From Orbicella franksi (Eukaryota), in contig OZ116710.1 in the NCBI GenBank assembly GCA_964199315.1, positions 19,282,001 to 19,346,000 on the forward strand: a DNA stretch of 64,000 nucleotides. Direction: 5' to 3'. This document shows, piece after piece, positions 1-64,000 of the stretch. The translations under genes and the position numbers were made by a program. The notes under the pieces were generated by a model. It saw only the letters and a program-made list of their open reading frames with translations. It did not search any database and had not been told where the DNA came from. The first letter of the stretch is position 1. Each line of letters begins with the position of its first letter.

Positions 1-129
1 GGCATTGAAATCTCTGGAGTGAAAGGGTTAATGTGAATTTTTGACTCCTGGAAAAATCAACCTGAGCACTGGAAAAGTCCTGCAAATTTGTTTCTGAAAA
101 AGGGTACGAACCCTGGAAAAGGTCTTCAG

Positions 130-493
130 TGGATGATCGTCATCTCGCTTAGAGGCGTAAATCAATGATTCTGCTTGGTCTCACTTAAAGTATTGTTAAC
201 AAAATGCCACTATTTTTAGCTGCCAAATTAGAGCGCACTTGAAGAACTCATAGTAAAAGAAACGCTCATATTTTCGTTTTTAGGCTCGATTTCAGCCAGT
301 CTCTAGAGTCCGGTCTACTAGCCCAGGCTCCCTTCCAGAACAGGGGCTGCTAATCGAGCCTATTCCCTTTTAAGTGGTATCTTTTAGGGGTCAAATAAAG
401 CTTGAACTACGCCCAGATTGGTCTCCTTTAGGGGTTTGATTCAAAATTTCCGACGAGCATCCCCGATCTTTTCATATGGGAGTTCCCCCTGGG
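130..493. repeat. Interspersed non-autonomous repeat
   Basis: The segment at 131-190 (gatgatcgtcatctcgcttagaggcgtaaat...tcactt) recurs degenerately at about 15565-15620. It resembles a common coral repeat as I recall it; the boundaries are approximate. Confidence 0.45.
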
Positions 494-1771
494 TTTGAAG
501 TTTGGCCAAGTGAGTTTGGAGCTTGACCACGTTCGTTCAAAGTGACCGTGATCAAAAGGAAGACTCATCAGTTTTCTCATAAAACTCCACTAGATACTTC
601 AGAGCTGGCTGAACACAATTTCTTGTCACAAGCGGCGAAAAATTCAATCATACGTACTGTCTAGTATGGAAAACTGACCTTTTTGGAATTCGTTTAAGCA
701 TGTACTAATTATTACAAAACAACAATACATGTCTACTCTAAGATTCTTGAGATTGTTTTGTAGTTAGTTTCAACGATGTTTATTTAACTGAAGCTAAAGT
801 TATGAATTTAAACAGTCAGGAATTCAGTCGTTCAACAATTTGAAAATTTAAGATCTTGTAAATCTCTTCTGATTTCGATTGTTTTTCAGATGTGTTTCTG
901 TCCAGTGCGTTTGTGTATGCGGTTTTGTCTGGTAATTTTACAGAAGAAAGTTTCCGTGGAGAGACGGCTTCAAATGACATCATCATTATCATTACTGTTC
1001 ATGAATGTAACCGCAAGTACCACACAAAACACTAAAGAATAAAAACAAATTTATACTCGGAATGATGATTGCACAGTACAAGTCTGAACGAAATTACAAC
1101 TCTTCTTGGACTAAATCAGTCCTTGAGCGGTTTAAAATATCTATAAATTTATTTCAAGTGTGGTTTACGTAGCTGACGGGTTGAGAGTAAACACACCAGT
1201 ATGACACCATGCATCTTTAAAGAGTATTCAGTTTATCGACAATAACAAGCAGAGACGCCAAATGTGTCTTCTCCAATGTTTTTGGCTGATGGTTATCATC
1301 CCATATCTGTAACATTCTCTCCTACATACAACAAGAGGCATTGGTTTGTTTTTGTATCTACCGGTTCAAGTTTTCTTGGCTGGTTTCAACTATTGTTTGT
1401 CAAGTAGCTCAGTATTGGAATAACATTTAAAAGTGTGACCGGTCTCGTTTATATAGTTGAGTAAATGTTGACAGTTTACCCCGAACCTTAACCAGTAACA
1501 TTTCGAGTTACTAAAAGCAACGTATTTAAATATCGTTTCACTAGACATCTGTAAGGTTTTGATCAGACATGATATTTTCTTTGAAAATCAAAAAGATAAT
1601 CTAAATTTAGATTAACAACATACTTAAATATTTATTACATGCGTGGGTAAGCAGTATACAACAACCAGCAGCTTATTTTGCTTGGTTGTTTTTTTTTTCT
1701 AACCCCACGCATTATGCTCACTATTCGAGATATATTTAAATAACAGCTTTAGTAGTAAAGCACGGAGCAAA

Positions 1772-2293
1772 ATGGCGCAAAAGGTAAAACGTATGCATCA
1801 TTTCAGCCGGCTAGATACCATAATGGAGGCAACACAGAGAGAAGAGAGCGACAGTGGTGATTGTTTTCATTTAGAGTTGTCGCCAAAGTCTTTAAATGGG
1901 CGGGATTCTGTTGATGTTAAAGACATACAGGATTTGGAAACTTCAAGACGAACTGGAATTGTTTTATCCTCCACGCGAATCTGCAGATCTGGACAAAGGA
2001 GACACGAGCGTGCCACTACACCGCGCAATGTTCCATCAGCTGAATGTCTTTTTAGATTTAAACAAGATCACATTTCTGAAACGACCCAAAAGGACAACAA
2101 AAACGCTCGCGACCTCACACAGGTACAAATGCTCTTTCCAGAATTCTTCTCTAGTGGAGCGAGTAGTTCTTTTATTCATCAACGGAACTGGCATGAAGCT
2201 AATCATCAAAATAACACGACATTATTAAATGAAAAGGTCAAAGAAGATCCATTCATTCGGCCTTGGTTGAACTTGTTTGGACCCTGTTCCTAA
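1772..2293 (+). CDS. Family member A1, 173 aa (RLDTIME ... MLFPEFF ... DPFIRPWLNLFG)
   Basis: ATG in aaaATGG context; uninterrupted ORF; all three family motifs present in order. Confidence 0.85.
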   Translation: MAQKVKRMHHFSRLDTIMEATQREESDSGDCFHLELSPKSLNGRDSVDVKDIQDLETSRRTGIVLSSTRICRSGQRRHERATTPRNVPSAECLFRFKQDHISETTQKDNKNARDLTQVQMLFPEFFSSGASSSFIHQRNWHEANHQNNTTLLNEKVKEDPFIRPWLNLFGPCS

Positions 2294-3715
2294 ACTTGAA
2301 CTTCTTTGCTGTTTGAGCACTATGAAACTTGTCAATTGTCTAATTAGGACTCAGTATAGGTATATCTCTCAGTAGTAAAGATGGCATAAACATTTTTGGA
2401 AACTAATTAATCATTGTGGTGTAATTTTTTAAACATTGAACACAACGAATAGGTAACCGTGAGCCAGAGTCTGCGAAAGAGATTTATCACTATTCCATGA
2501 AAGATGTGTTCTGATTCCAACCGTCCACCACGAACTATGTTTTATATACTACGTAAATGTACTTGCCGTGCTTTACTTGACAAAGGAACAGGGACTAAGG
2601 GTCGACATCCGTGTTCTCGAGGTCATGATTGTTACATATTTACTACTAATAAGTAATTTCACGTTTCTGTTACACATAGAAGTTAGTTTATACTCAGTCG
2701 ATACATGTCACGAGTAGACTTGTAACAAGGGAGTGAAAAAGATAGGCTGCTGTTGTTATGAACGCGTACTGGTTGACACGATAGTCTGATAGTTTATATC
2801 AGTAGATAATTAACTTGATATCGAGAATCAAAGGACACTGTAAATAATGAGTCTCTCGTTACCAAGATATTAACAGCACTGTAAATAAATGGAATATAAA
2901 TTTCGATACAATTAGCTTTGGAACGCAGACAAACGTTCGTTTGTTGTTTCACGTCGTCGGCGGTTTCTTTCCGTCGCTGAAAAATTCAAAGGTATCATAA
3001 ACTACCTACGCATTCCACCTTAAAAGGTACCTTGTAGTACCAAAATACGTCATCACAAAATTGCTGCTAATCCAAATTCCAACCAAGCATAATTGTAAAT
3101 TCGTTGTTTTAAAAATCCCTAATTGTAAACGGTTCTTTTTTCTTTTAAACCTCCTATTAATAAGAGCCTCCCTTCCTCTGAAAAGCCAATGATGGATAAT
3201 ACAAGAAAACGTGAGTTAATAGCTATACATATGGTTCACCGCAGCTTAATGTGGTCTACCCAAATTGTGGTTAATCCACGTTACCCGGGCACACCCCTAT
3301 ATGGTATGGTTTTTCAGACGTGTTAGTCTAAAATAGGATATCAGTTCAGCTCAAATCAGTTATGACTTTTATGCCGTTAAAATATTCGGCCCTGAAACAT
3401 AACCAGTTGACATTCATTCCAGTTTTGACATGAGCAAAACGAGAGTATAAGATCCATTTTACGCGCTGCCCTCCTCGTTATAGAGTGTTTATTGCTGGCA
3501 AGAAGAAGCACGCTCCAAGGCCTAATTTGAATGCCAATTAATTAGTTTATTAAAAAATGATTCTCAACAAGGATTTTAAGTATTATATTCAGCTTACTAT
3601 GCATTTTAGTTGTCTAGATGCACCAGATTAACAACAACCGTATTAATTATTCCTTCTAGGACTGTCAGAAATGGTTTGAGACATGACTGAATGACTGTTT
3701 TTGTTGAAAAAAGCT

Positions 3716-4213
3716 TCAATTTAAAAATGCAAAGGGCTTATAACATAAGTTCAACCAAGCTCGAACAAGAGGAACTTCGTTTTCCTTCCATGTTCGATTG
3801 CTGATCATTATAGTAGTTTCCTAGTCGACAGAGATCAATGCTCTTTTTCTGGGGAAAAAATTCGAGAAAAAGCATTTCAACTTCAGCTATCGCGCAGAGC
3901 TTTCGAGCGTCCTGTGTTATTTTGATAACAGCTTCGTCGGTCGTTTTCACTTTTTCGTTTCTGAATATCAGTGAAAATTTAGCTAACGTGTTGCGAGAGG
4001 TCAGTCAACTTTTTTGAATTCTTTCTGTTTAATCCTGTTGTGTATTCGAGTGGAGGGTAAAGTAATTTTATCTCTCCTTAGATTGTTATTTCCGCATTTC
4101 CAGAATCCTGCGCTGAAAATCAAAGCACTCGGCATTGTTTCTCTTTTCCACTCTTTCATCTCCATTATGGCTTCAAGGCGGCTGAAACGCAAACCTTTTG
4201 CTCTATTTGCCAT
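3716..4213 (-). pseudogene. Family member A2-psi, two compensating frameshifts
   Basis: The N-terminus RLEAIME and the C-terminal EVPLVRAWLNL share one frame (4213 to 3757 = 152 codons). The middle (TSRN...VEMLFLEFF) lies in a shifted frame. The main frame has stops at 4001-4003, 3983-3985 and 3821-3823. Confidence 0.75.
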
Positions 4214-4589
4214 TTAGCTTAGTCAACCGCTGTAAACACAAGTTCTTTTACTGAAAATCGGTAAGATTCTAATTCTTCCAAGACTGTCAATGCTGCTATA
4301 TCTCAGCCTAGCGTTCCTGTTTTTTTCTTCAAAAAATGATATACAACCCATTTTATGTTTGAAATAAATGTCACTTCCAATAGTAAAAATATAGTGGCTG
4401 ATTACACGAGGCGTCGCAGATGTTATTGGAATGAAGTCATCCAGTTGTTATGGTAGGGTTGAAGAACAGCTAAACAAGCTCATCAATATTTACTCTGCGG
4501 TAAACCGCGACCACTTTGCAGTTACGCACATGATCTGAAATTAAAAAATATCCAAAAAAAAAATACGCGCACTGATTGGGTAAAAACCG

Positions 4590-4755
4590 TGTTGTTATAA
4601 CTCGATAGAAACACAGAACTAGCACAAGTGTTGACGTATGATGGCGCGAGCAAAGAGATTTTCATTTTGATGATCAAAGTAAACAAGTTGTTTTCTTTTT
4701 TCGTGGCGTTATTTACTAAAAGAAACAGATAACATGTTCTCCGTGTTTCTATCTA
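4590..4755. repeat. Interspersed repeat, related to 47660-47810
   Basis: Shares ataactcgatagaaacac / gtgtttc(t/c)atcgagttat and aacatgt..ccgtgtttc motifs with 47690-47730. Confidence 0.5.
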
Positions 4756-7700
4756 TCTTTTAATTCTTTATCGTACATGAATTTATCATCCTTACCAACT
4801 TCAAGCTGGGAACAGAGAAACCGTTTCCCTCTTTGCTGTAGGTGACAAGCAGCTGAGGAGGATAATTTATGTATGAACAAAAAATATAAAATATGAAGCG
4901 TTCAAGGCACTATATAATGGTTTTACTTGAAAGACGTTTACGCTAGATAGTTATAAAACAACAAACTAGTCGGATTATAAGGTAAAAACTGGCTGCGGTA
5001 TTAATAACTAACATGTAGTCATGTCTAATGTAGGGGCTAGTTTTCGCTTGAAACCTTAGGGGCCGAGCGATGCGCCATTTTCATGGCAGAGGGAAAACGC
5101 CGTACTTCAAATACTGAAAGGCTATCGCTAATAGCAAATTTACACGATGTCGTTATTTGACTGCAGCTACCAGACTCCATTTCGTTTTCCCCTTATTATG
5201 TAATTTTGAAGTCACAGTGGGGTTTAAACCACAATTGCCCTAATCCCCCTCAGGAAAAAAGATGACGACTGGTACTACCCATAACTCTTAGCGCACGAAA
5301 ACTTAAACAACGCTCATAAAAACGTACAGAAAAATTCTTTCAAACCTAGCATACACAATTTCGCTAGCACAGGGAAAAATATCGAAAAATATGACTTTCC
5401 TTGTACTTTATGGGCTGTGTAAGGCTCGCATGGTAATGTGGTAAAATGTACAGCCGGCATCTTTTTTCCCGCAGAGGATTAGCATGAAATTCAAGGATTC
5501 TGGTAGTTGTAATCACATGACGCAATCGTGCAATTCGCCTATTCTAAACTATATCTCGTGCTTGTTTAGTGCTCGGAGGAACAGTCATTATATATTCAAA
5601 GGGTTGCCGTAAATATTTAAAGGAACGACACATTGCACGGTGAAATTGTCTCCTAATAGGTCGTGACGCGATTTTGTAGTCATCCGATAGACTACTTAAC
5701 GATTTTGTCATTACAGTGAATTTCTTCTTTTAAGATTGCAACTTTCTTCCCATGGTTTTAAAATCCTTTTTGTTTCGTCTAACAACGCGGCCGACCAGAT
5801 TCGGACCAAAGGGACTGGGACTATGACACTTGAGTTGATGACGTAAAGTACGTCATCATCAGATACGCGGAGGGACTTGACATAACAATTAGGGGGACAT
5901 TTTGCATGGAAACAGCTGCAGTTAAAAGCCCACTACACGTCGGGCTGAGGAGTGATAAAGAATAACTAAAGGCATCTTACGGAAGTCATGAACGCAATTT
6001 GCTTTAATGCCATGCGAATCAAAATTATCTTGCGAGCTTCTCTGAAAGGCCTTTTTTGAAATTTTGAGCCAAAGGTTTTTATTTTTAGATTGCTTTTCTC
6101 ATCGTTACGTTTTTGAGCTGTCCAGTTTGTGGGTTAGCCGTGTACCGATTTTGATGTGAGTCTTTGCTCGTACGGCAAACTTTGTCAAAAATGTTTTTTT
6201 TTTTAAATAGAAAATGATTTTGATATTTGAAGTCGCGCTGTAACTAGGTACTGCGAGATGTTCACCCTGATATCTTTTAGTCCATAAGAAAGAACTATAT
6301 TTTTTAAAAGGCTCTTTCTGCTAGTTTTTATTTTTATATCTGAAATACTTCCATTTTTGCTTTTGCACATTTAGGGTTTCTGGAGTGTCAGTCATTATGT
6401 GGATTTTCGCCGTTTTCTCGAGTATTCGTCTTCGTTAAAATTCAGTTTAGCCCATTTCTCAGCTTACAGTAAATTTTATGGATATCAGATCTCAGCTGAC
6501 AGTTGAAGAAAGCGTAATTTCGCAGCAGACACTTAAAAAGTTTGTCTAATTCTCGGTTATTATGCAGGCCCTCGCATTATGCTTTTGCTTCCTACAATGC
6601 TAAAGTGATCGGTCTACCCGAAAAAGGTCAGTAGTACTCTCGCTCACGATAAAAATGTATTAATTCTCACATTTTTAACAGGCTAGGTTGTTGACTCAGA
6701 CAAATGTTTCAACGTACAAGTAATACAAATCGACTGACGATGAAGATGAGCTTATTACTATCGCGCGTTGTAACTCTTCAAACCAAAAACCGGTGATCTT
6801 CATTCAGGTATTAGGGCTTAGTTTCTTGGCTTTGGATTTTTAAAATGTTTGAGCATCAATATTTTTTCAACTTCCTTCTTCTGTGAATAGAATTTCCAGC
6901 AAAACGCCATCAAAATGCTCGAATAATGCTTAATGGTTGTGCCTGATTAAAATGCTCGACAAAATGCTAGCCTGATGCACAAGAGCCTATCACGTTGTCG
7001 TATAAGAGATAAATTACTTCAATACGACCGAGTATAATGGGCAAGGCCTCTGTAGGGGATGTTAAACAGCAATGTTACATCCTCCTTTCGCAGTAAGCAC
7101 ATGATACAGGAATAAAACAGAGTTAAATTCATTATGTACTTGCACAAAATGTAAATTTGTCCGGCTTCACTTAAGTAATTCAACAACCTCCGGTTTAATG
7201 ATCTAATTTCTCTGCGGGGGCTAAAATATAATTATTGTCCCTTCCTACCAACGCAATAAGAAAACGATGGAGGAATAGAGTAGTGTGCAATTATGTACTC
7301 GCGTAAGATATTAAAAAAAATCAAATTACATCTCTGGGACTCTCTGTCAAGGTCAAGTTCCCGATGTTCTGATAAGAACTCGAGAAAGATGTCAGAAAGA
7401 AACGTTGTATCGCTTCTAGTTTAGCTACAGAGGGGAAGCTTTCTAGCTGGCCACTGCTAGCTCAAAACAGTCGTGTGGGACCGACTCTGATGCTGTCCTA
7501 AAAGAGATAAAGGAAAATACAAAATGTAAGAAGTTGACAAATTTTACCAGAAAAGAAGTTGTTTCTCAGTGTGCAACAGGAAAAGGGCAGAGCTGTCGAA
7601 GCTGATCAATGTGTTAAACATCACATGTTTTCTTCTTATCGCTATAATTAAAACAGTGAAATGTTCTGCAGAACATTCGAGTGGCATCTAATGCAAATAA

Positions 7701-8294
7701 GGCACTACTGTTTTGACAACTTACGGCTGTATCCTCCTTTATGCGACCGACAGTTTTTGTTATCTTGATTTCTTTTTCATGCACCCTACTGTTCCTTATG
7801 CCACCTTTATTGACTACCATGGAACCCAGCAGTGCCCAATCAATTACTAGCTCAAAATGATGCTTAATTTGAAAAAAAAAGTTGAACGAGAATCGAAAAC
7901 TTGTAGGCGCGACATTTCCGAATCGAGTATCACTTTTTTTCCAATTTACGGCACCTTTAAAACTTCGAAGGAGAGACGCGCACAATTTTACGTCTTTTTT
8001 AATGATAACAAATGACGGAAAGTCGGAAAATGTAAAAGATATAAATATATCCTTAGGTTAACATGGATGTCTTGTGACCTAAAAAGGTATTTAGTATTCT
8101 GGTGTCAGAAACAGCTTGACATTTAATGAAAATAGTCAAGATACTGGAAATACTACAATTTTATCGAACGTCATCACAAGATCGTAGCTTCAGTACAGGA
8201 AACTGCAAAGGCAGGTTGTTTAGAATTCATCACACTAGTCTTCACCAGATTGCGCCAAGTTGTGCTTGCTCTTGCGCAAAGAACAGTTTAACAT

Positions 8295-8536
8295 TAAGAT
8301 TGTAGCCGGACGCACTTTGACTGAATAACATTCTTGCCTGCGTTTCAGCTCAAGATTCGCTTGAACTCACGCTCCACACTTTTTTTGAGTTAAACATAAA
8401 TGAGAACTTGAATTAGCGTCCAGACTCTTATCAATTTCACTTTGCTTACGCCATTAACGGTAAGACTGTAGCCGGGCACACGTTGACTGAACAACATTCT
8501 TGCCTGAGTTTCAGCTCAAGATTCGCTTGAACTCAC
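8295..8536 (+). repeat. Pair of about 76-bp direct repeats (8295-8370, 8461-8536)
   Basis: Both copies read taaga(t/c)tgtagccgg...cattcttgcctg(c/a)gtttcagctcaagattcgcttgaactcac. Confidence 0.85.
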
Positions 8537-10292
8537 ATTAACTCGTCTAAGTTAATATTTTATTTTATATAGATAGCGTTACTTTATTTTGATTTTAATT
8601 TTCTCGGAGATACTAGCCTATTTTGGCTACTCAAAATCTGAGATGAAATAAAGTTTTATGTATGTGTGCATGTATGCATGTATGTACGCCACCTTCGAAT
8701 ATCTTAGCTGTGCTTTTAATTCCACGTGTTTCTGTAAATATCTGTTCTCCATCACGTTTTTTCCTTGTTTTTTCTTCTTTCACGACGGAAATTACTGGGT
8801 AAATGTTCTTCTCATGGTTTACATTGCTATTTGAAAACCATTAAGGTTGTCTGTTGACTTAAGGTTCGTCTTTCTGTCTAGTCCTTTATAATTTAACCAC
8901 ACTGCGTAAACAGGGCGGCCCGACTGACAACAGTGCTTCTGTTTCGCGAGAGAAATAGCCCAGTTGCTGTCGGCGAGTCACCAAAAAGTTAACCAGAAAT
9001 TTTACAGATTCGCTAAAATTTTGTCGGACTACGGGAAATACCTAAGATACCCAACTTATACGACATTTAAAAGCGACACGATTATTTTACTAAGAAATAC
9101 CAGTTTGTAAATTAAAATAACGTGTGTATTTAGAGCTGTGTTAAATAAGTCAACGATTCTGACGATAGTTGTTATATATATCACATAAAGTTAAACCCGA
9201 AATTTATTGATTTATCGACCTTACATCAGATAGCAGGGAATACCTGAAATAGCTAACCAATATGTCTTGGAAATACGATAAAATAACCTTAAGAAACACC
9301 AGTAGGTAAATAATGTGTATGTTTAAAGCCATTTTAATGCAGTCAGTGACTCTATTTGTCACACACCTCACTGGCATTTTCATTTCAAAGGTTCCGCAAA
9401 CTTAATAAAAAATCAAACCGGATTAGCTTTTGCTTGCGGGAAGCTTTTATCAATATCACGGAATCAAAATAACTGCAAGCCCTTTTTTCTCTTTAAAAAA
9501 AATGGTGTCTGACACTTATTTATTTTCATAGCAATATATTTTCAAACCACTATTGCTGTTTAGGTTTTTCACCCTTTATTTCTTTAAGTAAATGTCTTCG
9601 ATAACTACAATTATAGTGCCGCCAGTGTCAATAGTCATCGTTAGAATTAATGGTGTGTAGGCGTACAGAAAAAGAGCAGACTATGCAGCTTGCAAGCACT
9701 TTTGCGCTGAATTCGAAACATAAAAACATATTATAGGCGAGAAATATTATACAAAACTTGTTTATTCGTTTTGCCACACAACACAATCTGTTTTTAAAAC
9801 ATACTTACTGAAGGATTAAACACTGGTCGTAGATGGAGCATTTATCTTTAAGTGTTATTTTTCACACTATATTTTTTCTTAAATGATCGGAAGTAAAGAA
9901 AGTGTCTTAATTTTTCTAAAACACGTGTTTCTACTTAGGGAATATCCTTGAAACTTTTAGGGCGGAGACCTACACTTACTGCTTTAAAAAACAACATTTC
10001 CAAGAGAAATTAATTAAGGAGTTCTTATTTATATATTAAGTAATCTAAATCTATGACCCTAGGACTTATAACTCGCTTAGATGATGAGCGCGGGGTTCTA
10101 AAGGCCTAACAAAAATATGGAAGATTCCCTGTTCGGCTTTTTTCAGTTGTACGGTATCGGAAAGAATGTTAACAATCGTTTTGTTTTGTCTTCTTTATCC
10201 GCAATTTTTGACCGATGAAAAGCCAAGCTATTTCTTTATTGTTCCTTTTCACAACGAACATCCGTACGTTCATAAATGCGCGCACTGCATGT

Positions 10293-10670
10293 CTAATCAC
10301 TTGAGCCACCTCCATACAAGTTCAACCATGACTGAATAAGTGGATCGTTGGGTGTTTGCTCAAGCTTGCCATTTCTATAAGTCTTGACCTTGTGGCTTTC
10401 CACAAAAACCGTGTTACTGCAACTTGTAAAAAACTCTGGAAAAAGTCGCTCCACTTGATTCTGCAGTTGCCCGTTGGCTGTATGAAGCTCATATCGATGG
10501 GTCTCGCGTGACGCGTGAAATGTAAACTGGCTCACTTTGCCTGTTAGGTGTGCCATATCACCTTCACATGTTTCGCCGCTTGTGCTCGCTTTTAAGGTCT
10601 TACTCGTGCTTTGTAAAATGGTCTTCATTCTGCTTATACCTAAGGTTTCAAATGAAAAATTATCTGCCAT
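10293..10670 (-). CDS. Family member A3, 125 aa (SRMKTILQ ... RLFPEFF ... DPLIQSWLNLYG)
   Basis: The track start at 10676 is TTG; the first ATG is at 10670. Central and C-terminal motifs are intact, with TATAAATA about 90 bp upstream. Confidence 0.85.
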   Translation of the reverse strand: MADNFSFETLGISRMKTILQSTSKTLKASTSGETCEGDMAHLTGKVSQFTFHASRETHRYELHTANGQLQNQVERLFPEFFTSCSNTVFVESHKVKTYRNGKLEQTPNDPLIQSWLNLYGGGSSD

Positions 10671-10759
10671 CGTCAAAATCGATTTTAGAACTATATTACG
10701 GTTCTCAATGGGTACAGCGAGCTTCTTACTTTACGAGCTCAAGTTGCAGTGAGAAGAAA

Positions 10760-10767
10760 TATTTATA
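10760..10767 (-). promoter_or_regulatory. TATA box candidate for A3
   Basis: TATAAATA on the minus strand, about 90 bp upstream of the ATG. Confidence 0.5.
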
Positions 10768-12702
10768 CTAGTCTATGTTCTATCACTGTGTATAGAAGGA
10801 AAAGCAGGGAGACAGTGACACCAGGGAAATTAGAAGTTTTGGAAACTAAAACTAGATACAGTAGGGATATCTACCTTGCAGACTTGTGAAATGTGCTGCC
10901 AACAGCGTGTTGATGGATGTTGCTTAGTGCTTGAACAACAAGCGTGTTTTATTTCTACTGAGCGGCAGAGAAGCTATCTAGTTGCCATCAATTCAATCTG
11001 TCATCCAAACAGGTGGCTTGGCCGCTGGCTATGCAAAATCAATCCACAATGCAATATTTTAACGTGACAAATGAACAAAACGCGATATTTGCGTGTGACT
11101 GCCACGTGCGGATAGGGACTAATGATGAAGTGAAGCATTTATTTGACCGGCTTTCTTTTTTTACATGTGATCCAACAGTGTGTTGTTTTTCAAAGTTGGA
11201 TTTCAGTGAGAGCAGAGAACTAATATCCGTTATGGACTTCGAATCCCTCAGTCCGTACGTTTTTAATTATACTGAAGCCTGCCATCGTATTTGTTCTTCA
11301 GTGTTAGCTGTCAAGTTCACTGTCAGCCAAGTCTATGTTTATCATTCATGCATTAAGCAATTTTGCCCATCTGATATATCGAAATTTTTGTTTTCGCTTG
11401 TACATGGTATATTTAGACACAGCATGCGATTTACACTCAGTTTATTTCTGGACACTTACGATCTCAAAAAAAAGTTCTACATCTTCTCTGTCTTCTGAGA
11501 TAAACGCGAATAAGTGGTTCAGAAAGAAAACACCTCAGAAAGTTCATTTTACGAAGCGGGAGTAAAACCCTTCAACTACGAGAATCTCTAGTGGAGAGTT
11601 AAGACACGTGAAAGTGACAGAGCGCCCCTAAATAAAACGTGAGTTCAACATCGATATACACCTGTCGCGCGAGGACATCCTCGTGCAGCCAAGAATCTTT
11701 GGCCCTTTCACATTTCATTTTACACGCTGCAATTGATACAAGTTTGGTGAAAGATATACGGTCAAAAAGGGCGTGAATCTGTTACCTCCTAGAAAGGCTG
11801 GACAATCCGCCGATTCAGTCACGACTTAACCTGCTTTGGCAGCGGCTAAAGAGAGTAGACAATGCAAATTCATTTATCAGCTTAATTTCACAATGGTTGT
11901 AAATTGCAAGACGGAACAATTAAGGAATGGCATTATTGCTTTAAACGTGGCCAGAAGGGATTGTCAAATAAATGGCGACAGAAGGCTTCCAGATCTGTAT
12001 TTTGTTTCCAGGTATCCACAGTAATCGGGAACGAAATTGTAAACTCATTCTGAAAATATCGATATGTAAATGATCTGAAAATTAATATAGGTTTACTTCC
12101 TGCGATCAGGTATTGATGAAGGAAAAACGAAGAATATTATATGTTAATAAATTATGTATTTGAGAATTGGCTACGAATTGGCCCTGATGTACATACTAAT
12201 CTTTTCTGATGAAATACGTATAATAAAATAACTAAAACAGCACCGGCCTTTACTTGTGAGCGCGCTGAAAAAGTCACATTGAGATATTTGTGCTTATACT
12301 GTATCTGATTTCTAATCTCAGTTACAACATCACGCGTCACTCTTTCCGTGTATATTAATACAGCATTCAGCTCGATCTACACTCGCTACAGTAGAAATTC
12401 TATCTAATCTTGTATGCTTTTTAACCCGTGAATTGCATAAACAAGTTACGGGCTGTATTGGAGGAGGATCAGATTGTGCTACTGAAGGGCTGGTTGATTA
12501 TCTGCTACCTTTTCGCAACTCCGCTGTTTTGCGGGCGCATATATCGTTTGAAATCTCTAGTGCAGCGCTAAACATGGAACCGTTCGTTCAAATTACTCAA
12601 TTTAAGGTGGCTTACTACAGTTTTGATGGGTTATAACAGCCCAACTTTTAACTCTTTTAAAAATATTCTATGATGTTTTTCCTTTCTCTATTTACTGTTT
12701 GC

Positions 12703-13280
12703 TTAAGGTGGTTCCATAGAGTAATCATTTATCGGGTTGCGCGCGCTAGTGTTATGTTTTGACTGCTGTTTTTGCATTCGTTTTTACACCCAGTCCTCTC
12801 AAACTTATCAAATGTAATAAGCAATAATGAAATAATGTTTTAATTACTGCCATCTCTGTTAAAATTATGGCCTTTAGTTTAGAATTATAATGCCCAAACA
12901 TGTGCGTTTTTTACCGTTTTTATGTCTTTATTTGTGATTTTCTCGAATTTCCTTCGCTGAAATCTTCCAAAGTTCTCATAGTACGTTGAATCCGGTGGGA
13001 TACGAATTTTACAACACGAATAAAGTAGGGTTTGTAAAGGTTGTTTTTCCGATTTTTGCAAATTTATGTCTTTTACCGCTTCTGAAAATCTTGTCAGATC
13101 GATTTCTCTAAAAAACGAGCTCCAACTAAAGTAAAATAGTTATTACCAGTATGTCAAATTTTACGGAATTTCACCGAAGGAAACGCGAGAAAATTCACTG
13201 TTAGTGTTACCTTTTGTGCTTATGTTGACGTCATAAAATATCGAAAACCACGCTGCGGAGTGGGTTCAGAGCCACCTTAA
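12703..13280. mobile_element. Possible TTAA-flanked non-autonomous DNA transposon (Kolobok-like ends)
   Basis: TTAA-GGTGGTTC at the left end and GAGCCACC-TTAA at the right (8-bp inverted ends, 1 mismatch). The same end motif TTAA-GGTGGCTC recurs at 25430-25441. Confidence 0.4.
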
Positions 13281-14277
13281 AATTTCGCAAATTTAAACCC
13301 ACTCCGCAGAGTTTTTTTAAACTTTGCAAAAAGTTGCATCTTATCATGCTTATTACAATTCGATAATAAAAATGGGGGTCACCGAGCTCGTTTATGAGTT
13401 ATAAGCGTTAAAAGCTAAAATTCAGGGTGTTTTTAGCAGGTCATATTGTTCCTACAGGAACCTGTTATATTAAAAGGATAACCGCAACTTGTTTACTAGT
13501 GGTTAGGAATTTGTATGATACCATTATTGTAGCAGCACTTGTTAAACATTGGTAGTATTCATCGTTCAAAGTATAGCTGTTAGAAAAGTGCTGGAAACTG
13601 TTGCTAGCCTCCTTAATCTCCACTGTTTGGGCGTACGTCAATTTATGTTTATATGTCTTGTTATGTCACAGTCCTGTACAGTTTATTGGCAGTTTGAATC
13701 CTCTTCTGGATTCGTATTAAACCAAGTTGTTATTCTATCCCCAGTTGTAAACACCCAAAGAAAAACACCTTTTTCTTATTTTATAACTTTGTTGTACGGT
13801 TTTCTCTTGTCTGTGACAAATGGGGGAAACTAATTTCTGTCTTCTTCTGATAACTGTTCACATGGGAAAATCTATTCAAAACTGAGTTTTCGAACTCTGC
13901 GATCGTAGCAATTCCACCTTTTCATAGGTATATTTAAGACTGTTTTCTGGAAAAGATAACAATTTAGAGCAGGATCAGAAAAGTTAAGTGAATCCGTGCA
14001 TTTGTACTGATTCCAGTAGTAGTTGATCTTGCCAAGCTCTTTGGTAAAACCCAGTGGATCAAAATGCTCAGAACTTTTCACTGCAAGCATAAAAACGCCT
14101 TCTAAGAGGACATGTAGTTACTGGAGAGTTAATAACCACAATGGTGCAAAAATGTAGAAGTGTAGGACATGGGTTACAAGTCAATTACAAATGAGCATAT
14201 ATGAAATTGGTTTAAATTTTGGCTTGATGTTGAGGATAAAAATGGGTCAAATCAGAAAAGACAAAGACATTATTTCA

Positions 14278-16102
14278 TACGGAAGCTGAGGAGGGACTTC
14301 CGACTTCCGACTTCTGAGTTCCGACTTCTGAGTTCCGACTTCCGACATCTGAGTTCCGACTTCTGAGTTCCGACTTCTGAGTTCCGACTTCCGACTTCCG
14401 ACTTCCAACTTCCGACTTCCGACTTGTGACTTCAAAATTTAAATGATCGAACTCCGACGAGTGACTTATTTCCCTGGAAATTGGGCCAGATTTTAATATT
14501 TGTATTGTTATGTTTCGTTAAGTTGAAGTTAAGCTGCATTGTACTTGTTATGTAAATGTATTTTCACTGACAAACTAGAAACAGATGCTTTTGTTTTGCA
14601 AAATCATGTTGGAAACGCAACGGTATCGAGTCCAAGACGTCGCCAAACAAAGATCGCAATAAACTGAAACTAACAAATTTTGTTGCCATTACATATAGAC
14701 ACTTATATTATTGATACACAGTTTGTTCGGATGTAGCCTGCCAACCTTATTTTGTGTATTAGCGAGTGCAATCATTAGCGTTTGGAATCGCTTTTCTCCG
14801 GTCGTTTTGTGTCACTTTACTAGCCCTTCATACTGCGTTATTTAATAAAACATTACTTTATCTTGTTGCTTTTCTGAGAATTTTCTGCGTTCACTATAAA
14901 ACTCAGATGAAGAGACTTCAGTTCTAACGTTTTAACCCCTAGTGGGAACTGACTTAAATTATCTTATGTCCTTTTTTGTCTTGACGAAGACATTTGTTGA
15001 GCCTGATTCCAAACAACTAGAGCAGTGTATTTTTCCTCAAATGTTTATTAGGGACGGATCATTATTTTTTAGTGGGGAGGGAGAGCTGGGCAATTTCCAA
15101 AAAAAAAAATCCTGCACAGCAAACACTGAAACAAAAATCGAGCAAGTGCTTCTACTATCAATATTTTGAATTTTTTTATGTCCAAAAAATTCTTGCACAA
15201 GGTATTGCCCACCAGAAAAAAATATGCACAACTGAAATGTGAGAAAAAAATTCATGCCCCAGAAAATCCCCAACCCCCCACCTCCCCCTTAGAAGAAAAT
15301 AATGGTCCGTCGGCTTATGATGTAGATAATAACAACACATCTCGTTGTGCGATCTGTTTCTCATTGGGTGGCATTGAAAAACAATTGAATTTTGACAGAT
15401 ATGATTTCAAAGTGAATAGTCTTGTGAATAGTCTATTCTCGTGAATAGTGATTGCTTAGTGAATAGTCTCACTGCGTGACCGAGCTCTTTTAAACAACAG
15501 AGCTATGAATTCTTAACTGCGTTTTGCGTTACATTACCTCAGAAATAGTGTTCGGGGTGGAGATGGGGATGCTCATCATCTCGCTCAAGGGCATAAATTT
15601 CGGATATTTGGTGTTCACTTCTGCTGGAATTGTTTGGTTTAAGACAATAATTTGACCCCAAATACGAACTAAGTTAACACTAACTTACCGAGACATGCAA
15701 ATATTGAAATCTGACCCGAAACCTGACCTCTGATTTGGCTAAGAATACAACACAAACAGCGGTGATAAACATTGTGGTAAACAATGTATTCAAAGCTCCA
15801 GGTAAATAAGTTGTACGTCGAAAATCGGTCCTTTAAATTTTGAAGTCGGAAGTCGGAAGTCGGAAGTCGAAAGTCGGAAGTCGAAGCTCGGAAGTCAGAA
15901 CTCGGAGGTCGGAAGTCGAGAGTCGGAAGTCAGAAGTCGGAACTCAGAGGTCGGAAGTCGGAGGTCGGAAGTCGGAAGTCAGAAGTCGGAAGTCGGAACT
16001 CAGAAGTCGGAAGTCGGAACTCAGAAGTCGGAAGTCGGAAGTCGGAACTTAGAAGTCAGAAGTCGGAACTCAGAAGTGGGAAATCCCTCCTCGGCTTTCG
16101 TA
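14278..16102. mobile_element. Foldback-like element with long inverted arms built of GTCGGAA-type heptamer arrays
   Basis: The left arm (about 14278-14485) and right arm (about 15795-16102) are reverse complements. The match includes the outer tacg(g/a)aagc(t/c)gaggaggga segment, the (CTTCCGA/CTTCTGAGTTCCGA)n arrays and the inner gacttcaaaatttaaa...acttattt.cctgga segment. Confidence 0.7.
15049..15316. mobile_element. MITE nested inside the foldback-like element
   Basis: Inverted ends of about 18 bp: ggacggatcattattttt ... aaaataatggtccgtc. Confidence 0.6.
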
Positions 16103-16329
16103 GATTCATACTTTTTCATTAATTCATTGTAAAACATGAACAATCATGAGCTTATACAATTAAGATCAAATTTTGAAATTACTTGAAAAGCAATGATGAA
16201 CATGCTATTGCACTCTTCCAAAAAGCTATCGGTCACCAGTCGGTCATCATTAACATTTATTGATTTGGAACTAGTTTTCTAATTCACAGAGGTACAGCAC
16301 TATCCCACGTATCCCACAAGAGACGTTCT

Positions 16330-16475
16330 CTAGGACCGATGGCTGCTCGATGTAACCTCCCCCGCAACACCTTGATTTAAAAATCGCATTTCCAATCAAA
16401 AGCTTTTGGAAACCGCTCAAAATTCTACAAGATTCTTCGAGAACAATATTTTGGCAAATTTGGTGAAAGCTGTCC
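16330..16475 (-). other. Candidate internal exon (DSFHQICQNIVLEESCRILSGFQKLLIGNAIFKS...)
   Basis: Long polypyrimidine tract and AG acceptor ending at 16476; only one frame stays open. It is phase-compatible with the candidate exon at 18647-18849. The 3' end is uncertain. Confidence 0.35.
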
Positions 16476-18646
16476 CTAGTTATAAAGCAAAAAAAGATAG
16501 AAAACAGAGAAAACATTGCCTACTCAACAAGATATTCAAACGATGTCTAGTCACGTCGAAGCGCGTGGGAAAATGAGTCTGCAATGTCCTTCGTTTTGAA
16601 CGTGGTAGTCAGCGGTTTTATCAGTAAATACTAAATCGGGTAGGTCGTGGACTTTCTTAGGGCCATGTTTTTAGTAAACTTGAATTTTTTTTACTCGAAA
16701 TGTGATATTCAATGTAACGTTACCAATTATAAACTTTAAAAAGCAGTTGTTTTCATCGTCATCATCATTATCATCATCTCTTCTCATCTCGTCAGTAGGC
16801 GCATAAGGCCGTCATTAAACCGAAATGTGGACCTGGACCTACCACCTGTGTACAGCGCAGTAGAATCATCACATGGTCGACCATCACGAGACTGTTTTAA
16901 AATTCACACAGCATGCAAGACATTGTGATATTTTTGGTACTATTTGATTCCTAAGAACGTTTTGCTCTGAGTCAGCATTTTTCACTATTTTAGGTGTATA
17001 TAACTTTGATGGAAGAATATTCTTGTGAAAGGATTTCACCACCAAGGTGCGGACCATTCCAATATGTGTAAATTATTTTTTCATCGATTTGATATTGGGA
17101 TTAATATACGTGATAGACAGTTTAAGCTACAGAATGCAATTCATATGAAAACTGGAAAACGATACCGTGTTATTTTCAGTTGAGCTGCCTTATTCTTAGC
17201 GGGGAAAGTCGGAAAATGTAAAGAACAAACGAGTGTCTATGGCATTGTTTCAGGCCTTTTTTGCAATGTCTTACATGTAAACAGCATACACAACCACTAA
17301 AATCATTTTTTTCAGTTCAGTTCGTTAATTAACATGAAACACAGCCTTTGGATTCAGTAGATTCCTAATTGCTTGATCAGTTTGAAAATCAGAACTGATG
17401 CTTGAAATATCTCAACGAGTTAAGCTCATACGCCAAAATTGAACTACGTAGATTCAGTGTTCATTTATATAATCGACGCTCTCCCAGCACATAGATTAGC
17501 AGCTCTAAGGTTATTTTAGGCCAAAATATCTGGTGAGGATCAAAAAGTGTTTTTGATGTTCCTATAAATGATCATTCCCTCCAATGATATGCTTTATTGG
17601 CCCTAACCTTTTACTCCTTGGCCTTTTACTCCTCTGAGGTATTGTGTTTATTTCATATCGACTTTTCCTATACGTATGACTTTGTCTTTGTTTTATCCTC
17701 TAGCTTAGAGTCTGTCAGTGAAATCTCTTTTGTAAAAAGGAGGTAAGAAGTCTTCTGATTTTATTTCATTCAGACTTCTAGCAAAAATATACAGCTCACC
17801 CCGCTCGTTTCAATTAGGTTACTTTGTTTTTCCGCCATGTTTTTTTTTCAGTTTGGTGTGTTTGGTGTTTCACCATACAGCTGAATGTTATCTATGTTTT
17901 TATGTCGTTAAATTGTCTAATACACATGCTATTGTTTGGAGCAATTTTACCGAAATGTATGTTATTGTCTATTTTTGATAATCTTCCACACGCCGCTAGC
18001 TAGCGAGTTACTAATCACCGAACAGCCAAACCGTGTTCTTGTCGCTAGAGAATGTTGATTAACCTGTGTACTCTTTTAGCTTGGTCAAGATAATTTTGAT
18101 TCGTCGTTTCTAAAAAGGGGAAAAAAAGCAATAAGATTAAACGAGAAATGTGGCTCTCCCGTCACTAAAGACCTGCCTCAATCAGTTTAAGCAGCTGTTA
18201 TTTAGCGCAAATCCTATTGGTTTCTGGTAAAAGCTTTCCTGCAAAGTGTTAATTACTATCTTCAAGACTTTAAGTATGCGAAAAATCAATTAACTGCTAT
18301 TTTACGCTTCAACTGAGATAGCTCTTTTGATGGCATGGACTTGCTATATATGGAGTCGCAATCAACCAAGAGCCTCAAGGACTGTCGCACTCTTATTCGA
18401 TGCGTCTGTTGATCTCAATGGACGAAAAAGGCTGTTTTGCATTCTATGTTATTTTTGGACAATAACACCAGAAATAAACTAAATTAAGTAACTTCAGATA
18501 TCAAGTTTAAAACAAGGTCTGACAACTGCCTGCAGGACATCAGTTTTTGATAATAATCAACAAATACAACTTTGCTTTATAATTACTTGTACGTAATCAT
18601 CATCGTTGTGTTGTATATATTTGAGTCGGAGAAAAATTTTACTTAC

Positions 18647-18849
18647 TTTACGACGAACAATGATTTTTCATTAAGAACAGCCCTTAATTTTTCGATGCGC
18701 TCATGACAAACATGAAAACAAGTGCTTCTAAAAGCACTTTCGAACTGGGAAGAAACGCTATGTTGTTCTTTTTTAACTGACTGGGAATTTTTGTTAGGCA
18801 GTCCGGAAAATGAAAGGTTACTGTGATTTTCTTGTTGCCGGTAGTAGTT
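18647..18849 (-). other. Candidate internal exon (NYYRQQENH...HERIEKLRAVLNEKSLFVV)
   Basis: ttacag acceptor, 203-nt open frame, and a GTAAGT donor at 18646-18641 (phase 2). Confidence 0.35.
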
Positions 18850-19659
18850 CTGTAAACACACAAGACGATCCCATTCACGACGGACTCCGCAAAATAACAG
18901 GCACATTTTGAGCTTTCATTATACAGTCATTGAGAACAGACTCATCTCAATAAAAACTCTGTTAAGAAAATAACTCCTCCTTATTGGTCATTTGTGGGTG
19001 CATGTGCTGGTCAAAGGGAAGATTTAAAGTTTTACTATCGATTTATTAAACATTGTTAAAAACAAGTCCTATAGCTTTAAAACTTTACTAAGCTCTATTT
19101 TCTCTTTTGTGAGTTACATTTCTTCTTTTTTTAGGAGCTCGGAATTGAGTCGAGATTTTTTTAGCTAAAAATCTCCATTAAACGTTACAGAGAAAGTAGC
19201 CAACCATACATGACACACGATTTTTTGGGGTCGAAAGAAATCCTTGTCGATGTTATTGAGTTTTAATCTTTTCTTATTTTTATATTTGATTTGATTCTGA
19301 GACCGTGCCAAGTTGTCTGGATCAAAATAAAGCGACACAGCGAAACAGTTTATTTATTTTCACGGTAAAGCTGCCTTTCAGAACGGGCGTAATGTATAAT
19401 GTATCCTCCTGCGTGGGTTCAAACTCGTGTGGACCTAACGCGTGAGGTGAAAATCACGTTTTAGGGCGACTGTGCTTGGTTACACAGTTCAGTCATGTTA
19501 TTGTAAAATAGACCAATAAACAGATGATGGCAGAATCGCTAGGTTGAGAAAAAAATGTAAAAACGTGAGTTATTGTGATTAAGAATCGCTGCCTACCTCA
19601 GTAGTTTGCATGTTTTCTTCAAATGGTTCATTCCCGATGCAGCATTTGGTTCACTAATC

Positions 19660-20100
19660 ATGCAAACTCCATCCAACAAATTACTTCACCTCGATCCTGA
19701 AACAGCTTGCGAGAAGACGTTATGTGTTTTCGAAGGAAGAGGATTGCTGCCTTTAAACCAAGATCTACAACCTGCCAATGATGGATTTTCTCGAAAGTTA
19801 CAAATTAACGAAACCACAATTTCAAGGAAATCCTCTCTGCTAAAAGAATTGCGGCCTTCGGCTGGAAAATTAAAATCAAGCAGTTCAGAAACACGAAAGG
19901 TTTCTTTTCGTGATGAACCTTTATATGAAACTGTAATTCCATCGTGTGATCACTCAAGAGCCCAGCTTCTCTTCCCGGACTTTTTTCCACGCGGGAAGGT
20001 GTTTTGCCATCACCAGGACTGTCTGATACCGCTTAACGTCCGAGCTGATCCAGTTCTTGTTTCTTGGTTACATCTCTTTGGACTGCAAATGACAAAATAA
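19660..20100 (+). CDS. Family member A4, 146 aa (RKVSF ... LLFPDFF ... DPVLVSWLHLFG)
   Basis: The track start is TTG; the first ATG is at 19660. Central and C-terminal motifs are intact. LxxIxE is absent and an RVxF-type motif is present. Confidence 0.85.
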   Translation: MQTPSNKLLHLDPETACEKTLCVFEGRGLLPLNQDLQPANDGFSRKLQINETTISRKSSLLKELRPSAGKLKSSSSETRKVSFRDEPLYETVIPSCDHSRAQLLFPDFFPRGKVFCHHQDCLIPLNVRADPVLVSWLHLFGLQMTK

Positions 20101-21075
20101 CGCTGAATCGTTTCGACCGCTGAATAGTGAAAGTTATGTTGTGGACATGCAAGAACGCACCCAATGGCAATTTCAAGGAGCTATTTCCCAAGGAGAGCGC
20201 GGTTGAAGAACTCGATTTTTAATCCTGAAACCCAAAGTGAGAAATTTAAAGAGTGATCAGCACTAGTCATGTATTTACGGACCGACAGCCTAGACAATTA
20301 GACAGGTGTTGTCAGATCAACTCTCTTATTAATGGAATATTCAAAAACTTACCTATCAGGCGCAACAAATTGCTGTATGAAATTTTGGTCAATGAAAACT
20401 CTCTTGGTCTTCTTCAGACATAGAATTTTAATTAAGTGCAGTTTTCTTTTTTTGATTGGAAAACGTATAATGAGCAACAAAGTAACCCTGTTGCTCTAGT
20501 CTGAAGCAAAGTAAGGCTGCATGTGAGGATGCGCCGTCACCTTCAAAAGAGAACGGAGAAGTGACGAAGCGAAATTTTAAACTTTCTTCTCGCGCTTAGG
20601 ATCTCTGGGTTCAAATAATAGCCCCCGGCTTTCTCTTAATTAGACAGTTATCTAATAGCTAGTGTTCACAAAGCTAAGATCGTAGTATCTGATCAGCAGT
20701 TGACCTTAATCCTTAATGTATAATAGAACCGCACATAAGGTTTAGGCTAGTGAGATATGCAAAGGCAGCGAAAACTAAAAAAAGAAAAAAGAGTGAAAAT
20801 AATAAAATAAAAATAAACAAGAAATTTACCGTTTCGCACCTTCTTTAGAATTGAAATAACCACCTTCCTCAGTTAAGCGCAATTGTGAAGGCTCTAAGAG
20901 ATAAATTATTTTCAGGGCTTGATTACTGTTACCGAGTCTCTTTCCGTCTTTATTGTATAAGTACTTTGATTTCTGCCTCCTCCTAAAATGAATGGAAATT
21001 TGAAAATATAACTGCGCGTCTTTCAGTAAAGGGAAATGGGAAATACGTAATTTGTATTCAAAGCTCATTATCCTT

Positions 21076-21172
21076 TAGCCTACGAGGGCGTCCGGCATTT
21101 TCGGCTCTTGTTTCACGGAATTTTCGGCGGAGACCGGACGACAGTCGGAAATACGTCTGCGTTCGCAGGCTA
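21076..21172. mobile_element. Small MITE with probable 8-bp target-site duplication
   Basis: Degenerate inverted ends tagcct(a/g)cga ... ttcgcaggcta. TTATCCTT lies at 21068-21075 and again at 21174-21181. Confidence 0.6.
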
Positions 21173-22718
21173 CTTATCCTTGGGTACCGAAAATGTGCAG
21201 GTGACGAGCGGCGAAGCCTATGTTTGGAAAGAATAATTTTATCTATTGTAGTCATTTGCGAGTTTTAAATTGGCCAGTGTGTTTTAAAGCCTCTGTATTC
21301 CTGTTCAAGGGTTTGTTTACTTCATGTTTCCGTTTAATTTGCTCCTTGTATCAGAGATGAAGATTTTTTTTTATTGGAAGAATTTGTTTGTTAACATACG
21401 CCTATGAGAAAGCTACTTTGTCGAGACTGATATTTTGCGATTTTTCCAAATGTCTCAAATTTCCTTGAATGATGTGCTGCTGAATAAGGTGTAGCGATGC
21501 TGCTTTAGCATGAATTTGCAATCCTAATGAATGTCACCGACGAACGGTATTTATTCAGCTGTGTAGCAAGTGAAGAAAATAGTTCTTTGTTACCGTTTTC
21601 CTTTAACTAAATATAGATGAGTTCCATGGAGCAGTGCAGCTGATTTGATATATGTGCAATGCCAATGGAAAACAAACCACAAGACACAAGCGTCGCGTTT
21701 TGTTGTCTTGACGATCCTTTTCAGTTATTGTCAATAGTCAGTCATCACGCCACTTCCAGGGGTTCCTGCGGTAAAAATTTACTCGCGTACCGTTCAAAGG
21801 CAAACAATTATCAAAGGGGTTTCCTTATACGTACATTTCATGCCTGCAAACTTTAGGTCCAACTTTAATTTAAGACCGACTTCAACCTCGCCTAAGGGAT
21901 ACAGATACTTTTAGAATAGATATTGCCCCCCAGTTCCTTGTAAATTGTCATGACCTAGTTATATTTTAAGAATTGAACGAACTTTTATTTACAAACAGTT
22001 GTATCGTTATATTAAGAACGGTTAAAACGCACAAAGTTTTATTTGATCAATTGTGCTAAAATAATAACACTCTAACTGGCACCTTTCAGTTGCGCGACAA
22101 AATAGGTCAATAATCGAAGAAGTTTGTTGTGGTGTTTTTTTTATGCTAATCGACGTGACTGTTATGGAGATTTTTAAGGACAATAGCAACAAAAAAAATG
22201 TTTTCTTTTATTACCGGACTGATATTACAGACTGTATACATTGTGAATTACAAACAATTCATTCGAGCTTCTTCCTTATGTAGATATGCAAAGTTGTAAA
22301 TAGACAACCTTATTTTTAAATATTGCCTCATTAGCAATGCAGGTAGCAACGACCAAGCTCAGCTCTTGAACGTATTGTATTAGTCAGTTTAAACTTTCAA
22401 TATTATTGTTTTACTCGCTCTATCTGTTGTTAATCGTCTTTTGAACGAAAACGCAAAATAAACCAAATACACAGAATACCCGGTCGAAAAAGAAGGTAAA
22501 ATTATTATGCATGCTAGTATAACTGAAACACTTTATGTTCCTACAAAAATGTTCTGGTCTCTTCTGACACGCTCTACCACCGGCGGGTATCCAACTTTTG
22601 GCTCCATTTTATCTAGTTTCCGAGATGCACCGCAATCGTTTCTGTATCTAGAACTCTCACTTATCTAGCCTTTTTGTTCTTATAGATACATGGATGATAA
22701 ATACATTTCCATCCTGGC

Positions 22719-23261
22719 TTATCCATAAACCTGCGACCCAAACAAATCGAGCCACGACTGGACAAGCGGATCTTCGTAGTCTTTCTCACTGTACTTTTTA
22801 GACTCCTTGTGGCTAGTCTCTCTCTTATTACTACTGTTCTGCATTTCACCGTCCGTAAAAAACTCGGGGAAAAAGAGCTCAACCTCAGTAATGTCACGGC
22901 CTGTTTTGAGCGGAGATCTCATCAATGATTCACTTGAGCTACTAACAACTCCCGCAGGTGTTTCTGATACGCTTGCCATTTCCCGCCAATATGACGATGT
23001 GGCCGACAGTGTTTGTGGCGTTGCGTGGGAGCAAGATATTCTTCTTTTGAGGGGGCTGTATACAGCGGTTGAGTCACTTGAAGGTCTTCGGCCTGACTGC
23101 CCCGTGAAGGTTGTTGCATTATAGAAATCGTTAGAAATTTCTTCTTTCACGAGAGTTGAGTCTACCTCTAGATTACCATTTTCGTCTTGGTTTTCAGCTA
23201 TTTCTATAATTGTTTTGAGCCGTCTCGAGCGACCGTCGACTTTCTTCAGCATTTGTTTCAT
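22719..23261 (-). CDS. Family member A5, 180 aa (RRLKTIIE ... LFFPEFF ... DPLVQSWLDLFG)
   Basis: The track start is GTG; the first ATG is at 23261. All three motifs are present. Confidence 0.88.
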   Translation of the reverse strand: MKQMLKKVDGRSRRLKTIIEIAENQDENGNLEVDSTLVKEEISNDFYNATTFTGQSGRRPSSDSTAVYSPLKRRISCSHATPQTLSATSSYWREMASVSETPAGVVSSSSESLMRSPLKTGRDITEVELFFPEFFTDGEMQNSSNKRETSHKESKKYSEKDYEDPLVQSWLDLFGSQVYG

Positions 23262-24734
23262 CTTAGTTTCCCCCACGTGTTTTTGAAATACGCTGCACGG
23301 AAGAGCTTCTCTTGTAGGGTTATTCCACTACTTGCGGAGAAGGAAATTACTTTAACTATATCTCTTCTAGAAAGTGTAAATGTGCATAATAAATTGAAAT
23401 GTATTACTGATTGCTTAGCAACCTCCAAATATGACTACCATCTGGAGATTACTTAGCTTCCCAAAATAGCACTTGCCAATATTCCGCCTTTTAAGGTATA
23501 GATTGAAAACAGCGCATTGCATTTTGATGCTAATGCAGGTCTTTCAGGGACAAAAGTGTTACCACGGCTTCTAAAAAACACTGTTATTTTTTCTGAAGGG
23601 GAAATTGCAAGGTTTATTCAGGCTATATAATTTATAATGTCACTTTAATAAGATTTAGAAAAACACATAAAAGAAAATTTTATGAAATTACTGATGATAT
23701 GGTAATTTCTCATGGATTATGAACTCAGTTTTATTTTACGATCAGTCCGAAAACTACTATTTCAAAACGTTGCGTCAGTTAACATTTATAGTACCAAATT
23801 CGCTTTCCCCTCGCAAAATAATGATAAAAAGGCGACAACTCTGCCGGATTGATCGGAAATTGTTAAAAGCTTAAAATGAAATGCGGTTCAATTTTTTCCG
23901 CGATTGGCTATTAATGCGAAATTAATGTGAATCCTAAAAGGCGAGTTTGTGCGATGCCACTTCAGTTGCTTATGCGTCATACATTTTTTTAAAAAGACAA
24001 AAAAGCTTGGAAATGAAGCAAAGGTACGATTTCCTCATCACATTGACAAAAGAGTCATCTAGAATCACTGTTTCTGGCTTGCTCCCTAACATATTGATTG
24101 GAAAGTTAAATGTTTGATGTTTGCTCGATGATTCCTTCTAATGTTAGATTCAAATTATACAGTTAAACCAAAATAGTTTATCCGCTCAGTTTTGGGCATT
24201 AAGGGGTCGTAGGATTATCATCGAAAATATGAAGATAACTTTCAAACCTTACTTATTATTATACAATATAATATTACACCACCTTTTTTGAAATTCACGC
24301 TCAGTCGTGTACGTGGAAATTCGACAAGTTTTGAATATTATTTCAGTGCATTGCCTACCAATAAGACGTATCTGGCCAAAAAACATCATAGTCTGACAAG
24401 AACGACAAGTTAAGTCTGATGTCGTAAACTTGTCATTCTTCAAAACTGAAAAGGAAAATGTTTAAAAAGAATTGTATTTTAAAAGATGGTTGTCCTCTCG
24501 AATTTACATATGCTAAAAACTAGAAAAAAATTTTCCTTTTGTCTTTCTAAAAAGCTATATTTAGTTCTTTTATGAATTATTTTTATGAATTATTGAAATA
24601 ATCCATAAAAAGGTTTTAGCTTTGAATCTCGCAAAAAGAAAGTAAACCTTTAAAAGCTTTCGTCCACTTCTACTGACTTGTTTACTTAGCCGTTTGGCGG
24701 CACATCCGGGACTTGGTCAATCTCGGGCGCAGTT

Positions 24735-24935
24735 CTCTCACGAAGTAAATTATTCCAAATCGGAGACAGTTTGTATCGTCCACTGTCTGCATTAAAATTG
24801 GGTTTCAGGTTCTGATGTAAATAGCCTCTTTTACATCTCTCTCAAACCATTTGTGAACCACAGACAAGATCTTGGTCTTTTTTATGAATCATGGAATTAC
24901 CGGGAAAGTCGTGCCCACATCAGAAAATATTTAGT
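24735..24935 (-). mobile_element. Penelope-like retroelement relic, 3' end of the GIY-YIG endonuclease region
   Basis: The minus strand reads KTKILSVVHKWFERDVKEAIYIR* and then, frameshifted, NADSGRYKLSPIWNNLLRER. This matches the KIL...WFER..KEAIYI...LN.D.GRY.L..W pattern typical of Penelope-type GIY-YIG C-termini. Confidence 0.7.
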
Positions 24936-26404
24936 TCTGTTGCTATGGGCAATCCCTATATAAATTATAACATTTTCAGGGAGGTGACTTCCAGTAAACG
25001 TAAATTTCCGCTCGGGCAAATGATAACCGTTAATGACACGAAAGCCATACCCAAATTATCTTTATAATTCAATTTTTTAAATCTTATCTGTGATTATTCC
25101 AAGGGCGTTCCCGGTGCTTTTGAGACAGACTATGCATGAATTCGTGTTTAATTAAAAGAGGAAATTCTTAGGGTTGAATAGGTCTGCATTCGAGCCTGGT
25201 AGCCTATTTGTTTTAGTGGCATGAATTGATCCGGGTTATTTCTACTTCCCCCTGGATGGGGTGCTCATCAATCGAAGCGTTACCTGGTAACAATTAATTT
25301 GCTCGTGCTCAGTAATGCACTTTACACACATAGTGCAATCACCCGTTTTGAGATCTAACACAGACCGCTTCATCCGGCGTCCAGCGCACAAATTATTACG
25401 CCACTGCGTCTCCCCTGTAATTATTGTTATTAAGGTGGCTCGATCGGATTTTTGAGTATCGATACCGTTCAACTTAGAGTGACTAGAACAGCACCATTAT
25501 CAATCCAACAGAAAATCGAACGTCACTAGTGTGCTAGAGAAAGATGAAAGTTTCAAATAGGATACATTTCAGCAAGATCTGAGTTACCATAGCAACGAAA
25601 TGCCGCCATACCCCATTTTACATAAGACCGAATAACTTCCCAGCAGGTATTTTTTTGGAAACACGACGTCGGGATCTCAAACTTGACATAGATGTCTTAA
25701 CGATGGCAAAATTTTAAAAAATCTTTAAGAGCGTTTTCGAGAAAATTGCGAGTGAAGTTTCAAGGTGTCAAAATACAACAAAAACAAAGCTGTTTTAAAT
25801 GTTATTGCAAACTATGTCCGCAAGACTTGAATAAATGGTATTCTGGTCTTAAATGAATTTTATAACATATAATTACCTCGAATGAAAGTCTCGGAGAAAT
25901 CACTCTGGTTGACTTTCAGAAACAATGGCTTGAATATCAACTGGTGTAGGCTGTTGTTTTGCTTTTTATCAAAAATTGCCCCTAAAATTCTTAAATTGGG
26001 CGGGAATTAAAAACTACAGGATTAATTTTTTTAAAACTTGGCCCTCAATGAGATTAATCCATATTCCACGTAATACCGGAGTTTCAAATAAATTGAAACA
26101 TTCTAAGGCTGCTAATTTTCAGCATCGATTGAGGAAAATATTGCGCCGATTTTCACTCATGTTGTTTGTTGTCTTCATTATAATTTTCTTTTGTCTCGAA
26201 TCACCATACTATTGTACATTTCTGCACATCATGAATTCATAAAACGTGCGATTGTTTTCCGGTGATTTTCCGAAGCATGCTAAAATATCCCGAGCTAGCC
26301 CATTTATTTCAGTGTCATCATGATGGTCTACGTTATATTTACAAGTAAGCATCTACGTAGTGAAGCAAACAGAATTTGAGTAAGTACGTCAGAAACGTTT
26401 ATTA

Positions 26405-26595
26405 GGCTGATTTAGCAAGAGAACGGGAACGTCACTTGACGACGGCGCGCGCAATACAAATACCCAAATATGGCCAAATTAGAACAGAATCCAGGTTTTT
26501 CCGCGCGCCCTGCAGTCGTCATCTGACCATATTTGGGTATTTGTACTGCGCGCGCCGTCGTCAAGTGACGTTCCCGTTCTCTTGCTAAATCAGCC
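26405..26595. mobile_element. 191-bp MITE with about 70-bp terminal inverted repeats
   Basis: The arm ggctgatttagcaagagaacgggaacgtcacttgacgacggcgcgcgca(a/g)tacaaatacccaaatatgg is mirrored at the other end. TATTA direct repeats flank it (26400-26404, 26596-26600). Confidence 0.9.
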
Positions 26596-28090
26596 TATTA
26601 GCTAACTAAAACCGACTGCGTCATGAAAGTTTGTAATACAAAGTAAATCGACAGTTGGCATTGTCGCGTTGATTTGCGAGATTCTGGGCGGGCGCTAAAG
26701 TTCGGAATCTATATCTTTAAACAAAAGGAACCATGCCAGTCTTCCTTCGATAAATGAACTGCTTATCCATTACAGTATTTTGTCTGATAAACTTTGTCTG
26801 ATCAGGCGATGTAACCGAGGATGTAAACAAGTGTGGCAGTACAGTGCTCCTCCCACACCACAAGTTGACGATGCCTTCTTGCAGAAGTAACGAAATAAAA
26901 CATAGGGAAGTCAATATTTGCAGCTACATTTGCCCTCTTTGATGTCGATTTAACGCAGTTTTTGAAAATCTATTCTGAACACACTCTAGATAAATAACAT
27001 AAGGGGATATGTCTGCTTACCATTGTACTCCCTAAGTAGCCACGCATGGCACAATGTTTAGTAACCGTTTCCGTCAACTTGCACTTTTTTCACAGTCTGG
27101 ATTCATCGACTGCCGTACAATGACATGTGCATTCTTGTACGAGGAGAGGCAGACTCGACGATCAGATAAACTGCAACAACAAAGTGTCGGTTTTCCAGTC
27201 AGTTTTAGTAGGACCACGCCACCCACACATTTTAAATTTTCCACGACTTGAACGCCCTCTGTATTTCCAACGTGTGACAACAACGTGTACACCTGAAGCC
27301 AAATTTAATGTTTTTTCCTGTAAACACTGTTTATAAATAGCCCTTTTTAATGCCTTTTGGGAAGGTACGGAGATGATTTATGAGACTGAGATATAAATTG
27401 TTTCAAAAAATAACTCGGCTAGTTCACAATAGACGATATTCAAATATTTATTTAGTTACTCATACCATTATCGATATAAAATCGAATAACAAATCAGTAA
27501 CTGTTCATGAATTGGAAGGATAACTCAAAAAAAAAAAAACGTTTAGTCTTTCTCTCCAAATAGCATAATTTTTGCTAACGAAGACTAATACATTTTTGCC
27601 TTTTGAGTTAGTAGATTACGTAATCGCACAAAGTGAATTACAATGAGTTTACAAGTGGCGTGTATACATCAACTTGTTTTTAGGGACAAGGGGATACTAT
27701 GCAAAAGATTTATGGAAGTTACTTGCATAATTAACAAATCTCACGTTTGGTTGATCAAGTTGTTTCACAAGTTGTTCTTTAAGTGTTGCGTCATCCCCGT
27801 TACGCCTCTTCCAGTCCTCTTTGCTGTTTTTGTATTTAGAGTTACTGGATATTTTGAAAGTCTACCTGATCAAAATTCATGTTTTAGCTTTTTTAATCCG
27901 CGTTAGAAAATTTGCCATTGGATTACTATGTGTCTTTTTTCATGTTAGTTTTGAGATAATGTACCGATTCAAAAAGGTAAAAATGTGAAATTAAGATAGA
28001 TTACGTGAACCACGCACTCTTGGAAGTTGTCAGAGTACAGATATAGCGATTGCTTTCGTCACGTATCCTTTTAGCTAATGTAGTCGAGGG

Positions 28091-28125
28091 AACAACAGCA
28101 ACGACAACAACAACAACAACAACAA
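28091..28125. repeat. (AAC)n microsatellite
   Basis: aacaacagcaacgacaacaacaacaacaacaacaa. Confidence 0.9.
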
Positions 28126-28762
28126 TAAATGATAGCAATAAGTAAAAATATAAACAAGTAATAAGCTTTTGAAATAAACTTAAGTGTTTCCTTTCTTCCT
28201 TTTCATCAATCACAGTTTCCTTGGAAGTTTTTTTATCTTCGTGCTTCAGATCATTGTTTCTAAACTCGATCTATGCTTTCGTGATGTTCGTTAAATCAAG
28301 GCGGCAAAAGCATGATTCTTATCACAATTTCTTCAGAATCATTTGCATCGTTTGCGTAAGACAGTGATTGAATAAATTTTGTAAATTTACCACATAAGTC
28401 TCACCTGATTCACCGAAATATCACACTTAGTACTTTTCAGTAGAAAAAAAGGGAATTGCTGGTTCGGTGCGTTTCTTGTTAAACTTTCTTTTATTTTTGT
28501 TCAGCTGGCAGCTGTAAGTTTCGAAATACTTCTTGATGTGTCTGGATGCACGTGCCCTAATTCACGTGCTTCGGGCTGTGGAAACAGTATGTGAGTTGTT
28601 TGGTTATAGATTGAGCTCATTAGTATCTTTTATCTTTGGCTGATAAGAAAGCGAGGAAATGTAATATTAATCTCAGTATTGAAAAGGGCGATGTCATGTC
28701 ACGTTTAATCAACTCGCTTCAGCTACATGAAAAATCGTTATCGTTTTATCTAGCCAGTTCAC

Positions 28763-28770
28763 TATATAAG
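28763..28770 (+). promoter_or_regulatory. TATA box candidate for A6
   Basis: TATATAAG about 200 bp upstream of the ATG at 28964. Confidence 0.45.
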
Positions 28771-28963
28771 GGGGAAAATGTTGCCCTGAAGAGTTTAAGT
28801 CCAGCGCTTTGGTAGAATCAAATTCGACTGCGACTGCTGATGCAACGCTTGGTCTGTTGTCAAACTACAACTGAACATAGTTCACTTTTGAGGTGCCGAC
28901 TACGTTGAGCGTACAACTCTGATTTGAAGTAACCTTGGGTTTTTGAATCGTCAGGGAAGTAGT

Positions 28964-29467
28964 ATGTGTCGATTTACTGGTTCAAAGCACAGAGACTATT
29001 CCCCGAGTCGTTCAACAACGATGTCTTACTGGCGTCGATTGCCCACAATTTATGAGGCTACTGATGTTGAAATGGCTGAAGAGACTGCAGCAGGCGAAAA
29101 GAGCGAACAGCAACATGTCATTGAAACAGAACAGCTGGGGGAGTACGGAATCATGTTGCCCCTTACCAAAAAGAACAAACGATCTAAACCAAGAAGGCAA
29201 AAAAATGCGAGATGCATTGTTCCTTCGTTTATTAAACCCGACTTTACAGAAGCAGATGCATCGCGGTCATTCCAGCAAATTCAAGATGAGTGGAGACACT
29301 TGTTAAGTACGCCATATTCTGACTTTTTCCCACAGGACATGAAATCGTCATTTATAGACAACAGCTTTACACTTTCAAGTAAGAAAACGCTCGGGAAAAT
29401 ACCAAACAAAGATGCTCAAGCTTGCAAGTTTAGCGAAATCGCTGCCTGGCTAGAGTTTTTTGGATGA
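28964..29467 (+). CDS. Family member A6, 167 aa (MCRF ... RRLPTIYE ... YSDFFP ... IAAWLEFFG*)
   Basis: The track start is TTG; the first ATG is at 28964. Motifs are present, with the central motif in variant form. Confidence 0.85.
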   Translation: MCRFTGSKHRDYSPSRSTTMSYWRRLPTIYEATDVEMAEETAAGEKSEQQHVIETEQLGEYGIMLPLTKKNKRSKPRRQKNARCIVPSFIKPDFTEADASRSFQQIQDEWRHLLSTPYSDFFPQDMKSSFIDNSFTLSSKKTLGKIPNKDAQACKFSEIAAWLEFFG

Positions 29468-30224
29468 TAAATCTTTACCAAGGTAGCAGTGAATAGAAAT
29501 CAAAATTAATAATTTATTGACATTGATGATTCTTCATTTTTCCTTCAGCAAGGAATTGACCTTTGAAGGCCTCATATGCTAGATAAACCGTTCAGGCCAA
29601 ACAAAATTGCCGCCTTGTTTACAAAGAAGAGACAGAAACTTGACACTGACTGAGTTGAATTAGTCAATCGCAGAAGGGTCTTGGGAAAAACAAATGAGTC
29701 GAGGCGTGTAGCAATTGTTTGACTTTGTTTGATGATTTAAATATCAACGCTGTGTATCAAAAGTACTGATGAAAAATACATAAAACAAAGGTTTCCCCTT
29801 CAAATCCACAAATTATGTATTTGTACATCAAGTTATGCTCTTAAAGTATTCAATTTTATCGATTTCATTAGAAATTTGGGGTCAAAATCGTCAATACTGG
29901 GCCAGACCGAAGATCGAGATTGAAACTTAACTACGTGATTGTTAATTTTAGAAACATTAATTTACTTTGTCATATCGAGCCTACTGTCCTTTATACTGTT
30001 TTATTAAATGTGTTGTAAACTAAGAATACATTTAAGTGGATGCCTCTTTCTATTGACTGCCTGAAACGTCAACCCTGTATTGCAATAGACTAGTTGTGGT
30101 GTTTCACCTCTGGTGCTTTCCGCAAAAGTTGTCAATTTTTTATCGGGTGCTGATGGAGTAATTGTATTTTAACATAACGGATACTTTTGTAAGAGAAAAG
30201 CGTTTAGAAATAAATGCTGTCGGA

Positions 30225-30385
30225 TTGAAGTTCGTCGATAGAGCACTTCATCGGTATCATTGAAGTCATGGGTTCGAATCACGTTCAATTCTGAATTTTT
30301 TTCAGGCCTTGTCTTTCATTGTTTAATATTTTTTTTCTAACTGCGTGCGATGATATTTCATATACTGAATATTTCATATTTTCAC
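30225..30385 (+). mobile_element. tRNA-derived SINE relic
   Basis: B-box GGTTCGAATC at 30271-30280, preceded by the A-box-like tagagcacttcatcggtatc and followed by ctgaattttttcagg. There is no intact tRNA cloverleaf. Confidence 0.55.
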
Positions 30386-31617
30386 TGGCAAAGTTTAATT
30401 GCTGTTCTTAGAACTCACTGCCATATATTTTCTCTCTTTCCTTCTTTTAATATATCTCGGTTATTTACAAAAAATATAAATTACTGACGCCTTTAAAGAA
30501 GCCTTACTGTATTCTTTATTATTTTTAAAGTTCTTAATGAAATCTTCGTGAAGGCGGATCAGTGTGTGTGTGTGACTGATATTAATTACTGATTTTATTC
30601 AGTTTCCTACTTTGATGATTTAAACAATGTCTATGTAGTTTGTTAAAAAAATTGACTCTAAACATAATACTACGCTTTTTTTCGACTACTTGGGTAAAGA
30701 TCAAAGCGGCTAAATCTTGTCCAAAAACACTCGACAGAGCCTTTTTTCCCTTATCTATTTTTCTGTGCGTAGGAAATTTAGAACAGCTTAAACCTCAGCT
30801 GTAACATGTCGAGGTATAACCAATCTACTTATTTATGTTCATAGCTCTCTTCTTTGAAACAAACAAACGACACCTCATAAAAAAATATAAAACCAAATAT
30901 ACAATTACAACAAAAAAATTCTAAAAAACAAAAGAAAGCAGAATAAATTAACTTTAACATACTGTAAACCAAACAACCATCGACAAATTTAATGTACGTA
31001 ATACAATGAGGAGGCAAACACTGAGACGGAATAATTCGTAAACATGGATTGTACTGGCTTGAAAAAGTAAATTCCAGAGCTTGATCCATCCATGTGTTAA
31101 AAATGTGTTAAAGGACAAAATAGCTGGGTAAAATTGAAAACAAAAAAGAAAGCATAAAAATAGACCGAATTGGAATGAAGGCGATCTTTCGCTTCTGAAT
31201 TTGAATATGAACGCTCTGGAAATTTACTAAATTAATTGATTTATTTATTTATTGAAGTATTTTTTTGGCTGCTCGCTTTGCATATGTTCCTACCGTGCGA
31301 CTTCTCACGTACAGCAGTGGAGATTACTATAAAAGGACAACAATCACCGACAGCGGAAATCGGAGTACATTGAATATGTCAAATACGTCCATCAACAATC
31401 GGAACACAAAGTTATCTTTTGTTGTTTTTAAGCTGCAAGGAGTAAGCTTGAGAGAAAAAAAAAATCCCAATACGATTAGAAGTCTTTGTGAAGAAAGATA
31501 TGTCTGTTGTGTTAGCCTTGTTGTCGGGCAAAAAAAGGGATCTTAAAAGAAGTTGAAAGTAAAAAATAAGTCCATCAAATTTTGAATTAATTCAAATCAT
31601 TTGCACGCTCTCCCACT

Positions 31618-31620
<3 letters not shown>

Positions 31621-31688
<68 letters not shown>
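31621..31688. repeat. (TA)34 microsatellite
   Basis: Uninterrupted TA run, about 500 bp upstream of A7. Confidence 0.97.
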
Positions 31689-31692
<4 letters not shown>

Positions 31693-32091
31693 AAAATTCT
31701 GATGAAAGAGCGAGCGAATGAATACGACGCAGAGAAAAAGACAACACTCCTTTGGTTTCCACGTTTGTTTTTGTCAAGCTTTAAATGACAAAAGGGGTAC
31801 GTGCCATGCATGCTGCTTGATGTTACTCAACTGTAGTCAAAACACCTAAGAAAAGAACAGTGGCCTTCTAGATTGATTCAGCTAAATTTGAACAACGATT
31901 GAGATGTTTGGACGTAAAAAAAACTAAGGTTCACATTAAGCCCAGACAAGTCTCCAATAATGGTAAAATTGGTTTTGAAATCATTATCAATATCCGTGCA
32001 TTAGACGCCATTATTGTCATGAAGTGCATCATATGTTGTCAAATTGTTCTGTTTTGTGATATATATACATTTATTTTGATTAAACTTATGG

Positions 32092-32099
32092 TATATAAA
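32092..32099 (+). promoter_or_regulatory. TATA box candidate for A7
   Basis: TATATAAA about 95 bp upstream of the ATG at 32189. Confidence 0.5.
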
Positions 32100-32188
32100 C
32101 ATGCGAATGCTCATTTCAGTATCTTATTAAGGTTTGTTTTTTTGAAGAGGCTGGGATCAGCGGGTGGAAAGCTCTCCTCAGATTCAGA

Positions 32189-32674
32189 ATGTGTAGGTTT
32201 TGCAGACACCTTGGAAAAATGCGTGCTACTTATCAAGGCAGAATTCAGACTAGGCGGAGAATCGCTTGCCTTCCTACTATTTTTGAAGCGGTAAACGAAG
32301 AGATAGGTACACTGAACAATACTGATGATTCGAGGTTACCGTTGCACCAGCGTTGTGAATATAAAAGGGAAGCAAAGGAGAAGAATGATCGTGTGGGAAA
32401 GGTTCTGTGCAAGGCTACAAGCCGAACCATGGTATTAAGGATGGACATTGGAGCGACTACGAGAACGATTACTCAATGCAACACGCACATGCGGACAGTC
32501 TACCCGGATTTTTTTCCCGAAACGACATTCTGTAGCAGCAGTATTTCAATGCAAAGTACAGGAGTTTTTAACCAAAACGCTTGCTTGGGAATAAAGCTTC
32601 TCAAAATCGGTGGAAAACGAGAATGTTTTGAAAAACAAAGAGGAATTGCCGCCTGGCTTAAGTTTTTTGGCTAA
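32189..32674 (+). CDS. Family member A7, 161 aa (MCRF ... LPTIFE ... VYPDFFP ... IAAWLKFFG*)
   Basis: ATG start, intact ORF, all three motifs present. Confidence 0.88.
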   Translation: MCRFCRHLGKMRATYQGRIQTRRRIACLPTIFEAVNEEIGTLNNTDDSRLPLHQRCEYKREAKEKNDRVGKVLCKATSRTMVLRMDIGATTRTITQCNTHMRTVYPDFFPETTFCSSSISMQSTGVFNQNACLGIKLLKIGGKRECFEKQRGIAAWLKFFG

Positions 32675-33506
32675 GAATGCGTCTAGCGTATTATGCAAAA
32701 CTTGTTGCCGGATCAACAAACAAACCTGGCAGGTGTAGAATTGTCGAAAAATCTTTTTCCATCCAGCGTTTTATGCTGAGGAATAGGATTGTTAATGTCA
32801 TTTTAGTAGTAGTAGCAATAGCTGAAGTAGCAGTAAGACTCGTTGTTGTTTATTAAATCCGTCGTCTGGCTCTAATTTACTTTTCTGATAAAACAGAAAA
32901 CTTTGTTATGGGGTGCAATTAATTTGATTTGTATTGGGCAGGTTGTGATGGGCATAAAAGAGATATTTTTGTACAGAAAACGTGCTGTTTACCTCGCTCT
33001 AATTTGCGAAAACTTAATTTTCTTAAAAGAAACTGAATTACCTCCGTTTCAGGGGTTTCTCAATAAATAGGAAGAAATAGGTTTTAACCACGATCGAGGC
33101 AACTTGCGTAGATTCTATAATTACAAACAATGCAATGAGCTCCACGCAAACAACGTTGTTTGCGCAAATTCTCACAATCGCCCATCACAAAATTTCAATT
33201 TCTGTTATTTTTTGAACGCGCCTCTTTTCGCTTAAGAAATTAATGACCTATAGTGATTCATGTTCGAGTGAGATCGTTTCATGCTATATAAAATGAGGTA
33301 AACAGGGTGCGAAGCACAGTGCTAAATATTAATCATAAAATTTGATTTATAAAGCGCTTATCTATTTGATACCAATTTTTACTCATTTGTATTAATTCGC
33401 CATTTCACCCATTTTCCTTGATTGAGAGCGTTGCAAAAATCAACAAAACATTCCAACTCAGGAGTTATTCCAACTTTCACCCAGTTCCATTGTAATTTGA
33501 TAGTCC

Positions 33507-34021
33507 ATGTGCTGATTTGCCGCTTCGTCGGGAAGAGACCACTCTGAGGACAAGTGCCTCAGTGCCTTCTGACAGCGAATATTCGCTTAAGCACTGGTAG
33601 AATTTCCGATATTGGTTTCCCGATGACAGGACAGCGAGAGTAGTCCGAAAGTTACCGCGCCATGACTGCGTGATCAGCTGCTTAGCAACTTCGACAGGAA
33701 GACTGCGAGTTCAGTCCGATCTCGGAGGTCTGAATTCGTGGTAAACGTGTGCTTGGTATCTCACCGAGACTGTGAATGACTACTGAGTGAACAAAACAAT
33801 ACAGTGATGTCAGAGTGAGTCCTTCAGTAACGGTAAACTTACTAATGATATCTCGGGCTTCGCAGAACTGCAACAGTGATAACCTAGCAAACGACTTAAA
33901 AAAAAAAACACTGCTACAACTAAAGGTTGCAGACAACAAGCCACGTTGCTATTTCATTTTCACATCGACGCGGAAGAAATCCAGCATTGAACTTCATTAT
34001 AATTTCCTGAAGTACTTTTAA
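33507..34021 (+). pseudogene. Family member A7b-psi, decayed paralogue of A6/A7
   Basis: It reads MC*FAASSGRDHS...F*QR against A6 MCRFTGSKHRDYS...YWRR (CGA to TGA, TGG to TGA). It ends FLKYF* against WLKFFG*, the length is similar, and TATATAAAA lies at 33285-33293. The middle is frameshifted and poorly alignable. Confidence 0.6.
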
Positions 34022-35567
34022 TGCAAGTACTTCATACGCGGAAGAAATCTTGATGCAGGGATGAAAGTCCACTTATGCTTTGCATTTTTCCGTTAGCGTC
34101 TATTGATCAGCATTGCTTATTTCAGTAGTGCTTATGTGCCAAACTTAATTTTGGTTTTGAATGAACCATGGTGCATTATATTTTTCTTTGTGCGACTAAG
34201 GCAAGTCGATCCTTTTTCAAACCTTCAAAATCAAATGCGCCAACGTGATTGCCTCGGCAGACGCTTACTGGGCGTGTATGTTTTGTATCGAAACGTTTGG
34301 GCACGTTATTTTTCAGCTTTTTGTTAAGTTGAGATTATACAAAACATTGTCTAGGCTTTAAAAGGGAATTGCTTCGAGAAAAATCTTACATTTTATTAAC
34401 GCGTGTTACGGTGACAATACCTTTCAACTTTAAGTGGCGTAAACTCTTTCGATTATATCATACGATGCCACTTTACCGTTTACGCTCCTTAACTGCCGGC
34501 TTATATTATGTTCGACCAAGATAAAGGACCTGCTTGAAAACAGCCAAGGTTGATGTGGCTTTCACTCTTAATATTGTAATTTATATATTTATGTTCTATT
34601 TTTGAACTTAAGTTCTGTTTTTTTCTGTGATGCTATTAGCATTACGGCCCCGACTTGAGGGTGCAGATTTACATCACCATATATGGTAAAACTGAGTGTG
34701 TTTGTTGACGTATTAGGCCAAAACAAATCAGTCGGAAATAATACGTCGTGTACTTCCCTCTGCGGTGTCTCGGCCACTTTGCTAGTCAATATTGATGTTT
34801 GCGTTTGCTGCGCAGATGTTCAACCAGGGGTTATTAGAAATTCTAGTCACGTCTTCAGAGTTAAAAGGGTGTTGTTCTTGTAATCACCGAATCAGTAGGA
34901 CTGAAATTAAATTCTAAATAAATGTCTTTAGCCACGCTAGTCAGGGGTATATTCAATGTTGCTAGTAAAAGTAAGATAAGATAAAAACAAATTCAGCTTA
35001 CATTATGAAAAAGGTTGACTGACTTTTGCTAGCATGATATCTAAATAGACCTGTATTTTTGTTGGACAATGTGTCAGGCTTTTGATATACGATAATGCAT
35101 GTTGTCCTGTTGTGTAGGTTGCGCTATTAAGCCTTGGTCAGTGTTTTTTTTTTAAAGTTGGAAATGCCCGTGTTTGTTACTCCTGTTAGCTATTGTTACA
35201 AAAGACGCCGCTATCAAATAACATATGAAATGTTTATGCTAATATCGTATTGACGTCTTCTACCTTTGGGGTAATGTCAGTCTGATTAAATGACTAATAT
35301 CAATCTTACACTGTTCCAAAAACAACAATCATTTTGCTTGAATTATGTAGAGCCGCGCTCACTTTTCCGTTTCACTTGACGGTGTAACATTGATCAAATT
35401 TTACTGTTTATTCAAGTTGTTATCAGGGAATCTGCTTCTCACAGAAGTCATCAAGTACAGAACAACCCACAACTGAGGAAAGAGGTTTCACGCGAAAGAA
35501 GAGAATCTTTTGGATCTCGAATTGTTTCTAAGAAAAACAATTAAGCCAGAAAATTTGACTTACAATC

Positions 35568-35900
35568 ATGGAAAAATCTTCTTCTAAGAAAGTCTTCCGT
35601 GCCCATGTGGTGTCATCTAACATGTCTCGTGAAAAACGTAGACTAGCGGCAAAAGAGCCCACGCGAAAGAGCCGAACGGAGATGTTCTGGTGCAAAGGTT
35701 CGAAAATACTTCCAGATTTTTTCCCGCCTGACAAGCTAAAGAGGAAAACATTAAATCATCAAACGATCCTTTCAGTTGTCAAAAGGATTAGCATAGTGAA
35801 ACAGTACTCCTGGGAAAATGAAGAAAGCGGAGAGTCTGAAGCGCAAACGATCGCTAAATCGTGGATGATGTACTTTGGCTTTGGCGCTTGTGAAACGTGA
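35568..35900 (+). CDS. Family member B1, 110 aa (KRRLA ... ILPDFFP ... YSWENEE ... SWMMYFG)
   Basis: ATG start, intact ORF, clearly paralogous to B2-B7. Confidence 0.85.
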   Translation: MEKSSSKKVFRAHVVSSNMSREKRRLAAKEPTRKSRTEMFWCKGSKILPDFFPPDKLKRKTLNHQTILSVVKRISIVKQYSWENEESGESEAQTIAKSWMMYFGFGACET

Positions 35901-36689
35901 TTTTCTCATTTAAAACATTGTGTTGTACGAGACGTCTTCCATAAATACAATTCTATCTAATTATTTTTTAAAAAAAGGACGAATCTTTTTCGTTGTCTTA
36001 ATGGAACCATAATTGCAATTATATATCACGTCTACAACATTCTTATTGTTGTGAAAATGCTGGTAATTCAAGCTTGTCTTGAATAATGAAAGACTAAAAC
36101 TTTCTAAAACAATGATTTGGAAGTATTGATTTATTCCATATCCATTTGCCCGCAGTTATGCAAATGACTATAAAATAATTTTATTTTGATTTACCGTTTA
36201 GAAAGATTAAACAAAACACTGTCCATTGTACGTTTACTCTTAACACTACACTTGAGGGTAAAGTCAAAAACAAAACTTGCTACGACATAACACAAACTCT
36301 TTAAAGGCGTTTACCAGCAAACTTTCAAACCTGTCACTATTGGTTTATTGCCTCTCTTTCACACTCCAACAGGAGGAAACGGTCAATGGTTGTGGTAATC
36401 TGACGGTTCAATCCGTTTGAGCTGAAAACCTTGCTTAGAGACAACAGTGTCGCTAATTTGTTAACATATACATTATGATTCGACCCATCATCATCATTAT
36501 CGAATTAAGTATTACAAAACTACGTTTTTAGAATTAAAATAAATTGAAATATAATTGAAATTAAAACATAATTCGTATTTCATTTTATTTCAATATTTCA
36601 TAACTTTAAGCTTCGTAACAACTTGTTAAAAACACACAGTTCGGATGTAGACGTGCTCTTCTGGTCGTGTAAGTTAAAATCATGATTTG

Positions 36690-36910
36690 CATGCATACCA
36701 GTTTAACAATGTCCTTGGTCAGGGCGCAAACCCTCAGCATATTTATCAGGTTGTCGTAAAAATATGACGGTGTTCATTTATACTCCTGGTCGAGTGAGGC
36801 ATTGTTCAGTGAATCATGCACAGAAACACAAATACGAAAGATCAGTCCTGATTTCGATCTCGTACCTCTAGATCTAAGGTTCGAAGTCCGGCATACTACT
36901 AGGCCATACC
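36690..36910 (-). mobile_element. Degenerate tRNA-derived SINE with CORE-like body
   Basis: The minus strand starts with tRNA-like tggcctagtagtatgccggacttcgaac...gagatcgaaatc. The body contains catttatactcctggtcgagtgaggca on +, which resembles CORE-type SINE domains as I recall them. Confidence 0.45.
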
Positions 36911-37525
36911 TGTAATGGGCACAATTTATCTATTAGCAAGAAAGGCCTGAAATACATGACTCGTATTGATCGTCGCTTGTTAGATTGTAAATAGCAACCT
37001 CACGCTTTAAGAGAAAAAAAAAACGAATCATCAATTCATGTATTTGTTGGGACTCTTTGCTCTAAATTTCTTTTGACAATATGTGATATCAGTAACATAG
37101 CAATGTTATGCGTGCCCACTTGTGAATTTCGTGTGAAGGTGGGTGCAATCTGTAAGAATTTATTATATCAACAACGGATAATGACGAGATCAAACCGGGA
37201 GCATCAAACAATCGTTATCCTGCCAGTTCACACATCTTCTCGCTTTTCGCCAATGATAATGATTTGACCATGCTCTTTTCTAATGCATGCAGCACTAACG
37301 ACGAGGAGACAAACAAACAGACAGACGTACCCGTTAACTGTTTTGCGTCTTGTGTCTGTTCTTAAGGACGTGTGCTGGGTGTATACGTCACTGGTTTGCT
37401 GTCAATTTCTGGGTATGATGCTGATTCTATTTATAGTTTTGAATCACCTCAAGTAAACAGCGCCGGGTAGTAGAAATATCAGACGGTAACCGATTGTCAG
37501 CAACCAAACTTGGCATGCGAAAAGG

Positions 37526-37888
37526 ATGATAATCACCAGAAAATACGTTTTAAAAGACAGCCTGGAAATTCCTTCGACACAGAAAGTCTTTCAAGGATAT
37601 ATGATGCCATGTAACAGTTCTCGTAAAAAACGCAGATTGAGCAAGTCTGAACGGACACGGCAGCGCCAAGAGATGTTATGTCGAAAAGGTTCGAGAATGC
37701 TACCAGATTTTTTCCCGCTTGATGAAGAAAAGAAAGAAACCTTGAATCATCAAATCATTCTTTTAACTAAACAGATTAGCACAGTGAAGCGGTACTCCTG
37801 GGAAAATGAGGAAAGCGGAGAGTCTGAAGCGAAAACGATCGCTGAATCGTGGATGAGGTACTTTGGCCTCGAGACCTGTGATTCTTGA
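37526..37888 (+). CDS. Family member B2, 120 aa
   Basis: Intact ORF. The ancestral ATG reads CTG (37562-37564) and a new in-frame ATG lies 12 codons upstream. Confidence 0.75.
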   Translation: MIITRKYVLKDSLEIPSTQKVFQGYMMPCNSSRKKRRLSKSERTRQRQEMLCRKGSRMLPDFFPLDEEKKETLNHQIILLTKQISTVKRYSWENEESGESEAKTIAESWMRYFGLETCDS

Positions 37889-39433
37889 TGTTCTTTTAAG
37901 GACTGTGTTTGTTACCATGCCTGAAAGAAATTCGTTTGACAAAGAATGCGCATTGTCAGTTTTACGCAATATCAAAGCAGTTCATGTTAATCTCTAAGAC
38001 GAATTATAATGAGCGTGGTTTCATCTTGAGATTAGTTGAAAATGTTGCATAATAGACTCTATCAATTATTTTACCTTGCATGCCCGTGCTACTATTTGCA
38101 AACGTATCTGCTAATTGGATTCTTGTTTTTAGTTCCGTTTTTTCCCAAAACACGACTAATTGTAAACAATTTTGTTTCTTGGGTGAAACTAAACAGATTT
38201 TGACATCTTTCAATGTCACAGAAAACCTCACACACGTAGCTAAAAATAATTGTTTTGAAGCAACATCAGAACATTTATCTAATTTCGCCCTATAGGATAG
38301 CGCTGCAAGTATATTCATTAAGAAAGTAAACGATTCTGCTTCAGACAGTTGAGGTGTTGTAAATAATCATTAGGGAATCAGAGTTTGAGACTTGGTTTCG
38401 TATCACCGATGTAAAGCGAACATAAAAATCTCAAATAAACTGCTTGTAAGTAAATATCGAGAATCCTCAATCGGAGACAGAACCGAAGCTTCGGATTTTC
38501 TTCCTATTAACGGAGAGACCCGAAGTAAGTCATTGCGACTTCAATTTTTTTGGAACAATCTTGCAGTCAGATCAAATTACGCAAGATGGAAAAGAGAAAA
38601 TAAATTACGTAAGAAGGAACACTTCAAGACAGACAGAAGCTTCCCTTGAATCCATGTGTTTAGACAGTATGGAACTATTACCACAACATAACTCTAAAAA
38701 ACATTTTCGACAAAAAATCTCCTAAGTCGTCTAAATCTGAGCTTTTTGACAAATCATAGAATGCAGAAACCCGAATAGGCACAAAAGACCCGGGAGATGT
38801 CTTGAAAAGGTCCGAAAAGCTCTCCAGGTTTTTTTCCCTTATGACACACCAAGTAAAAGGAAGGCATTAGATCCGGCAAAGCACAGATAGCCAAGGGTCC
38901 ATAAAGCCCGAATGATGACTTAATCATGGAAGATGTACTTTTTGCGTCGGGGCCGGTGATACTTGGTGCTCTGTTATGTAGAAATAACCGCATACCATTC
39001 GTGTTGACGAATGACCGTCCAGTAGCACCTCAATGCTTTTCAGAGACTGGACAGGATACTTTCACGTTTTAAACAAAACCGTCGACTGAGGAATTTAGAA
39101 TGTATGCTTGTAACTTGGTTACATGAATCATTTAAGACGAGGAGATACAAACAGAATCACCCGCCAATTGTTTTAGTTCCTTTGTTGTCTGTTCTCAAGG
39201 ACGTGTGCTGTGTGTGTACGTCACTGGTTTGTTTTCAATTTCTGGGTATGATGCTGCTTCTATTTATAGTTTTGTATCACTTTAAGTAAACAGCGCCAAG
39301 TAGAAGAAATATCAGACAGTAACCGATTGTCAACAACCAAACTTGCCAAGCAAAAAGGAAGATAATCACCAGAAAATACGTTGTAAAAGACAGCATGGAA
39401 ATCCTTTCGACATAGAAAGTCTTTCAAGGATAT

Positions 39434-39718
39434 ATGATGCCATGTAACAGCTCTCGTAAAAAACGCAGATTGAGCAAATCTGAACGGACACGACAGCGCC
39501 AAGAGATGTTATGTCGAAAAGGTTCGAGAATGCTACCAGATTTTTTCCCACTTGATGAACAAAAGAAAGAAACCTTGAATCATCAAGCCATTCTTTCAAT
39601 TAAATCGATTAAAATAATGAAGAAATACTCTTGGGAAAATGAGGAAAGCGGAGAGTCTGAAGCGCAAACGATCACTGAATCGTGGATGATGTACTTTGGT
39701 GCCGAGGCCGGCCTGTGA
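39434..39718 (+). CDS. Family member B3, 94 aa, downstream of an in-frame 6-codon uORF (ATG 39395, TAG 39413-39415)
   Basis: The ORF from MMPC is intact. The ancestral start is followed by TAG at codon 7, so it could be a pseudogene. Confidence 0.55.
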   Translation: MMPCNSSRKKRRLSKSERTRQRQEMLCRKGSRMLPDFFPLDEQKKETLNHQAILSIKSIKIMKKYSWENEESGESEAQTITESWMMYFGAEAGL

Positions 39719-39991
39719 TTTTTTATGTTCTTTGGGGGACTGTGTGTGTTACCATGCCTAAGAAAAATTCGTTTGACAAAGAATGTGCGGTGTTTTTACT
39801 CAATATCAAAGCAGTTCATGTTAATATCTAAGACCTATTTTTAATGTAGTTTCAGCTTGAGATTAGTTGAAAAGGTTACATAATAGGGTGTATCAATTTT
39901 CTAACTAACATATCCGTGCTGCTATTTGAAAACGTATCTGCTAATTGATTTTTGTTTTTAGTTGCGTTTTTCCCCAAAACACGATAAACCT

Positions 39992-40042
39992 ATCGCTGAA
40001 TCGTGGATGATGTACTTTGGCTCCGAGGCCTATGATTCTTGA
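39992..40042 (+). pseudogene. Duplicated 3'-terminal fragment of a B gene (IAESWMMYFGSEAYDS*)
   Basis: The last 16 codons, the stop and the 3' flank are repeated about 320 bp after the B3 stop. Confidence 0.85.
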
Positions 40043-41115
40043 TGTTCTTTTAGAGATTTGTATGTTACCATGCCTGAACGAAATTCGTTTGACAGAGGAT
40101 GTACATTGTCTTTTACATAATAGGCTGTATCAATTTTCTAACTTGCATGTGCGTGCTGCTATTTGCAAACGTATCTGCTAATTGGATTCTTGTTTTTAGT
40201 TCCGTTTTTCTCCAAAACACGACTTATTGTAAACAATCTTGTTTCTTTGGCGGAACCATATAGATTTTGACATCTTTCAGTGTCACAGAAAACCTCACAC
40301 ACTCAGCTGAAAATAATTGTTGGGAAACAACAGCAAAACATTCATCTAATTTCGCCCTATAGAATTGCACTTCAGGCATGGTTATTAAAAACAAGGAAAC
40401 GATTCTTCTTCAAACAGTTGAGGTGTATGCAAATAGTCTTTAAGGCATCAGATTTTGAGACGTGATTTCCGTATCATCAATGTAAAGCGAACATGGAAGT
40501 CTCAAATACACGATTATTTACACAGATCGCTTGTAAGTAAATATCGAGAATCGTCAGAGACATAACCGAACTTGGCTTCGGATTTTCTTCCTTTTAATGG
40601 AGAGGCCCTTTTGGTGAACTTCTTTTCAAAACTAAGTCATAGCCAGTTTAAATTTTTGAGCAATCTTGCAGTCAGATTAAAAGATCAACGAAGATCCGAA
40701 AATTACGTAAGATAGAACACTTCAAGACAGACGAAAGCTTCCCTTGAATGCATGTTTTTAGACACTATGAATCTATTACCACAACATTACTCTAAAAAAA
40801 AACATTTTCGACAAAGCATCTCCCATGTCGTCTAACTGAGCTCTTTTGACAAACTTCAGAATGCACAAACCCGGAAGATGTCTTGTGAAAGGTTCAAAAA
40901 GCTTTGCAGTTTTTTTCCTTTATGACACACCCAGTAAAAGGGAGGCATTAGATCCGGCAAAGCATAGATAACGAAGTGTCCACAAAGCCCGAATGATGAC
41001 TTAATCGTGGAAGATGTAGTCTTGGCTTCGAGGCCGGTGATACTTGGTGCTCTGTTATGTAGAAGTAACCGCATACTATTCGTGTTGACAATTTCTGGGT
41101 ATGATGCTGCTTCTA

Positions 41116-41476
41116 AGCAATTATTGGATGAGGTTTTTGTGATACCCAGAATAATCAAGGTCGAGGAAGGGGTTATCAGCCGAAGCCGAAGGCTGAGCCT
41201 GATTATTCTTACCGAGACCTTGATTATTCTGGATATCAAAAACGGAATCTAATAATTGTTTTATTACACATTGAACGAAAAAAATGGAAGTCATGTCTTT
41301 TCTTCTTCACTGACGGCAAGCAACTCAAAGTGCGCGAACTTGACATGATTACCCGTGACCTTGAGTGTCCTTGATATGATTATTGCATAATCTACAGAGA
41401 TGACGTCACAGGCGCTGATTTCGAAAATTCACCGTACGCTTTCGGCCAATCAGAAAAGAGATAGTTCAATTTATAA
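41116..41476. mobile_element. 361-bp insertion with TA duplication upstream of B4
   Basis: Sister units read cttcTA-tttatag; here it is cttcTA-[361 bp]-TA-tttatag. There is an internal perfect 17-bp inverted repeat (41146-41162 / 41216-41232). Confidence 0.85.
41401..41450 (+). promoter_or_regulatory. Full CRE palindrome TGACGTCA (41401-41408) and CCAAT (41446-41450) inside the insertion
   Basis: Direct motif match 165-215 bp upstream of the B4 ATG. Function is untested. Confidence 0.45.
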
Positions 41477-41614
41477 TATTTATAGTTTTGTATCACTTAA
41501 AGTGAACAGCGCCGAGTTGAAGAAATATCAGACAGTACTGAATCGATTGTCAGCAACCAAACTTGCCAAGCAAAAAGGAAGATAATCACCAGAAAATACA
41601 GTTTAAAAGACAGC

Positions 41615-41941
41615 ATGGAAATCCCTTCCACACCGAAAATCTTTGAAGGATATATGATGCCATGTAACAACTCTCGTAAAAAACGCAGGTTGAGCAAATC
41701 TGAACGGACACGACAGCGCCAAGAGATGTTATGTCGAAAAGGTTCCAGAATGCTACCAGATTTTTTCCCGCTTGATGAGCAAAAGAAAGAAACCTTGAAT
41801 CAGCAAATCATTCTTTCAACCAAAGCGATTAACATAGTGAAGAAGTACTCTTGGGAAAATGAGGAAAGCGGAGAGTCTGAAGCTCAAACGATCGCTAAAT
41901 CGTGGATGATATACTTTGGCGCCGAGGCCTGTGATTCTTGA
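41615..41941 (+). CDS. Family member B4, 108 aa, intact
   Basis: ATG start MEIPSTPK, no early stop, motifs intact. Confidence 0.88.
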   Translation: MEIPSTPKIFEGYMMPCNNSRKKRRLSKSERTRQRQEMLCRKGSRMLPDFFPLDEQKKETLNQQIILSTKAINIVKKYSWENEESGESEAQTIAKSWMIYFGAEACDS

Positions 41942-42206
41942 TGTTCTTTTAGGGACTGTGTGTGTTACCATACCTGAGAAAAATTTGTTTGACAAAGAAT
42001 TTGTAATGTTTTTACTCAATATCAAAGCAGTTCATGTTAATCTCTAAGACGAATTATAATGTAGTTTCAGCTTGGGATTAGTTGAAAAGGTTACATAATA
42101 GGGTGTATCAATTTTCTAACTAACATTTTCGTGCTGCTATTTGGAAACGTATCCGCTAATTGATTCTTGTTTTTAGTTGCGTTTTTCCCCAAAACACGAT
42201 AAACGT

Positions 42207-42257
42207 ATCGCTGAATCGTGGATGATGTACTTTGGCTCCGAGGCCTATGATTCTTGA
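42207..42257 (+). pseudogene. Duplicated 3'-terminal fragment (IAESWMMYFGSEAYDS*)
   Basis: Same structure as 39992-40042, located after B4. Confidence 0.85.
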
Positions 42258-43707
42258 TGTTCTTTTAGAGATTTGTATGTTACCATGTCTGAACGAAATT
42301 CGTTTGACAGAGGATGTACATTGTCTTTTACAAAATAGGCTGTATCAATTTTCTAACTTGCATGTGCGTGCTGCTATTTGCAAACGTATCTGCTAATTGG
42401 ATTCTTGTTTTTAGTTCCGTTTTTCTCCAAAACACGACTTATTGTAAACAATCTTGTTTCTTTGGCGGAACCACACAGATTTTGATATCTTTCAGTGTCA
42501 CAGAAAACCTCACACACTTAGCTGAAAATAGTTGTTGGGAAACAACAGCAAAACATTCACCTAATTTCGCCCTATAGGATTGCACTTTAAGCATGGTTAT
42601 TAAAAACAAGGAAACGATTCTTCTTCAAACAGTTGAGGTGTATGCAAATAGTCATTTAGGCATAAGATTTTGAGACGTGATTTCCGTATCATCAATGTAA
42701 AGCGAACACGGAAGTCTCAAATACACGATTAGTTACAAAGATCGCTTGTAAGTAAATATCGAAAATCGTCAGAGACATAACCGAACTTGGCTTCGGATTT
42801 TCTTCCTTTTAATGGAGAGGCCCTTTTGGTGAACTTCTTTTCAAAACTAAGTCATAGCCAGTTTAAATTTTTGAGCAATCTTGCAGTCAGATTAAAATAT
42901 CAACGAAGATCCGAAAATTACGAAGGATAGAACACTTCAAGACAGACGAAAGCTTCCCTTGAAACCATGTTTTTAGACACTATGAAAGTATTACCACAAC
43001 AGAACTTTAAAAAAAAAAAGCATTTTCGACAAAACATCTCCCGTGTCGTCTAAAAGTGAGCTTTTTTGACAAACTACAGAATGCACAAACCCGGGAGATG
43101 TCTTGTGAAAGGTTCAAACGCTTTGCATTTTTTTTTCCTTTATGATACACCCAGTAAAAGGAAGGTATTAGATCCGGCAAAGCATAGATAACCAAGGGTC
43201 TACAAAGCCCGAATGATGATTCGGAAAGATGTGGAAGATGCAGTTTTTGCGTCGGGGCCGGTGATACTTGGTGCTCTGTTATGTAGAAATAACCGCATAC
43301 CATTCGTGTTGACGAATGACCGTCCAGTAGCACCTCAATGCTTTTCAGAGACTGGACAGGATACTTTCAAGTTTTAAAGAAAACCGTAGACTAAGGAATT
43401 TATAATGTATGCTTGTTACTTGGTAACATGAATCATTTAAGACGAGGAGATACAAACAGAACCCCCCCCCCCACCCCCAATTGTTTCAGTTCCTTTGTTG
43501 TCTGTTCTCAAGGACGTGTGCTGTGTGTGTACGTCACTGGTTTGTTTTCAATTTCTGGGTATGATGCTGCTTCTATTTATAGTTTTGTATCACTTTACGT
43601 AAACAGCGCCGAGTAGAAGAAATATCAGACAGTAACCGATTGTCAACAACCAAACTTGCCAAGCAAAAAGGAAGATAAACACCAGAAAATACAGTCTAAA
43701 AGACAGC

Positions 43708-44036
43708 ATGGAAATCCTTTCGACATAGAAAGTCTTTCAAGGATATATGATACCATGTAACAGCACTCGTACGAACCGCAGATTGAGCAAATCTGAACGG
43801 ACACGGCAGCGCCAGGGGATGTTATGTCGAAAAGGTTCCAGAATGCTACCAGATTTTTTCCCGCTTGATGAACAAAAGAAAGAAACCTTGAATCATCAAA
43901 TCATTCTTTCAACCTGAAACGGATTAAAATAGTGAAGAAATACTCTTGGGAAAATGAGGAAAGCGGAGAGTCTGAAACTCAAACGATCGCTGAATCGTAG
44001 ATGATGTACTTGGGCGTCGAGACCTGTGATTCTTGA
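43708..44036 (+). pseudogene. Family member B5-psi
   Basis: TAG at 43726-43728; a 2-bp TG insertion creating TGA at 43915-43917; the conserved Trp codon reads TAG at 43998-44000; terminal FG has become LG. Confidence 0.92.
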
Positions 44037-44301
44037 TGCTCTTTGGGGGACTGTGTGTGTTACCATGCCTGAGAAAAATTCGTTTGACAAAGAATTTGTA
44101 ATGTTTTTACTCAGTATCTAAGCAGTTTATGTTAATCTCTAGGACGAATTATAATGTAGTTTCAGCTTGAGATTAGTTGAAAAGGTTACATAATAGGGTG
44201 TATCAATTTTCTAACTAACATGTCCGTGCTGCTATTTGAAAACGTATTTGCTAATTGATTTTTGTTTTTAGTTGCGTTTTCAGCCAAAACACGATAAGCC
44301 T

Positions 44302-44352
44302 ATCGCTGAATCGTGGATGATGTACTGTGGCCTTGAAGCCTATGATTCTTGA
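44302..44352 (+). pseudogene. Duplicated 3'-terminal fragment (IAESWMMYCGLEAYDS*)
   Basis: Third copy of the internal duplication, located after B5. Confidence 0.85.
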
Positions 44353-45111
44353 TGTTCTTTTAGAGATTTGTATGTTACCATGTCTGAACGAAATTCGTTT
44401 GACAGAGGATGTACATTGTTTTTATTCAATATCAAAGCAGTTCATGTTAATCTCTAAGACGAATTACAGTGTCCTTTCATCTTGAAGATTAGTTGAAAAG
44501 TTACATAATAGACTACATCAATTTTCTGACTTGCATGCCCGTGCTGCTATTTGCAAATGTATTTGCTAATTGATTCTTGTTTCTCGTCTCGTTTTTCCCC
44601 AAAACACGACTAATTGTAAACAATTTTGTTTCTTGGGCGGATCTAAACACATTGCGACATTTTTCAGTGCCACAGAAAACCTCACACACGTAGCTGAAAG
44701 TAATTGTTTTGAAACAACATCAAAACATTCATCTAATTTCGCCCTATATGATTGCATTACATGCATGTTTATTGAAATTAAGGAAACGATTCTTCTTCAA
44801 ACAGTTGAGGTGTATGTAGATAGTCATTAAGGCATCAGATCTTGAGAAGTGTTTCCGTATCATCAATGTAAAGCGAATATGGAAGTCTCAAATAAACGAT
44901 TATTTACAAAGACCGCTTGTAAGTAAATATCGAGAATCCTCAGATAGTTTTGAATCACTTTCAGTAAACAGCGCCGAGTAGAAGAAATGTCAGACGGGAA
45001 CCGATTGTCAGCAACTGAACTTGCTAAGCAAAAAGGAAGATAACCACCAGAAAATACGTTGTAAAAGACAGCATGGAAATCCCTTCGACATAGAAAGTCT
45101 TTCAAGGATAT

Positions 45112-45399
45112 ATGATGCCATGTAACAGCTCTCGTACAAAACGCAGATTGAGCAAATCTGAATGGACACGGCAGCGCCAGGGGATGTTATGTCGAAAAGG
45201 TTCCAGAATGCTACCGGATTTTTTCCCGTTTGATGAACAAAAGAAAGAAACCTTGAATCATGAGATCATTCTTTCAACCAAAGCGATTAACATAGTGAAG
45301 AAATACTCTTGGGAAAATGAGGAAAGCAGAGAGTCTGACGCTCAAACGATCGCTGAATCGTGGATGATGTACTTTGGTCTCGAGGCCAGTGATTCTTGA
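45112..45399 (+). CDS. Family member B6, 95 aa, downstream of an in-frame uORF (ATG 45073, TAG 45091-45093)
   Basis: The ORF from MMPC is intact. The upstream region has lost about 800 bp relative to sister units, so it may be a pseudogene. Confidence 0.5.
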   Translation: MMPCNSSRTKRRLSKSEWTRQRQGMLCRKGSRMLPDFFPFDEQKKETLNHEIILSTKAINIVKKYSWENEESRESDAQTIAESWMMYFGLEASDS

Positions 45400-47659
45400 T
45401 GTTCTTTGGGGGACTGTGTGTGTTATCATGCCTGAGAAAAATTCTTTTGACAGAGAATGTGCATTGTTATATCAGAGCATGTCATGTTAATATGCAAGAC
45501 TATTTTTAATGTAGATTCAGCTTGAGATTAGTTAAAAAGGTTACATCATAGGCTATATCAATTTTCTAACTTGCATGTCCGTGCTGCTATTTGCAAACGC
45601 ATCTGCTAATTGGATTCTTCTTTTAATTTCCGTCTTTCCCCAAAACACGACCAATTGTAAACAATTTTCTTAGGCGGAACTAATTAATAAACAGATTTTG
45701 ACATCTCTCAGTGTCACACACGTCGCTGAAAATAATTAATAATGTTTTGAAGCAACATCCAAACTCTTGATCTAATTTCGTCCTTTAGGATTGTACTTCA
45801 AGCATGTTCATTAAAAACAAGGAAACGATTCTGCTTCAAACAGTTGAAGGTGTATGCAAATAATCATTAGGGAAACTGATTTTGGAGACGCGATTTCCGT
45901 ATCATTGATGTAAAGCAAACGGGGAAGTCTCAAGTAAACGATTTTTTAGAACGACCACTTTTAAGTAAAATATCGAGAATCGTCAGTCAGAGACAGAACC
46001 GAAGCTTCGGATTTTCTTCCATCCAGCGGAGAGAACCTTTTGGTGAACTTGTTTTTAAAACTAAGTCTTAGCGAGTTTATTATTTTTTTTAGCAAACTTG
46101 CATAGAGATTAAAGGTCAACTGAGATCCGGAAAATTTCGCAAGACTGAGAACACTTCAATAAAGACGACAGCTCCCACGTTTTTAGACTCTATGAAACTA
46201 TTGCCACAACGTAACTCTAAAACAACATTTTTGACAAACAAATCAAATTTTTGGCAATTTCTGCGGGGCCTCACTTCCTCATGAAATATTTATTAGAAGA
46301 TTCTAAAGAAATAGAATCAACAATCATGTGATGAAACGAGGGATTTAAAGGAAGCCAGGAAATTTGCGTTGGTTATGTTGTGAAGGCATGTATTTAGATT
46401 TTTCCCGCATTGTCGAATTTCCTGTGACTTGTTTGAAAAATTCCTGTCGCCAATATTACCAGGAGAAATATTCCTGAAATAGGCACCAAATTTACATTTT
46501 TTTTTCCATGGTTACTATTTGATTTGTTTTATATGCATTGTAACAAGCTTAGACAATCGTGTGATGATTTTGGGCAGCGGTTATGAAATGATGCGAGAGA
46601 GATTTCTCAAAATGTTTAGTCATCAACTTTCTGGGCACGGTGGTAAATTAATAAATATAGAAAGAACGTTTACCAGAATAGGGATTTTCTGCACCCGCTT
46701 TTATTATTTGCTCCACTTGACTTTCGCGAACGAGTAACCATCACTTAATATCTTACAGTTGCACCGCGATTCTCTTTCATTTTCATTTCTAAAATATTAC
46801 TCGTTTGCAGTAAAACGAGGAAAGAAAATGTTCCATTTTGACAAGGAGACATTTACAAACCCACATGTGAGGGTTGGAGTTCAATTTTGCCAGTCCTTCC
46901 AAATCATTGAAGCTGAGTTCAAAGATTTCTCTTTCGCAGTTTCGTCAATTTCAATTTTGTTCCTCTTCACCGCATAGTCCAGTTAAGTAATCCTTCTGGG
47001 TCTTTCAGGCCTCGAAGTTCAGAAGAAATACTCAATGAAGTATAACGCTTATGGCTGTGAAAATACAGTATTAATTCATTATAAATTCGATCATCTTTTT
47101 CTTAAAGCTATGAAAGCTTGTTGAATAAGTAATACATGTAGATACCGGCAGAAAATCTCAAATTTTAAGACTTTGGTAGAATGTCGTAAATTGGTTGCTA
47201 TTGATAATTACTGGCTGTTCTCGTGTAATAACTATGTACTAGACTACTTGTTACAAACAAATTGAGAAACATCGGAAGCAACAGTTGGTTATGATAATAA
47301 AATAAAAAATTAGCTATTCACGGAAATATCTAAGATGCCCAATTTAGTAAATAACGGAGCAAAATGTACTCGATGGTCTAAGTTGGTAATAGCTCACATA
47401 GCACGCTTTTGTAAATAGAAAAATCTTTTAAATTTAGTCAGATATTTAGACGGCCAGGTACAATTACAATATGTGATACAAGGATAAATTAACGTGCAGT
47501 ACAATCTTAGTTTAGTATTGAAAGACAAGTAGAATGTAGACCTAAATATTATACCAATTGTTTTAGAGTTTTGTTTACATTCATAGCTGAAAAAATATTG
47601 ACCGAGAGCATATTCCTTTCATCCAAACGTCAAGATTGATGGTTCACTGCCAAACAATG

Positions 47660-47810
47660 ACTCACCCACATGAGTGCTATTTAAGAAATAGAAAACATGT
47701 ACCGTGTTTCCATCGAGTTATAGAAACACGAGTGCAAGTTTGGGAGAACGAGAAATGCGGAGGTGAAACACGAGCCGACAGGCGAGTGTTTCCACAGCTT
47801 TTGCGAGTTC
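47660..47810. repeat. Interspersed repeat, related to 4590-4755
   Basis: gtgtttccatcgagttatagaaacacgag...gaacgagaaatg...gcgagtgtttccacagc. Confidence 0.55.
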
Positions 47811-48896
47811 TCAAATCACAGCCCATTGATCAGAATGTAAGATCAAGACCAGTTCACTGTATTTCTAAAAACTAAAAAAATGTAATATTTAATCTGGTAT
47901 CCTGTTAAAGTGACACTGAATGCTTGTCCTTGCTTATCTGTAAAAAACGTCTTTCCAGCACGAATCGAACCTATTATCTGCTTTGACGCCAATAAATGAT
48001 TTGAAGGTTGCAAACACAGCAGAACTGACGCCAAGTGTTGGTAAACGGGTTGATGGGTGGTCTCTTATTTCTCGTGTATTGAACGCCCACAGGAACTATT
48101 TGGATCAAGACGTCTAGCGCTCTTCTTGATTAAAAACAATACATTTCACACAGTAAGCTTATTGAGAGAACCTTATAAAAGCCTTAGATATACCAAAGAC
48201 AAAAAAAAGCAAACAACAGCTTTGTAGTAAACTCATCTTAAACGTTTTAATAGGCAACTTCATGCTGTGAATGTAGAACCCATTCATGATTACAAACCTC
48301 AGCAGTGTATGACAAGGTGAAGCAATTAAGTCACGGTATTGCGTTCAATATTTGAAGCCAAGAGAGATAACTGGTTCAGATGAGAAAACGATTTTCACAA
48401 AAATAACGCCGTTTTGGAAATGTTAATAATCTATAACCCTTGATAACCTATTACAGAAATGGCACTTGAATCTCCGTCGATTGAAGAGTCAGTTTAGCTG
48501 TCAAGATGGCAGCATTCGGTCAATTCTATTTTCGAACGAGCAAGGGTAAAAAAAGAAACAGCAGGAAATACGTAATGTTGTACTCATTTACGTAACTTAT
48601 GACTTCCCTCTTTCGGCCAATGAGATCGATTCACCACAGGTTTAAATACAAGCACAATCAAACTGGAAGAATTGATAACGATAGGTTTTTTGCTCCAAGT
48701 TGTACTTGACTGCGTCTGCATATTTCATCCCAAAATTTCAAGCATTTTGTGTTCATCATTATACTTGAAACTTTGCTTTGAGTAAAGGAAGTACACGAGG
48801 AGATATACTGTGCAAGTGACCGTAGCTATCAGTAGGCTAGTAAGAGGAAGCCAAGACATCACCTCATTTCAAAAGGAAGAAGAAGAACCTAAAGAT

Positions 48897-49238
48897 ATGG
48901 AAATATCTTCAACACATAACGTCTGCTATGGTCATATACTTTCATCTGACAGCTCACGTGGCAAACGTAGATTAAGCAAATCTGAGCGGACACGGAGAAG
49001 TCGAGAGATGTTTTGTAGAAAAGGTTCTAAAATACTTCCAGATTTTTTCCCACCTGACACACCAGCTGAGAGAACTCTTGATGATCAAAGTAAACTTTCT
49101 GTCAAGAGCACAAGCATGATGAAGCAGTATTCCTGGGAAAATGAAGAAAATGGACAATCTGAAGCTCAGACGATCGCTGAATCATGGATGATATACTTTG
49201 GACTTGAGGCCCGTGATAGTCTGCTGATTAGAAACTGA
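48897..49238 (+). CDS. Family member B7, 113 aa
   Basis: The track start is GTG; the first ATG at 48897 (MEISST) aligns with the B1/B4 starts. Motifs are intact. Confidence 0.87.
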   Translation: MEISSTHNVCYGHILSSDSSRGKRRLSKSERTRRSREMFCRKGSKILPDFFPPDTPAERTLDDQSKLSVKSTSMMKQYSWENEENGQSEAQTIAESWMIYFGLEARDSLLIRN

Positions 49239-51711
49239 ATGATTGTTATTTGTTTTCAACATTGAATTGTGATCGACTTTCAGTTTCTAGTGCCGCGAAG
49301 GAAATTGTCAAATAGGCGTCAAACTTGTTTTGATGTTCCTTTAACTCTTCATACGAACACTTTGAAGTGAAATAAATTTGGAAGATCGAATAAAAAAGGC
49401 TCGAGTTTGCTAATTTGACCATACTGTTGTCATAAAGGTATTCGTTAATCAGCCTTCTTTTCAGATTTTCTCCAAATAACAGTGTCTTCAACACACTTTT
49501 AATTCGCCGGAACTAAATAGTTTTCGAGGCGATTTTCGATTCTGATGATCTCAAAAGCGGGAAAGAGATTATTTTGGGGGGCGATACGAGTATCAGTTAT
49601 TCAAAATCGACGTACGAGATTGAACTCAGTCAAAGCATGTTCATTAACAACATGAATAATAATTTCTATCAACTAAAGTTTATGCATACATTCTACCGAT
49701 ACTGAGGGTGTTGATCCGTGTGTGTGTATTCATTTTAGACGGACATAATGTCAAAAATATTTCAAGACCTAAGGTTGACTGAATTAGAATGCGATCAAGT
49801 CCTCTCATGGTCTTAGAGCAGATCGAGCTCATCGTTTTGCATTTTTAATGATACTGAGAGCTTTCTTTAATGAAAATGAAAACCGAAGTCGAAAGATTAT
49901 ATTTTCAACAAGACCGTCGTTATTTACTTTAAAGTTAAATCCGATATAAATTTTTTCCTCCACAAAAAGACCTTGCAAAACGCCTGAAACTTAGCTGGAG
50001 TACATAAGCTACTATATGTAATCAATAAGTTACGCTTGCATTAAATCCTTTTTTTATATTTTGTTTATACATGGTAACCAACGAGGCCAGCCACAAATCT
50101 TGTTGAACTTTAAATTTTAACGTGAAACTCTTAATAGCGTCTACATAGTGCATTTTCAATCTAGGATTTAAGAGGATTAAATCTCTTTTGACAGGTTGAA
50201 AATAAAGTCGGGAGGTTTTAATTGGTTGTTTAGGCGTGCATTTTGAAATGTGCCGAATGGTTTCGTCCAAACATTAATCTGCCTGATGTTGCTAGCACAG
50301 AGAGTCGATAAGACATATTAATCAATCAAACATGTTTTTGCATTTTTATCATGCAGTGTTGTGATTATAAGATACTGGAATTCAAATAACTTTATAAGAA
50401 CAGTTGATTGTTTACTAGATTCGACTTGCTTCCAAACACTTTTAAATGTTAAAACACTTTTCGAACTTCCAATTGCCGATACCAAAAGTACAGTTTTATT
50501 TGTCTTTTTTCGTGCATGATCCAATACGTATACGTCATACCATTGTGTACAACAAAAATGCCACCTACCCTCATATCTGATGAATTTATCATTTCTATAT
50601 CTTGCTCTCCTTATTTTCCTTTCATTCTATTCAAAATAGCAAAAAATATCACTTTGGCCTAAATTTCCTTATAACTTGTTGATGAAAAGAAAAAAAAGGC
50701 TCCTATGCCCTGGCCAGCCACGGCATATTTATATGCTTACGTTTTTTCCGCGGCCGGTAAAAAATTCACTTTCAACGAGGAAGTTAATAAGCCGAAATAC
50801 TTTTGCTATTTATCTTGTTTTCCTTTACTTTGGAATTTGTCGATATGAGGCTTTTTTTTTCATTGTGCTTTGTCTTGCAAGTTCAACGGTGTCATTTTCG
50901 TTGGTCCACTTGTTTGGCAATTTTCCGTTAACAATAAAACGATTAATTGTTCTCCTCGAAAGGTATAGCTTATAAGTTGCAGTTTTCAGCCGGCAAGTTG
51001 TTTTTAACGGATGGTCACTTTCACTTCTGTGCATTCTCTCCTGTAAATCCTTTCACCCAATGATTAACACAAAAAGAATGAGCTTGAAATGTACCGACGT
51101 TTTCATTACAAAGTTAACCCCTCTAGGCCTACTTTCACTTGCTATCGTGACTTTCGTGGGCAGTATTTAGGCTTTTTTTAAAGCCGACGGAAGTATTGTA
51201 AAATCTTTCCTCGATGAAATTATTCTTTACTAATATGGTTTGTACCGCATTTTTACCGATTTTTTTCCATTAAAAATACTGGTATATAGGTTAACAGCTT
51301 TTCCAGCTTCGTTTTACATCAAAACTAATGCAAATGTCTAAATTCCGTGGGTGAAAAAGAATATCTTTCCTGTTTTAAAGCTGGAAAAAATAACATTACC
51401 AAGTGCCATTTATTTTTCGTTTCCCGTTAGTGCTCAAAACATGTCTGACAAATTTGGCTTCTGGGTAAAGTATGACGTGCGCGATGACGACTGATGTGGA
51501 GTCGATACACTTGTTCCTTAAATTTCCATACATACGAAATACATAGCAGCATTCTGTGAAATTCATTAAAAAAATGGAATGGACTATGTCAATAGCTGTT
51601 CAAATATAAGAAGTAGCTGAGTTTAATATATAGAAATATACGTAAGATGCTGAATATCTATATTGTGAAAGATGTCCCAGAACTCATTGGACTGTTTATT
51701 CTACTTAGCCT

Positions 51712-51816
51712 GACGAATAGTATTTCTGGGAAAATGATGAAAACCAGGAGACTGAAGATCAAAAGATCGCTTGATCGTGGGTGATGGATTTACTTCGGTC
51801 TCGCGAGAAGCTCTAA
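51712..51816 (+). pseudogene. Family member B8 relic (3' end only)
   Basis: YFWENDENQETEDQKIA*SW..YFGL aligns with B7 YSWENEENGQSEAQTIAESWMIYFGL. There is TGA at 51772-51774 and a 4-nt excess before YFG. Confidence 0.8.
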
Positions 51817-54800
51817 ATGCATATTACCTAAGTATACTTTTGAAACTTTGTTTCACATGACCTGGTTTCATTTTCTCCGGCACTCTTCAGTCGATCAAAG
51901 GCTAGCGGTGCTGACGTCACTTCGATTCACTGCATTAGCAGGACTTACAACTCCACATCAAGAACTTTGTCTTTAGACATGGGTCTCGCTCTATCCTATT
52001 CCACGACTCACTCTCTCCTCCTATGCTTGTCAACCATATCTTAAGTATTAGGCTGTTTTCTCTTTGAAATTGATTTCATTAATATATCATTTAAGTTGTT
52101 GGACTCTTTAAATTAAAAGCAAGGAAAAGGCCCCTATATTTAACGGAGTTACATCACGGATGGTGTTTCTTGAACAAAGTAGCCTGATTTTTCACGGTAC
52201 ATGTAGTTGTTCGCCATTCAAATTTTTTTCAATTCAATTCTTTTATTTACACCAGTACCATAAAGGGCATTTTGGATACATTGTATAGGTAAAGTAATGA
52301 AAATAGTAAAAAAAAAAAAAGAAGAAATATAAAGCCCTAAGGAAATTAAATTAATGTGTGAGCGGTGGCCATTCTCGGTATCACCTGCAATATTACTCTT
52401 TGTTACTCAGTTGTTGATTTATTAATTCCACTTCAGTGGTGTTCTCCCATAGTAACATATATTATGGACACTCATTCCACACGGGATTTTTCTATGTATA
52501 TCGTGACATAACCCCATTAAACAAGGACGGATGAAGACTGAATAAGTACATTGCATTTACTGCACACTGTCTTTACTCAAGAGCCTGATATACCCTTGCT
52601 TCACTTTGGCTCCTTTGCTTGACTTTCAGGAATTTTCCTGAAATCTGGTGGTTGTGGTTTATGTAATCAGATTAGCGTTTTGCTCTGAGAACCAGTATTT
52701 GTGATACTGTTACATTCCAGTCTCTTCTAAGTGGGAAAAGCTGGTGGCTTTCAGCGTAATGAATATCTCGACGGGACATTTTTGTGTCGCTGCAAACTCA
52801 GAAGCGGAACATCAGTGGTTACTTGGAGAACACAGCACTTCTTCCTACATTTGTTTCGCGCTTTAAAAAGTCACTATATAACAACTTTAGTACAAAAGTG
52901 GATTAGAATGGGTTTAGCCATTTACTAAAGAGAATATAACTTCTTGTTTTACTTTAGCACTATTTTTACACTTTGTCGCGGAATTTTCCCGAAACCTGAG
53001 CTGCGTGATTCACTGTTATATTAAACTATATTGGTCATTTGTTTAGGAATGGACCTCGCGGGGACCATTTTACTTACACTAAGAAGCGTTAATCGATACC
53101 GGTATTTCTCTCTCAGCACATGGCTTTCAACTTAAGTGTTAACCGCGCGACACTTTCCTATCTTTTCAAAAAGGAGTATGATTTACTTCGAGAACTCTCT
53201 TTTCACTCTCCTATAAGCTGCGTTTTACTTTATGTGACTCAAAAACCTTCATGAAAATACCTGTACATGTATTTGATAAAAAATATATATATAGTGCCCA
53301 GGTCCTCTGAGCCTTGCAGATTGTATCGTGACTTTAGTGGACAATGTTTGGGCTTCGTCTGATCCGTTAAAAAAGCGACAACCAATTCATTTTGCAAACC
53401 TTCCTGAATTAACTTTCCTAAGTACTGGCGAAATGCACTTTGTCTCGAATAAATGGTGTAACAGTAAAGCAGCCTTGAATGTTTTCATTATGTAGATTTC
53501 ATAATAATATTAATGTCAGGATAAAGTTAGTATACACAGCTTTCACGACAAAGTCTTGAATGTTAAGATCAGAGAAATTCAGTTTGTTTTCGTGATTAAC
53601 TTTCAATTGTTTCATATATCGATATAAATATTTATATTTCTCGTGGTTGTTGTTGTTTTGAGAGAGTGAGTGACCTATAGAAAATAAAAAAATGACGTAT
53701 TTTTTTGAAGATTTAAGACAGTATGTTAAATTAGAGCCTACTGATTCTGATCATGGTTAGAAGGAGAATCTCGTCTTCTCTTATAGGTCAAACTAGAGTA
53801 GAGTCTCTGCTTCTAACGCGCTCTGACTGACCTCTCAAAATAATCTGCCTAAATAGTATTGCTATATGCTCTTCCAGTTCGAAGGATAACTCCGTACACC
53901 GACCTTTACTTCTAGCGACATTTCACCGCTCTGAAGACCCTTTTGTTTTTCATTCTTATCCTAAACGATTGTAAAGGTCGTGACTTGCGTAGTTTTCCGG
54001 CGTGTCCGGTAAGATATATTAACAATAATTTGAGTAAAAAAAGCTTGATTTTGGCTAGTACTGTGTTTATTTTCGCCGCTGAATGAGCCACTTCCGTAAA
54101 CATTGGAAGATTAAAAAAACGCTCCATTTTATATACGAGATGATATATATTTTCTAATCGTGTCACGCGATTTGTCAGTATCAGAAATCCATGAAACTAC
54201 GGTATAAAACCTCTGCTGAGTAACTAAGTAATAGGAAATATTCTTATCACGTTGTGGTCGGCGCTTATTTAGCAAGAATCATCGAATTCGTGCCACTGAA
54301 AAATCATTAGTATGCAAGGTTGAGATACCGCTAGCACGTACTTGGCAGCGATTTGTCTTTAATTTTGAAATCGAGGAAATCATGAACAGTTGCATTGCTT
54401 CTTATAGTTTTGAATGATTCTTTTCGACCAATTGTAAGACTTTGCCTTAAGAAAAATGAGTTTTGAGAACTCATGAATTGAGGTATTTGCCACATTATGG
54501 TGGACCCTTCGGCAGTCATATAATTTAAATTTTAATGACATATCTTTGAATTTCTCTTCTCTTCTTTCAGTTACGCTAAATGCTATGACTTTGAATACTA
54601 CTGCTTGTAAACCTTTTTAGTGAATGTTTGGTTGATAATAATAACTCCCACGAAGAAACAGCACGCTTCTATATTCGATACGATTTTTTTTCGGAGGGTG
54701 GCTCTTTGCGTTCTTCGTGCGTCTGATTCTGTAAAGCCTACGAGACGCCAAATATATTTACCCTGAAATTTATAAATTGTAAGTTTAAAAACATGTCTTT

Positions 54801-55378
54801 GTTCGCAAATGACATTTAGACGTAAAATATGACACCCCTTGTCAAAGAAATAAAAAAAAAACTGGAGTAAACAAAGTCATCGTCATGAAGGGCAATATAA
54901 CTGTCATTTTTCCAACTGCTCAAAAACATTCGTGGCATGTTACAAGCCTTTGTTGAAAAAGAAGAAATCGACTTGCTAAGTCGAAATGCGCAATCCTTTT
55001 CGTAACATCCACGATAGCTGCGTTGGCTGGTCTCAGATTTGAAAGCGAAAGCAGAATTTTGATAATGTAAGTCCCACGCACGTCACATTATTTCGTCAAA
55101 ATACTTTGTTTTCATTACTCTAAACGCAGGTGCACATGTCGCGTGAACGTCAACCGACACTTTGTGGGATTTACGAAATTTGAAAAGGGACTTGCCGTCA
55201 CGACATACGTTAGCGGCGGATAACAATTCATCCTAAAAGTTGTCATTTTTGGACAAAAGAACCCCATGGATAAATAGCCTGCGTCTGAGTGGAATCAGGT
55301 CAGATTTGCGATAAAGCGAGACAACGAGGAACAAGTTCTAGTGCTCCAGTGAAATCGAAGACGAAAAAAAGTTACAAC

Positions 55379-55849
55379 ATGAAGCAGAATGCTCCATTTC
55401 TACCGAGATTAAAAATGACGCGACATCTGAGCACGATTGTGGAGGGAAGAGAAGATAATGATGAGTTTGGCGATGTTGGTGGACTGTTTGGCAGACCTGG
55501 TGAAAATAGACACAGGAGATTCAGTCGAAGGGTGTACTCATGTAGTGACATTACAGTAGCTGCGAACAAAAAACCCGATAATTTAATTCTTCCTCCGTTG
55601 GCAAATCCTGAGAAAAACGAGAGACAATCTTTACATGGCAATGGAAAAGGCCCACGAGGTAACCTTAAAGTGGTAGACTGTACTGCTAATATATTCCCAG
55701 ACTTTAGACCGCCTGATAGGACTCAGAGTATCATGGACTTTGACTCTAAGGTTTCAAGACTTTCCACGCGGTCAAAATCAAACGATGAACACAGTTTTTC
55801 TCAAAACAAGGAGAACATTGTTGCCTCGTGGCTTCAATTCTTTGGATGA
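55379..55849 (+). CDS. Family member A8, 156 aa (RHLSTIVE ... IFPDFR ... IVASWLQFFG*)
   Basis: The track start is GTG; the first ATG is at 55379. All three motifs are present. Confidence 0.87.
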   Translation: MKQNAPFLPRLKMTRHLSTIVEGREDNDEFGDVGGLFGRPGENRHRRFSRRVYSCSDITVAANKKPDNLILPPLANPEKNERQSLHGNGKGPRGNLKVVDCTANIFPDFRPPDRTQSIMDFDSKVSRLSTRSKSNDEHSFSQNKENIVASWLQFFG

Positions 55850-58015
55850 TACCACCATAGTGCAATATGATACACACCACAGTTCACAGCTCAGTGCTGT
55901 CATAGTAGAGACTGATCCTGTCTGTTCTCTGGAAAATGACGGTAAAACGAGACCGAGATTCAGTTACCAAATACTGTTAAAAGTTTCCTACGCCCAATTA
56001 AGTGGTTCGCAAAAATTAAATTGCTAAGAGCGCCACTGCGATTTACTTTTTAACTGCGCTCAATTTTAAACTACAACGAGAAAGTTTTCGTATTCTGCAT
56101 TTTACTAGCTGGATTGTACGAAGAAGAGGAAAGCAAAGAATGGAGAAGTAAGAATAAGCAGACGTGATGCTTCTATTTTAGAAAGAAAAAGTATATTTTC
56201 GTATTAAAGGATATATTTACACTCGTTTTGGCTCATTTGGTTGGTTCACTTCACTATATATTTGGTTGTCTTTGTTCACGTTTGACTTTTTCTGTAACTT
56301 CAGTGCGTTTGCTCGATGTTAATCAGCCAACTGGTGTTCTAATTCATACTTTTTCTACTTTACTCGCAAAGAGTACCCTACTTTTGCAGTTTTATTCCTA
56401 TTATTGTATAACTGACAAACATTGGAAAAATATTATGCAAATTTCTAGTATTCATTGTGAACATGTGAGCTCATGATATCCTGTTATTTCTAATTTAAAC
56501 AATGATCAAATCTCCGCATTTTGCGTTTTTTCTCCGAAGTTGTCTTTTTTTAACATGATTAAAATTTGTGTCTCATTCATCAACTTCAATCCACCAAGAT
56601 GTTTGATATATTCCATCGCTATCTTGAGATGTTATTGTGTTTTACAGCTGTAGCTGTCTTGACCGCTTCACAAATTGATGGTGCACGTACTCGGAAAGCA
56701 AGAGAACAATTCAATTTAAGGGCTTTGTGAAAGCGATCAGCAGGAGTGTTTTTGCATTCGATTATTTGATAAATAACTCATGAAAAAAATCCTTTTTTTT
56801 ATCAACTATTAGAAAAAAAAAGCATCACAATACTTTTACAAAATTATTCGGAGAAAATGTTGACTAGAATATCGTTGTAACGGTGTTATTTTCTGTATGC
56901 CTTTACCCGAGAAAATCTGACAGAGATGTTTTTTAATCAGTGATGCTGAATACGTCTCTCGTTTTAATTATGTACCTTATTAGGAACGACTTTTGTTGTG
57001 CAATCTTCATTGCATTTTGACTAAAGTAATGTTAGTAACATTTTCGGAAGAAGGTCTAAGATCATCTAGAAGTTTCTATTCTAACGACTGCGGTTTGAAT
57101 GCTTGACAGCGAACGAACATGTATCAGTTAAATTTCGCAATTCATATCCTGCTTTTTGCCTCGAAAGATATCTTTTTCAAAAAAAAAAAAAAAGTCGAAA
57201 ATACAGCTTTCCAGTTATTTTTGAACGAAGAATTGCCACAATTTCAATATTTACTGGAGGATGTAGAAATCGTTTACTTTTCTAATACGCATTGCAAATA
57301 AACTGGATGTTTTTCCGCGTATTTTGAACTGTTGTCAGACTTAATTCATTTAAAAATGACAATTCTTCATGTACCAGATAGTTCTTTGTTAAATTAAGTT
57401 GCATTTTCCGATGAGAGGCGGCTGTATTGTCTTCCTGATTCAATGAATATTTTATTATGTAGTTAACTATTTTTCAGTAAGGATTCTCGAAGCCCTCCTG
57501 GTTTACCCTCTCGAGCTTCTTTAATGTACGTGCAAGCAAGCCAGGCTTAAGGAGGAGACGTCACGTATCTCATAGTGACCTGCATACAACTATACATATC
57601 CTGACACAAATATGGAGATTCCGGTCGGGGCCCTTGGTCCTCTTGACAGTAAAATTATGATTGTTGTTTCTCGCTTGACAGCTCGGATGCATTCTGAGGT
57701 GAACGTACGATTTGATTTTGTTCAGTCTGATTTGTGTCTGTTGGCAATGGAACTGTCCTGTTCTGTGCCTTCGAGGGCTGATTGTCGCACACGTATGTAC
57801 TGACCGGTTTAACGTGTCAGTACATTATAAGCACAACAAAAGCGTGGTTTCGAATCAATAACTAAAAGGTGTCTTATACCCATCTCGTTGCTATCACTAC
57901 ACTTCGACATAATTATATATATAGATATTTTTTTTCTGGTATATCAAAGGTTCAGTTGAACTATAAGCAATTTTGTTTTCTTCCATAAACTATCGATGCC
58001 ATTTTCGCGAGACAA

Positions 58016-58018
58016 AAA

Positions 58019-58053
<35 letters not shown>

Positions 58054-58108
58054 GCAAATAAATAAAAAAGTAAATAAATAAATAAGCAAGTAAATAAATA
58101 TAATAAAT
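58016..58108. repeat. (AAAT)n microsatellite
   Basis: Imperfect AAAT run. Confidence 0.92.
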
Positions 58109-58707
58109 GTCATTATTGAACACACTCTAAAGTGGTTTTTCAGGGCCAGAGGAAACAAACAGTGGAAACAAATAAACACAATTAACACAATACTACATTT
58201 AGCATGCTGATATCCTGAAAACCTGATCATATTTCTTAACCGTCACATCTACTCTACGATATTCTGCGTATCCTATCCTGCCCTAAAGCTATCCTATAGC
58301 TAAGCTAAGCGTGAATCTAACCTATAACCTTTTCTAGCTGTTGTGTTATCTATTAACTGCATATTTTTCTCTTAGCCCAGGCCTAAACTAAAACAGAAAT
58401 GAAATCGACCATTACGGAAGGCTCAACCACCAATGTTAACATTGGGTTTACGAAAAGGAAATCAACCTCGCGGAAAGATTGTATTCCATTCAGTACGTGA
58501 TTTCTTGTTAATTTGCCGGTTTTATTTTGAGCCTCATGTGCGTGCATATAAATGCATGAATTTAATTATCATTTTAGGTCCAAAACAGAGTCCACTATGT
58601 TTAGTATGGAGTCGATTCCTCGGACAGCAAAACAAAGGACCCTTTTGTTGCTGTTAAATAAAAGGGAGCAGTTTAAAGCCAAGATCATGCAACTGCTGTT
58701 GCTTATC

Positions 58708-60039
58708 GTGACAATAAATAATGTGATGATAGCGATTTTATCTCCGGAACTCTGTTCAGTGCTATTTGGATTTATAAGAAGTCTTTCATTTTTCCCAGCG
58801 AGGAATGACAATACGATATTCCCAGAGGTAGCGTTAGTTTAAAACAACACATTAAGGTTCAAACTTTCGCTGGTGTCCTCCAGAAAAAGATCCGTACGCG
58901 CGCTGTTTTGAAGGAAACCCTCACAAACTATATATCAATAGAAAGGTTATAACATGTAGAATTCGATGAAATTAGATTCTTTTTTGCCGACTGCTTTCCT
59001 AAGACGGCAGAAGCCGTTAACGCCAAAACGACCGACTGAAATTCCGGCGAATTAATCGGGTATCGAATGCGATCGTTGATGCAAAATAACTGTGCAGTGT
59101 TAATCACAAGGCATCAATCTCTCAAAGCGTGTCAGCATTTTCTTTCATTTCTATTGGTCATCGTTTTATAGATCTGTCAAGTTCCACTATCGAAAAATTC
59201 GCGTAACGTGTTGCGTTAGAGACCGCCACGAGGAAAGTATTTGAAATAAGAGAATTCGCCGACACCTTTTTGTTTCGTATCTATCAGTGAATGTTCTGGC
59301 CAAATTTCAAGGAAAACCGTCGATTGTACATACCCTATTAATTCATTTAAAGAGGAGGGGTTCTTTCGAAAAACGGGTGCAAGTTTTCGCCTTCTTAAGA
59401 TTTATATACATGTCACGCCTTCTCAGAGGGATATGTCAACTCAAAATGCCGCCAGTCAATGAAATAACAGAACCCCTAGCATTCATAGTAAGAAAAGTTG
59501 AGCTTCTCGGTAAAACGATAGTGTTACAGTCACGTTTTAGGAGCATACGTTTTAGGCCGGTGGTCAGCAATAAAGGGCAAAACGGAGAAAAGCGATGTGC
59601 AACAAAACAAAAAGAAACTGAGGAGCAATCGCCGAAGCGTGATTCCAAAAAGGCGCTCTTGACGGACATGAAATCTCAAATTGAAAGTATTTGATATAGG
59701 ATCTCTGGATTAAACCGTTTGCCGCGAAAAGGTCCCTGAGGAGTCCATGCCTTTTGGGGATTATGACACCTTCACGGTATATTAACTTTTATTAAAAAAA
59801 ACCTCTTTTCCCAGTAACTCGCGCGCGTTTTAATATTTTGTTTTCATTTCTTGGAAAATGTTACCTTGAATAATGACAATAACTAATGTGACAATAAATA
59901 ATGTCATGATAGCGATTTGTATTTCCGGAACTCTGTTCAGCGCTATTTGGATTTATAAGAAGTCTTTCATTTTTCCCAGCGAGGAATGACAATACGATAG
60001 TCCCAGAGGTAGCGTTAGTTTAAAACAACACATTAAGGT
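58708..60039 (+). repeat. About 151-bp direct repeats (58708-58858, 59888-60039) flanking a 1029-bp spacer
   Basis: Near-identical gtgacaataaataatgt...aaaacaacacattaaggt at both positions. Confidence 0.9.
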
Positions 60040-60265
60040 GTCAACGTCTTTTGAACAAGTTCGTTAATCCTACAGATTATCTTTGCACTGCCAAATCCAT
60101 GTTGAAAGAGCCTTCAGTAACCGGCATAATTTTGCAGAGTTTGTGTATAAATCTTTTACGAAATGTCCTCCGACCTGCTTCCAGGCAGATTCACAGATCG
60201 TCTTTCATCAATTAAGTGTCGTCTTGAATACAAAGGCTTCCATCTAATATGCTCGTCAATACGGA

Positions 60266-60547
60266 TTATTTCATCCCAAATTCACATTTGTACCAGCCTT
60301 TAATGTCACGTGGGGTATTTTCGGTTGCTGCCTCGATGGTCCGAGTCATTTTTTCATGATGCACGTTCTTATTACATATGTCACACGAGCGAAAAAACTC
60401 GGGAAAAATAGCCATTGCATCCCTTAGATCATCGCTATTGAAATTGTCTTGTCTGGGATTACTGAAACTCGCTGATGTTTTTGAGAAGAAAGCGGACGTA
60501 GAAAATACAGCGTCGGGTGACGAAAAAGCCTTGGTCCAAGTGCTCAT
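60266..60547 (-). CDS. Family member C1, 93 aa (AIFPEFF ... DIKGWYKCEFGMK*)
   Basis: ATG start, central motif intact, W-x4-FG C-terminus, TATATAA at 60637-60631. Confidence 0.8.
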   Translation of the reverse strand: MSTWTKAFSSPDAVFSTSAFFSKTSASFSNPRQDNFNSDDLRDAMAIFPEFFRSCDICNKNVHHEKMTRTIEAATENTPRDIKGWYKCEFGMK

Positions 60548-61699
60548 GATTTCTCTCTTATTCTTGATCTTGATAGTTTAGCTCCTTTATCGGAGTAAAA
60601 GTGACAACTGACTTACGAGTGCTAATGGTGTTATATATTCCTTTTTGTAAATGCTCGTCCTTCAGTCACTGTTGTCTTTATCGAGTGTTGCTCTGCTAAA
60701 AATAGCATGGATATTGGCAATTATTGGATCCATTAATTAAAGCACGTATCATTCATAGTTGTAAACAGATGTGGTAAGTGAGAGACGTTTTCGTTCGTTT
60801 TGGTCTCTATTGATTACTAATTCCAATGTTGACAATCAGCAAACTAGTTACGTGCTTGTCCGTCAGTGTATCTGACAATTTTCCGGCACGTATGCATGGA
60901 CGCCAGTTGTGTTAGTTTAAAATCGTGAGAGCACAAGCCTGATTCTAATACTAAGTACAGCATCGAAAAAAAAGGAACGATTACAAATCTTTTCACCAGC
61001 GAATGTACGCCATACTTTAGGTAGACAATTTAAATCTTACAGGTTTTCAATGAGTTGTTTGTCCGGTCGATTTTTGAATTATAAAATCAAATTTTATCAA
61101 TTCGAATGCAAAACAACACGCTCGTAATTCTAATCGGCACTTATCACTGTAATTATCTCACCACAGGATATTGTTTGCTGGATCACGAACTCCCTGTCAC
61201 TTTTGTTTGTGATATGATCGTATGATAGTACAATGGAAGGTGTACGTGGAGAAAGTCCCGTAATATATTCAATTGCAATTGTAAAAATCTAATCACTCAG
61301 TGTGTTGAGCTGCGAAATACAAATCACTCATTTGTAATTAGGATAAGTCACGTCTAACAGTTTTCAAATATATAAAACTACCAGTAAGGGATCAGATTGT
61401 TTGAGTGTTTTTGGTTCTCGTTAGGTTTATTTCAGGTGTACAGATTTCCTTTCTGAGAAAACCAGCGTTTCGAAATTCGATATGTCCGGAATCTATTTCC
61501 GTGAGCCACAGAATTCACGGCAGTGCTTTTGTTGAATTACAAAGACCTCCTGTTATAGCATTGTTCACTCTGTATAGGTAGCCATACAGTTTCGAGTTCA
61601 ATTTGGAATTAATTTGCACGAGTTGGTGGAGCAACACAAAATCTGTATTTTGTATACAAGTGAAGCTAGATCCAAGTAATATATCAAACAAGACAGACC

Positions 61700-61960
61700 G
61701 TGTTTGACCACATTTCCAAACACCGAGAAGAGATTAAAATACGTCAAGCAGCGGAGTCTTTTTGACGAACTTCGAGGTGTTTGGAAATGTGGTCAAACAC
61801 TGTCTTGAGTGCTTGGTATCTCTTCTCAATCCAAATTCAAACCAAGGGAAAAAAATGGAGAAATCAAATCGTAAAAATCTATGCTGATTAAGATCAGACA
61901 TCCAAACGGTCATGATTTCCTTTATTTAAACCTAATGAATTATTAATGGCTCATTTGAGA
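61700..61960. repeat. Interspersed repeat with perfect 25-bp inverted repeat (61700-61724 / 61776-61800)
   Basis: gtgtttgaccacatttccaaacacc ... ggtgtttggaaatgtggtcaaacac. Confidence 0.75.
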
Positions 61961-62295
61961 AGGACAGGACTAGTGAAGTAGGATTTGGCCCAGCAGGGAT
62001 CAAACAATCAAATAATCAGGCCACAGAGATCAACATCAGGAGGGAGTTGTTCTTATACTAGAGAAGAGAGGGGGTGGGGGGGGGGGGGGTAAAGCACTTT
62101 TGGAATGTGACCCAGTGAGGTTAGGAATCATAATTATAACAGCTTCCATTTTTTATCACCAGACGTATAAAAATAGCACCACTTGCATTACGTTTTGTAC
62201 TCTTTTACTTCCGTTTTACCCGATAATATGATAACAACATTACATTTACCCGAAATAGGAAACGTCAATGTGACTAAAATCTCATGACTTTAAAA

Positions 62296-62679
62296 TTACA
62301 TTCCATACTCGTTCTTAACCCAGTCAACTATGTCTTTAGAATTCTTGAGGTGCCCCGCGATTTTACTATCTACTGTACTGTTAGATAGTGAACCAGTTAC
62401 GGCGTTTATTGTCCCCTTTGTTGCGACACATAAAGGTCGGTTCCAGTCCTTTTTGTGAGTATTTTGCAAATGAAATTCTGGAAAGAGTTTCAAAGCCATA
62501 TAAAAGTCTTTGTCTTTTGAGGGCAGATTGTGGGAGTTTTGCTTGTCGTCTAAGCTTTGCAAACTGGTAGTTATGATGCCTGAGGAAGCTGGGAGGTAAG
62601 TATCGTCTTGTGCTTCATTGGCTACCGTTCTCAAAGCACGTGATCTTTCCTGTATTCCACTTTCACCCCGCTTGTGCAT
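62296..62679 (-). CDS. Family member C2, 127 aa (RALRTVANE ... KLFPEFH ... DIVDWVKNEYGM*)
   Basis: ATG start, variant motifs in the family order. Confidence 0.8.
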   Translation of the reverse strand: MHKRGESGIQERSRALRTVANEAQDDTYLPASSGIITTSLQSLDDKQNSHNLPSKDKDFYMALKLFPEFHLQNTHKKDWNRPLCVATKGTINAVTGSLSNSTVDSKIAGHLKNSKDIVDWVKNEYGM

Positions 62680-62922
62680 TTAGAACATACTATGGTTTAG
62701 CTCATCGATGTCAGAGGTGATACTTAAACAGGGACAACCAGTGTTCTTACTGAATTACACGTTGTATTCCTCAAATTATAACCTTAACTTGCAGATGACC
62801 ACGCCAGTCAAGAATTGCTCTCTCCCCACAGTATTTGTTGACTCGCTTTTTACCACTGAACAAAAGCATTGTAATATATATTATATACCTGAACCTAATA
62901 CTGGAGTATGTGATCGTTCACT

Positions 62923-62994
62923 TTACGTAAGGTACACGTCACCTGTATCGACTTGTAGCTTCAGATCACGTCAGCCTTCGATCAGGCTCACGTA
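62923..62994 (-). promoter_or_regulatory. Cluster of ACGT-core bZIP-type sites upstream of C2
   Basis: TTACGTAA at 62923-62930, CACGTCA at 62935-62941 and 62967-62973, CACGTA at 62989-62994. Confidence 0.45.
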
Positions 62995-64000
62995 TTCTCG
63001 GTTTAGCACGTTTTTCCTTTTATGATACAGAGGTGAGATCGTTTCTGATCTTAAACTTCCCTTCGTTGTACAAAAACTCCGAAAGCAAGCGAGCGTTACA
63101 CTCTGTTTCTGCATTATATCTCAATACGAACCTAAACAAAAGGCAAGTAAGGATTCTTGTTCCACTATGCAAATCATGGAAAACAGTACTGACGGGTTTG
63201 TAGACGTTTCCTTGTTCAAAGTTGATCTGTTCCGGTTGTTAATATGGCAGGCATCCGCGTCGTAATTCATGATGTTTCATAGCGTCAAGCCTTCCTCACA
63301 AAATGTTTTTGAGTTTAGCAATAGATGGGTAACCTTTACCGTTATTCATAGACGTATTTTCGTTGAGATTTTTTTCTACCTTTTTGAAATGTTCCTCGTT
63401 GTCTTAAGATAGGCTGTGCAAGTCAAACGCTTCATTTTACTTATTATTCATTTTGTTAATTGTCGCAGGAATGATAAATTGCTTCGCTGAAGGAACGGCT
63501 GAAAGTTCTAGCGATGTTCAATATAGCATCAGCAACATTGCTATCTATGTTGCGCAATTCAAGTCATTTATCACTAAATGAAACGCTGATCAACGAGGGA
63601 GCATATTAAAAGAGCGACTGACGGTTGACAATGGAAAGACTTCAACATATCACTACGTCGGTATAACATGTAAACTTTTGATAGCAGCTGTTAAGTTTTT
63701 ATCGACAGAAAACAATTGTATCAGTAAACCTAGACCACGATCATGATTTTCTTTGTTTGAACTCGTTGAATTGTTTGTGAGTCTAGGAAGAGCAGACGCA
63801 GACTCCGCCATCCATGCCAAGGCTCTACTAATCGGACCATGACCCACCAGGGCTTCATTGTTCGCTATAAAAGCTTCTTCTATTAATTTCTCCGATATTT
63901 TTAGTTTAATAAAGATGTGTTTTACCCGTCCACCACATGTTTTCAGTGGTAACAATTTTTGTGAGAAAATGCTGTTACATCAAGCAGTTATAGAGCGCCC

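Follow-up and report, generated by a model that had tools for sequence, protein, structure and literature searches.

A 64,000 nt stretch of the genome of the scleractinian coral Orbicella franksi (hereafter the window) was found to carry a cluster of expressed and selected protein-coding genes whose products are small (~95–200 aa), soluble and, in structure models, intrinsically disordered. These proteins appear to consist of three conserved interaction modules with fast-evolving Ser/Thr/Lys/Arg-rich linkers between them. From their motif content we tentatively propose that module 1 docks the B56 regulatory subunit of protein phosphatase 2A (PP2A-B56) and that modules 2 and 3 bind a second partner, a reading to which we would give somewhat less than an even chance.

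Membership and layout of the cluster

Members were sought by six-frame motif scans of the window and with an HMM built from the members themselves. This identified 15 open ORFs of 93–180 aa that share, in this order, a middle motif [LFY]P[DE]FF and a C-terminal motif W[LM]xΦ[FY]G, beside approximately six relics. An earlier note on this DNA had counted some 19 loci; given the 15 open ORFs and the relics described below, that figure is therefore right to within the way in which C-terminal scraps are counted. The note had also held that the motifs follow a fixed order beyond chance, which was borne out for the middle and C-terminal motifs alike: motif-pair ORFs numbered 15 by a loose pattern and 12 by a strict one, compared with none in 200 first-order Markov shuffles. 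A further motif, LxTIxE, is intact in five members (A1, A3, C1, C2 and D), and LxxIxE is missing from 10 of the 15, namely the B-type members, A4, A2, E1 and E2. LxTIxE is thus optional, as had been claimed, but the accompanying statement that the linkers are unalignable holds only between subfamilies: within orthogroups identity reaches 84–91%, and subfamily B is conserved over its whole length.

A1 (1772–2293, + strand; 173 aa) combines a basic N-terminus with LDTIME, LFPEFF and WLNLFG and is 99% identical to the P0001 product. An A-type relic (3719–4213, − strand) is broken over three frames, with hmmsearch pieces at profile positions 1–55, 81–128 and 130–146. A2 (10293–10670, − strand; 125 aa; orthologues P0146 and P0150) has a degenerate N-motif, MKTILQ, together with LFPEFF and WLNLYG. 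A4 (19660–20100, + strand; 146 aa), which is 86% identical to its orthologue P0128, has a MQTPSN start at the position of the absent LxxIxE and carries RKVSF, LFPDFFP and WLHLFG; RKVSF is retained in P0128 and lost in P0154. A3 (22719–23261, − strand; 180 aa) contains LKTIIE, FFPEFF and WLDLFG, and its orthologue series comprises P0126, P0136, P0138, P0141 and P0143. The two C-type members both start with MCRF and end exactly on the C-terminal motif: C1 (28964–29467, + strand; 167 aa) with LPTIYE, YSDFFP and WLEFFG-COOH, and C2 (32189–32674, + strand; 161 aa) with LPTIFE, YPDFFP and WLKFFG-COOH.

B1 (35568–35900, + strand; 110 aa) carries ILPDFFPP, KQYSWENEE and WMMYFG and is 78% identical to P0063 of Desmophyllum; it lacks LxxIxE, with a stop at position 1 of the motif and the ORF beginning at the next ME. 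Diversification by local duplication, proposed in the earlier note, is evident in the B2–B6 tandem array, which is built of 2.1–2.2 kb units on the + strand: B2 (37526–37888; 120 aa), which is the first unit, B3 (39434–39718; 94 aa), B4 (41615–41941; 108 aa; 95% identical to P0042), a B5 pseudogene (43675–44033) and B6 (45112–45399; 95 aa). The pseudogene changes frame near 43854–43914; tblastn pieces lie in two frames and hmmsearch pieces at 43729–43914 and 43872–43997. Scraps of the C-terminal motif of 50 nt (39986–40039, on the + strand, 42201–42254 and 44296–44349) derive from a 140-nt duplication within the unit. Also on the + strand are B7 (48897–49238; 113 aa), a B-type C-terminal relic (51721–51813) with 47–59% tblastn identity over 21–32 aa, and D (55379–55849; 156 aa), which contains PFLPRLKMTRH-LSTIVE, RRFSRRV and IFPDFRPP and ends in WLQFFG-COOH. 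E1 (60266–60547, − strand; 93 aa) has IFPEFF and WYKCEFG and an intact orthologous ORF in L014. E2 (62296–62679, − strand; 127 aa), with LFPEFH and WVKNEYG, is the weakest member, and an orthologue sought in L014 was not found. Comparison of orthologues indicated that the subfamilies are older than speciation.

Selection, expression and splicing

The earlier note had taken the ORFs to be real genes and had proposed dN/dS and RNA mapping as checks, both of which supported it. Orthologues in sister species sit in collinear DNA that is 82–87% identical, and all seven orthologous pairs tested keep intact ORFs across approximately 18% neutral divergence, with indels in frame. The dN/dS ratio was well below 1 in every pair, ranging from 0.17 to 0.54 (A1 0.29, against L012; C1 0.54, against L010; C2 0.39; B1 0.17; D 0.22; E1 0.41 and B7 0.27, both against L014). 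The cluster is also kept in Oculina (locus tags G013333, G013334 and G013341).

Transcription was detected, with polyA RNA maximal on the C2, B1 and B2 ORFs and zero depth between ORFs. An RNA contig of depth 25, on which X24 reads are found, covers C2 (32145–32731); RNA contigs cover B1 (35246–36153), with X24 read depth of up to ~3; and X1 RNA word depth reaches 254 on B2 (37601–37800). The loose end of an X1 RNA contig matches B3 (39700–39729), and 0.87–0.89 of the E2 words are present in polyA RNA runs from several studies. Two of the three polyA libraries bearing the same species label showed little expression.

These data bear on the possibility that the ORFs encode no functional protein but are due to chance, belong to transposon cargo or lie in non-coding transcripts. 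The small size of the ORFs, their lack of annotation in most genomes, the low expression and the pseudogenes in the array would fit such a reading, but the empty shuffles, the dN/dS values of all seven pairs, the in-frame indels, the collinear synteny in a sister species and the conservation of the cluster in Oculina speak against it. It is hardly credible for the family, is already refuted for most members and remains only for E2 and the short forms B3 and B6.

The genes had been described as intronless, which is accurate for their coding sequences: no read joints occur inside C2, B1 or B2, and RNA-study contigs over A1 (L004–L008) and C1 (L009, spanning 28602–29619) are collinear with the genome. 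C2, however, has an intron in its 5′-UTR. This GT-AG intron (29483–32147, + strand) joins the 3′ end of C1, 15 nt past its stop, to a point 41 nt before the C2 ATG, and was identified in an X1 polyA-RNA contig in which 29453–29479 and a shared AAG are fused to the sequence from 32145 onward. Its donor (AAG/GTAGCAG) and its acceptor AG are kept in the sister species L010. In JGI metagenome and metatranscriptome contigs the exact 27-mer of the C1–C2 junction gave no match, and a relaxed pattern gave 47 matches, none related to the window; the contigs with C1/C2 orthologues that were looked up were genomic, with no transcripts among them.

Taxonomic range and protein architecture

That the family is an unrecognised one, as first suggested, was upheld by database searches. 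A profile search returned only 68 matches from 1.84 billion proteins, and all of the named ones were coral proteins listed as 'hypothetical protein' in Oculina, Desmophyllum and Pocillopora; the genes had been thought easily missed by annotation, and in these three corals they are not wholly missed. Pfam gave nothing above the curated cut-off for 10 window members, no match for 10 other ORFs of the window and, across 40 family members, no family common to more than two and nothing consistent. The family profile had no match to PDB sequences at E≤10, and ESM Atlas searches with A1, D and A3 yielded best scores of 0.70–0.71, within the chance range, and no relative. We found no paper in literature searches for the motifs, the locus tags or coral-restricted disordered families. 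The family was detected only in stony corals, by sequence searches, a method whose sensitivity is limited when proteins are disordered. Atlas feature comparison gave weak neighbours at 0.63–0.70 (chance range), the Bearded/E(spl)m4 family and INKA, which are likewise small, domain-less clustered paralogues with a few ordered motifs, but they share no motif with the coral family and belong to different phyla.

The proteins had been described as mostly disordered, in keeping with AlphaFold models of pLDDT ~60 and pTM 0.20–0.23, in which confidence peaks and short helices occur at the motifs only. GRAVY lies between −0.4 and −1.0, the maximal 19-residue Kyte-Doolittle hydropathy is ≤1.1, and hydropathy analysis revealed no signal peptide, transmembrane or hydrophobic segment. 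A secreted small protein or neuropeptide precursor, with the C-terminal Gly as amide donor, was considered and rejected on the absence of a signal peptide and the basic N-termini. Conservation is concentrated in the modules: among 17 divergent A-type proteins the three motifs have column identities of 0.93, 0.83 and 0.82, versus 0.46 elsewhere.

Candidate docking functions

The best-conserved feature of the family is a match to the PP2A-B56 docking consensus, [LMFI]xx[ILV]xE, in which L and I are preferred and E is invariant (PMC10970375). LxTIxE is found in 110 of 124 homologues of ≥140 aa, with a median start at residue 17, and A1, A3, C1, C2 and D all have the invariant Glu at P6 and L/I at P1 and P4. 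The AlphaFold model of A1 places the motif in disordered, accessible sequence (residues 1–110 without secondary structure; pLDDT 53–72 around LDTIME). B56 affinity is enhanced by acidic or phosphorylated residues at P2 and P7–9 and by a basic patch within ~15 aa on the N-terminal side (PMC10970375, PMC7108865), and these features are present here: the 15 upstream residues hold 5.1 K/R/H on average, most members have D or S at P2, and P7–9 hold 1.5 D/E/S/T on average. Known PP2A-B56 LxxIxE proteins (BubR1 KARD, RepoMan, KIF4A and Cyk4/RacGAP1) share the disordered L-x-x-I-x-E with preferred L/I and invariant E, the acidic residues that follow it and the basic patch within 15 residues upstream, and the D-type LSTIVE nearly copies LSTIDE of the validated Cyk4 motif, LSTIDESGS (PMC10970375, PMC7108865). 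The coral proteins differ in having no homology to these, in being tiny, in placing the motif at about residue 17 with a nearly invariant Thr at position 3, and in that only a third of the paralogues in the window have kept it. Because 10 of the 15 members lack it, LxxIxE cannot be the common function of the family. LxxIxE is a short pattern, a point against the B56 reading.

Module 1 would accordingly comprise the N-terminal basic patch, L-x-T-I-x-E and the acidic residues, and would dock B56; module 2 ([LFY]P[DE]FF(P)) and module 3, a predicted amphipathic helix whose end is W[LM]xΦ[FY]G, often the exact C-terminus, may jointly bind the second partner. The full-length A1, A3, C1, C2 and D could then act as phosphatase adaptors, as competitors for the B56 pocket or as substrates directing their own dephosphorylation. 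The B array and A4 begin where the lost motif was, or within it, and keep modules 2 and 3; they may be B56-independent variants that bind the partner without recruiting PP2A. Conserved basophilic kinase sites, RRxS and an RKGS abutting LPDFF, further suggest a phospho-switch; R[RK]x[ST] is enriched (9 of 16 window members versus 3.6 expected). We infer the role of adaptor or regulator, which the earlier note had also put forward, from the PP2A-B56 motif match.

The proteins might instead be phospho-regulated substrates or effectors, in which LxxIxE serves only to recruit PP2A-B56 to RRxS-type sites of the same protein and modules 2 and 3 form an effector surface switched by phosphorylation, for example a hydrophobic helix plugging a groove of a protein that acts in transcription or signalling. 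The enrichment of basophilic kinase sites, one of which immediately precedes LPDFF in every B-type protein, would suit this reading. The C-terminal module is a predicted amphipathic helix (pLDDT 82–86), and purifying selection persists on the motif-less paralogues. Nothing sets this alternative apart from the adaptor reading, and we regard it as possible though rather unlikely. The PP1 motif RVxF was rejected as a family feature, as it was not enriched (35 versus 56 expected).

The conservation pattern of modules 2 and 3 fits no known motif class, and two candidate classes were examined. RxLFG is the cyclin-binding motif of the Cip/Kip inhibitors and p107, and p27 carries RNLFGP. The A-type end WLNLFG(P) resembles the latter, its xLFG matching the hydrophobic half of RxLFG, and with a phosphatase docking site in the same chain the proteins could be cell-cycle inhibitors or substrates docking cyclin-CDK; like Cip/Kip inhibitors, they would be small disordered regulators. 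Yet the coral motif is C-terminal rather than N-terminal, and the defining Arg/Lys is absent, the residue two positions before Leu being Leu or Met in all subfamilies. The invariant Trp would be unexplained, no Pfam CDI match occurs in 40 members, [ST]P is depleted and [ST]Px[KR] shows no enrichment (49 versus 44 expected). Cyclin docking was rejected on the missing basic residue and the CDK sites, and is improbable.

Motifs of the FxDxF, DPF/W and WxxF classes, including a C-terminal WxxF, are described for ligands of the AP-2 alpha-appendage (PMC3794858), and the coral proteins could be endocytic accessory proteins that dock there. Such ligands, of which NECAP bears its WxxF at the extreme C-terminus, are likewise disordered with aromatic SLiMs, and FPDFF fits FxDxF, WLEF, WLQF and WLKF fit WxxF, and A1 contains DPF. 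However, the invariant position of F-P-D-F-F is the fourth, with positions 1 and 5 varying (L, Y and R, K, Q, H, respectively); Asp is replaced by Glu in the A type, the largest subfamily; and W+4 holds the conserved Phe, after which comes an invariant Gly, with Leu at W+3 in the A type. This AP-2 reading is disfavoured because the conservation pattern is wrong, the invariants (F4, W, F at W+4 and G) missing the positions that the ear pockets require; it was rejected and is very improbable.

Stony corals play a critical ecological role, and a large part of their gene complement is labelled 'hypothetical'; the present cluster is an entire conserved group of such genes. Should the proteins not bind B56, they would be an ordinary taxon-restricted family of disordered proteins. 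If the PP2A-B56 docking is real, they would constitute a lineage-specific layer of PP2A regulation and a natural experiment in the birth, duplication and single-motif loss of SLiM-only proteins. A fuller scheme, which as a whole we consider unlikely, is coral-specific, cluster-encoded phosphatase targeting, in which full-length members would bridge PP2A-B56 to a single partner recognising the FP[DE]FF plus W[LM]xΦ[FY]G pair, the tandemly amplified B array and A4, having lost the docking site, would serve as tuning decoys, and at least one gene pair, C1 and C2, would be encoded on one spliced two-ORF transcript; if true, the two invariant modules would establish a SLiM class and a binding pocket that are both new. 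The spliced C1–C2 transcript is also relevant to the way in which cnidarians express small ORFs.

Loci, types and tandem copies

Six-frame motif scans, followed by a search with an HMM built from the members, recovered 15 open ORFs in the window, which has a G+C content of 37% and contains no N runs. All 15 encode a [LFY]P[DE]FF-like motif followed by a W[LM]xΦ[FY]G-like motif, the latter lying 0–12 residues before the stop, and when the window was shuffled 200 times under a first-order Markov model not one ORF with this motif pair arose, which confirms the view of an earlier note that the ordered pair occurs in more ORFs than chance would allow. The same note's count of about 19 loci was essentially right once relics are added to the open ORFs, namely a frameshifted B-type pseudogene (43675–44033), an A-type relic on the minus strand (3719–4213), a B-type C-terminal relic (51721–51813) and three C-terminal scraps of 50 nt each, which stem from a 140-nt duplication within the units of the B2–B6 tandem array.

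Alignment and best-hit classification of 234 homologues defined five types. Type A (A1–A4) carries LFPEFF and DPLIxSWLNLFG, type B (B1–B7) carries ILPDFFPP, KQYSWENEE and AESWMMYFG, and type E (E1 and E2) carries FPEFF/H and WxKxE[FY]G. Type C (C1 and C2) starts with MCRF, contains YxDFFP and ends in AAWLxFFG-COOH, and type D has PFLPRLKMTRH-LSTIVE, IFPDFRPP and the ending ASWLQFFG-COOH. For most types, separate orthologues exist in other corals, so the subfamily split predates these species. B2–B6 are recent tandem copies in units of 2.1–2.2 kb with 78–88% mutual identity; each array unit holds a second, 140-nt copy of the ORF 3′ end about 270 nt past the stop codon (segment 37832–37971; copies at 39986–40122, 42201–42337 and 44302–44440), and a paralogue-type version of this segment was present in RNA reads of the polyA run X24.

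A further subfamily, absent from the window, was seen in other corals, with LPTISEE, ALFPDFFPR, MEQIFSG and a distinct conserved C-terminus, EYWKxYQLSF (homologues P0153, P0162 [Oculina G013341], P0213, P0219, P0226 and P0232). P0226 shares a contig with an A1 orthologue, and this subfamily probably belongs to the same cluster, past the window edge. All C-type proteins start with Met-Cys-Arg, mostly MCRF (28964–28975 and 32189–32200; P0123, P0124, P0142, P0149 and P0170), a start kept in orthologues down to about 36% identity; a role for the conserved Cys-2 as N-degron or acylation site is possible. In the C- and D-type proteins no residue follows the FFG (stops 29465–29467, 32672–32674 and 55847–55849); glycine is the final residue in 46 of 183 family proteins, and such a conserved C-terminal glycine, an uncommon feature, may serve as a C-end recognition signal.

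Selection and transcription

Three loci from a single related species (L010, L012 and L014) were collinear with the window at 82–87% nucleotide identity, intergenic DNA included. Across this divergence all seven orthologous ORFs tested were intact, with indels in frame, and Nei-Gojobori dN/dS was 0.29 for A1, 0.54 for C1, 0.39 for C2, 0.17 for B1, 0.22 for D, 0.41 for E1 and 0.27 for B7; values among B paralogues were 0.2–0.5. E2 was the sole member without an orthologue in L014. Among 17 divergent A-type proteins, column identity was 0.93, 0.83 and 0.82 at the three motifs and 0.46 outside them.

PolyA RNA coverage, examined over 32001–38000, fell only on C2 (contig 32145–32731), B1 (35246–36153) and B2 (word depth at most 254), with zero depth in the intergenic bins. 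Raw reads of X24 matched this contig picture (30 reads on 32001–38000). Two deep polyA libraries under the same species label, X22 and X23, gave 0 and 1 reads there, so expression is condition-dependent or low; the contrast with X24 means either that expression depends strongly on tissue or stage or that another taxon bears the same label. Contigs with the A1 and C1 products were collinear with the genome (SRR311689xx series and SRR6255881, runs presumed to be RNA), and several small libraries of polyA RNA, made in different studies, contained 0.87–0.89 of the sampled E2 words. Window position 457 is the exact start of four Logan contigs (L004–L007, from different runs of one study) that run collinearly through A1 for 2.2–4.2 kb; this position marks either the boundary of a transcript or the edge of a repeat at which assemblies break. 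Together with the intact orthologues and the dN/dS values, the polyA RNA on C2, B1 and B2 bears out the proposal that these are real genes.

The genes had also been described as intronless, which stood in part: no read joints were found inside the ORFs of 32001–38000, but C2 is spliced according to one polyA contig. This contig (X1) extends upstream of C2 by 27 letters identical to 29453–29479, comprising the last codons and stop of C1, and then a shared AAG. The genome reads AAG/GTAGCAG at 29480–29489 and TTTTTTTGAAG/AGG at 32147/32148, and the contig junction and genome letters thus define a canonical GT-AG intron at 29483–32147, whose donor and acceptor are both kept in the sister species. 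The overhang of 30 letters equals the assembler's k-1 (assuming k = 31), which suggests that words span the junction and that a branch lies at the C1 end; an unspliced form at the C1 end also exists (contig L009), and the junction was not found in JGI contigs. Hence at least part of C2 expression comes from a transcript that carries C2 as its second ORF; in this one contig, the exon upstream includes the end of C1 and perhaps the whole of C1.

Disorder and candidate docking motifs

No signal peptide or membrane segment was found (maximum 19-residue hydropathy at most 1.1), and S, K, R, E and T are abundant in the proteins, whose GRAVY values are -0.4 to -1.0. AlphaFold with family alignments gave pLDDT 59.5 and pTM 0.23 for A1 and pLDDT 59.8 and pTM 0.20 for B1, in keeping with the earlier prediction of mostly disordered products. 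Confidence in the A1 model peaks solely at residues 11–20, 111–130 and 151–170, with helices beside FPEFF and over the C-terminal motif, and the B1 model has one helix (91–102). The models thus show the family proteins as disordered chains bearing short recognition elements, of which the C-terminal one is a predicted amphipathic helix with an FG cap.

Only the N-terminal module matches a known motif class. Of 124 homologues with 140 aa or more, 110 have L-x-T-I-x-E, at a median start of residue 17; about five K/R/H are found within the 15 residues before it, and acidic residues come after it. The PP2A-B56 docking consensus is [LMFI]xx[ILV]xE, in which E never varies and L and I are favoured, and is enhanced by acidic or phosphorylated residues at P2 and P7-9 and by a basic patch within about 15 residues on the N-terminal side; LSTIDESGS of Cyk4 is a validated example (PMC10970375, PMC7108865), to which the D-type LSTIVE is close. 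On sequence grounds the family motif fits this consensus. The most likely mechanism, held tentatively, is that full-length members would dock PP2A-B56 through L-x-T-I-x-E while aromatic modules 2 ([LFY]P[DE]FF) and 3 (the C-terminal helix) bind a further partner; ranked next is a variant of the PP2A-B56 idea, rather unlikely in our view, in which the proteins would act as substrates or effectors.

L-x-T-I-x-E is missing in 10 of the 15 window members. In every species, B-type proteins start at ME[IK]SS, inside the ancestral motif; B1 has a stop codon at motif position 1, and A4 starts at the same position. Motif-less members retain modules 2 and 3 under purifying selection, and the family's common function therefore lies in these two modules. 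R[RK]x[ST] sites for basophilic kinases occur more often than expected (9 of 16 window members; expectation 3.6), and RKGS lies immediately N-terminal to LPDFF in all B-type proteins; judged from these residues, a phospho-switch is hinted at.

Three other readings of the motifs were rejected. AP-2 alpha-ear binding (FxDxF, WxxF) fits literally but not in its conservation; the invariant residues are position 4 of F-P-D-F-F, the Trp, the Phe at W+4 and the Gly. RxLFG cyclin docking lacks the basic residue, with CDK sites not enriched, and PP1 RVxF motifs show no enrichment in the family. A4 has a PP1-type RKVSF (19894–19908) that is kept in P0128 (86% identical) and absent in P0154 (52% identical).

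Distribution and novelty

Pfam gave no family match among 40 members, not even a shared weak one, PDB sequences gave no match, no Atlas neighbour scored above 0.71, and neither the motifs nor the locus tags were found in any paper, so the family is as unrecognised as the earlier note had supposed. Among 1.84 billion representative proteins searched with a profile, only 68 matched at E≤0.001. All are small except P0131 and P0165, which are long repeat proteins (P0131 being a false positive on inspection), and the family architecture was present in all 44 of the small proteins inspected. Many homologues occur in coral assemblies and transcript contigs, and those with names, from Oculina patagonica (G013333, G013334 and G013341), Desmophyllum pertusum and Pocillopora damicornis, are only 'hypothetical protein'. 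The RNA and DNA runs containing family sequence are coral-labelled. We conclude that this is a real family of disordered short-motif proteins in a conserved cluster, apparently limited to scleractinians; it is new as a family, and its kind, the lineage-restricted SLiM-bearing regulator, has precedents.

Follow-up and report, generated by a model that had tools for sequence, protein, structure and literature searches.

Members of a family of small proteins encoded in the genome of the coral Orbicella franksi carry near the N-terminus the sequence R-[RHK]-L-x-T-I-x-E-x-x-[ED], followed by further acidic residues, which, judged by its conservation, selection has maintained as a short linear motif and which may well dock into the LxxIxE groove of the PP2A B56 regulatory subunit. 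In this mode of docking, the basic pair next to the motif is predicted to contact the acidic patch of B56, and the downstream acidic residues would help via the basic rim of the pocket; we infer B56 binding, and all steps downstream of it, from sequence. If the motif does bind B56, this unnamed coral family would consist of lineage-specific PP2A-B56 substrates or adaptors. As a sequence-level prediction for a well-known motif class, the claim has moderate value at present.

The motif copies were located by a six-frame motif scan of a 64,000-nt stretch of contig OZ116710.1 (the window), where the motif-bearing genes are small, single-ORF genes of a scleractinian coral (Table 1). All six LxxIxE instances quoted in a preliminary description of this DNA were found where it had placed them, and the N-terminal location that it reported was likewise borne out: with start codons chosen by orthologue support, the motif begins at residue 14 in A1, 15 in A5, 26 in A6, 28 in A7 and 17 in A8, the distance from the protein start in the window copies being 13-28 residues. 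Motif-bearing coral proteins have about 160-185 residues and one LxxIxE each. In the pseudogene A2-psi, the three motifs of the family stand in different frames with stops between them. The scan of the window found no LxxIxE in the subfamily B tandem copies, nor in either of the two subfamily C copies.

Table 1. Family members and LxxIxE-type motifs in the window (N, value under the acidity rule of Wu et al. 2017)
Feature	Position	Strand	Description	Basis or context	N
A1 gene	1772..2293	+	173 aa, intact ORF	ORF list; set-A5 orthologue alignment	
A1 motif	1811..1852 (core 1811-1828)	+	LDTIME, acidic tail ATQREESD		2
A2-psi	3650..4260	-	Pseudogene	Frameshifts and stops between its three motifs (three-frame translation)	
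A2-psi motif	4160..4177	-	LEAIME, Ala at P3	Six-frame scan and three-frame translation	1
A3 gene	10293..10676	-	127 aa, without working motif	ORF list, alignment	
A3 remnant	10611..10628	-	MKTILQ, decayed (M for L at P1, Q for E at P6)	Alignment	
A4 gene	19660..20100	+	146 aa, without motif	Covered by polyA RNA reads	
A4 aligned stretch	19684-19701	+	LHLDPE	Looks like a remnant, P4 I replaced by D	
A5 gene	22719..23261	-	180 aa from ATG at 23261	Orthologues begin MKQMLKK	
A5 motif	23202..23219	-	LKTIIE	RSRR before, IAENQDEN after	0
A6 gene	28964..29467	+	167 aa	Syntenic orthologues in L001 and L003	
A6 motif	29039..29056	+	LPTIYE	WRR before, ATDVEMAEE after	2
A7 gene	32189..32674	+	161 aa	ORF list; near-identical representative P0044	
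A7 motif	32270..32287	+	LPTIFE	AVNEE after	0
Subfamily B	35568..49238	+	Tandem copies, about 108-142 aa	LPDFFP and SWMxYFG kept	
A8 gene	55379..55849	+	156 aa from orthologue-supported ATG	ORF list, alignment	
A8 motif	55427..55444	+	LSTIVE	TRH before, GREDNDE after	1
Subfamily C	60150..62679	-	Two copies	FPEF[FH] and W[VY]KxE[YF]GM	

The make-up of the motif was read from a panel of 49 rows gathered by a loose motif regular expression, which comprised 44 N-terminal motifs and 5 stray matches. Leucine stands at P1 in 44 of the 49 rows and isoleucine at P4 in 43, and both are present in all six window copies; P3 is a near-invariant threonine (42/49). The preliminary description had the motif mostly preceded by arginine, in agreement with the panel, where R occupies position -2 in 28 rows and R, H or K position -1 in 34, with K or R also common from -4 to -11. 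Downstream, the acidic tail is represented by E or D at P9 (34/49) and frequently at P10-P13, while P7 and P8 are mostly T, A, V or I and not acidic.

Three orthologue alignments, built without reference to the motif, locate the constraint. The glutamate at P6 is invariant in all three and never D; the L, T, I and E columns are 0.9-1.0 conserved (0.92-1.0 for L, I and E alone), against a mean of 0.45-0.66 for the remaining columns ahead of the central FPEFF motif, and x2 and x5 vary (0.4-0.8). In 13 relatives of A1, L, T and E are invariant and I is 92% conserved; in 22 orthologues of A5, down to 36-39% identity, L, T, I and E are all invariant; in 10 relatives of A8, down to 25% identity, L, I and E are invariant and T is 90% conserved; and RRLPTI[YH]E of A6 is retained in two other corals. 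The pattern which the preliminary description had said would speak against its proposal, with orthologues keeping other positions in place of L, I and E, was not seen. Where the motif is not kept, as in the A3 lineage, variants such as MKAILQ, MKTVLE, MNTTLE and MKTLFN occur, and comparison of N-termini shows that A3-like relatives have their protein start at the remnant position, where the sequence drifts. Since the motif drifts freely in the A3 lineage, its invariance in the other lineages is selective. Of 66 family representatives, 32 have a strict LxxIxE within their first 70 residues, whereas 2000 rounds of composition-preserving shuffling gave 1.0 on average and never more than 5, and an ELM-type match beyond these 70 residues was found in only 3 of the 66; because the representatives are kin, conservation is stronger evidence than this excess over shuffles.

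Published work defines the B56 motif as [LMFI]xx[ILV]xE, in which L and I are the best residues and E is irreplaceable, and has shown that acidic or phosphorylated residues at P2 and P7-9 enhance binding (PMC10970375, PMC5586252), as does a basic patch that lies upstream at a distance of up to about 15 residues (PMC7108865). The six window instances all match the ELM pattern DOC_PP2A_B56_1 with its fixed P6 glutamate, and they have the L at P1 and I at P4 associated with high affinity. In the orthologue alignments L/I/E are conserved with varying x positions, and in the panel R, K or H are common at -1 and -2, in the place of the auxiliary basic patch. The acidity rule of Wu et al. 2017 counts net acidic or phosphorylatable residues at P2, P7, P8 and P9 and asks for N of at least 1 where L1 and I4 are present (PMC5586252); it is passed by A1, A6, A8 and A2-psi, and by 103 of the 131 members of the family that have a motif at the N-terminal position, while A5 (LKTIIEIAE) and A7 (LPTIFEAVN) fail. 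The failure of A5 in this genome is due to K at P2, where most orthologues have N. Acidic residues at P10-13 fall outside the count. In favour of the earlier proposal of B56 docking are the L/I/E core and its conservation in orthologues, the acidic tail, the upstream basic pair and the predicted disorder around the motif; against it are the two copies that fail the acidity rule.

This disorder was predicted by AF2 with alignments for A5 and A1, where no secondary structure was seen at the motif (mean pLDDT 55-56) and block-mean pLDDT around it was 55-57 in A5 and 52-62 in A1, with pTM of 0.14 and 0.21, respectively. In A1, about 110 N-terminal residues are predicted to be disordered, and the motif is predicted to lie in an accessible, intrinsically disordered N-terminal region. 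Hertz et al. in 2016 reportedly found the LxxIxE pocket to be conserved across eukaryotes. A review likewise terms this pocket of B56 'well-conserved' (PMC10970375), which makes the prediction cheap to test with peptides.

Among known B56-binding proteins, RacGAP1 (Cyk4) had been named as an example of the motif class, and the likeness is correct: its validated peptide reads NKRLSTIDESGS (PMC8809670) and A8 reads TRHLSTIVEGRE, both with an L-S-T-I-x-E core, a basic pair just upstream and Thr at P3. RacGAP1 is not homologous to the coral proteins, and in it phosphorylation by Plk1 at P7 switches binding on (PMC5586252), whereas the coral motifs have T, A, V or I at P7-8 and fixed acidic residues from P9 on. 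Other examples are BubR1, whose KARD motif reads KKLSPIIEDDRE, KIF4A, Repo-Man, AIM1 and NHS, in which, as in the coral proteins, a disordered LxxIxE is preceded by basic and followed by acidic residues (PMC7108865). These motifs usually have S-P at P2-P3, allowing CDK-dependent enhancement, where the coral motif has x-T, and their basic patch has been described only as lying up to about 15 residues before the motif, whereas the coral basic residues abut it. LPTIPE of cyclin G2 (CCNG2) resembles LPTI[YF]E of A6 and A7, and MRTIPEEE of separase (ESPL1) resembles MRTIVEE of family representative P0082; LPTIPE and MRTIPE, which also have Thr at P3, come from the predicted PP2A-B' substrates in the list of Wu et al. 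2017 (PMC5586252). This likeness is at the motif level only, the proteins having nothing else in common with those of the coral.

While docking into B56 is the reading we favour, there is a real if lesser chance that R-R-L-x-T-I-x-E serves another partner or modification and matches LxxIxE by coincidence, for example as a basophilic-kinase site on Thr that is read by a phospho-binding domain. Such a site would have R at T-3/T-4, Ile at T+1 and Glu at T+3, as found here. Conservation of the P3 threonine equals that of L, I and E, though neither B56 nor the motif definition demands it; strong conservation is also seen for R at -2. LxxIxE fixes three positions only, which leaves room for a chance match by a conserved motif with a different partner, and the short B56 expression in its loose ELM form fits about 7 of 66 shuffled sequences. 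Also counting against B56 are the composition of P7/P8 and the lysine at P2 of A5, where basic residues are disfavoured, along with N = 0 in A5 and A7. Against another partner, it is exactly x2 and x5 that vary, the L and I are those that B56 favours most, the E is never D, and Thr at P3 is found in several measured B56-binding peptides (RacGAP1 KRLSTIDE, FoxO3 MQTIQE and Emi2 LSTLRE). The alternative motif classes compared by hand, using consensus patterns, also do not fit R-R-L-x-T-I-x-E. Cyclin RxL needs F or L at +1/+2 of its Leu and the APC/C D-box needs R at -3, neither of which is present, and 14-3-3 mode I/II, PP1 RVxF, the CoRNR box and NES are misfits too. With regard to phospho-regulation of docking through an Arg-x-x-Thr context, as earlier suggested, the P3 Thr and the basic residues at T-3/T-4 are compatible with it.

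The role that B56 docking may play depends on the rest of the family, to the whole of which only a central FP[ED]FF and a C-terminal W[LM]xx[FY]G motif, both weakly helical in AF2 models, are common. The LxxIxE motif is still common to paralogues only 13-26% identical to A1 in a window-wide alignment. The N-terminal motif is absent from half of the family, namely A3, A4, B and C, which retain both other motifs, so docking to B56 would form an accessory module rather than the core function. In a substrate model, members of the A1, A5, A6, A7 and A8 lineages would bring PP2A-B56 to their own Ser/Thr-rich linker, and in an adaptor model they would bring it to whatever the C-terminal module binds; neither role would fall to A3, A4, B and C, which lack the motif. 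More doubtfully, these could be lineage-restricted coral microproteins built of short linear motifs only, in which a shared C-terminal partner-binding module, joined in some paralogues by a near-optimal B56 motif, provides tunable, paralogue-encoded phosphatase targeting, and A3, A4, B and C, having lost the motif, would bind the common partner but bring in no phosphatase. If docking holds, the family would be held together by three short motifs within freely drifting disordered sequence, and comparing paralogues that have the docking site with those that lack it would offer a natural way to ask what PP2A-B56 recruitment adds.

It is unlikely that the family forms a battery of competitive B56 inhibitors that fill the LxxIxE groove and displace substrates. 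The many tandem paralogues with a near-optimal L/I/E core, and the suitability of small disordered proteins as pseudosubstrates, fit such a role, and natural and engineered LxxIxE-based inhibitors exist (PMC10970375). Both the LxxIxE-like peptide of CIP2A and the engineered 4xLxxIxE inhibitor use the same groove, as the coral proteins would if abundant, but CIP2A has only a weak motif, with V at P4, inside a large folded dimer, whereas the coral proteins are disordered with one motif each. Competition is itself a sub-case of B56 binding that needs high abundance or affinity, while RNA depth over A4 and A5 is low (1-3x in polyA reads), each protein has a single motif, the universal C-terminal motif pair would be superfluous for a pure competitor, and half of the family lacks the motif. 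The earlier suggestion of 'B56 competitors or targeting adaptors' found no specific support.

It is barely credible that the ORFs are spurious, or that the motif merely survives as a neutral remnant of recent duplication: the lack of Pfam matches, a sole named database entry reading 'hypothetical protein' and the predicted disorder would fit, but this is already contradicted by a motif intact in distant orthologues and common to highly divergent paralogues, by retained gene order, by polyA RNA over the genes and by dN/dS below 1. The polyA reads cover A4 and A5, a single RNA contig (22425-23297) spans the entire A5 ORF, and no splice joints were seen in the RNA over A4 and A5. Values of dN/dS were 0.36-0.64, and 0.42-0.57 for A5, and by this measure A4, A5 and A6 are under purifying selection. 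The gene order A6-A5-A4 is conserved in two other corals.

Domain databases miss such genes, and this family is named in a database for one coral only, Desmophyllum. Nine family members compared with Pfam had no match that rose above noise, and literature searches turned up neither LxxIxE motifs in cnidarians nor an earlier description of such a coral family. For the central and C-terminal motifs, FFAT (EFFDAxE), AP-2 FxDxF/DPF, the PIP box, the Nanos NOT1-interacting motif and acidic activation-domain helices were considered and misfit across paralogues. Representative P0071 (1060 aa) is a false positive, a low-complexity tandem-repeat protein. An ESM Atlas feature search with A5 returned unrelated hypothetical proteins (best score 0.71), and a PDB profile search gave chance matches only (E 0.8 or higher), one of which, an Aurora-A kinase-domain stretch, VEFTFPDFVTEG, resembles the FPEFF region.

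The 64-kb window has a G+C content of 32-40% and very few long ORFs, and those of at least 100 aa belong mostly to one small-protein family, in which three short islands are common to members: [FLY]P[ED]FF at the centre, W[LM]xx[FY]G towards the C-terminus and, in a subset only, an N-terminal L-x-T-I-x-E. Sequence between the islands aligns poorly, and identity of paralogues to A1 is 12-26%. This family is undescribed; it has no match in Pfam, nothing meaningful in the ESM Atlas or the PDB and no description found by literature search, and the one relative that carries a name is annotated as a hypothetical protein, in the scleractinian coral Desmophyllum pertusum. When 1.84 billion representatives were searched with a profile, only 67 matched, and the family is therefore small; one match, P0071, was discarded as a repeat artefact, leaving 66. 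Many of the RNA runs holding window sequence are labelled coral metagenome. In the PDB comparison, the FPEFF region ISEVELFFPEFFTDGE (profile positions 104-132 of alignment A3) resembles the Aurora-A kinase-domain segment RISRVEFTFPDFVTEG (3d14_A, residues 212-239), a likeness that is not significant (E=0.8) and probably due to chance.

The preliminary description had reported a PP2A-B56 docking motif, LxxIxE, at the N-termini of six of these paralogues, mostly preceded by Arg, and this observation was confirmed. All six motifs were recovered by a six-frame scan (see table). With orthologue-supported start codons, the motif begins 13-28 residues from the Met, and across the family the pattern reads R(-2)-[RHK](-1)-L-x-T-I-x-E-[TAIV]-[TVA]-[ED], followed by further acidic residues. 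The pseudogene status of A2 is borne out: stops separate its three motifs, which lie in different frames. A6 and A7 both begin Met-Cys-Arg-Phe, and MCRF[TI]G is retained by A6 orthologues in two other corals (loci L001 and L003), so that the A6 N-terminus is conserved as well.

Positions in the window of motif instances and associated features
Feature	Sequence	Position	Strand
A1 motif	LDTIME	1811	
A2-psi motif	LEAIME	4160	-
A3-lineage remnant	MKTILQ	10611-10628	-
A4, RNA-seq coverage		~19600-20400	
A4 gene, with RVxF-like stretch	RKVSF	19660-20100	
Short RNA-rich segment	ggacgacagtcggaaatacgtctgcgttcgcaggc...	21139-21177	
A5, RNA-seq coverage		~22200-23400	
A5 RNA contig		22425-23297	
A5 motif	LKTIIE	23202	-
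High-depth bin		25200-25399	
A6 start	MCRF	28964-28975	
A6 motif	LPTIYE	29039	
A7 start	MCRF	32189-32200	
A7 motif	LPTIFE	32270	
Subfamily B array (sequence: N-terminus)	ST-PK-IFEG	35568-51800	+
Orphan B C-terminal fragments		~39986, 42201, 44296, 51721	
A8 motif	LSTIVE	55427	
Subfamily C, copy 1	FPEF[FH]	60150-60800	-
Subfamily C, copy 2	FPEF[FH]	62296-62679	-

Conservation of L, I and E across orthologues, proposed earlier as a check, was found: L, T, I and E are invariant among 22 A5 orthologues (to 36-39% identity), L, I and E among ten A8-type proteins (to 25% identity; T 90% conserved), and L, T and E among 13 A1-type proteins, where I is 92% conserved. The four motif columns score 0.9-1.0, against a mean of 0.45-0.66 over the remaining columns N-terminal of the central motif, and the x2 and x5 columns score just 0.4-0.8; the LxxIxE wildcard pattern is thus reproduced, apart from an extra conserved Thr. 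A strict LxxIxE lies within the first 70 residues of 32 of the 66 real representatives (LxTIxE in 30), compared with 1.0 on average, and at most 5, in shuffled sequences.

The B56 motif has been defined as [LMFI]xx[ILV]xE, with L and I preferred, a P6 Glu that is irreplaceable even by D, and binding enhanced by acidity or phosphorylation at P2, P7, P8 and P9 (PMC10970375, PMC5586252), while a basic patch up to ~15 residues N-terminal of it adds affinity via an acidic patch of B56 (PMC7108865). The coral motif has the best B56 residues at P1, P4 and P6, E/D at P9 in 34 of 49 rows of a loose-regex panel, more acidic residues at P10-13, and basic residues at -1 and -2. Under the rule of Wu et al. 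(2017; PMC5586252), in which N is D/E plus S/T minus K/R at P2, P7, P8 and P9 and must be at least 1 with L1 and I4, N is 2 for A1 and A6, 1 for A8 and A2-psi, and 0 for A5 and A7 of the Orbicella franksi genome; 103 of 131 family members having the motif at the same position pass. AlphaFold2 models built with alignments leave A5 and A1 largely disordered (mean pLDDT 55-56, pTM 0.14-0.21), with no structure at the motif and helix only at FPEFF and the C-terminal stretches (block-mean pLDDT 64-79).

On these sequence features, the best reading, held with modest confidence, is that the motif docks PP2A-B56. The main rival, which we consider rather unlikely, assigns the stretch to a different reader, with the invariant Thr in its R-x-x-T-I context as a kinase site. 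A P3 Thr is not required for B56 binding, yet it is found in measured B56-binding peptides, namely RacGAP1 KRLSTIDE (PMC8809670), FoxO3 MQTIQE and Emi2 LSTLRE, and likewise in the predicted substrates cyclin G2 LPTIPE and separase MRTIPE (Wu et al., PMC5586252). The two ideas are compatible, not exclusive.

B56 docking would be an accessory module on a partner-binding core, because conservation across the whole family is limited to the central and W[LM]xx[FY]G motifs, and the N-terminal motif is absent from roughly half of the members (A3, A4, subfamilies B and C, and many short representatives). A predicted module of this kind is more in keeping with a substrate or an adaptor than with a pure competitor. 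The linker in the A5 alignment holds conserved Ser/Thr-Pro stretches, e.g. HATP and TPAG, by our count ~55-90 residues past the motif; according to experiments reviewed in PMC10970375, LxxIxE still promoted dephosphorylation of a site at a distance of 12 or 70 residues, and did so more slowly at 130. Motifs of this class are well known; their apparent presence in a coral microprotein family is new.

The A3 lineage serves as a natural control, in which the protein start is now at motif position 1 and the sequence is drifting, with remnants MKTILQ in the window and MKAILQ, MKTVLE, MNTTLE and MKTLFN elsewhere. In the A3-like representatives P0043, P0061, P0072 and P0074, the initiator Met occupies the first site of what was LxTIxE, the basic residues once upstream have been lost, and the remnant drifts between species. 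LHLDPE is the apparent aligned remnant in A4. A conserved PP1 docking site in A4 is unlikely, the RVxF-like RKVSF not being retained in two syntenic orthologues (L001 13327-13782 and L003 14909-15322), which have KVRGGSC and ETFRGET there. Subfamily B forms a tandem array of recent origin, with copies 82-85% identical to that at 37526 and additional orphan C-terminal fragments; its N-terminal ST-PK-IFEG bears a faint likeness, with a two-residue insertion, to LSTIVEG of A8 and may be a decayed remnant. Both subfamily C copies have FPEF[FH] together with a C-terminal motif of variant form, W[VY]KxE[YF]GM, and tblastn at E 0.01 gives no link to A or B.

Both A4 and A5 are covered by raw polyA RNA-seq reads, in which no splice joints were seen over either gene, and the DNA between them is almost read-free except for a short repeat. 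One RNA contig contains the complete A5 ORF and ~300 nt of 3' UTR. The order A6-A5-A4 is conserved in Desmophyllum (L001) and another coral assembly (L003), and pairwise dN/dS for these three genes across three species is 0.36-0.64, values that point to relaxed purifying selection, as would be expected of disordered proteins. The ~35-nt RNA-rich segment between A4 and A5 reaches RNA contig depths of ~1440 and 400, against 5-20 around it, has many differing loose ends on both flanks and is probably a short repeat common to many transcripts; depth is likewise high (453 and 189) in one further bin. P0026, a representative from a distant species that is ~41-42% identical to A5, has no family paralogue within 10 kb, in contrast to the coral clusters; the gene called beside it is an ORF of 1296 aa (L002 121-4011) that matches Endonuclease_7 faintly and adjoins an HNH_3 gene.

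Follow-up and report, generated by a model that had tools for sequence, protein, structure and literature searches.

The window, that is, the entire 64,000-nucleotide stretch of the Orbicella franksi genome analyzed here, harbors a pair of paralogous genes, denoted A6 and A7, which are old, lack introns, are transcribed and belong to a small protein family. Both genes are on the forward strand: A6 (28964..29467) consists of 167 codons and a stop, and its product starts with MCRFTGSK and ends with AAWLEFFG; A7 (32189..32674) consists of 161 codons and a stop, and its product starts with MCRFCRHL and ends with AAWLKFFG. The shared start had been noticed in a preceding sequence-only reading of this DNA and is confirmed at 28964 (ATG TGT CGA TTT ACT GGT TCA AAG) and 32189 (ATG TGT AGG TTT TGC AGA CAC CTT). 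The Met-Cys-Arg-Phe codons, which in A6 represent a candidate N-terminal Cys degron, thus occupy positions 28964..28975 and 32189..32200, respectively; the Arg3 codons of the two genes differ at two bases, and the four start codons of A6 showed no variants among four read runs. The same reading described the remainder of the two proteins as barely alignable, in agreement with the 28-30% protein identity between them and with a blastn comparison in which the DNA of A6 and A7 could be aligned at the C-terminal motif only. Over all six reading frames, the window contains just two MCRF strings, those of A6 and A7, against a chance expectation of 0.32. The match between the two genes is more than a coincidence: no orthologue with a complete N-terminus has lost the MCR start.

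Raw polyA reads cover A6 continuously over ~28800-30350, with no joints, and the binned depth of these reads in run X24 delineates an approximate, forward-strand transcript at 28800..30350 that includes the 5'UTR, the coding sequence and ~0.9 kb of 3'UTR, with imprecise ends (coverage begins in the bin 28791-28987). Positions 28911 and 28963, the latter being the base just 5' of the A6 ATG, are each spanned by 10-11 raw polyA reads, so that the MC codons are part of the A6 mRNA, which does not start downstream of them; run X22 contributed no reads to this stretch. The Logan RNA-library contigs run past the read-defined transcript and are of no use for transcript ends. For A7, an RNA-library contig extends over 31933-32934 (depth 45.6 in X1); the transcript evidence for this gene consists of such contigs and one read pair only. 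Upstream of A6, a TATA box (TATATAAG, 28763..28770, forward strand) is located 201 nt 5' of the ATG and is likely to represent the core promoter, given that a TATA box is found between -154 and -201 in 5/5 species examined. The corresponding element of A7 (TATATAAA, 32092..32099, forward strand) lies 97 nt 5' of the ATG and is found between -76 and -111 in four species. The predicted 5'UTR of A6 contains an out-of-frame uORF of 22 codons and a stop (28840..28908, forward strand), the ATG of which is at -124 in the window and at -113 in the L001 locus; the predicted 5'UTRs of L007 and L008 lack a uATG.

The Met-Cys-Arg codons include the first in-frame ATG and, in A6, lie inside the mRNA. In five A6 loci and the A7 locus of L001, the MC ATG is preceded by 2-7 in-frame sense codons, none of them ATG. 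In the window, 32189 is the first start codon of A7 past the upstream in-frame stop, and no ATG is found between the predicted transcription start site and the MC codon. In-frame ATGs upstream of MC are present in P0021 and in the A7 locus of L009. The use of a downstream ATG, which had been proposed as an alternative, is unlikely because A6 orthologues do not share Met20 and the following Met comes after the invariant LPTIxE motif, which initiation at that codon would remove; in the A6 orthologue alignment, there is no conserved downstream Met 5' of LPTIxE.

The family consists of short conserved islands, namely the MCR start, LPTI[YF]E, PY(A/S)DFFP and the C-terminal IAAWL(E/K)FFG, and the proteins are predicted to be mostly disordered (mean pLDDT of 57 in the AlphaFold2 model of A6). 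The mid-protein island of A6, YSDFFP (29315..29332, forward strand), with Y118, F121 and P123 invariant or nearly so, lies where the predicted helices 103-121 end. The C-terminal WLEFFG (29447..29464, forward strand), in which W162, F165, F166 and G167 are invariant, belongs to a predicted helix (149-166), and residues 161-167 have a mean pLDDT of 82. The homologue search yielded 29 homologous clusters for A6 and 19 for A7, with dN/dS of ~0.3 between A6 and its orthologues and 0.44 between A7 and L001. The family appears to be coral-restricted: among 1.84 billion proteins searched, there were only 13 matches at the 50% clustering level; no relatives were detected in Pfam or NCBIfam or by PDB profile search, and no usable match in the ESM Atlas. 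A profile search of the same genome retrieved A6 and A7 but no further members, and the divergent relative P0050, used as the query of a homologue search, retrieved only itself.

The second island, LPTIYE in A6 (29039..29056, forward strand) and LPTIFE in A7 (32270..32287, forward strand), is located in the predicted disordered region and fits the pattern [LMFI]xx[ILV]xE of the LxxIxE motif that mediates docking to PP2A-B56 (PMC7108865). The 31-sequence alignment of A6 and A7 shows no variation at L26, P27, T28, I29 or E31, and LPTIFE is invariant in 20/20 A7 orthologues. By this motif match, A6 and A7 are putative PP2A-B56 ligands and resemble BubR1, RepoMan and KIF4A in the presentation of an invariant LxxIxE within disordered sequence, with acidic residues just after the motif in A6; unlike for those proteins, the likeness consists of the motif match only. 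We know of no B56 ligand that pairs LxxIxE with an N-terminal Cys degron. The family is also unannotated and comprises disordered proteins made of linear motifs, with a possible role in phosphatase docking.

The Met-Cys-Arg start is conserved at several levels of comparison. Of the A6 orthologue clusters in which the N-terminus is intact, 24 of 24 start with MCR, down to 44% identity, as do 7/7 full-length representatives at 50% clustering; reading the loci as DNA revealed ATG-TGY-(Arg or Lys) in 13/13, in frame in 12/13. The Cys codon of these 13 loci is TGT or TGC, and the Arg codon is CGA, CGC, CGT, AGG or AGA, with a single AAG (Lys). Because both codons show synonymous variation against a background of saturated synonymous change (dS >1 or saturated between the compared loci), the constraint is on the protein; as judged from these coding sequences, purifying selection on the protein, rather than on the nucleotides, holds the start in place. 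The A6 5'UTRs, in addition, are unalignable between distant species. We consider the conservation of the start itself highly probable. In the 31-sequence alignment, Cys2 and Arg3 rank 19-20 in conservation among 167 positions, and almost every relative has Arg at position 3, the exceptions being Lys in P0032, P0042, P0048 and L002 and Thr once (P0045). In the A7 lineage P0048, ~14 residues were deleted and MCK was retained. In A6, the entire N-terminal block MCRFTGSKHRDYSPSRS is conserved, beyond Cys-Arg alone, so that Cys2 could form part of a more extended binding or modification motif.

An apparent loss of Cys2 in the many A7 database proteins that start at a downstream Met is a gene-caller artefact because the DNA of L001, L010 and L011 contains an in-frame upstream MC codon; this check of the starts took in L001, L010 and L011 and left out the A6 entries P0010 and P0011. 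An in-frame ATG TGY AGR is present in the A7 genes of L001, L010, L011, L008 and L009. Conservation of Cys2 in orthologues, on which the earlier proposal depended, is thus observed save in one A7 lineage, L002/L003, in which alone the MC start is frameshifted, by a 10-nt deletion. There, the MC start is now part of a 7-codon uORF and the rest of the A7 gene is intact; Cys2 appears to be dispensable in this lineage because the in-frame MC start was lost and the remaining gene kept.

A third instance of the start, at 33507 (ATG TGC TGA TTT, 33507..33518, forward strand), had been interpreted as a pseudogene of the same family. This interpretation is not supported: a decayed A6 or A7 member should resemble the family past the first four codons, but no such similarity is seen, and no remnant of LxxIxE, PDFF or WLxFFG is found downstream in any frame. 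A tblastn search produced no matches at E<=10, blastn produced noise only, and the family HMM score is 1.0 bit, limited to the first 20 codons. Chance alone predicts 0.31 MC*F strings per window, and 26/100 simulated sequences contained one. At the orthologous site, the closest species has ATA CAC TGA TTT, without the start or the Cys codon. The site at 33507 is thus not an independent third instance; it most likely reflects coincidence or, at the most, an ancient remnant of a 5' end, a possibility that arises because 25 of the first 39 nt match the A6 5' end (hand count). Another string, MCRMVSSKH followed by a stop at 50248, matches at 6/9 residues (E 8.6) with no family motif downstream and was likewise attributed to chance.

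With a Met-Cys-Arg start retained among deeply divergent corals, A6 and A7 are credible candidates for oxygen-controlled destruction via the N-terminal-cysteine pathway. Under this scenario, methionine aminopeptidase would expose Cys2, and NatA acetylation would be disfavored by Arg3 and Phe4; the N-terminal Cys would then be oxidized with O2 by the coral ADO dioxygenase, Arg would be added by ATE1, and UBR-box ligases would deliver the protein to the proteasome. The two proteins would turn over rapidly in oxygenated tissue and build up under hypoxia; should LPTI[YF]E dock PP2A-B56, the level of this phosphatase ligand would track oxygen. That the ADO, ATE1 and UBR-box mechanism acts on A6 and A7 seems to us the likeliest of the explanations considered, although we would put it somewhat below an even chance. 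After an N-terminal Cys, a basic or aromatic residue is preferred by ADO and avoided by NatA (PMC11199558), and MCR, MCK, MCH and MCF are enriched among ATE1-dependent peptides (PMC12377780). Arg3-Phe4 of A6 and A7, with no acidic residue, Ser or Thr at position 3, fit these preferences, which are rules for human ADO, NatA and ATE1 and may not be those of the cnidarian enzymes (PMC11199558, PMC12377780). The 28 N-terminal residues of A6, with Lys8 near the N-terminus, have no predicted secondary structure (pLDDT ~53, AlphaFold2), and the N-terminus is predicted to be accessible and unstructured. Domain and exon matches in the genome point to the presence of the required enzymes: a PCO_ADO exon (PF07847, 51.7 bits) with the IPLHDHPGM His-Asp-His iron-site motif, an ATE_C match (PF04377, 58.6 bits) and four zf-UBR matches (PF02207). 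Symbiotic cnidarian tissue undergoes a daily swing between hyperoxia and hypoxia (PMC5695583). Counted against the degron are the loss of the in-frame MC start in L002/L003, the Thr after Cys in P0045, the in-frame upstream ATGs of P0021 and of the A7 locus of L009, and the uORF in the 5'UTR of A6 in the window; furthermore, many human MC peptides act as degrons in reporters, yet the full-length proteins are unregulated (PMC11199558).

Comparison with known substrates reveals both similarities and differences. Like the RGS Cys-degron proteins, A6 and A7 have a Met-Cys-basic start (MCK/MCR) in a context favored by ADO and ATE1 but disfavored by NatA, a Cys2 that orthologues share and an N-terminus that is flexible; unlike them, A6 and A7 lack an RGS domain or any sequence relation to these proteins, and are small, disordered, built of linear motifs and so far found in corals only. 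An aromatic or basic residue after Cys is shared with IL-32 (MCF) and with the human MC-peptides that are stabilized in ATE1-knockout cells, for example, IP6K1, a set which indicates that unrelated proteins can gain the degron (PMC11199558, PMC12377780); that set was found experimentally in human cells, whereas the case for A6 and A7 is built on conservation and context. With the plant group VII ERFs (MCGGAI; PCO substrates), A6 and A7 share a conserved N-terminal Cys, membership in a paralogous family and an organism with recurring hypoxia, and the oxidase of the plant proteins and the coral ADO belong to one PCO_ADO family (PF07847), although the residues after Cys, the protein class and the kingdom all differ. 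To our knowledge, the endogenous substrates of ADO-type enzymes are few and all come from vertebrates or, via PCO, from plants, and in the literature searched we found no paper that connects corals with ADO or with N-degron degradation. It is conceivable, although rather doubtful when taken as a whole, that A6 and A7 are the first cnidarian substrates of the N-terminal-cysteine oxygen sensor, a coral-restricted, disordered PP2A-B56 docking pair with an abundance that follows day-night oxygen via ADO, ATE1 and UBR. ADO-dependent degradation of N-terminal Cys proteins is a fast, transcription-independent oxygen sensor, and deoxygenation is a contributor to coral bleaching. If the proposal is correct, corals would possess a fast, HIF-independent oxygen response in which phosphatase targeting is tied directly to oxygen. 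With a conserved, sequence-defined candidate pair, it becomes directly testable whether such a sensor operates in cnidarians and which proteins it acts on.

Several other explanations of the conserved start have to be considered. Cys2 could be a site of S-acylation (palmitoylation) that tethers the proteins to a membrane, an alternative already raised in the preceding reading, with basic and hydrophobic neighbors aiding membrane contact. In A7, Cys2-Arg-Phe-Cys5 is followed by a basic stretch, and distant A7-like proteins contain several Cys within the first 15 residues, whereas the N-terminus of A6 (TGSKHRDYSPSRS) has a single Cys, is hydrophilic and lacks a predicted amphipathic helix. We consider this explanation unlikely as the reason for the conservation; it could coexist with a degron, and in RGS4 and RGS16, S-acylation and the degron do coexist. 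We also regard as unlikely the possibility that Cys2-Arg3 are kept for another protein-level reason, either within a larger docking or phospho-regulated block (MCRF...HRDYSPSRS) or as a metal or redox ligand together with downstream Cys or His. Such a role would be consistent with the conservation of the first 17 residues of A6 as a block, with the retention of R10 at 0.87 and R16 at 0.77 in the A6 and A7 alignment and with the Cys/His-rich N-termini of distant A7-like proteins, MCR(F/H)A(D/N)(N/K)CDS..NSC.HRDH. However, past residue 4 the blocks of A6 and the A7 of the window are wholly different, with MCR(F) common to both, and P0048 kept MCK when its block was deleted, so that the first three residues seem to form a unit separate from the rest of the block.

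A third explanation, that Cys2 has no special role and that the MC start was inherited and is merely tolerated in a short N-terminal tail, appears improbable. MC starts account for roughly 1-2% of animal proteins, and in L002/L003 the gene outlived its start; between deep lineages, however, mean residue identity drops to 35-54% with saturated synonymous sites, and yet A6, A7 and single-copy relatives alike retain Cys2 and Arg3. Moreover, MC starts are under-represented in proteomes and are reportedly selected against (PMC12377780). Conservation at the level of RNA or the translation start (an initiation context or a regulatory uORF), to which the conserved A7 5'UTR immediately upstream (ggattcaga) in several species and the persistence of ATG TGT AAG TTT in the L002/L003 uORF, with its stop overlapping the new start (TGATG), might be related, is very improbable given the free third positions of the Cys2 and Arg3 codons and the constancy of the amino acids across the unalignable A6 5'UTRs. 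For the proposed degron, the frameshifted MC start of L002/L003 provides a natural comparison for the role of Cys2.

On both strands of the window, intronless ORFs of 110-186 codons form a tandem array with three motif islands in common: an LxxIxE close to the N-terminus, a central [FYL]P[DE]FF and a C-terminal W[LM]x[FLY][FY]G. Two of them, A6 (28964-29467, plus strand) and A7 (32189-32674, plus strand), open with ATG TGT CGA TTT and ATG TGT AGG TTT, respectively, and are the only places in the six frames of the window where an MCRF string occurs (chance expectation 0.32). The start that the sequence-only reading ascribed to both proteins is thus borne out, and its conservation makes the case stronger than could be known from the window. 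Protein identity between A6 and A7 is 28-30 %, and the DNA can be aligned only at the C-terminal motif, which makes the duplication old; judging from these alignments, the common start is not a remnant of recent copying. The dN/dS values of 0.3-0.5 for A6 and A7 indicate that both are coding and under moderate constraint. A search of Pfam, NCBIfam, PDB and Atlas yielded no relative of the family, and we regard A6 and A7 as candidate new cases of a known type of regulation within a previously undescribed coral protein family.

A homologue search over 5.8 billion proteins produced 29 A6 clusters and 19 A7 clusters. Cys2, the conservation of which was at issue in the sequence-only reading, is kept in 24/24 A6 clusters with an intact N-terminus, all reading MCR with F or G as the fourth residue, even at 44 % identity. 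One exception to the MC start is A7 in one coral lineage (two independent records, L002:5978-6003 and L003:1793-1818), where a 10-nt deletion has shifted the ancestral MC start out of frame and left MCKFTDT-stop as a 7-codon uORF, its stop overlapping the new ATG (TGATG); this lineage is a natural 'Cys2-less' A7. Many A7 database entries open at a downstream Met, but at the three loci for which the DNA could be read (L001, L010 and L011) ATG TGY AGG TTT lies in frame upstream of the annotated Met, so that there the later Met is the gene caller's choice. Deep A7 orthologues adjoining deep A6 orthologues (L008, L009) open with MCR(H/F), and the A7-type protein P0048 still begins with MCK despite the loss of about 14 residues directly behind it; P0045 has Thr after the Cys. 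When 1.84 billion representatives were searched with a profile, only 13 clusters were retrieved, with the MCR start in 7/7 full-length members. For two of these seven, from more distant corals (P0049, L013:10001-10537; P0050, L012:10001-10477), no second MC-type gene turned up in the 10 kb to each side, and P0049 combines an A6-like N-terminus with an A7-like ending, AAWLKFFG; this arrangement may predate the A6/A7 duplication.

Raw polyA RNA-seq reads (run X24) cover A6 continuously, without joints, over ~28800-30350, and 10-11 of them cross 28911 and 28963, the base preceding the ATG, which places the MC codons inside the mRNA. For A7, raw-read support amounts to one read pair; the depth of RNA-library contigs, which are uninformative on transcript ends, is 45-60 over A6 and A7 versus 2-8 in the flanks. 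In each of the five species examined a TATA box precedes the A6 ATG by 154-201 nt, and in four species one precedes the A7 ATG by 76-111 nt. The A6 5'UTR contains one out-of-frame uORF of 22 codons (28840-28908, plus strand) that is not kept in distant species. Use of a downstream ATG, previously raised as an alternative, is unlikely because the more distant orthologues have Leu, Pro or Val in place of A6 Met20, and the Met after that falls 3' of the invariant LPTIxE. Reading from the preceding stop, we found no in-frame ATG ahead of the MC codon; P0021 and the L009 A7 locus do have in-frame ATGs upstream of it. At 28963 the window reads T versus G in 11/11 X24 reads and in the X1 and X3 contigs, and in X1 four extra nt (AGTC) follow 28957; the A6 MCRF codons are variant-free in the other runs. 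The X1 polyA-library contig (28490-31513) runs ~1.2 kb past the A6 3' end given by the raw reads of another run, and this overhang may stem from an extended 3'UTR, from read-through or from DNA present in the library.

As the best single mechanism for Met-Cys-Arg we tentatively favor an oxygen-dependent N-terminal Cys degron, a reading that survived every test available in this analysis. Human ADO oxidizes an N-terminal Cys best when the next residue is basic or aromatic, and NatA acetylates best before acidic residues, Ser or Thr, hardly modifying basic or aromatic contexts (PMC11199558). Peptides stabilized by ATE1 loss in an N-terminome screen were enriched for MCR, MCK, MCH and MCF, and MC starts are rarer than expected in proteomes (PMC12377780). 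By these rules, drawn from human enzyme and screen work, the N-termini of A6 (Cys-Arg-Phe, then Lys/His/Arg, with the first acidic residue not before position 11) and A7 (Cys-Arg-Phe-Cys-Arg-His) fit the favored class. Most of the AlphaFold2 model of A6, built with 31 sequences, is disordered (mean pLDDT 57), with residues 1-28 unstructured and helices of at least 5 residues predicted at 103-121 and 149-166. Present in the genome are a PCO_ADO exon (51.7 bits) with IPLHDHPGM, which we take to be the iron-binding His-x-His region of ADO, as well as an ATE_C region (58.6 bits) and four UBR-box regions. Oxygen in symbiotic cnidarian tissue swings widely over the day (PMC5695583); the literature searched yielded no coral paper on either ADO or N-degrons. 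The invariant match to the LxxIxE docking consensus is the basis on which A6 and A7 are candidate PP2A-B56 ligands.

The same Cys2 could be S-acylated, which we consider unlikely, and a comparably low probability attaches to some other function of a more extensive N-terminal block or to a Cys/His metal site. Conservation does extend beyond the start, with R10 kept at 0.87 and R16 at 0.77 in the A6+A7 alignment. The HRDYSPSRS block (A6 residues 9-17; 28988-29014) is kept across A6 orthologues and, being Ser/Pro/Arg-rich, looks like a phosphorylation site cluster. Distant A7-like proteins (L008:12168-12230, L009:5369-5430; P0052 and P0053) have a Cys/His-rich N-terminus, MCR.A..CDS..NSC.HRDH, that could bind metal; its HRD(Y/H) echoes KHRDYSPSRS of A6. 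Among the 167 positions of the weighted A6+A7 alignment, Cys2 and Arg3 take ranks 19-20, surpassed only by R10, one column dominated by gaps and the LPTIxE, DFF and WLxFFG islands, and it is improbable that Cys2 has no special role. Over 13 loci read as DNA, the Cys codon is TGT or TGC and the Arg codon CGA, CGC, CGT, AGG or AGA (one Lys, AAG, instead); because these codons vary while dS is >1 or saturated and A6 5'UTRs are unalignable between distant species, the constraint is on amino acids, and this turnover counts against an RNA-level constraint on the MC start, which we deem very improbable.

The supposed pseudogene at 33507, put forward as a third MC instance, did not hold up. The string ATG TGC TGA TTT is present, but nothing family-like lies 3' of it: tblastn gave no match at E<=10, blastn nothing above noise and the family HMM 1.0 bit over 20 codons. 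MC*F arises once per window in 26/100 simulated sequences, and the closest species, aligned across the site at 86 % identity, reads ATA CAC TGA TTT. Counted by hand, the first 39 nt agree with the A6 5' end at 25 places, and an ancient 5' relic is possible; even such a relic adds nothing to the N-degron case. At 50248-50274, MCRMVSSKH followed by a stop matches the A6 N-terminus at 6/9 residues (E 8.6), with no family motif downstream, and is probably due to chance. In other assemblies, P0018, P0022 and P0056 fuse a +1-frame ORF (29052-29306 in the window) with the A6 frame, in one order or the other, the junction in P0018 being at or near an A-run (29201-29207) inside A6; these may be alleles with a real frameshift or else errors of homopolymer reading or assembly. 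A long (TA/ATAT)n microsatellite (31612-31700) lies between A6 and A7.
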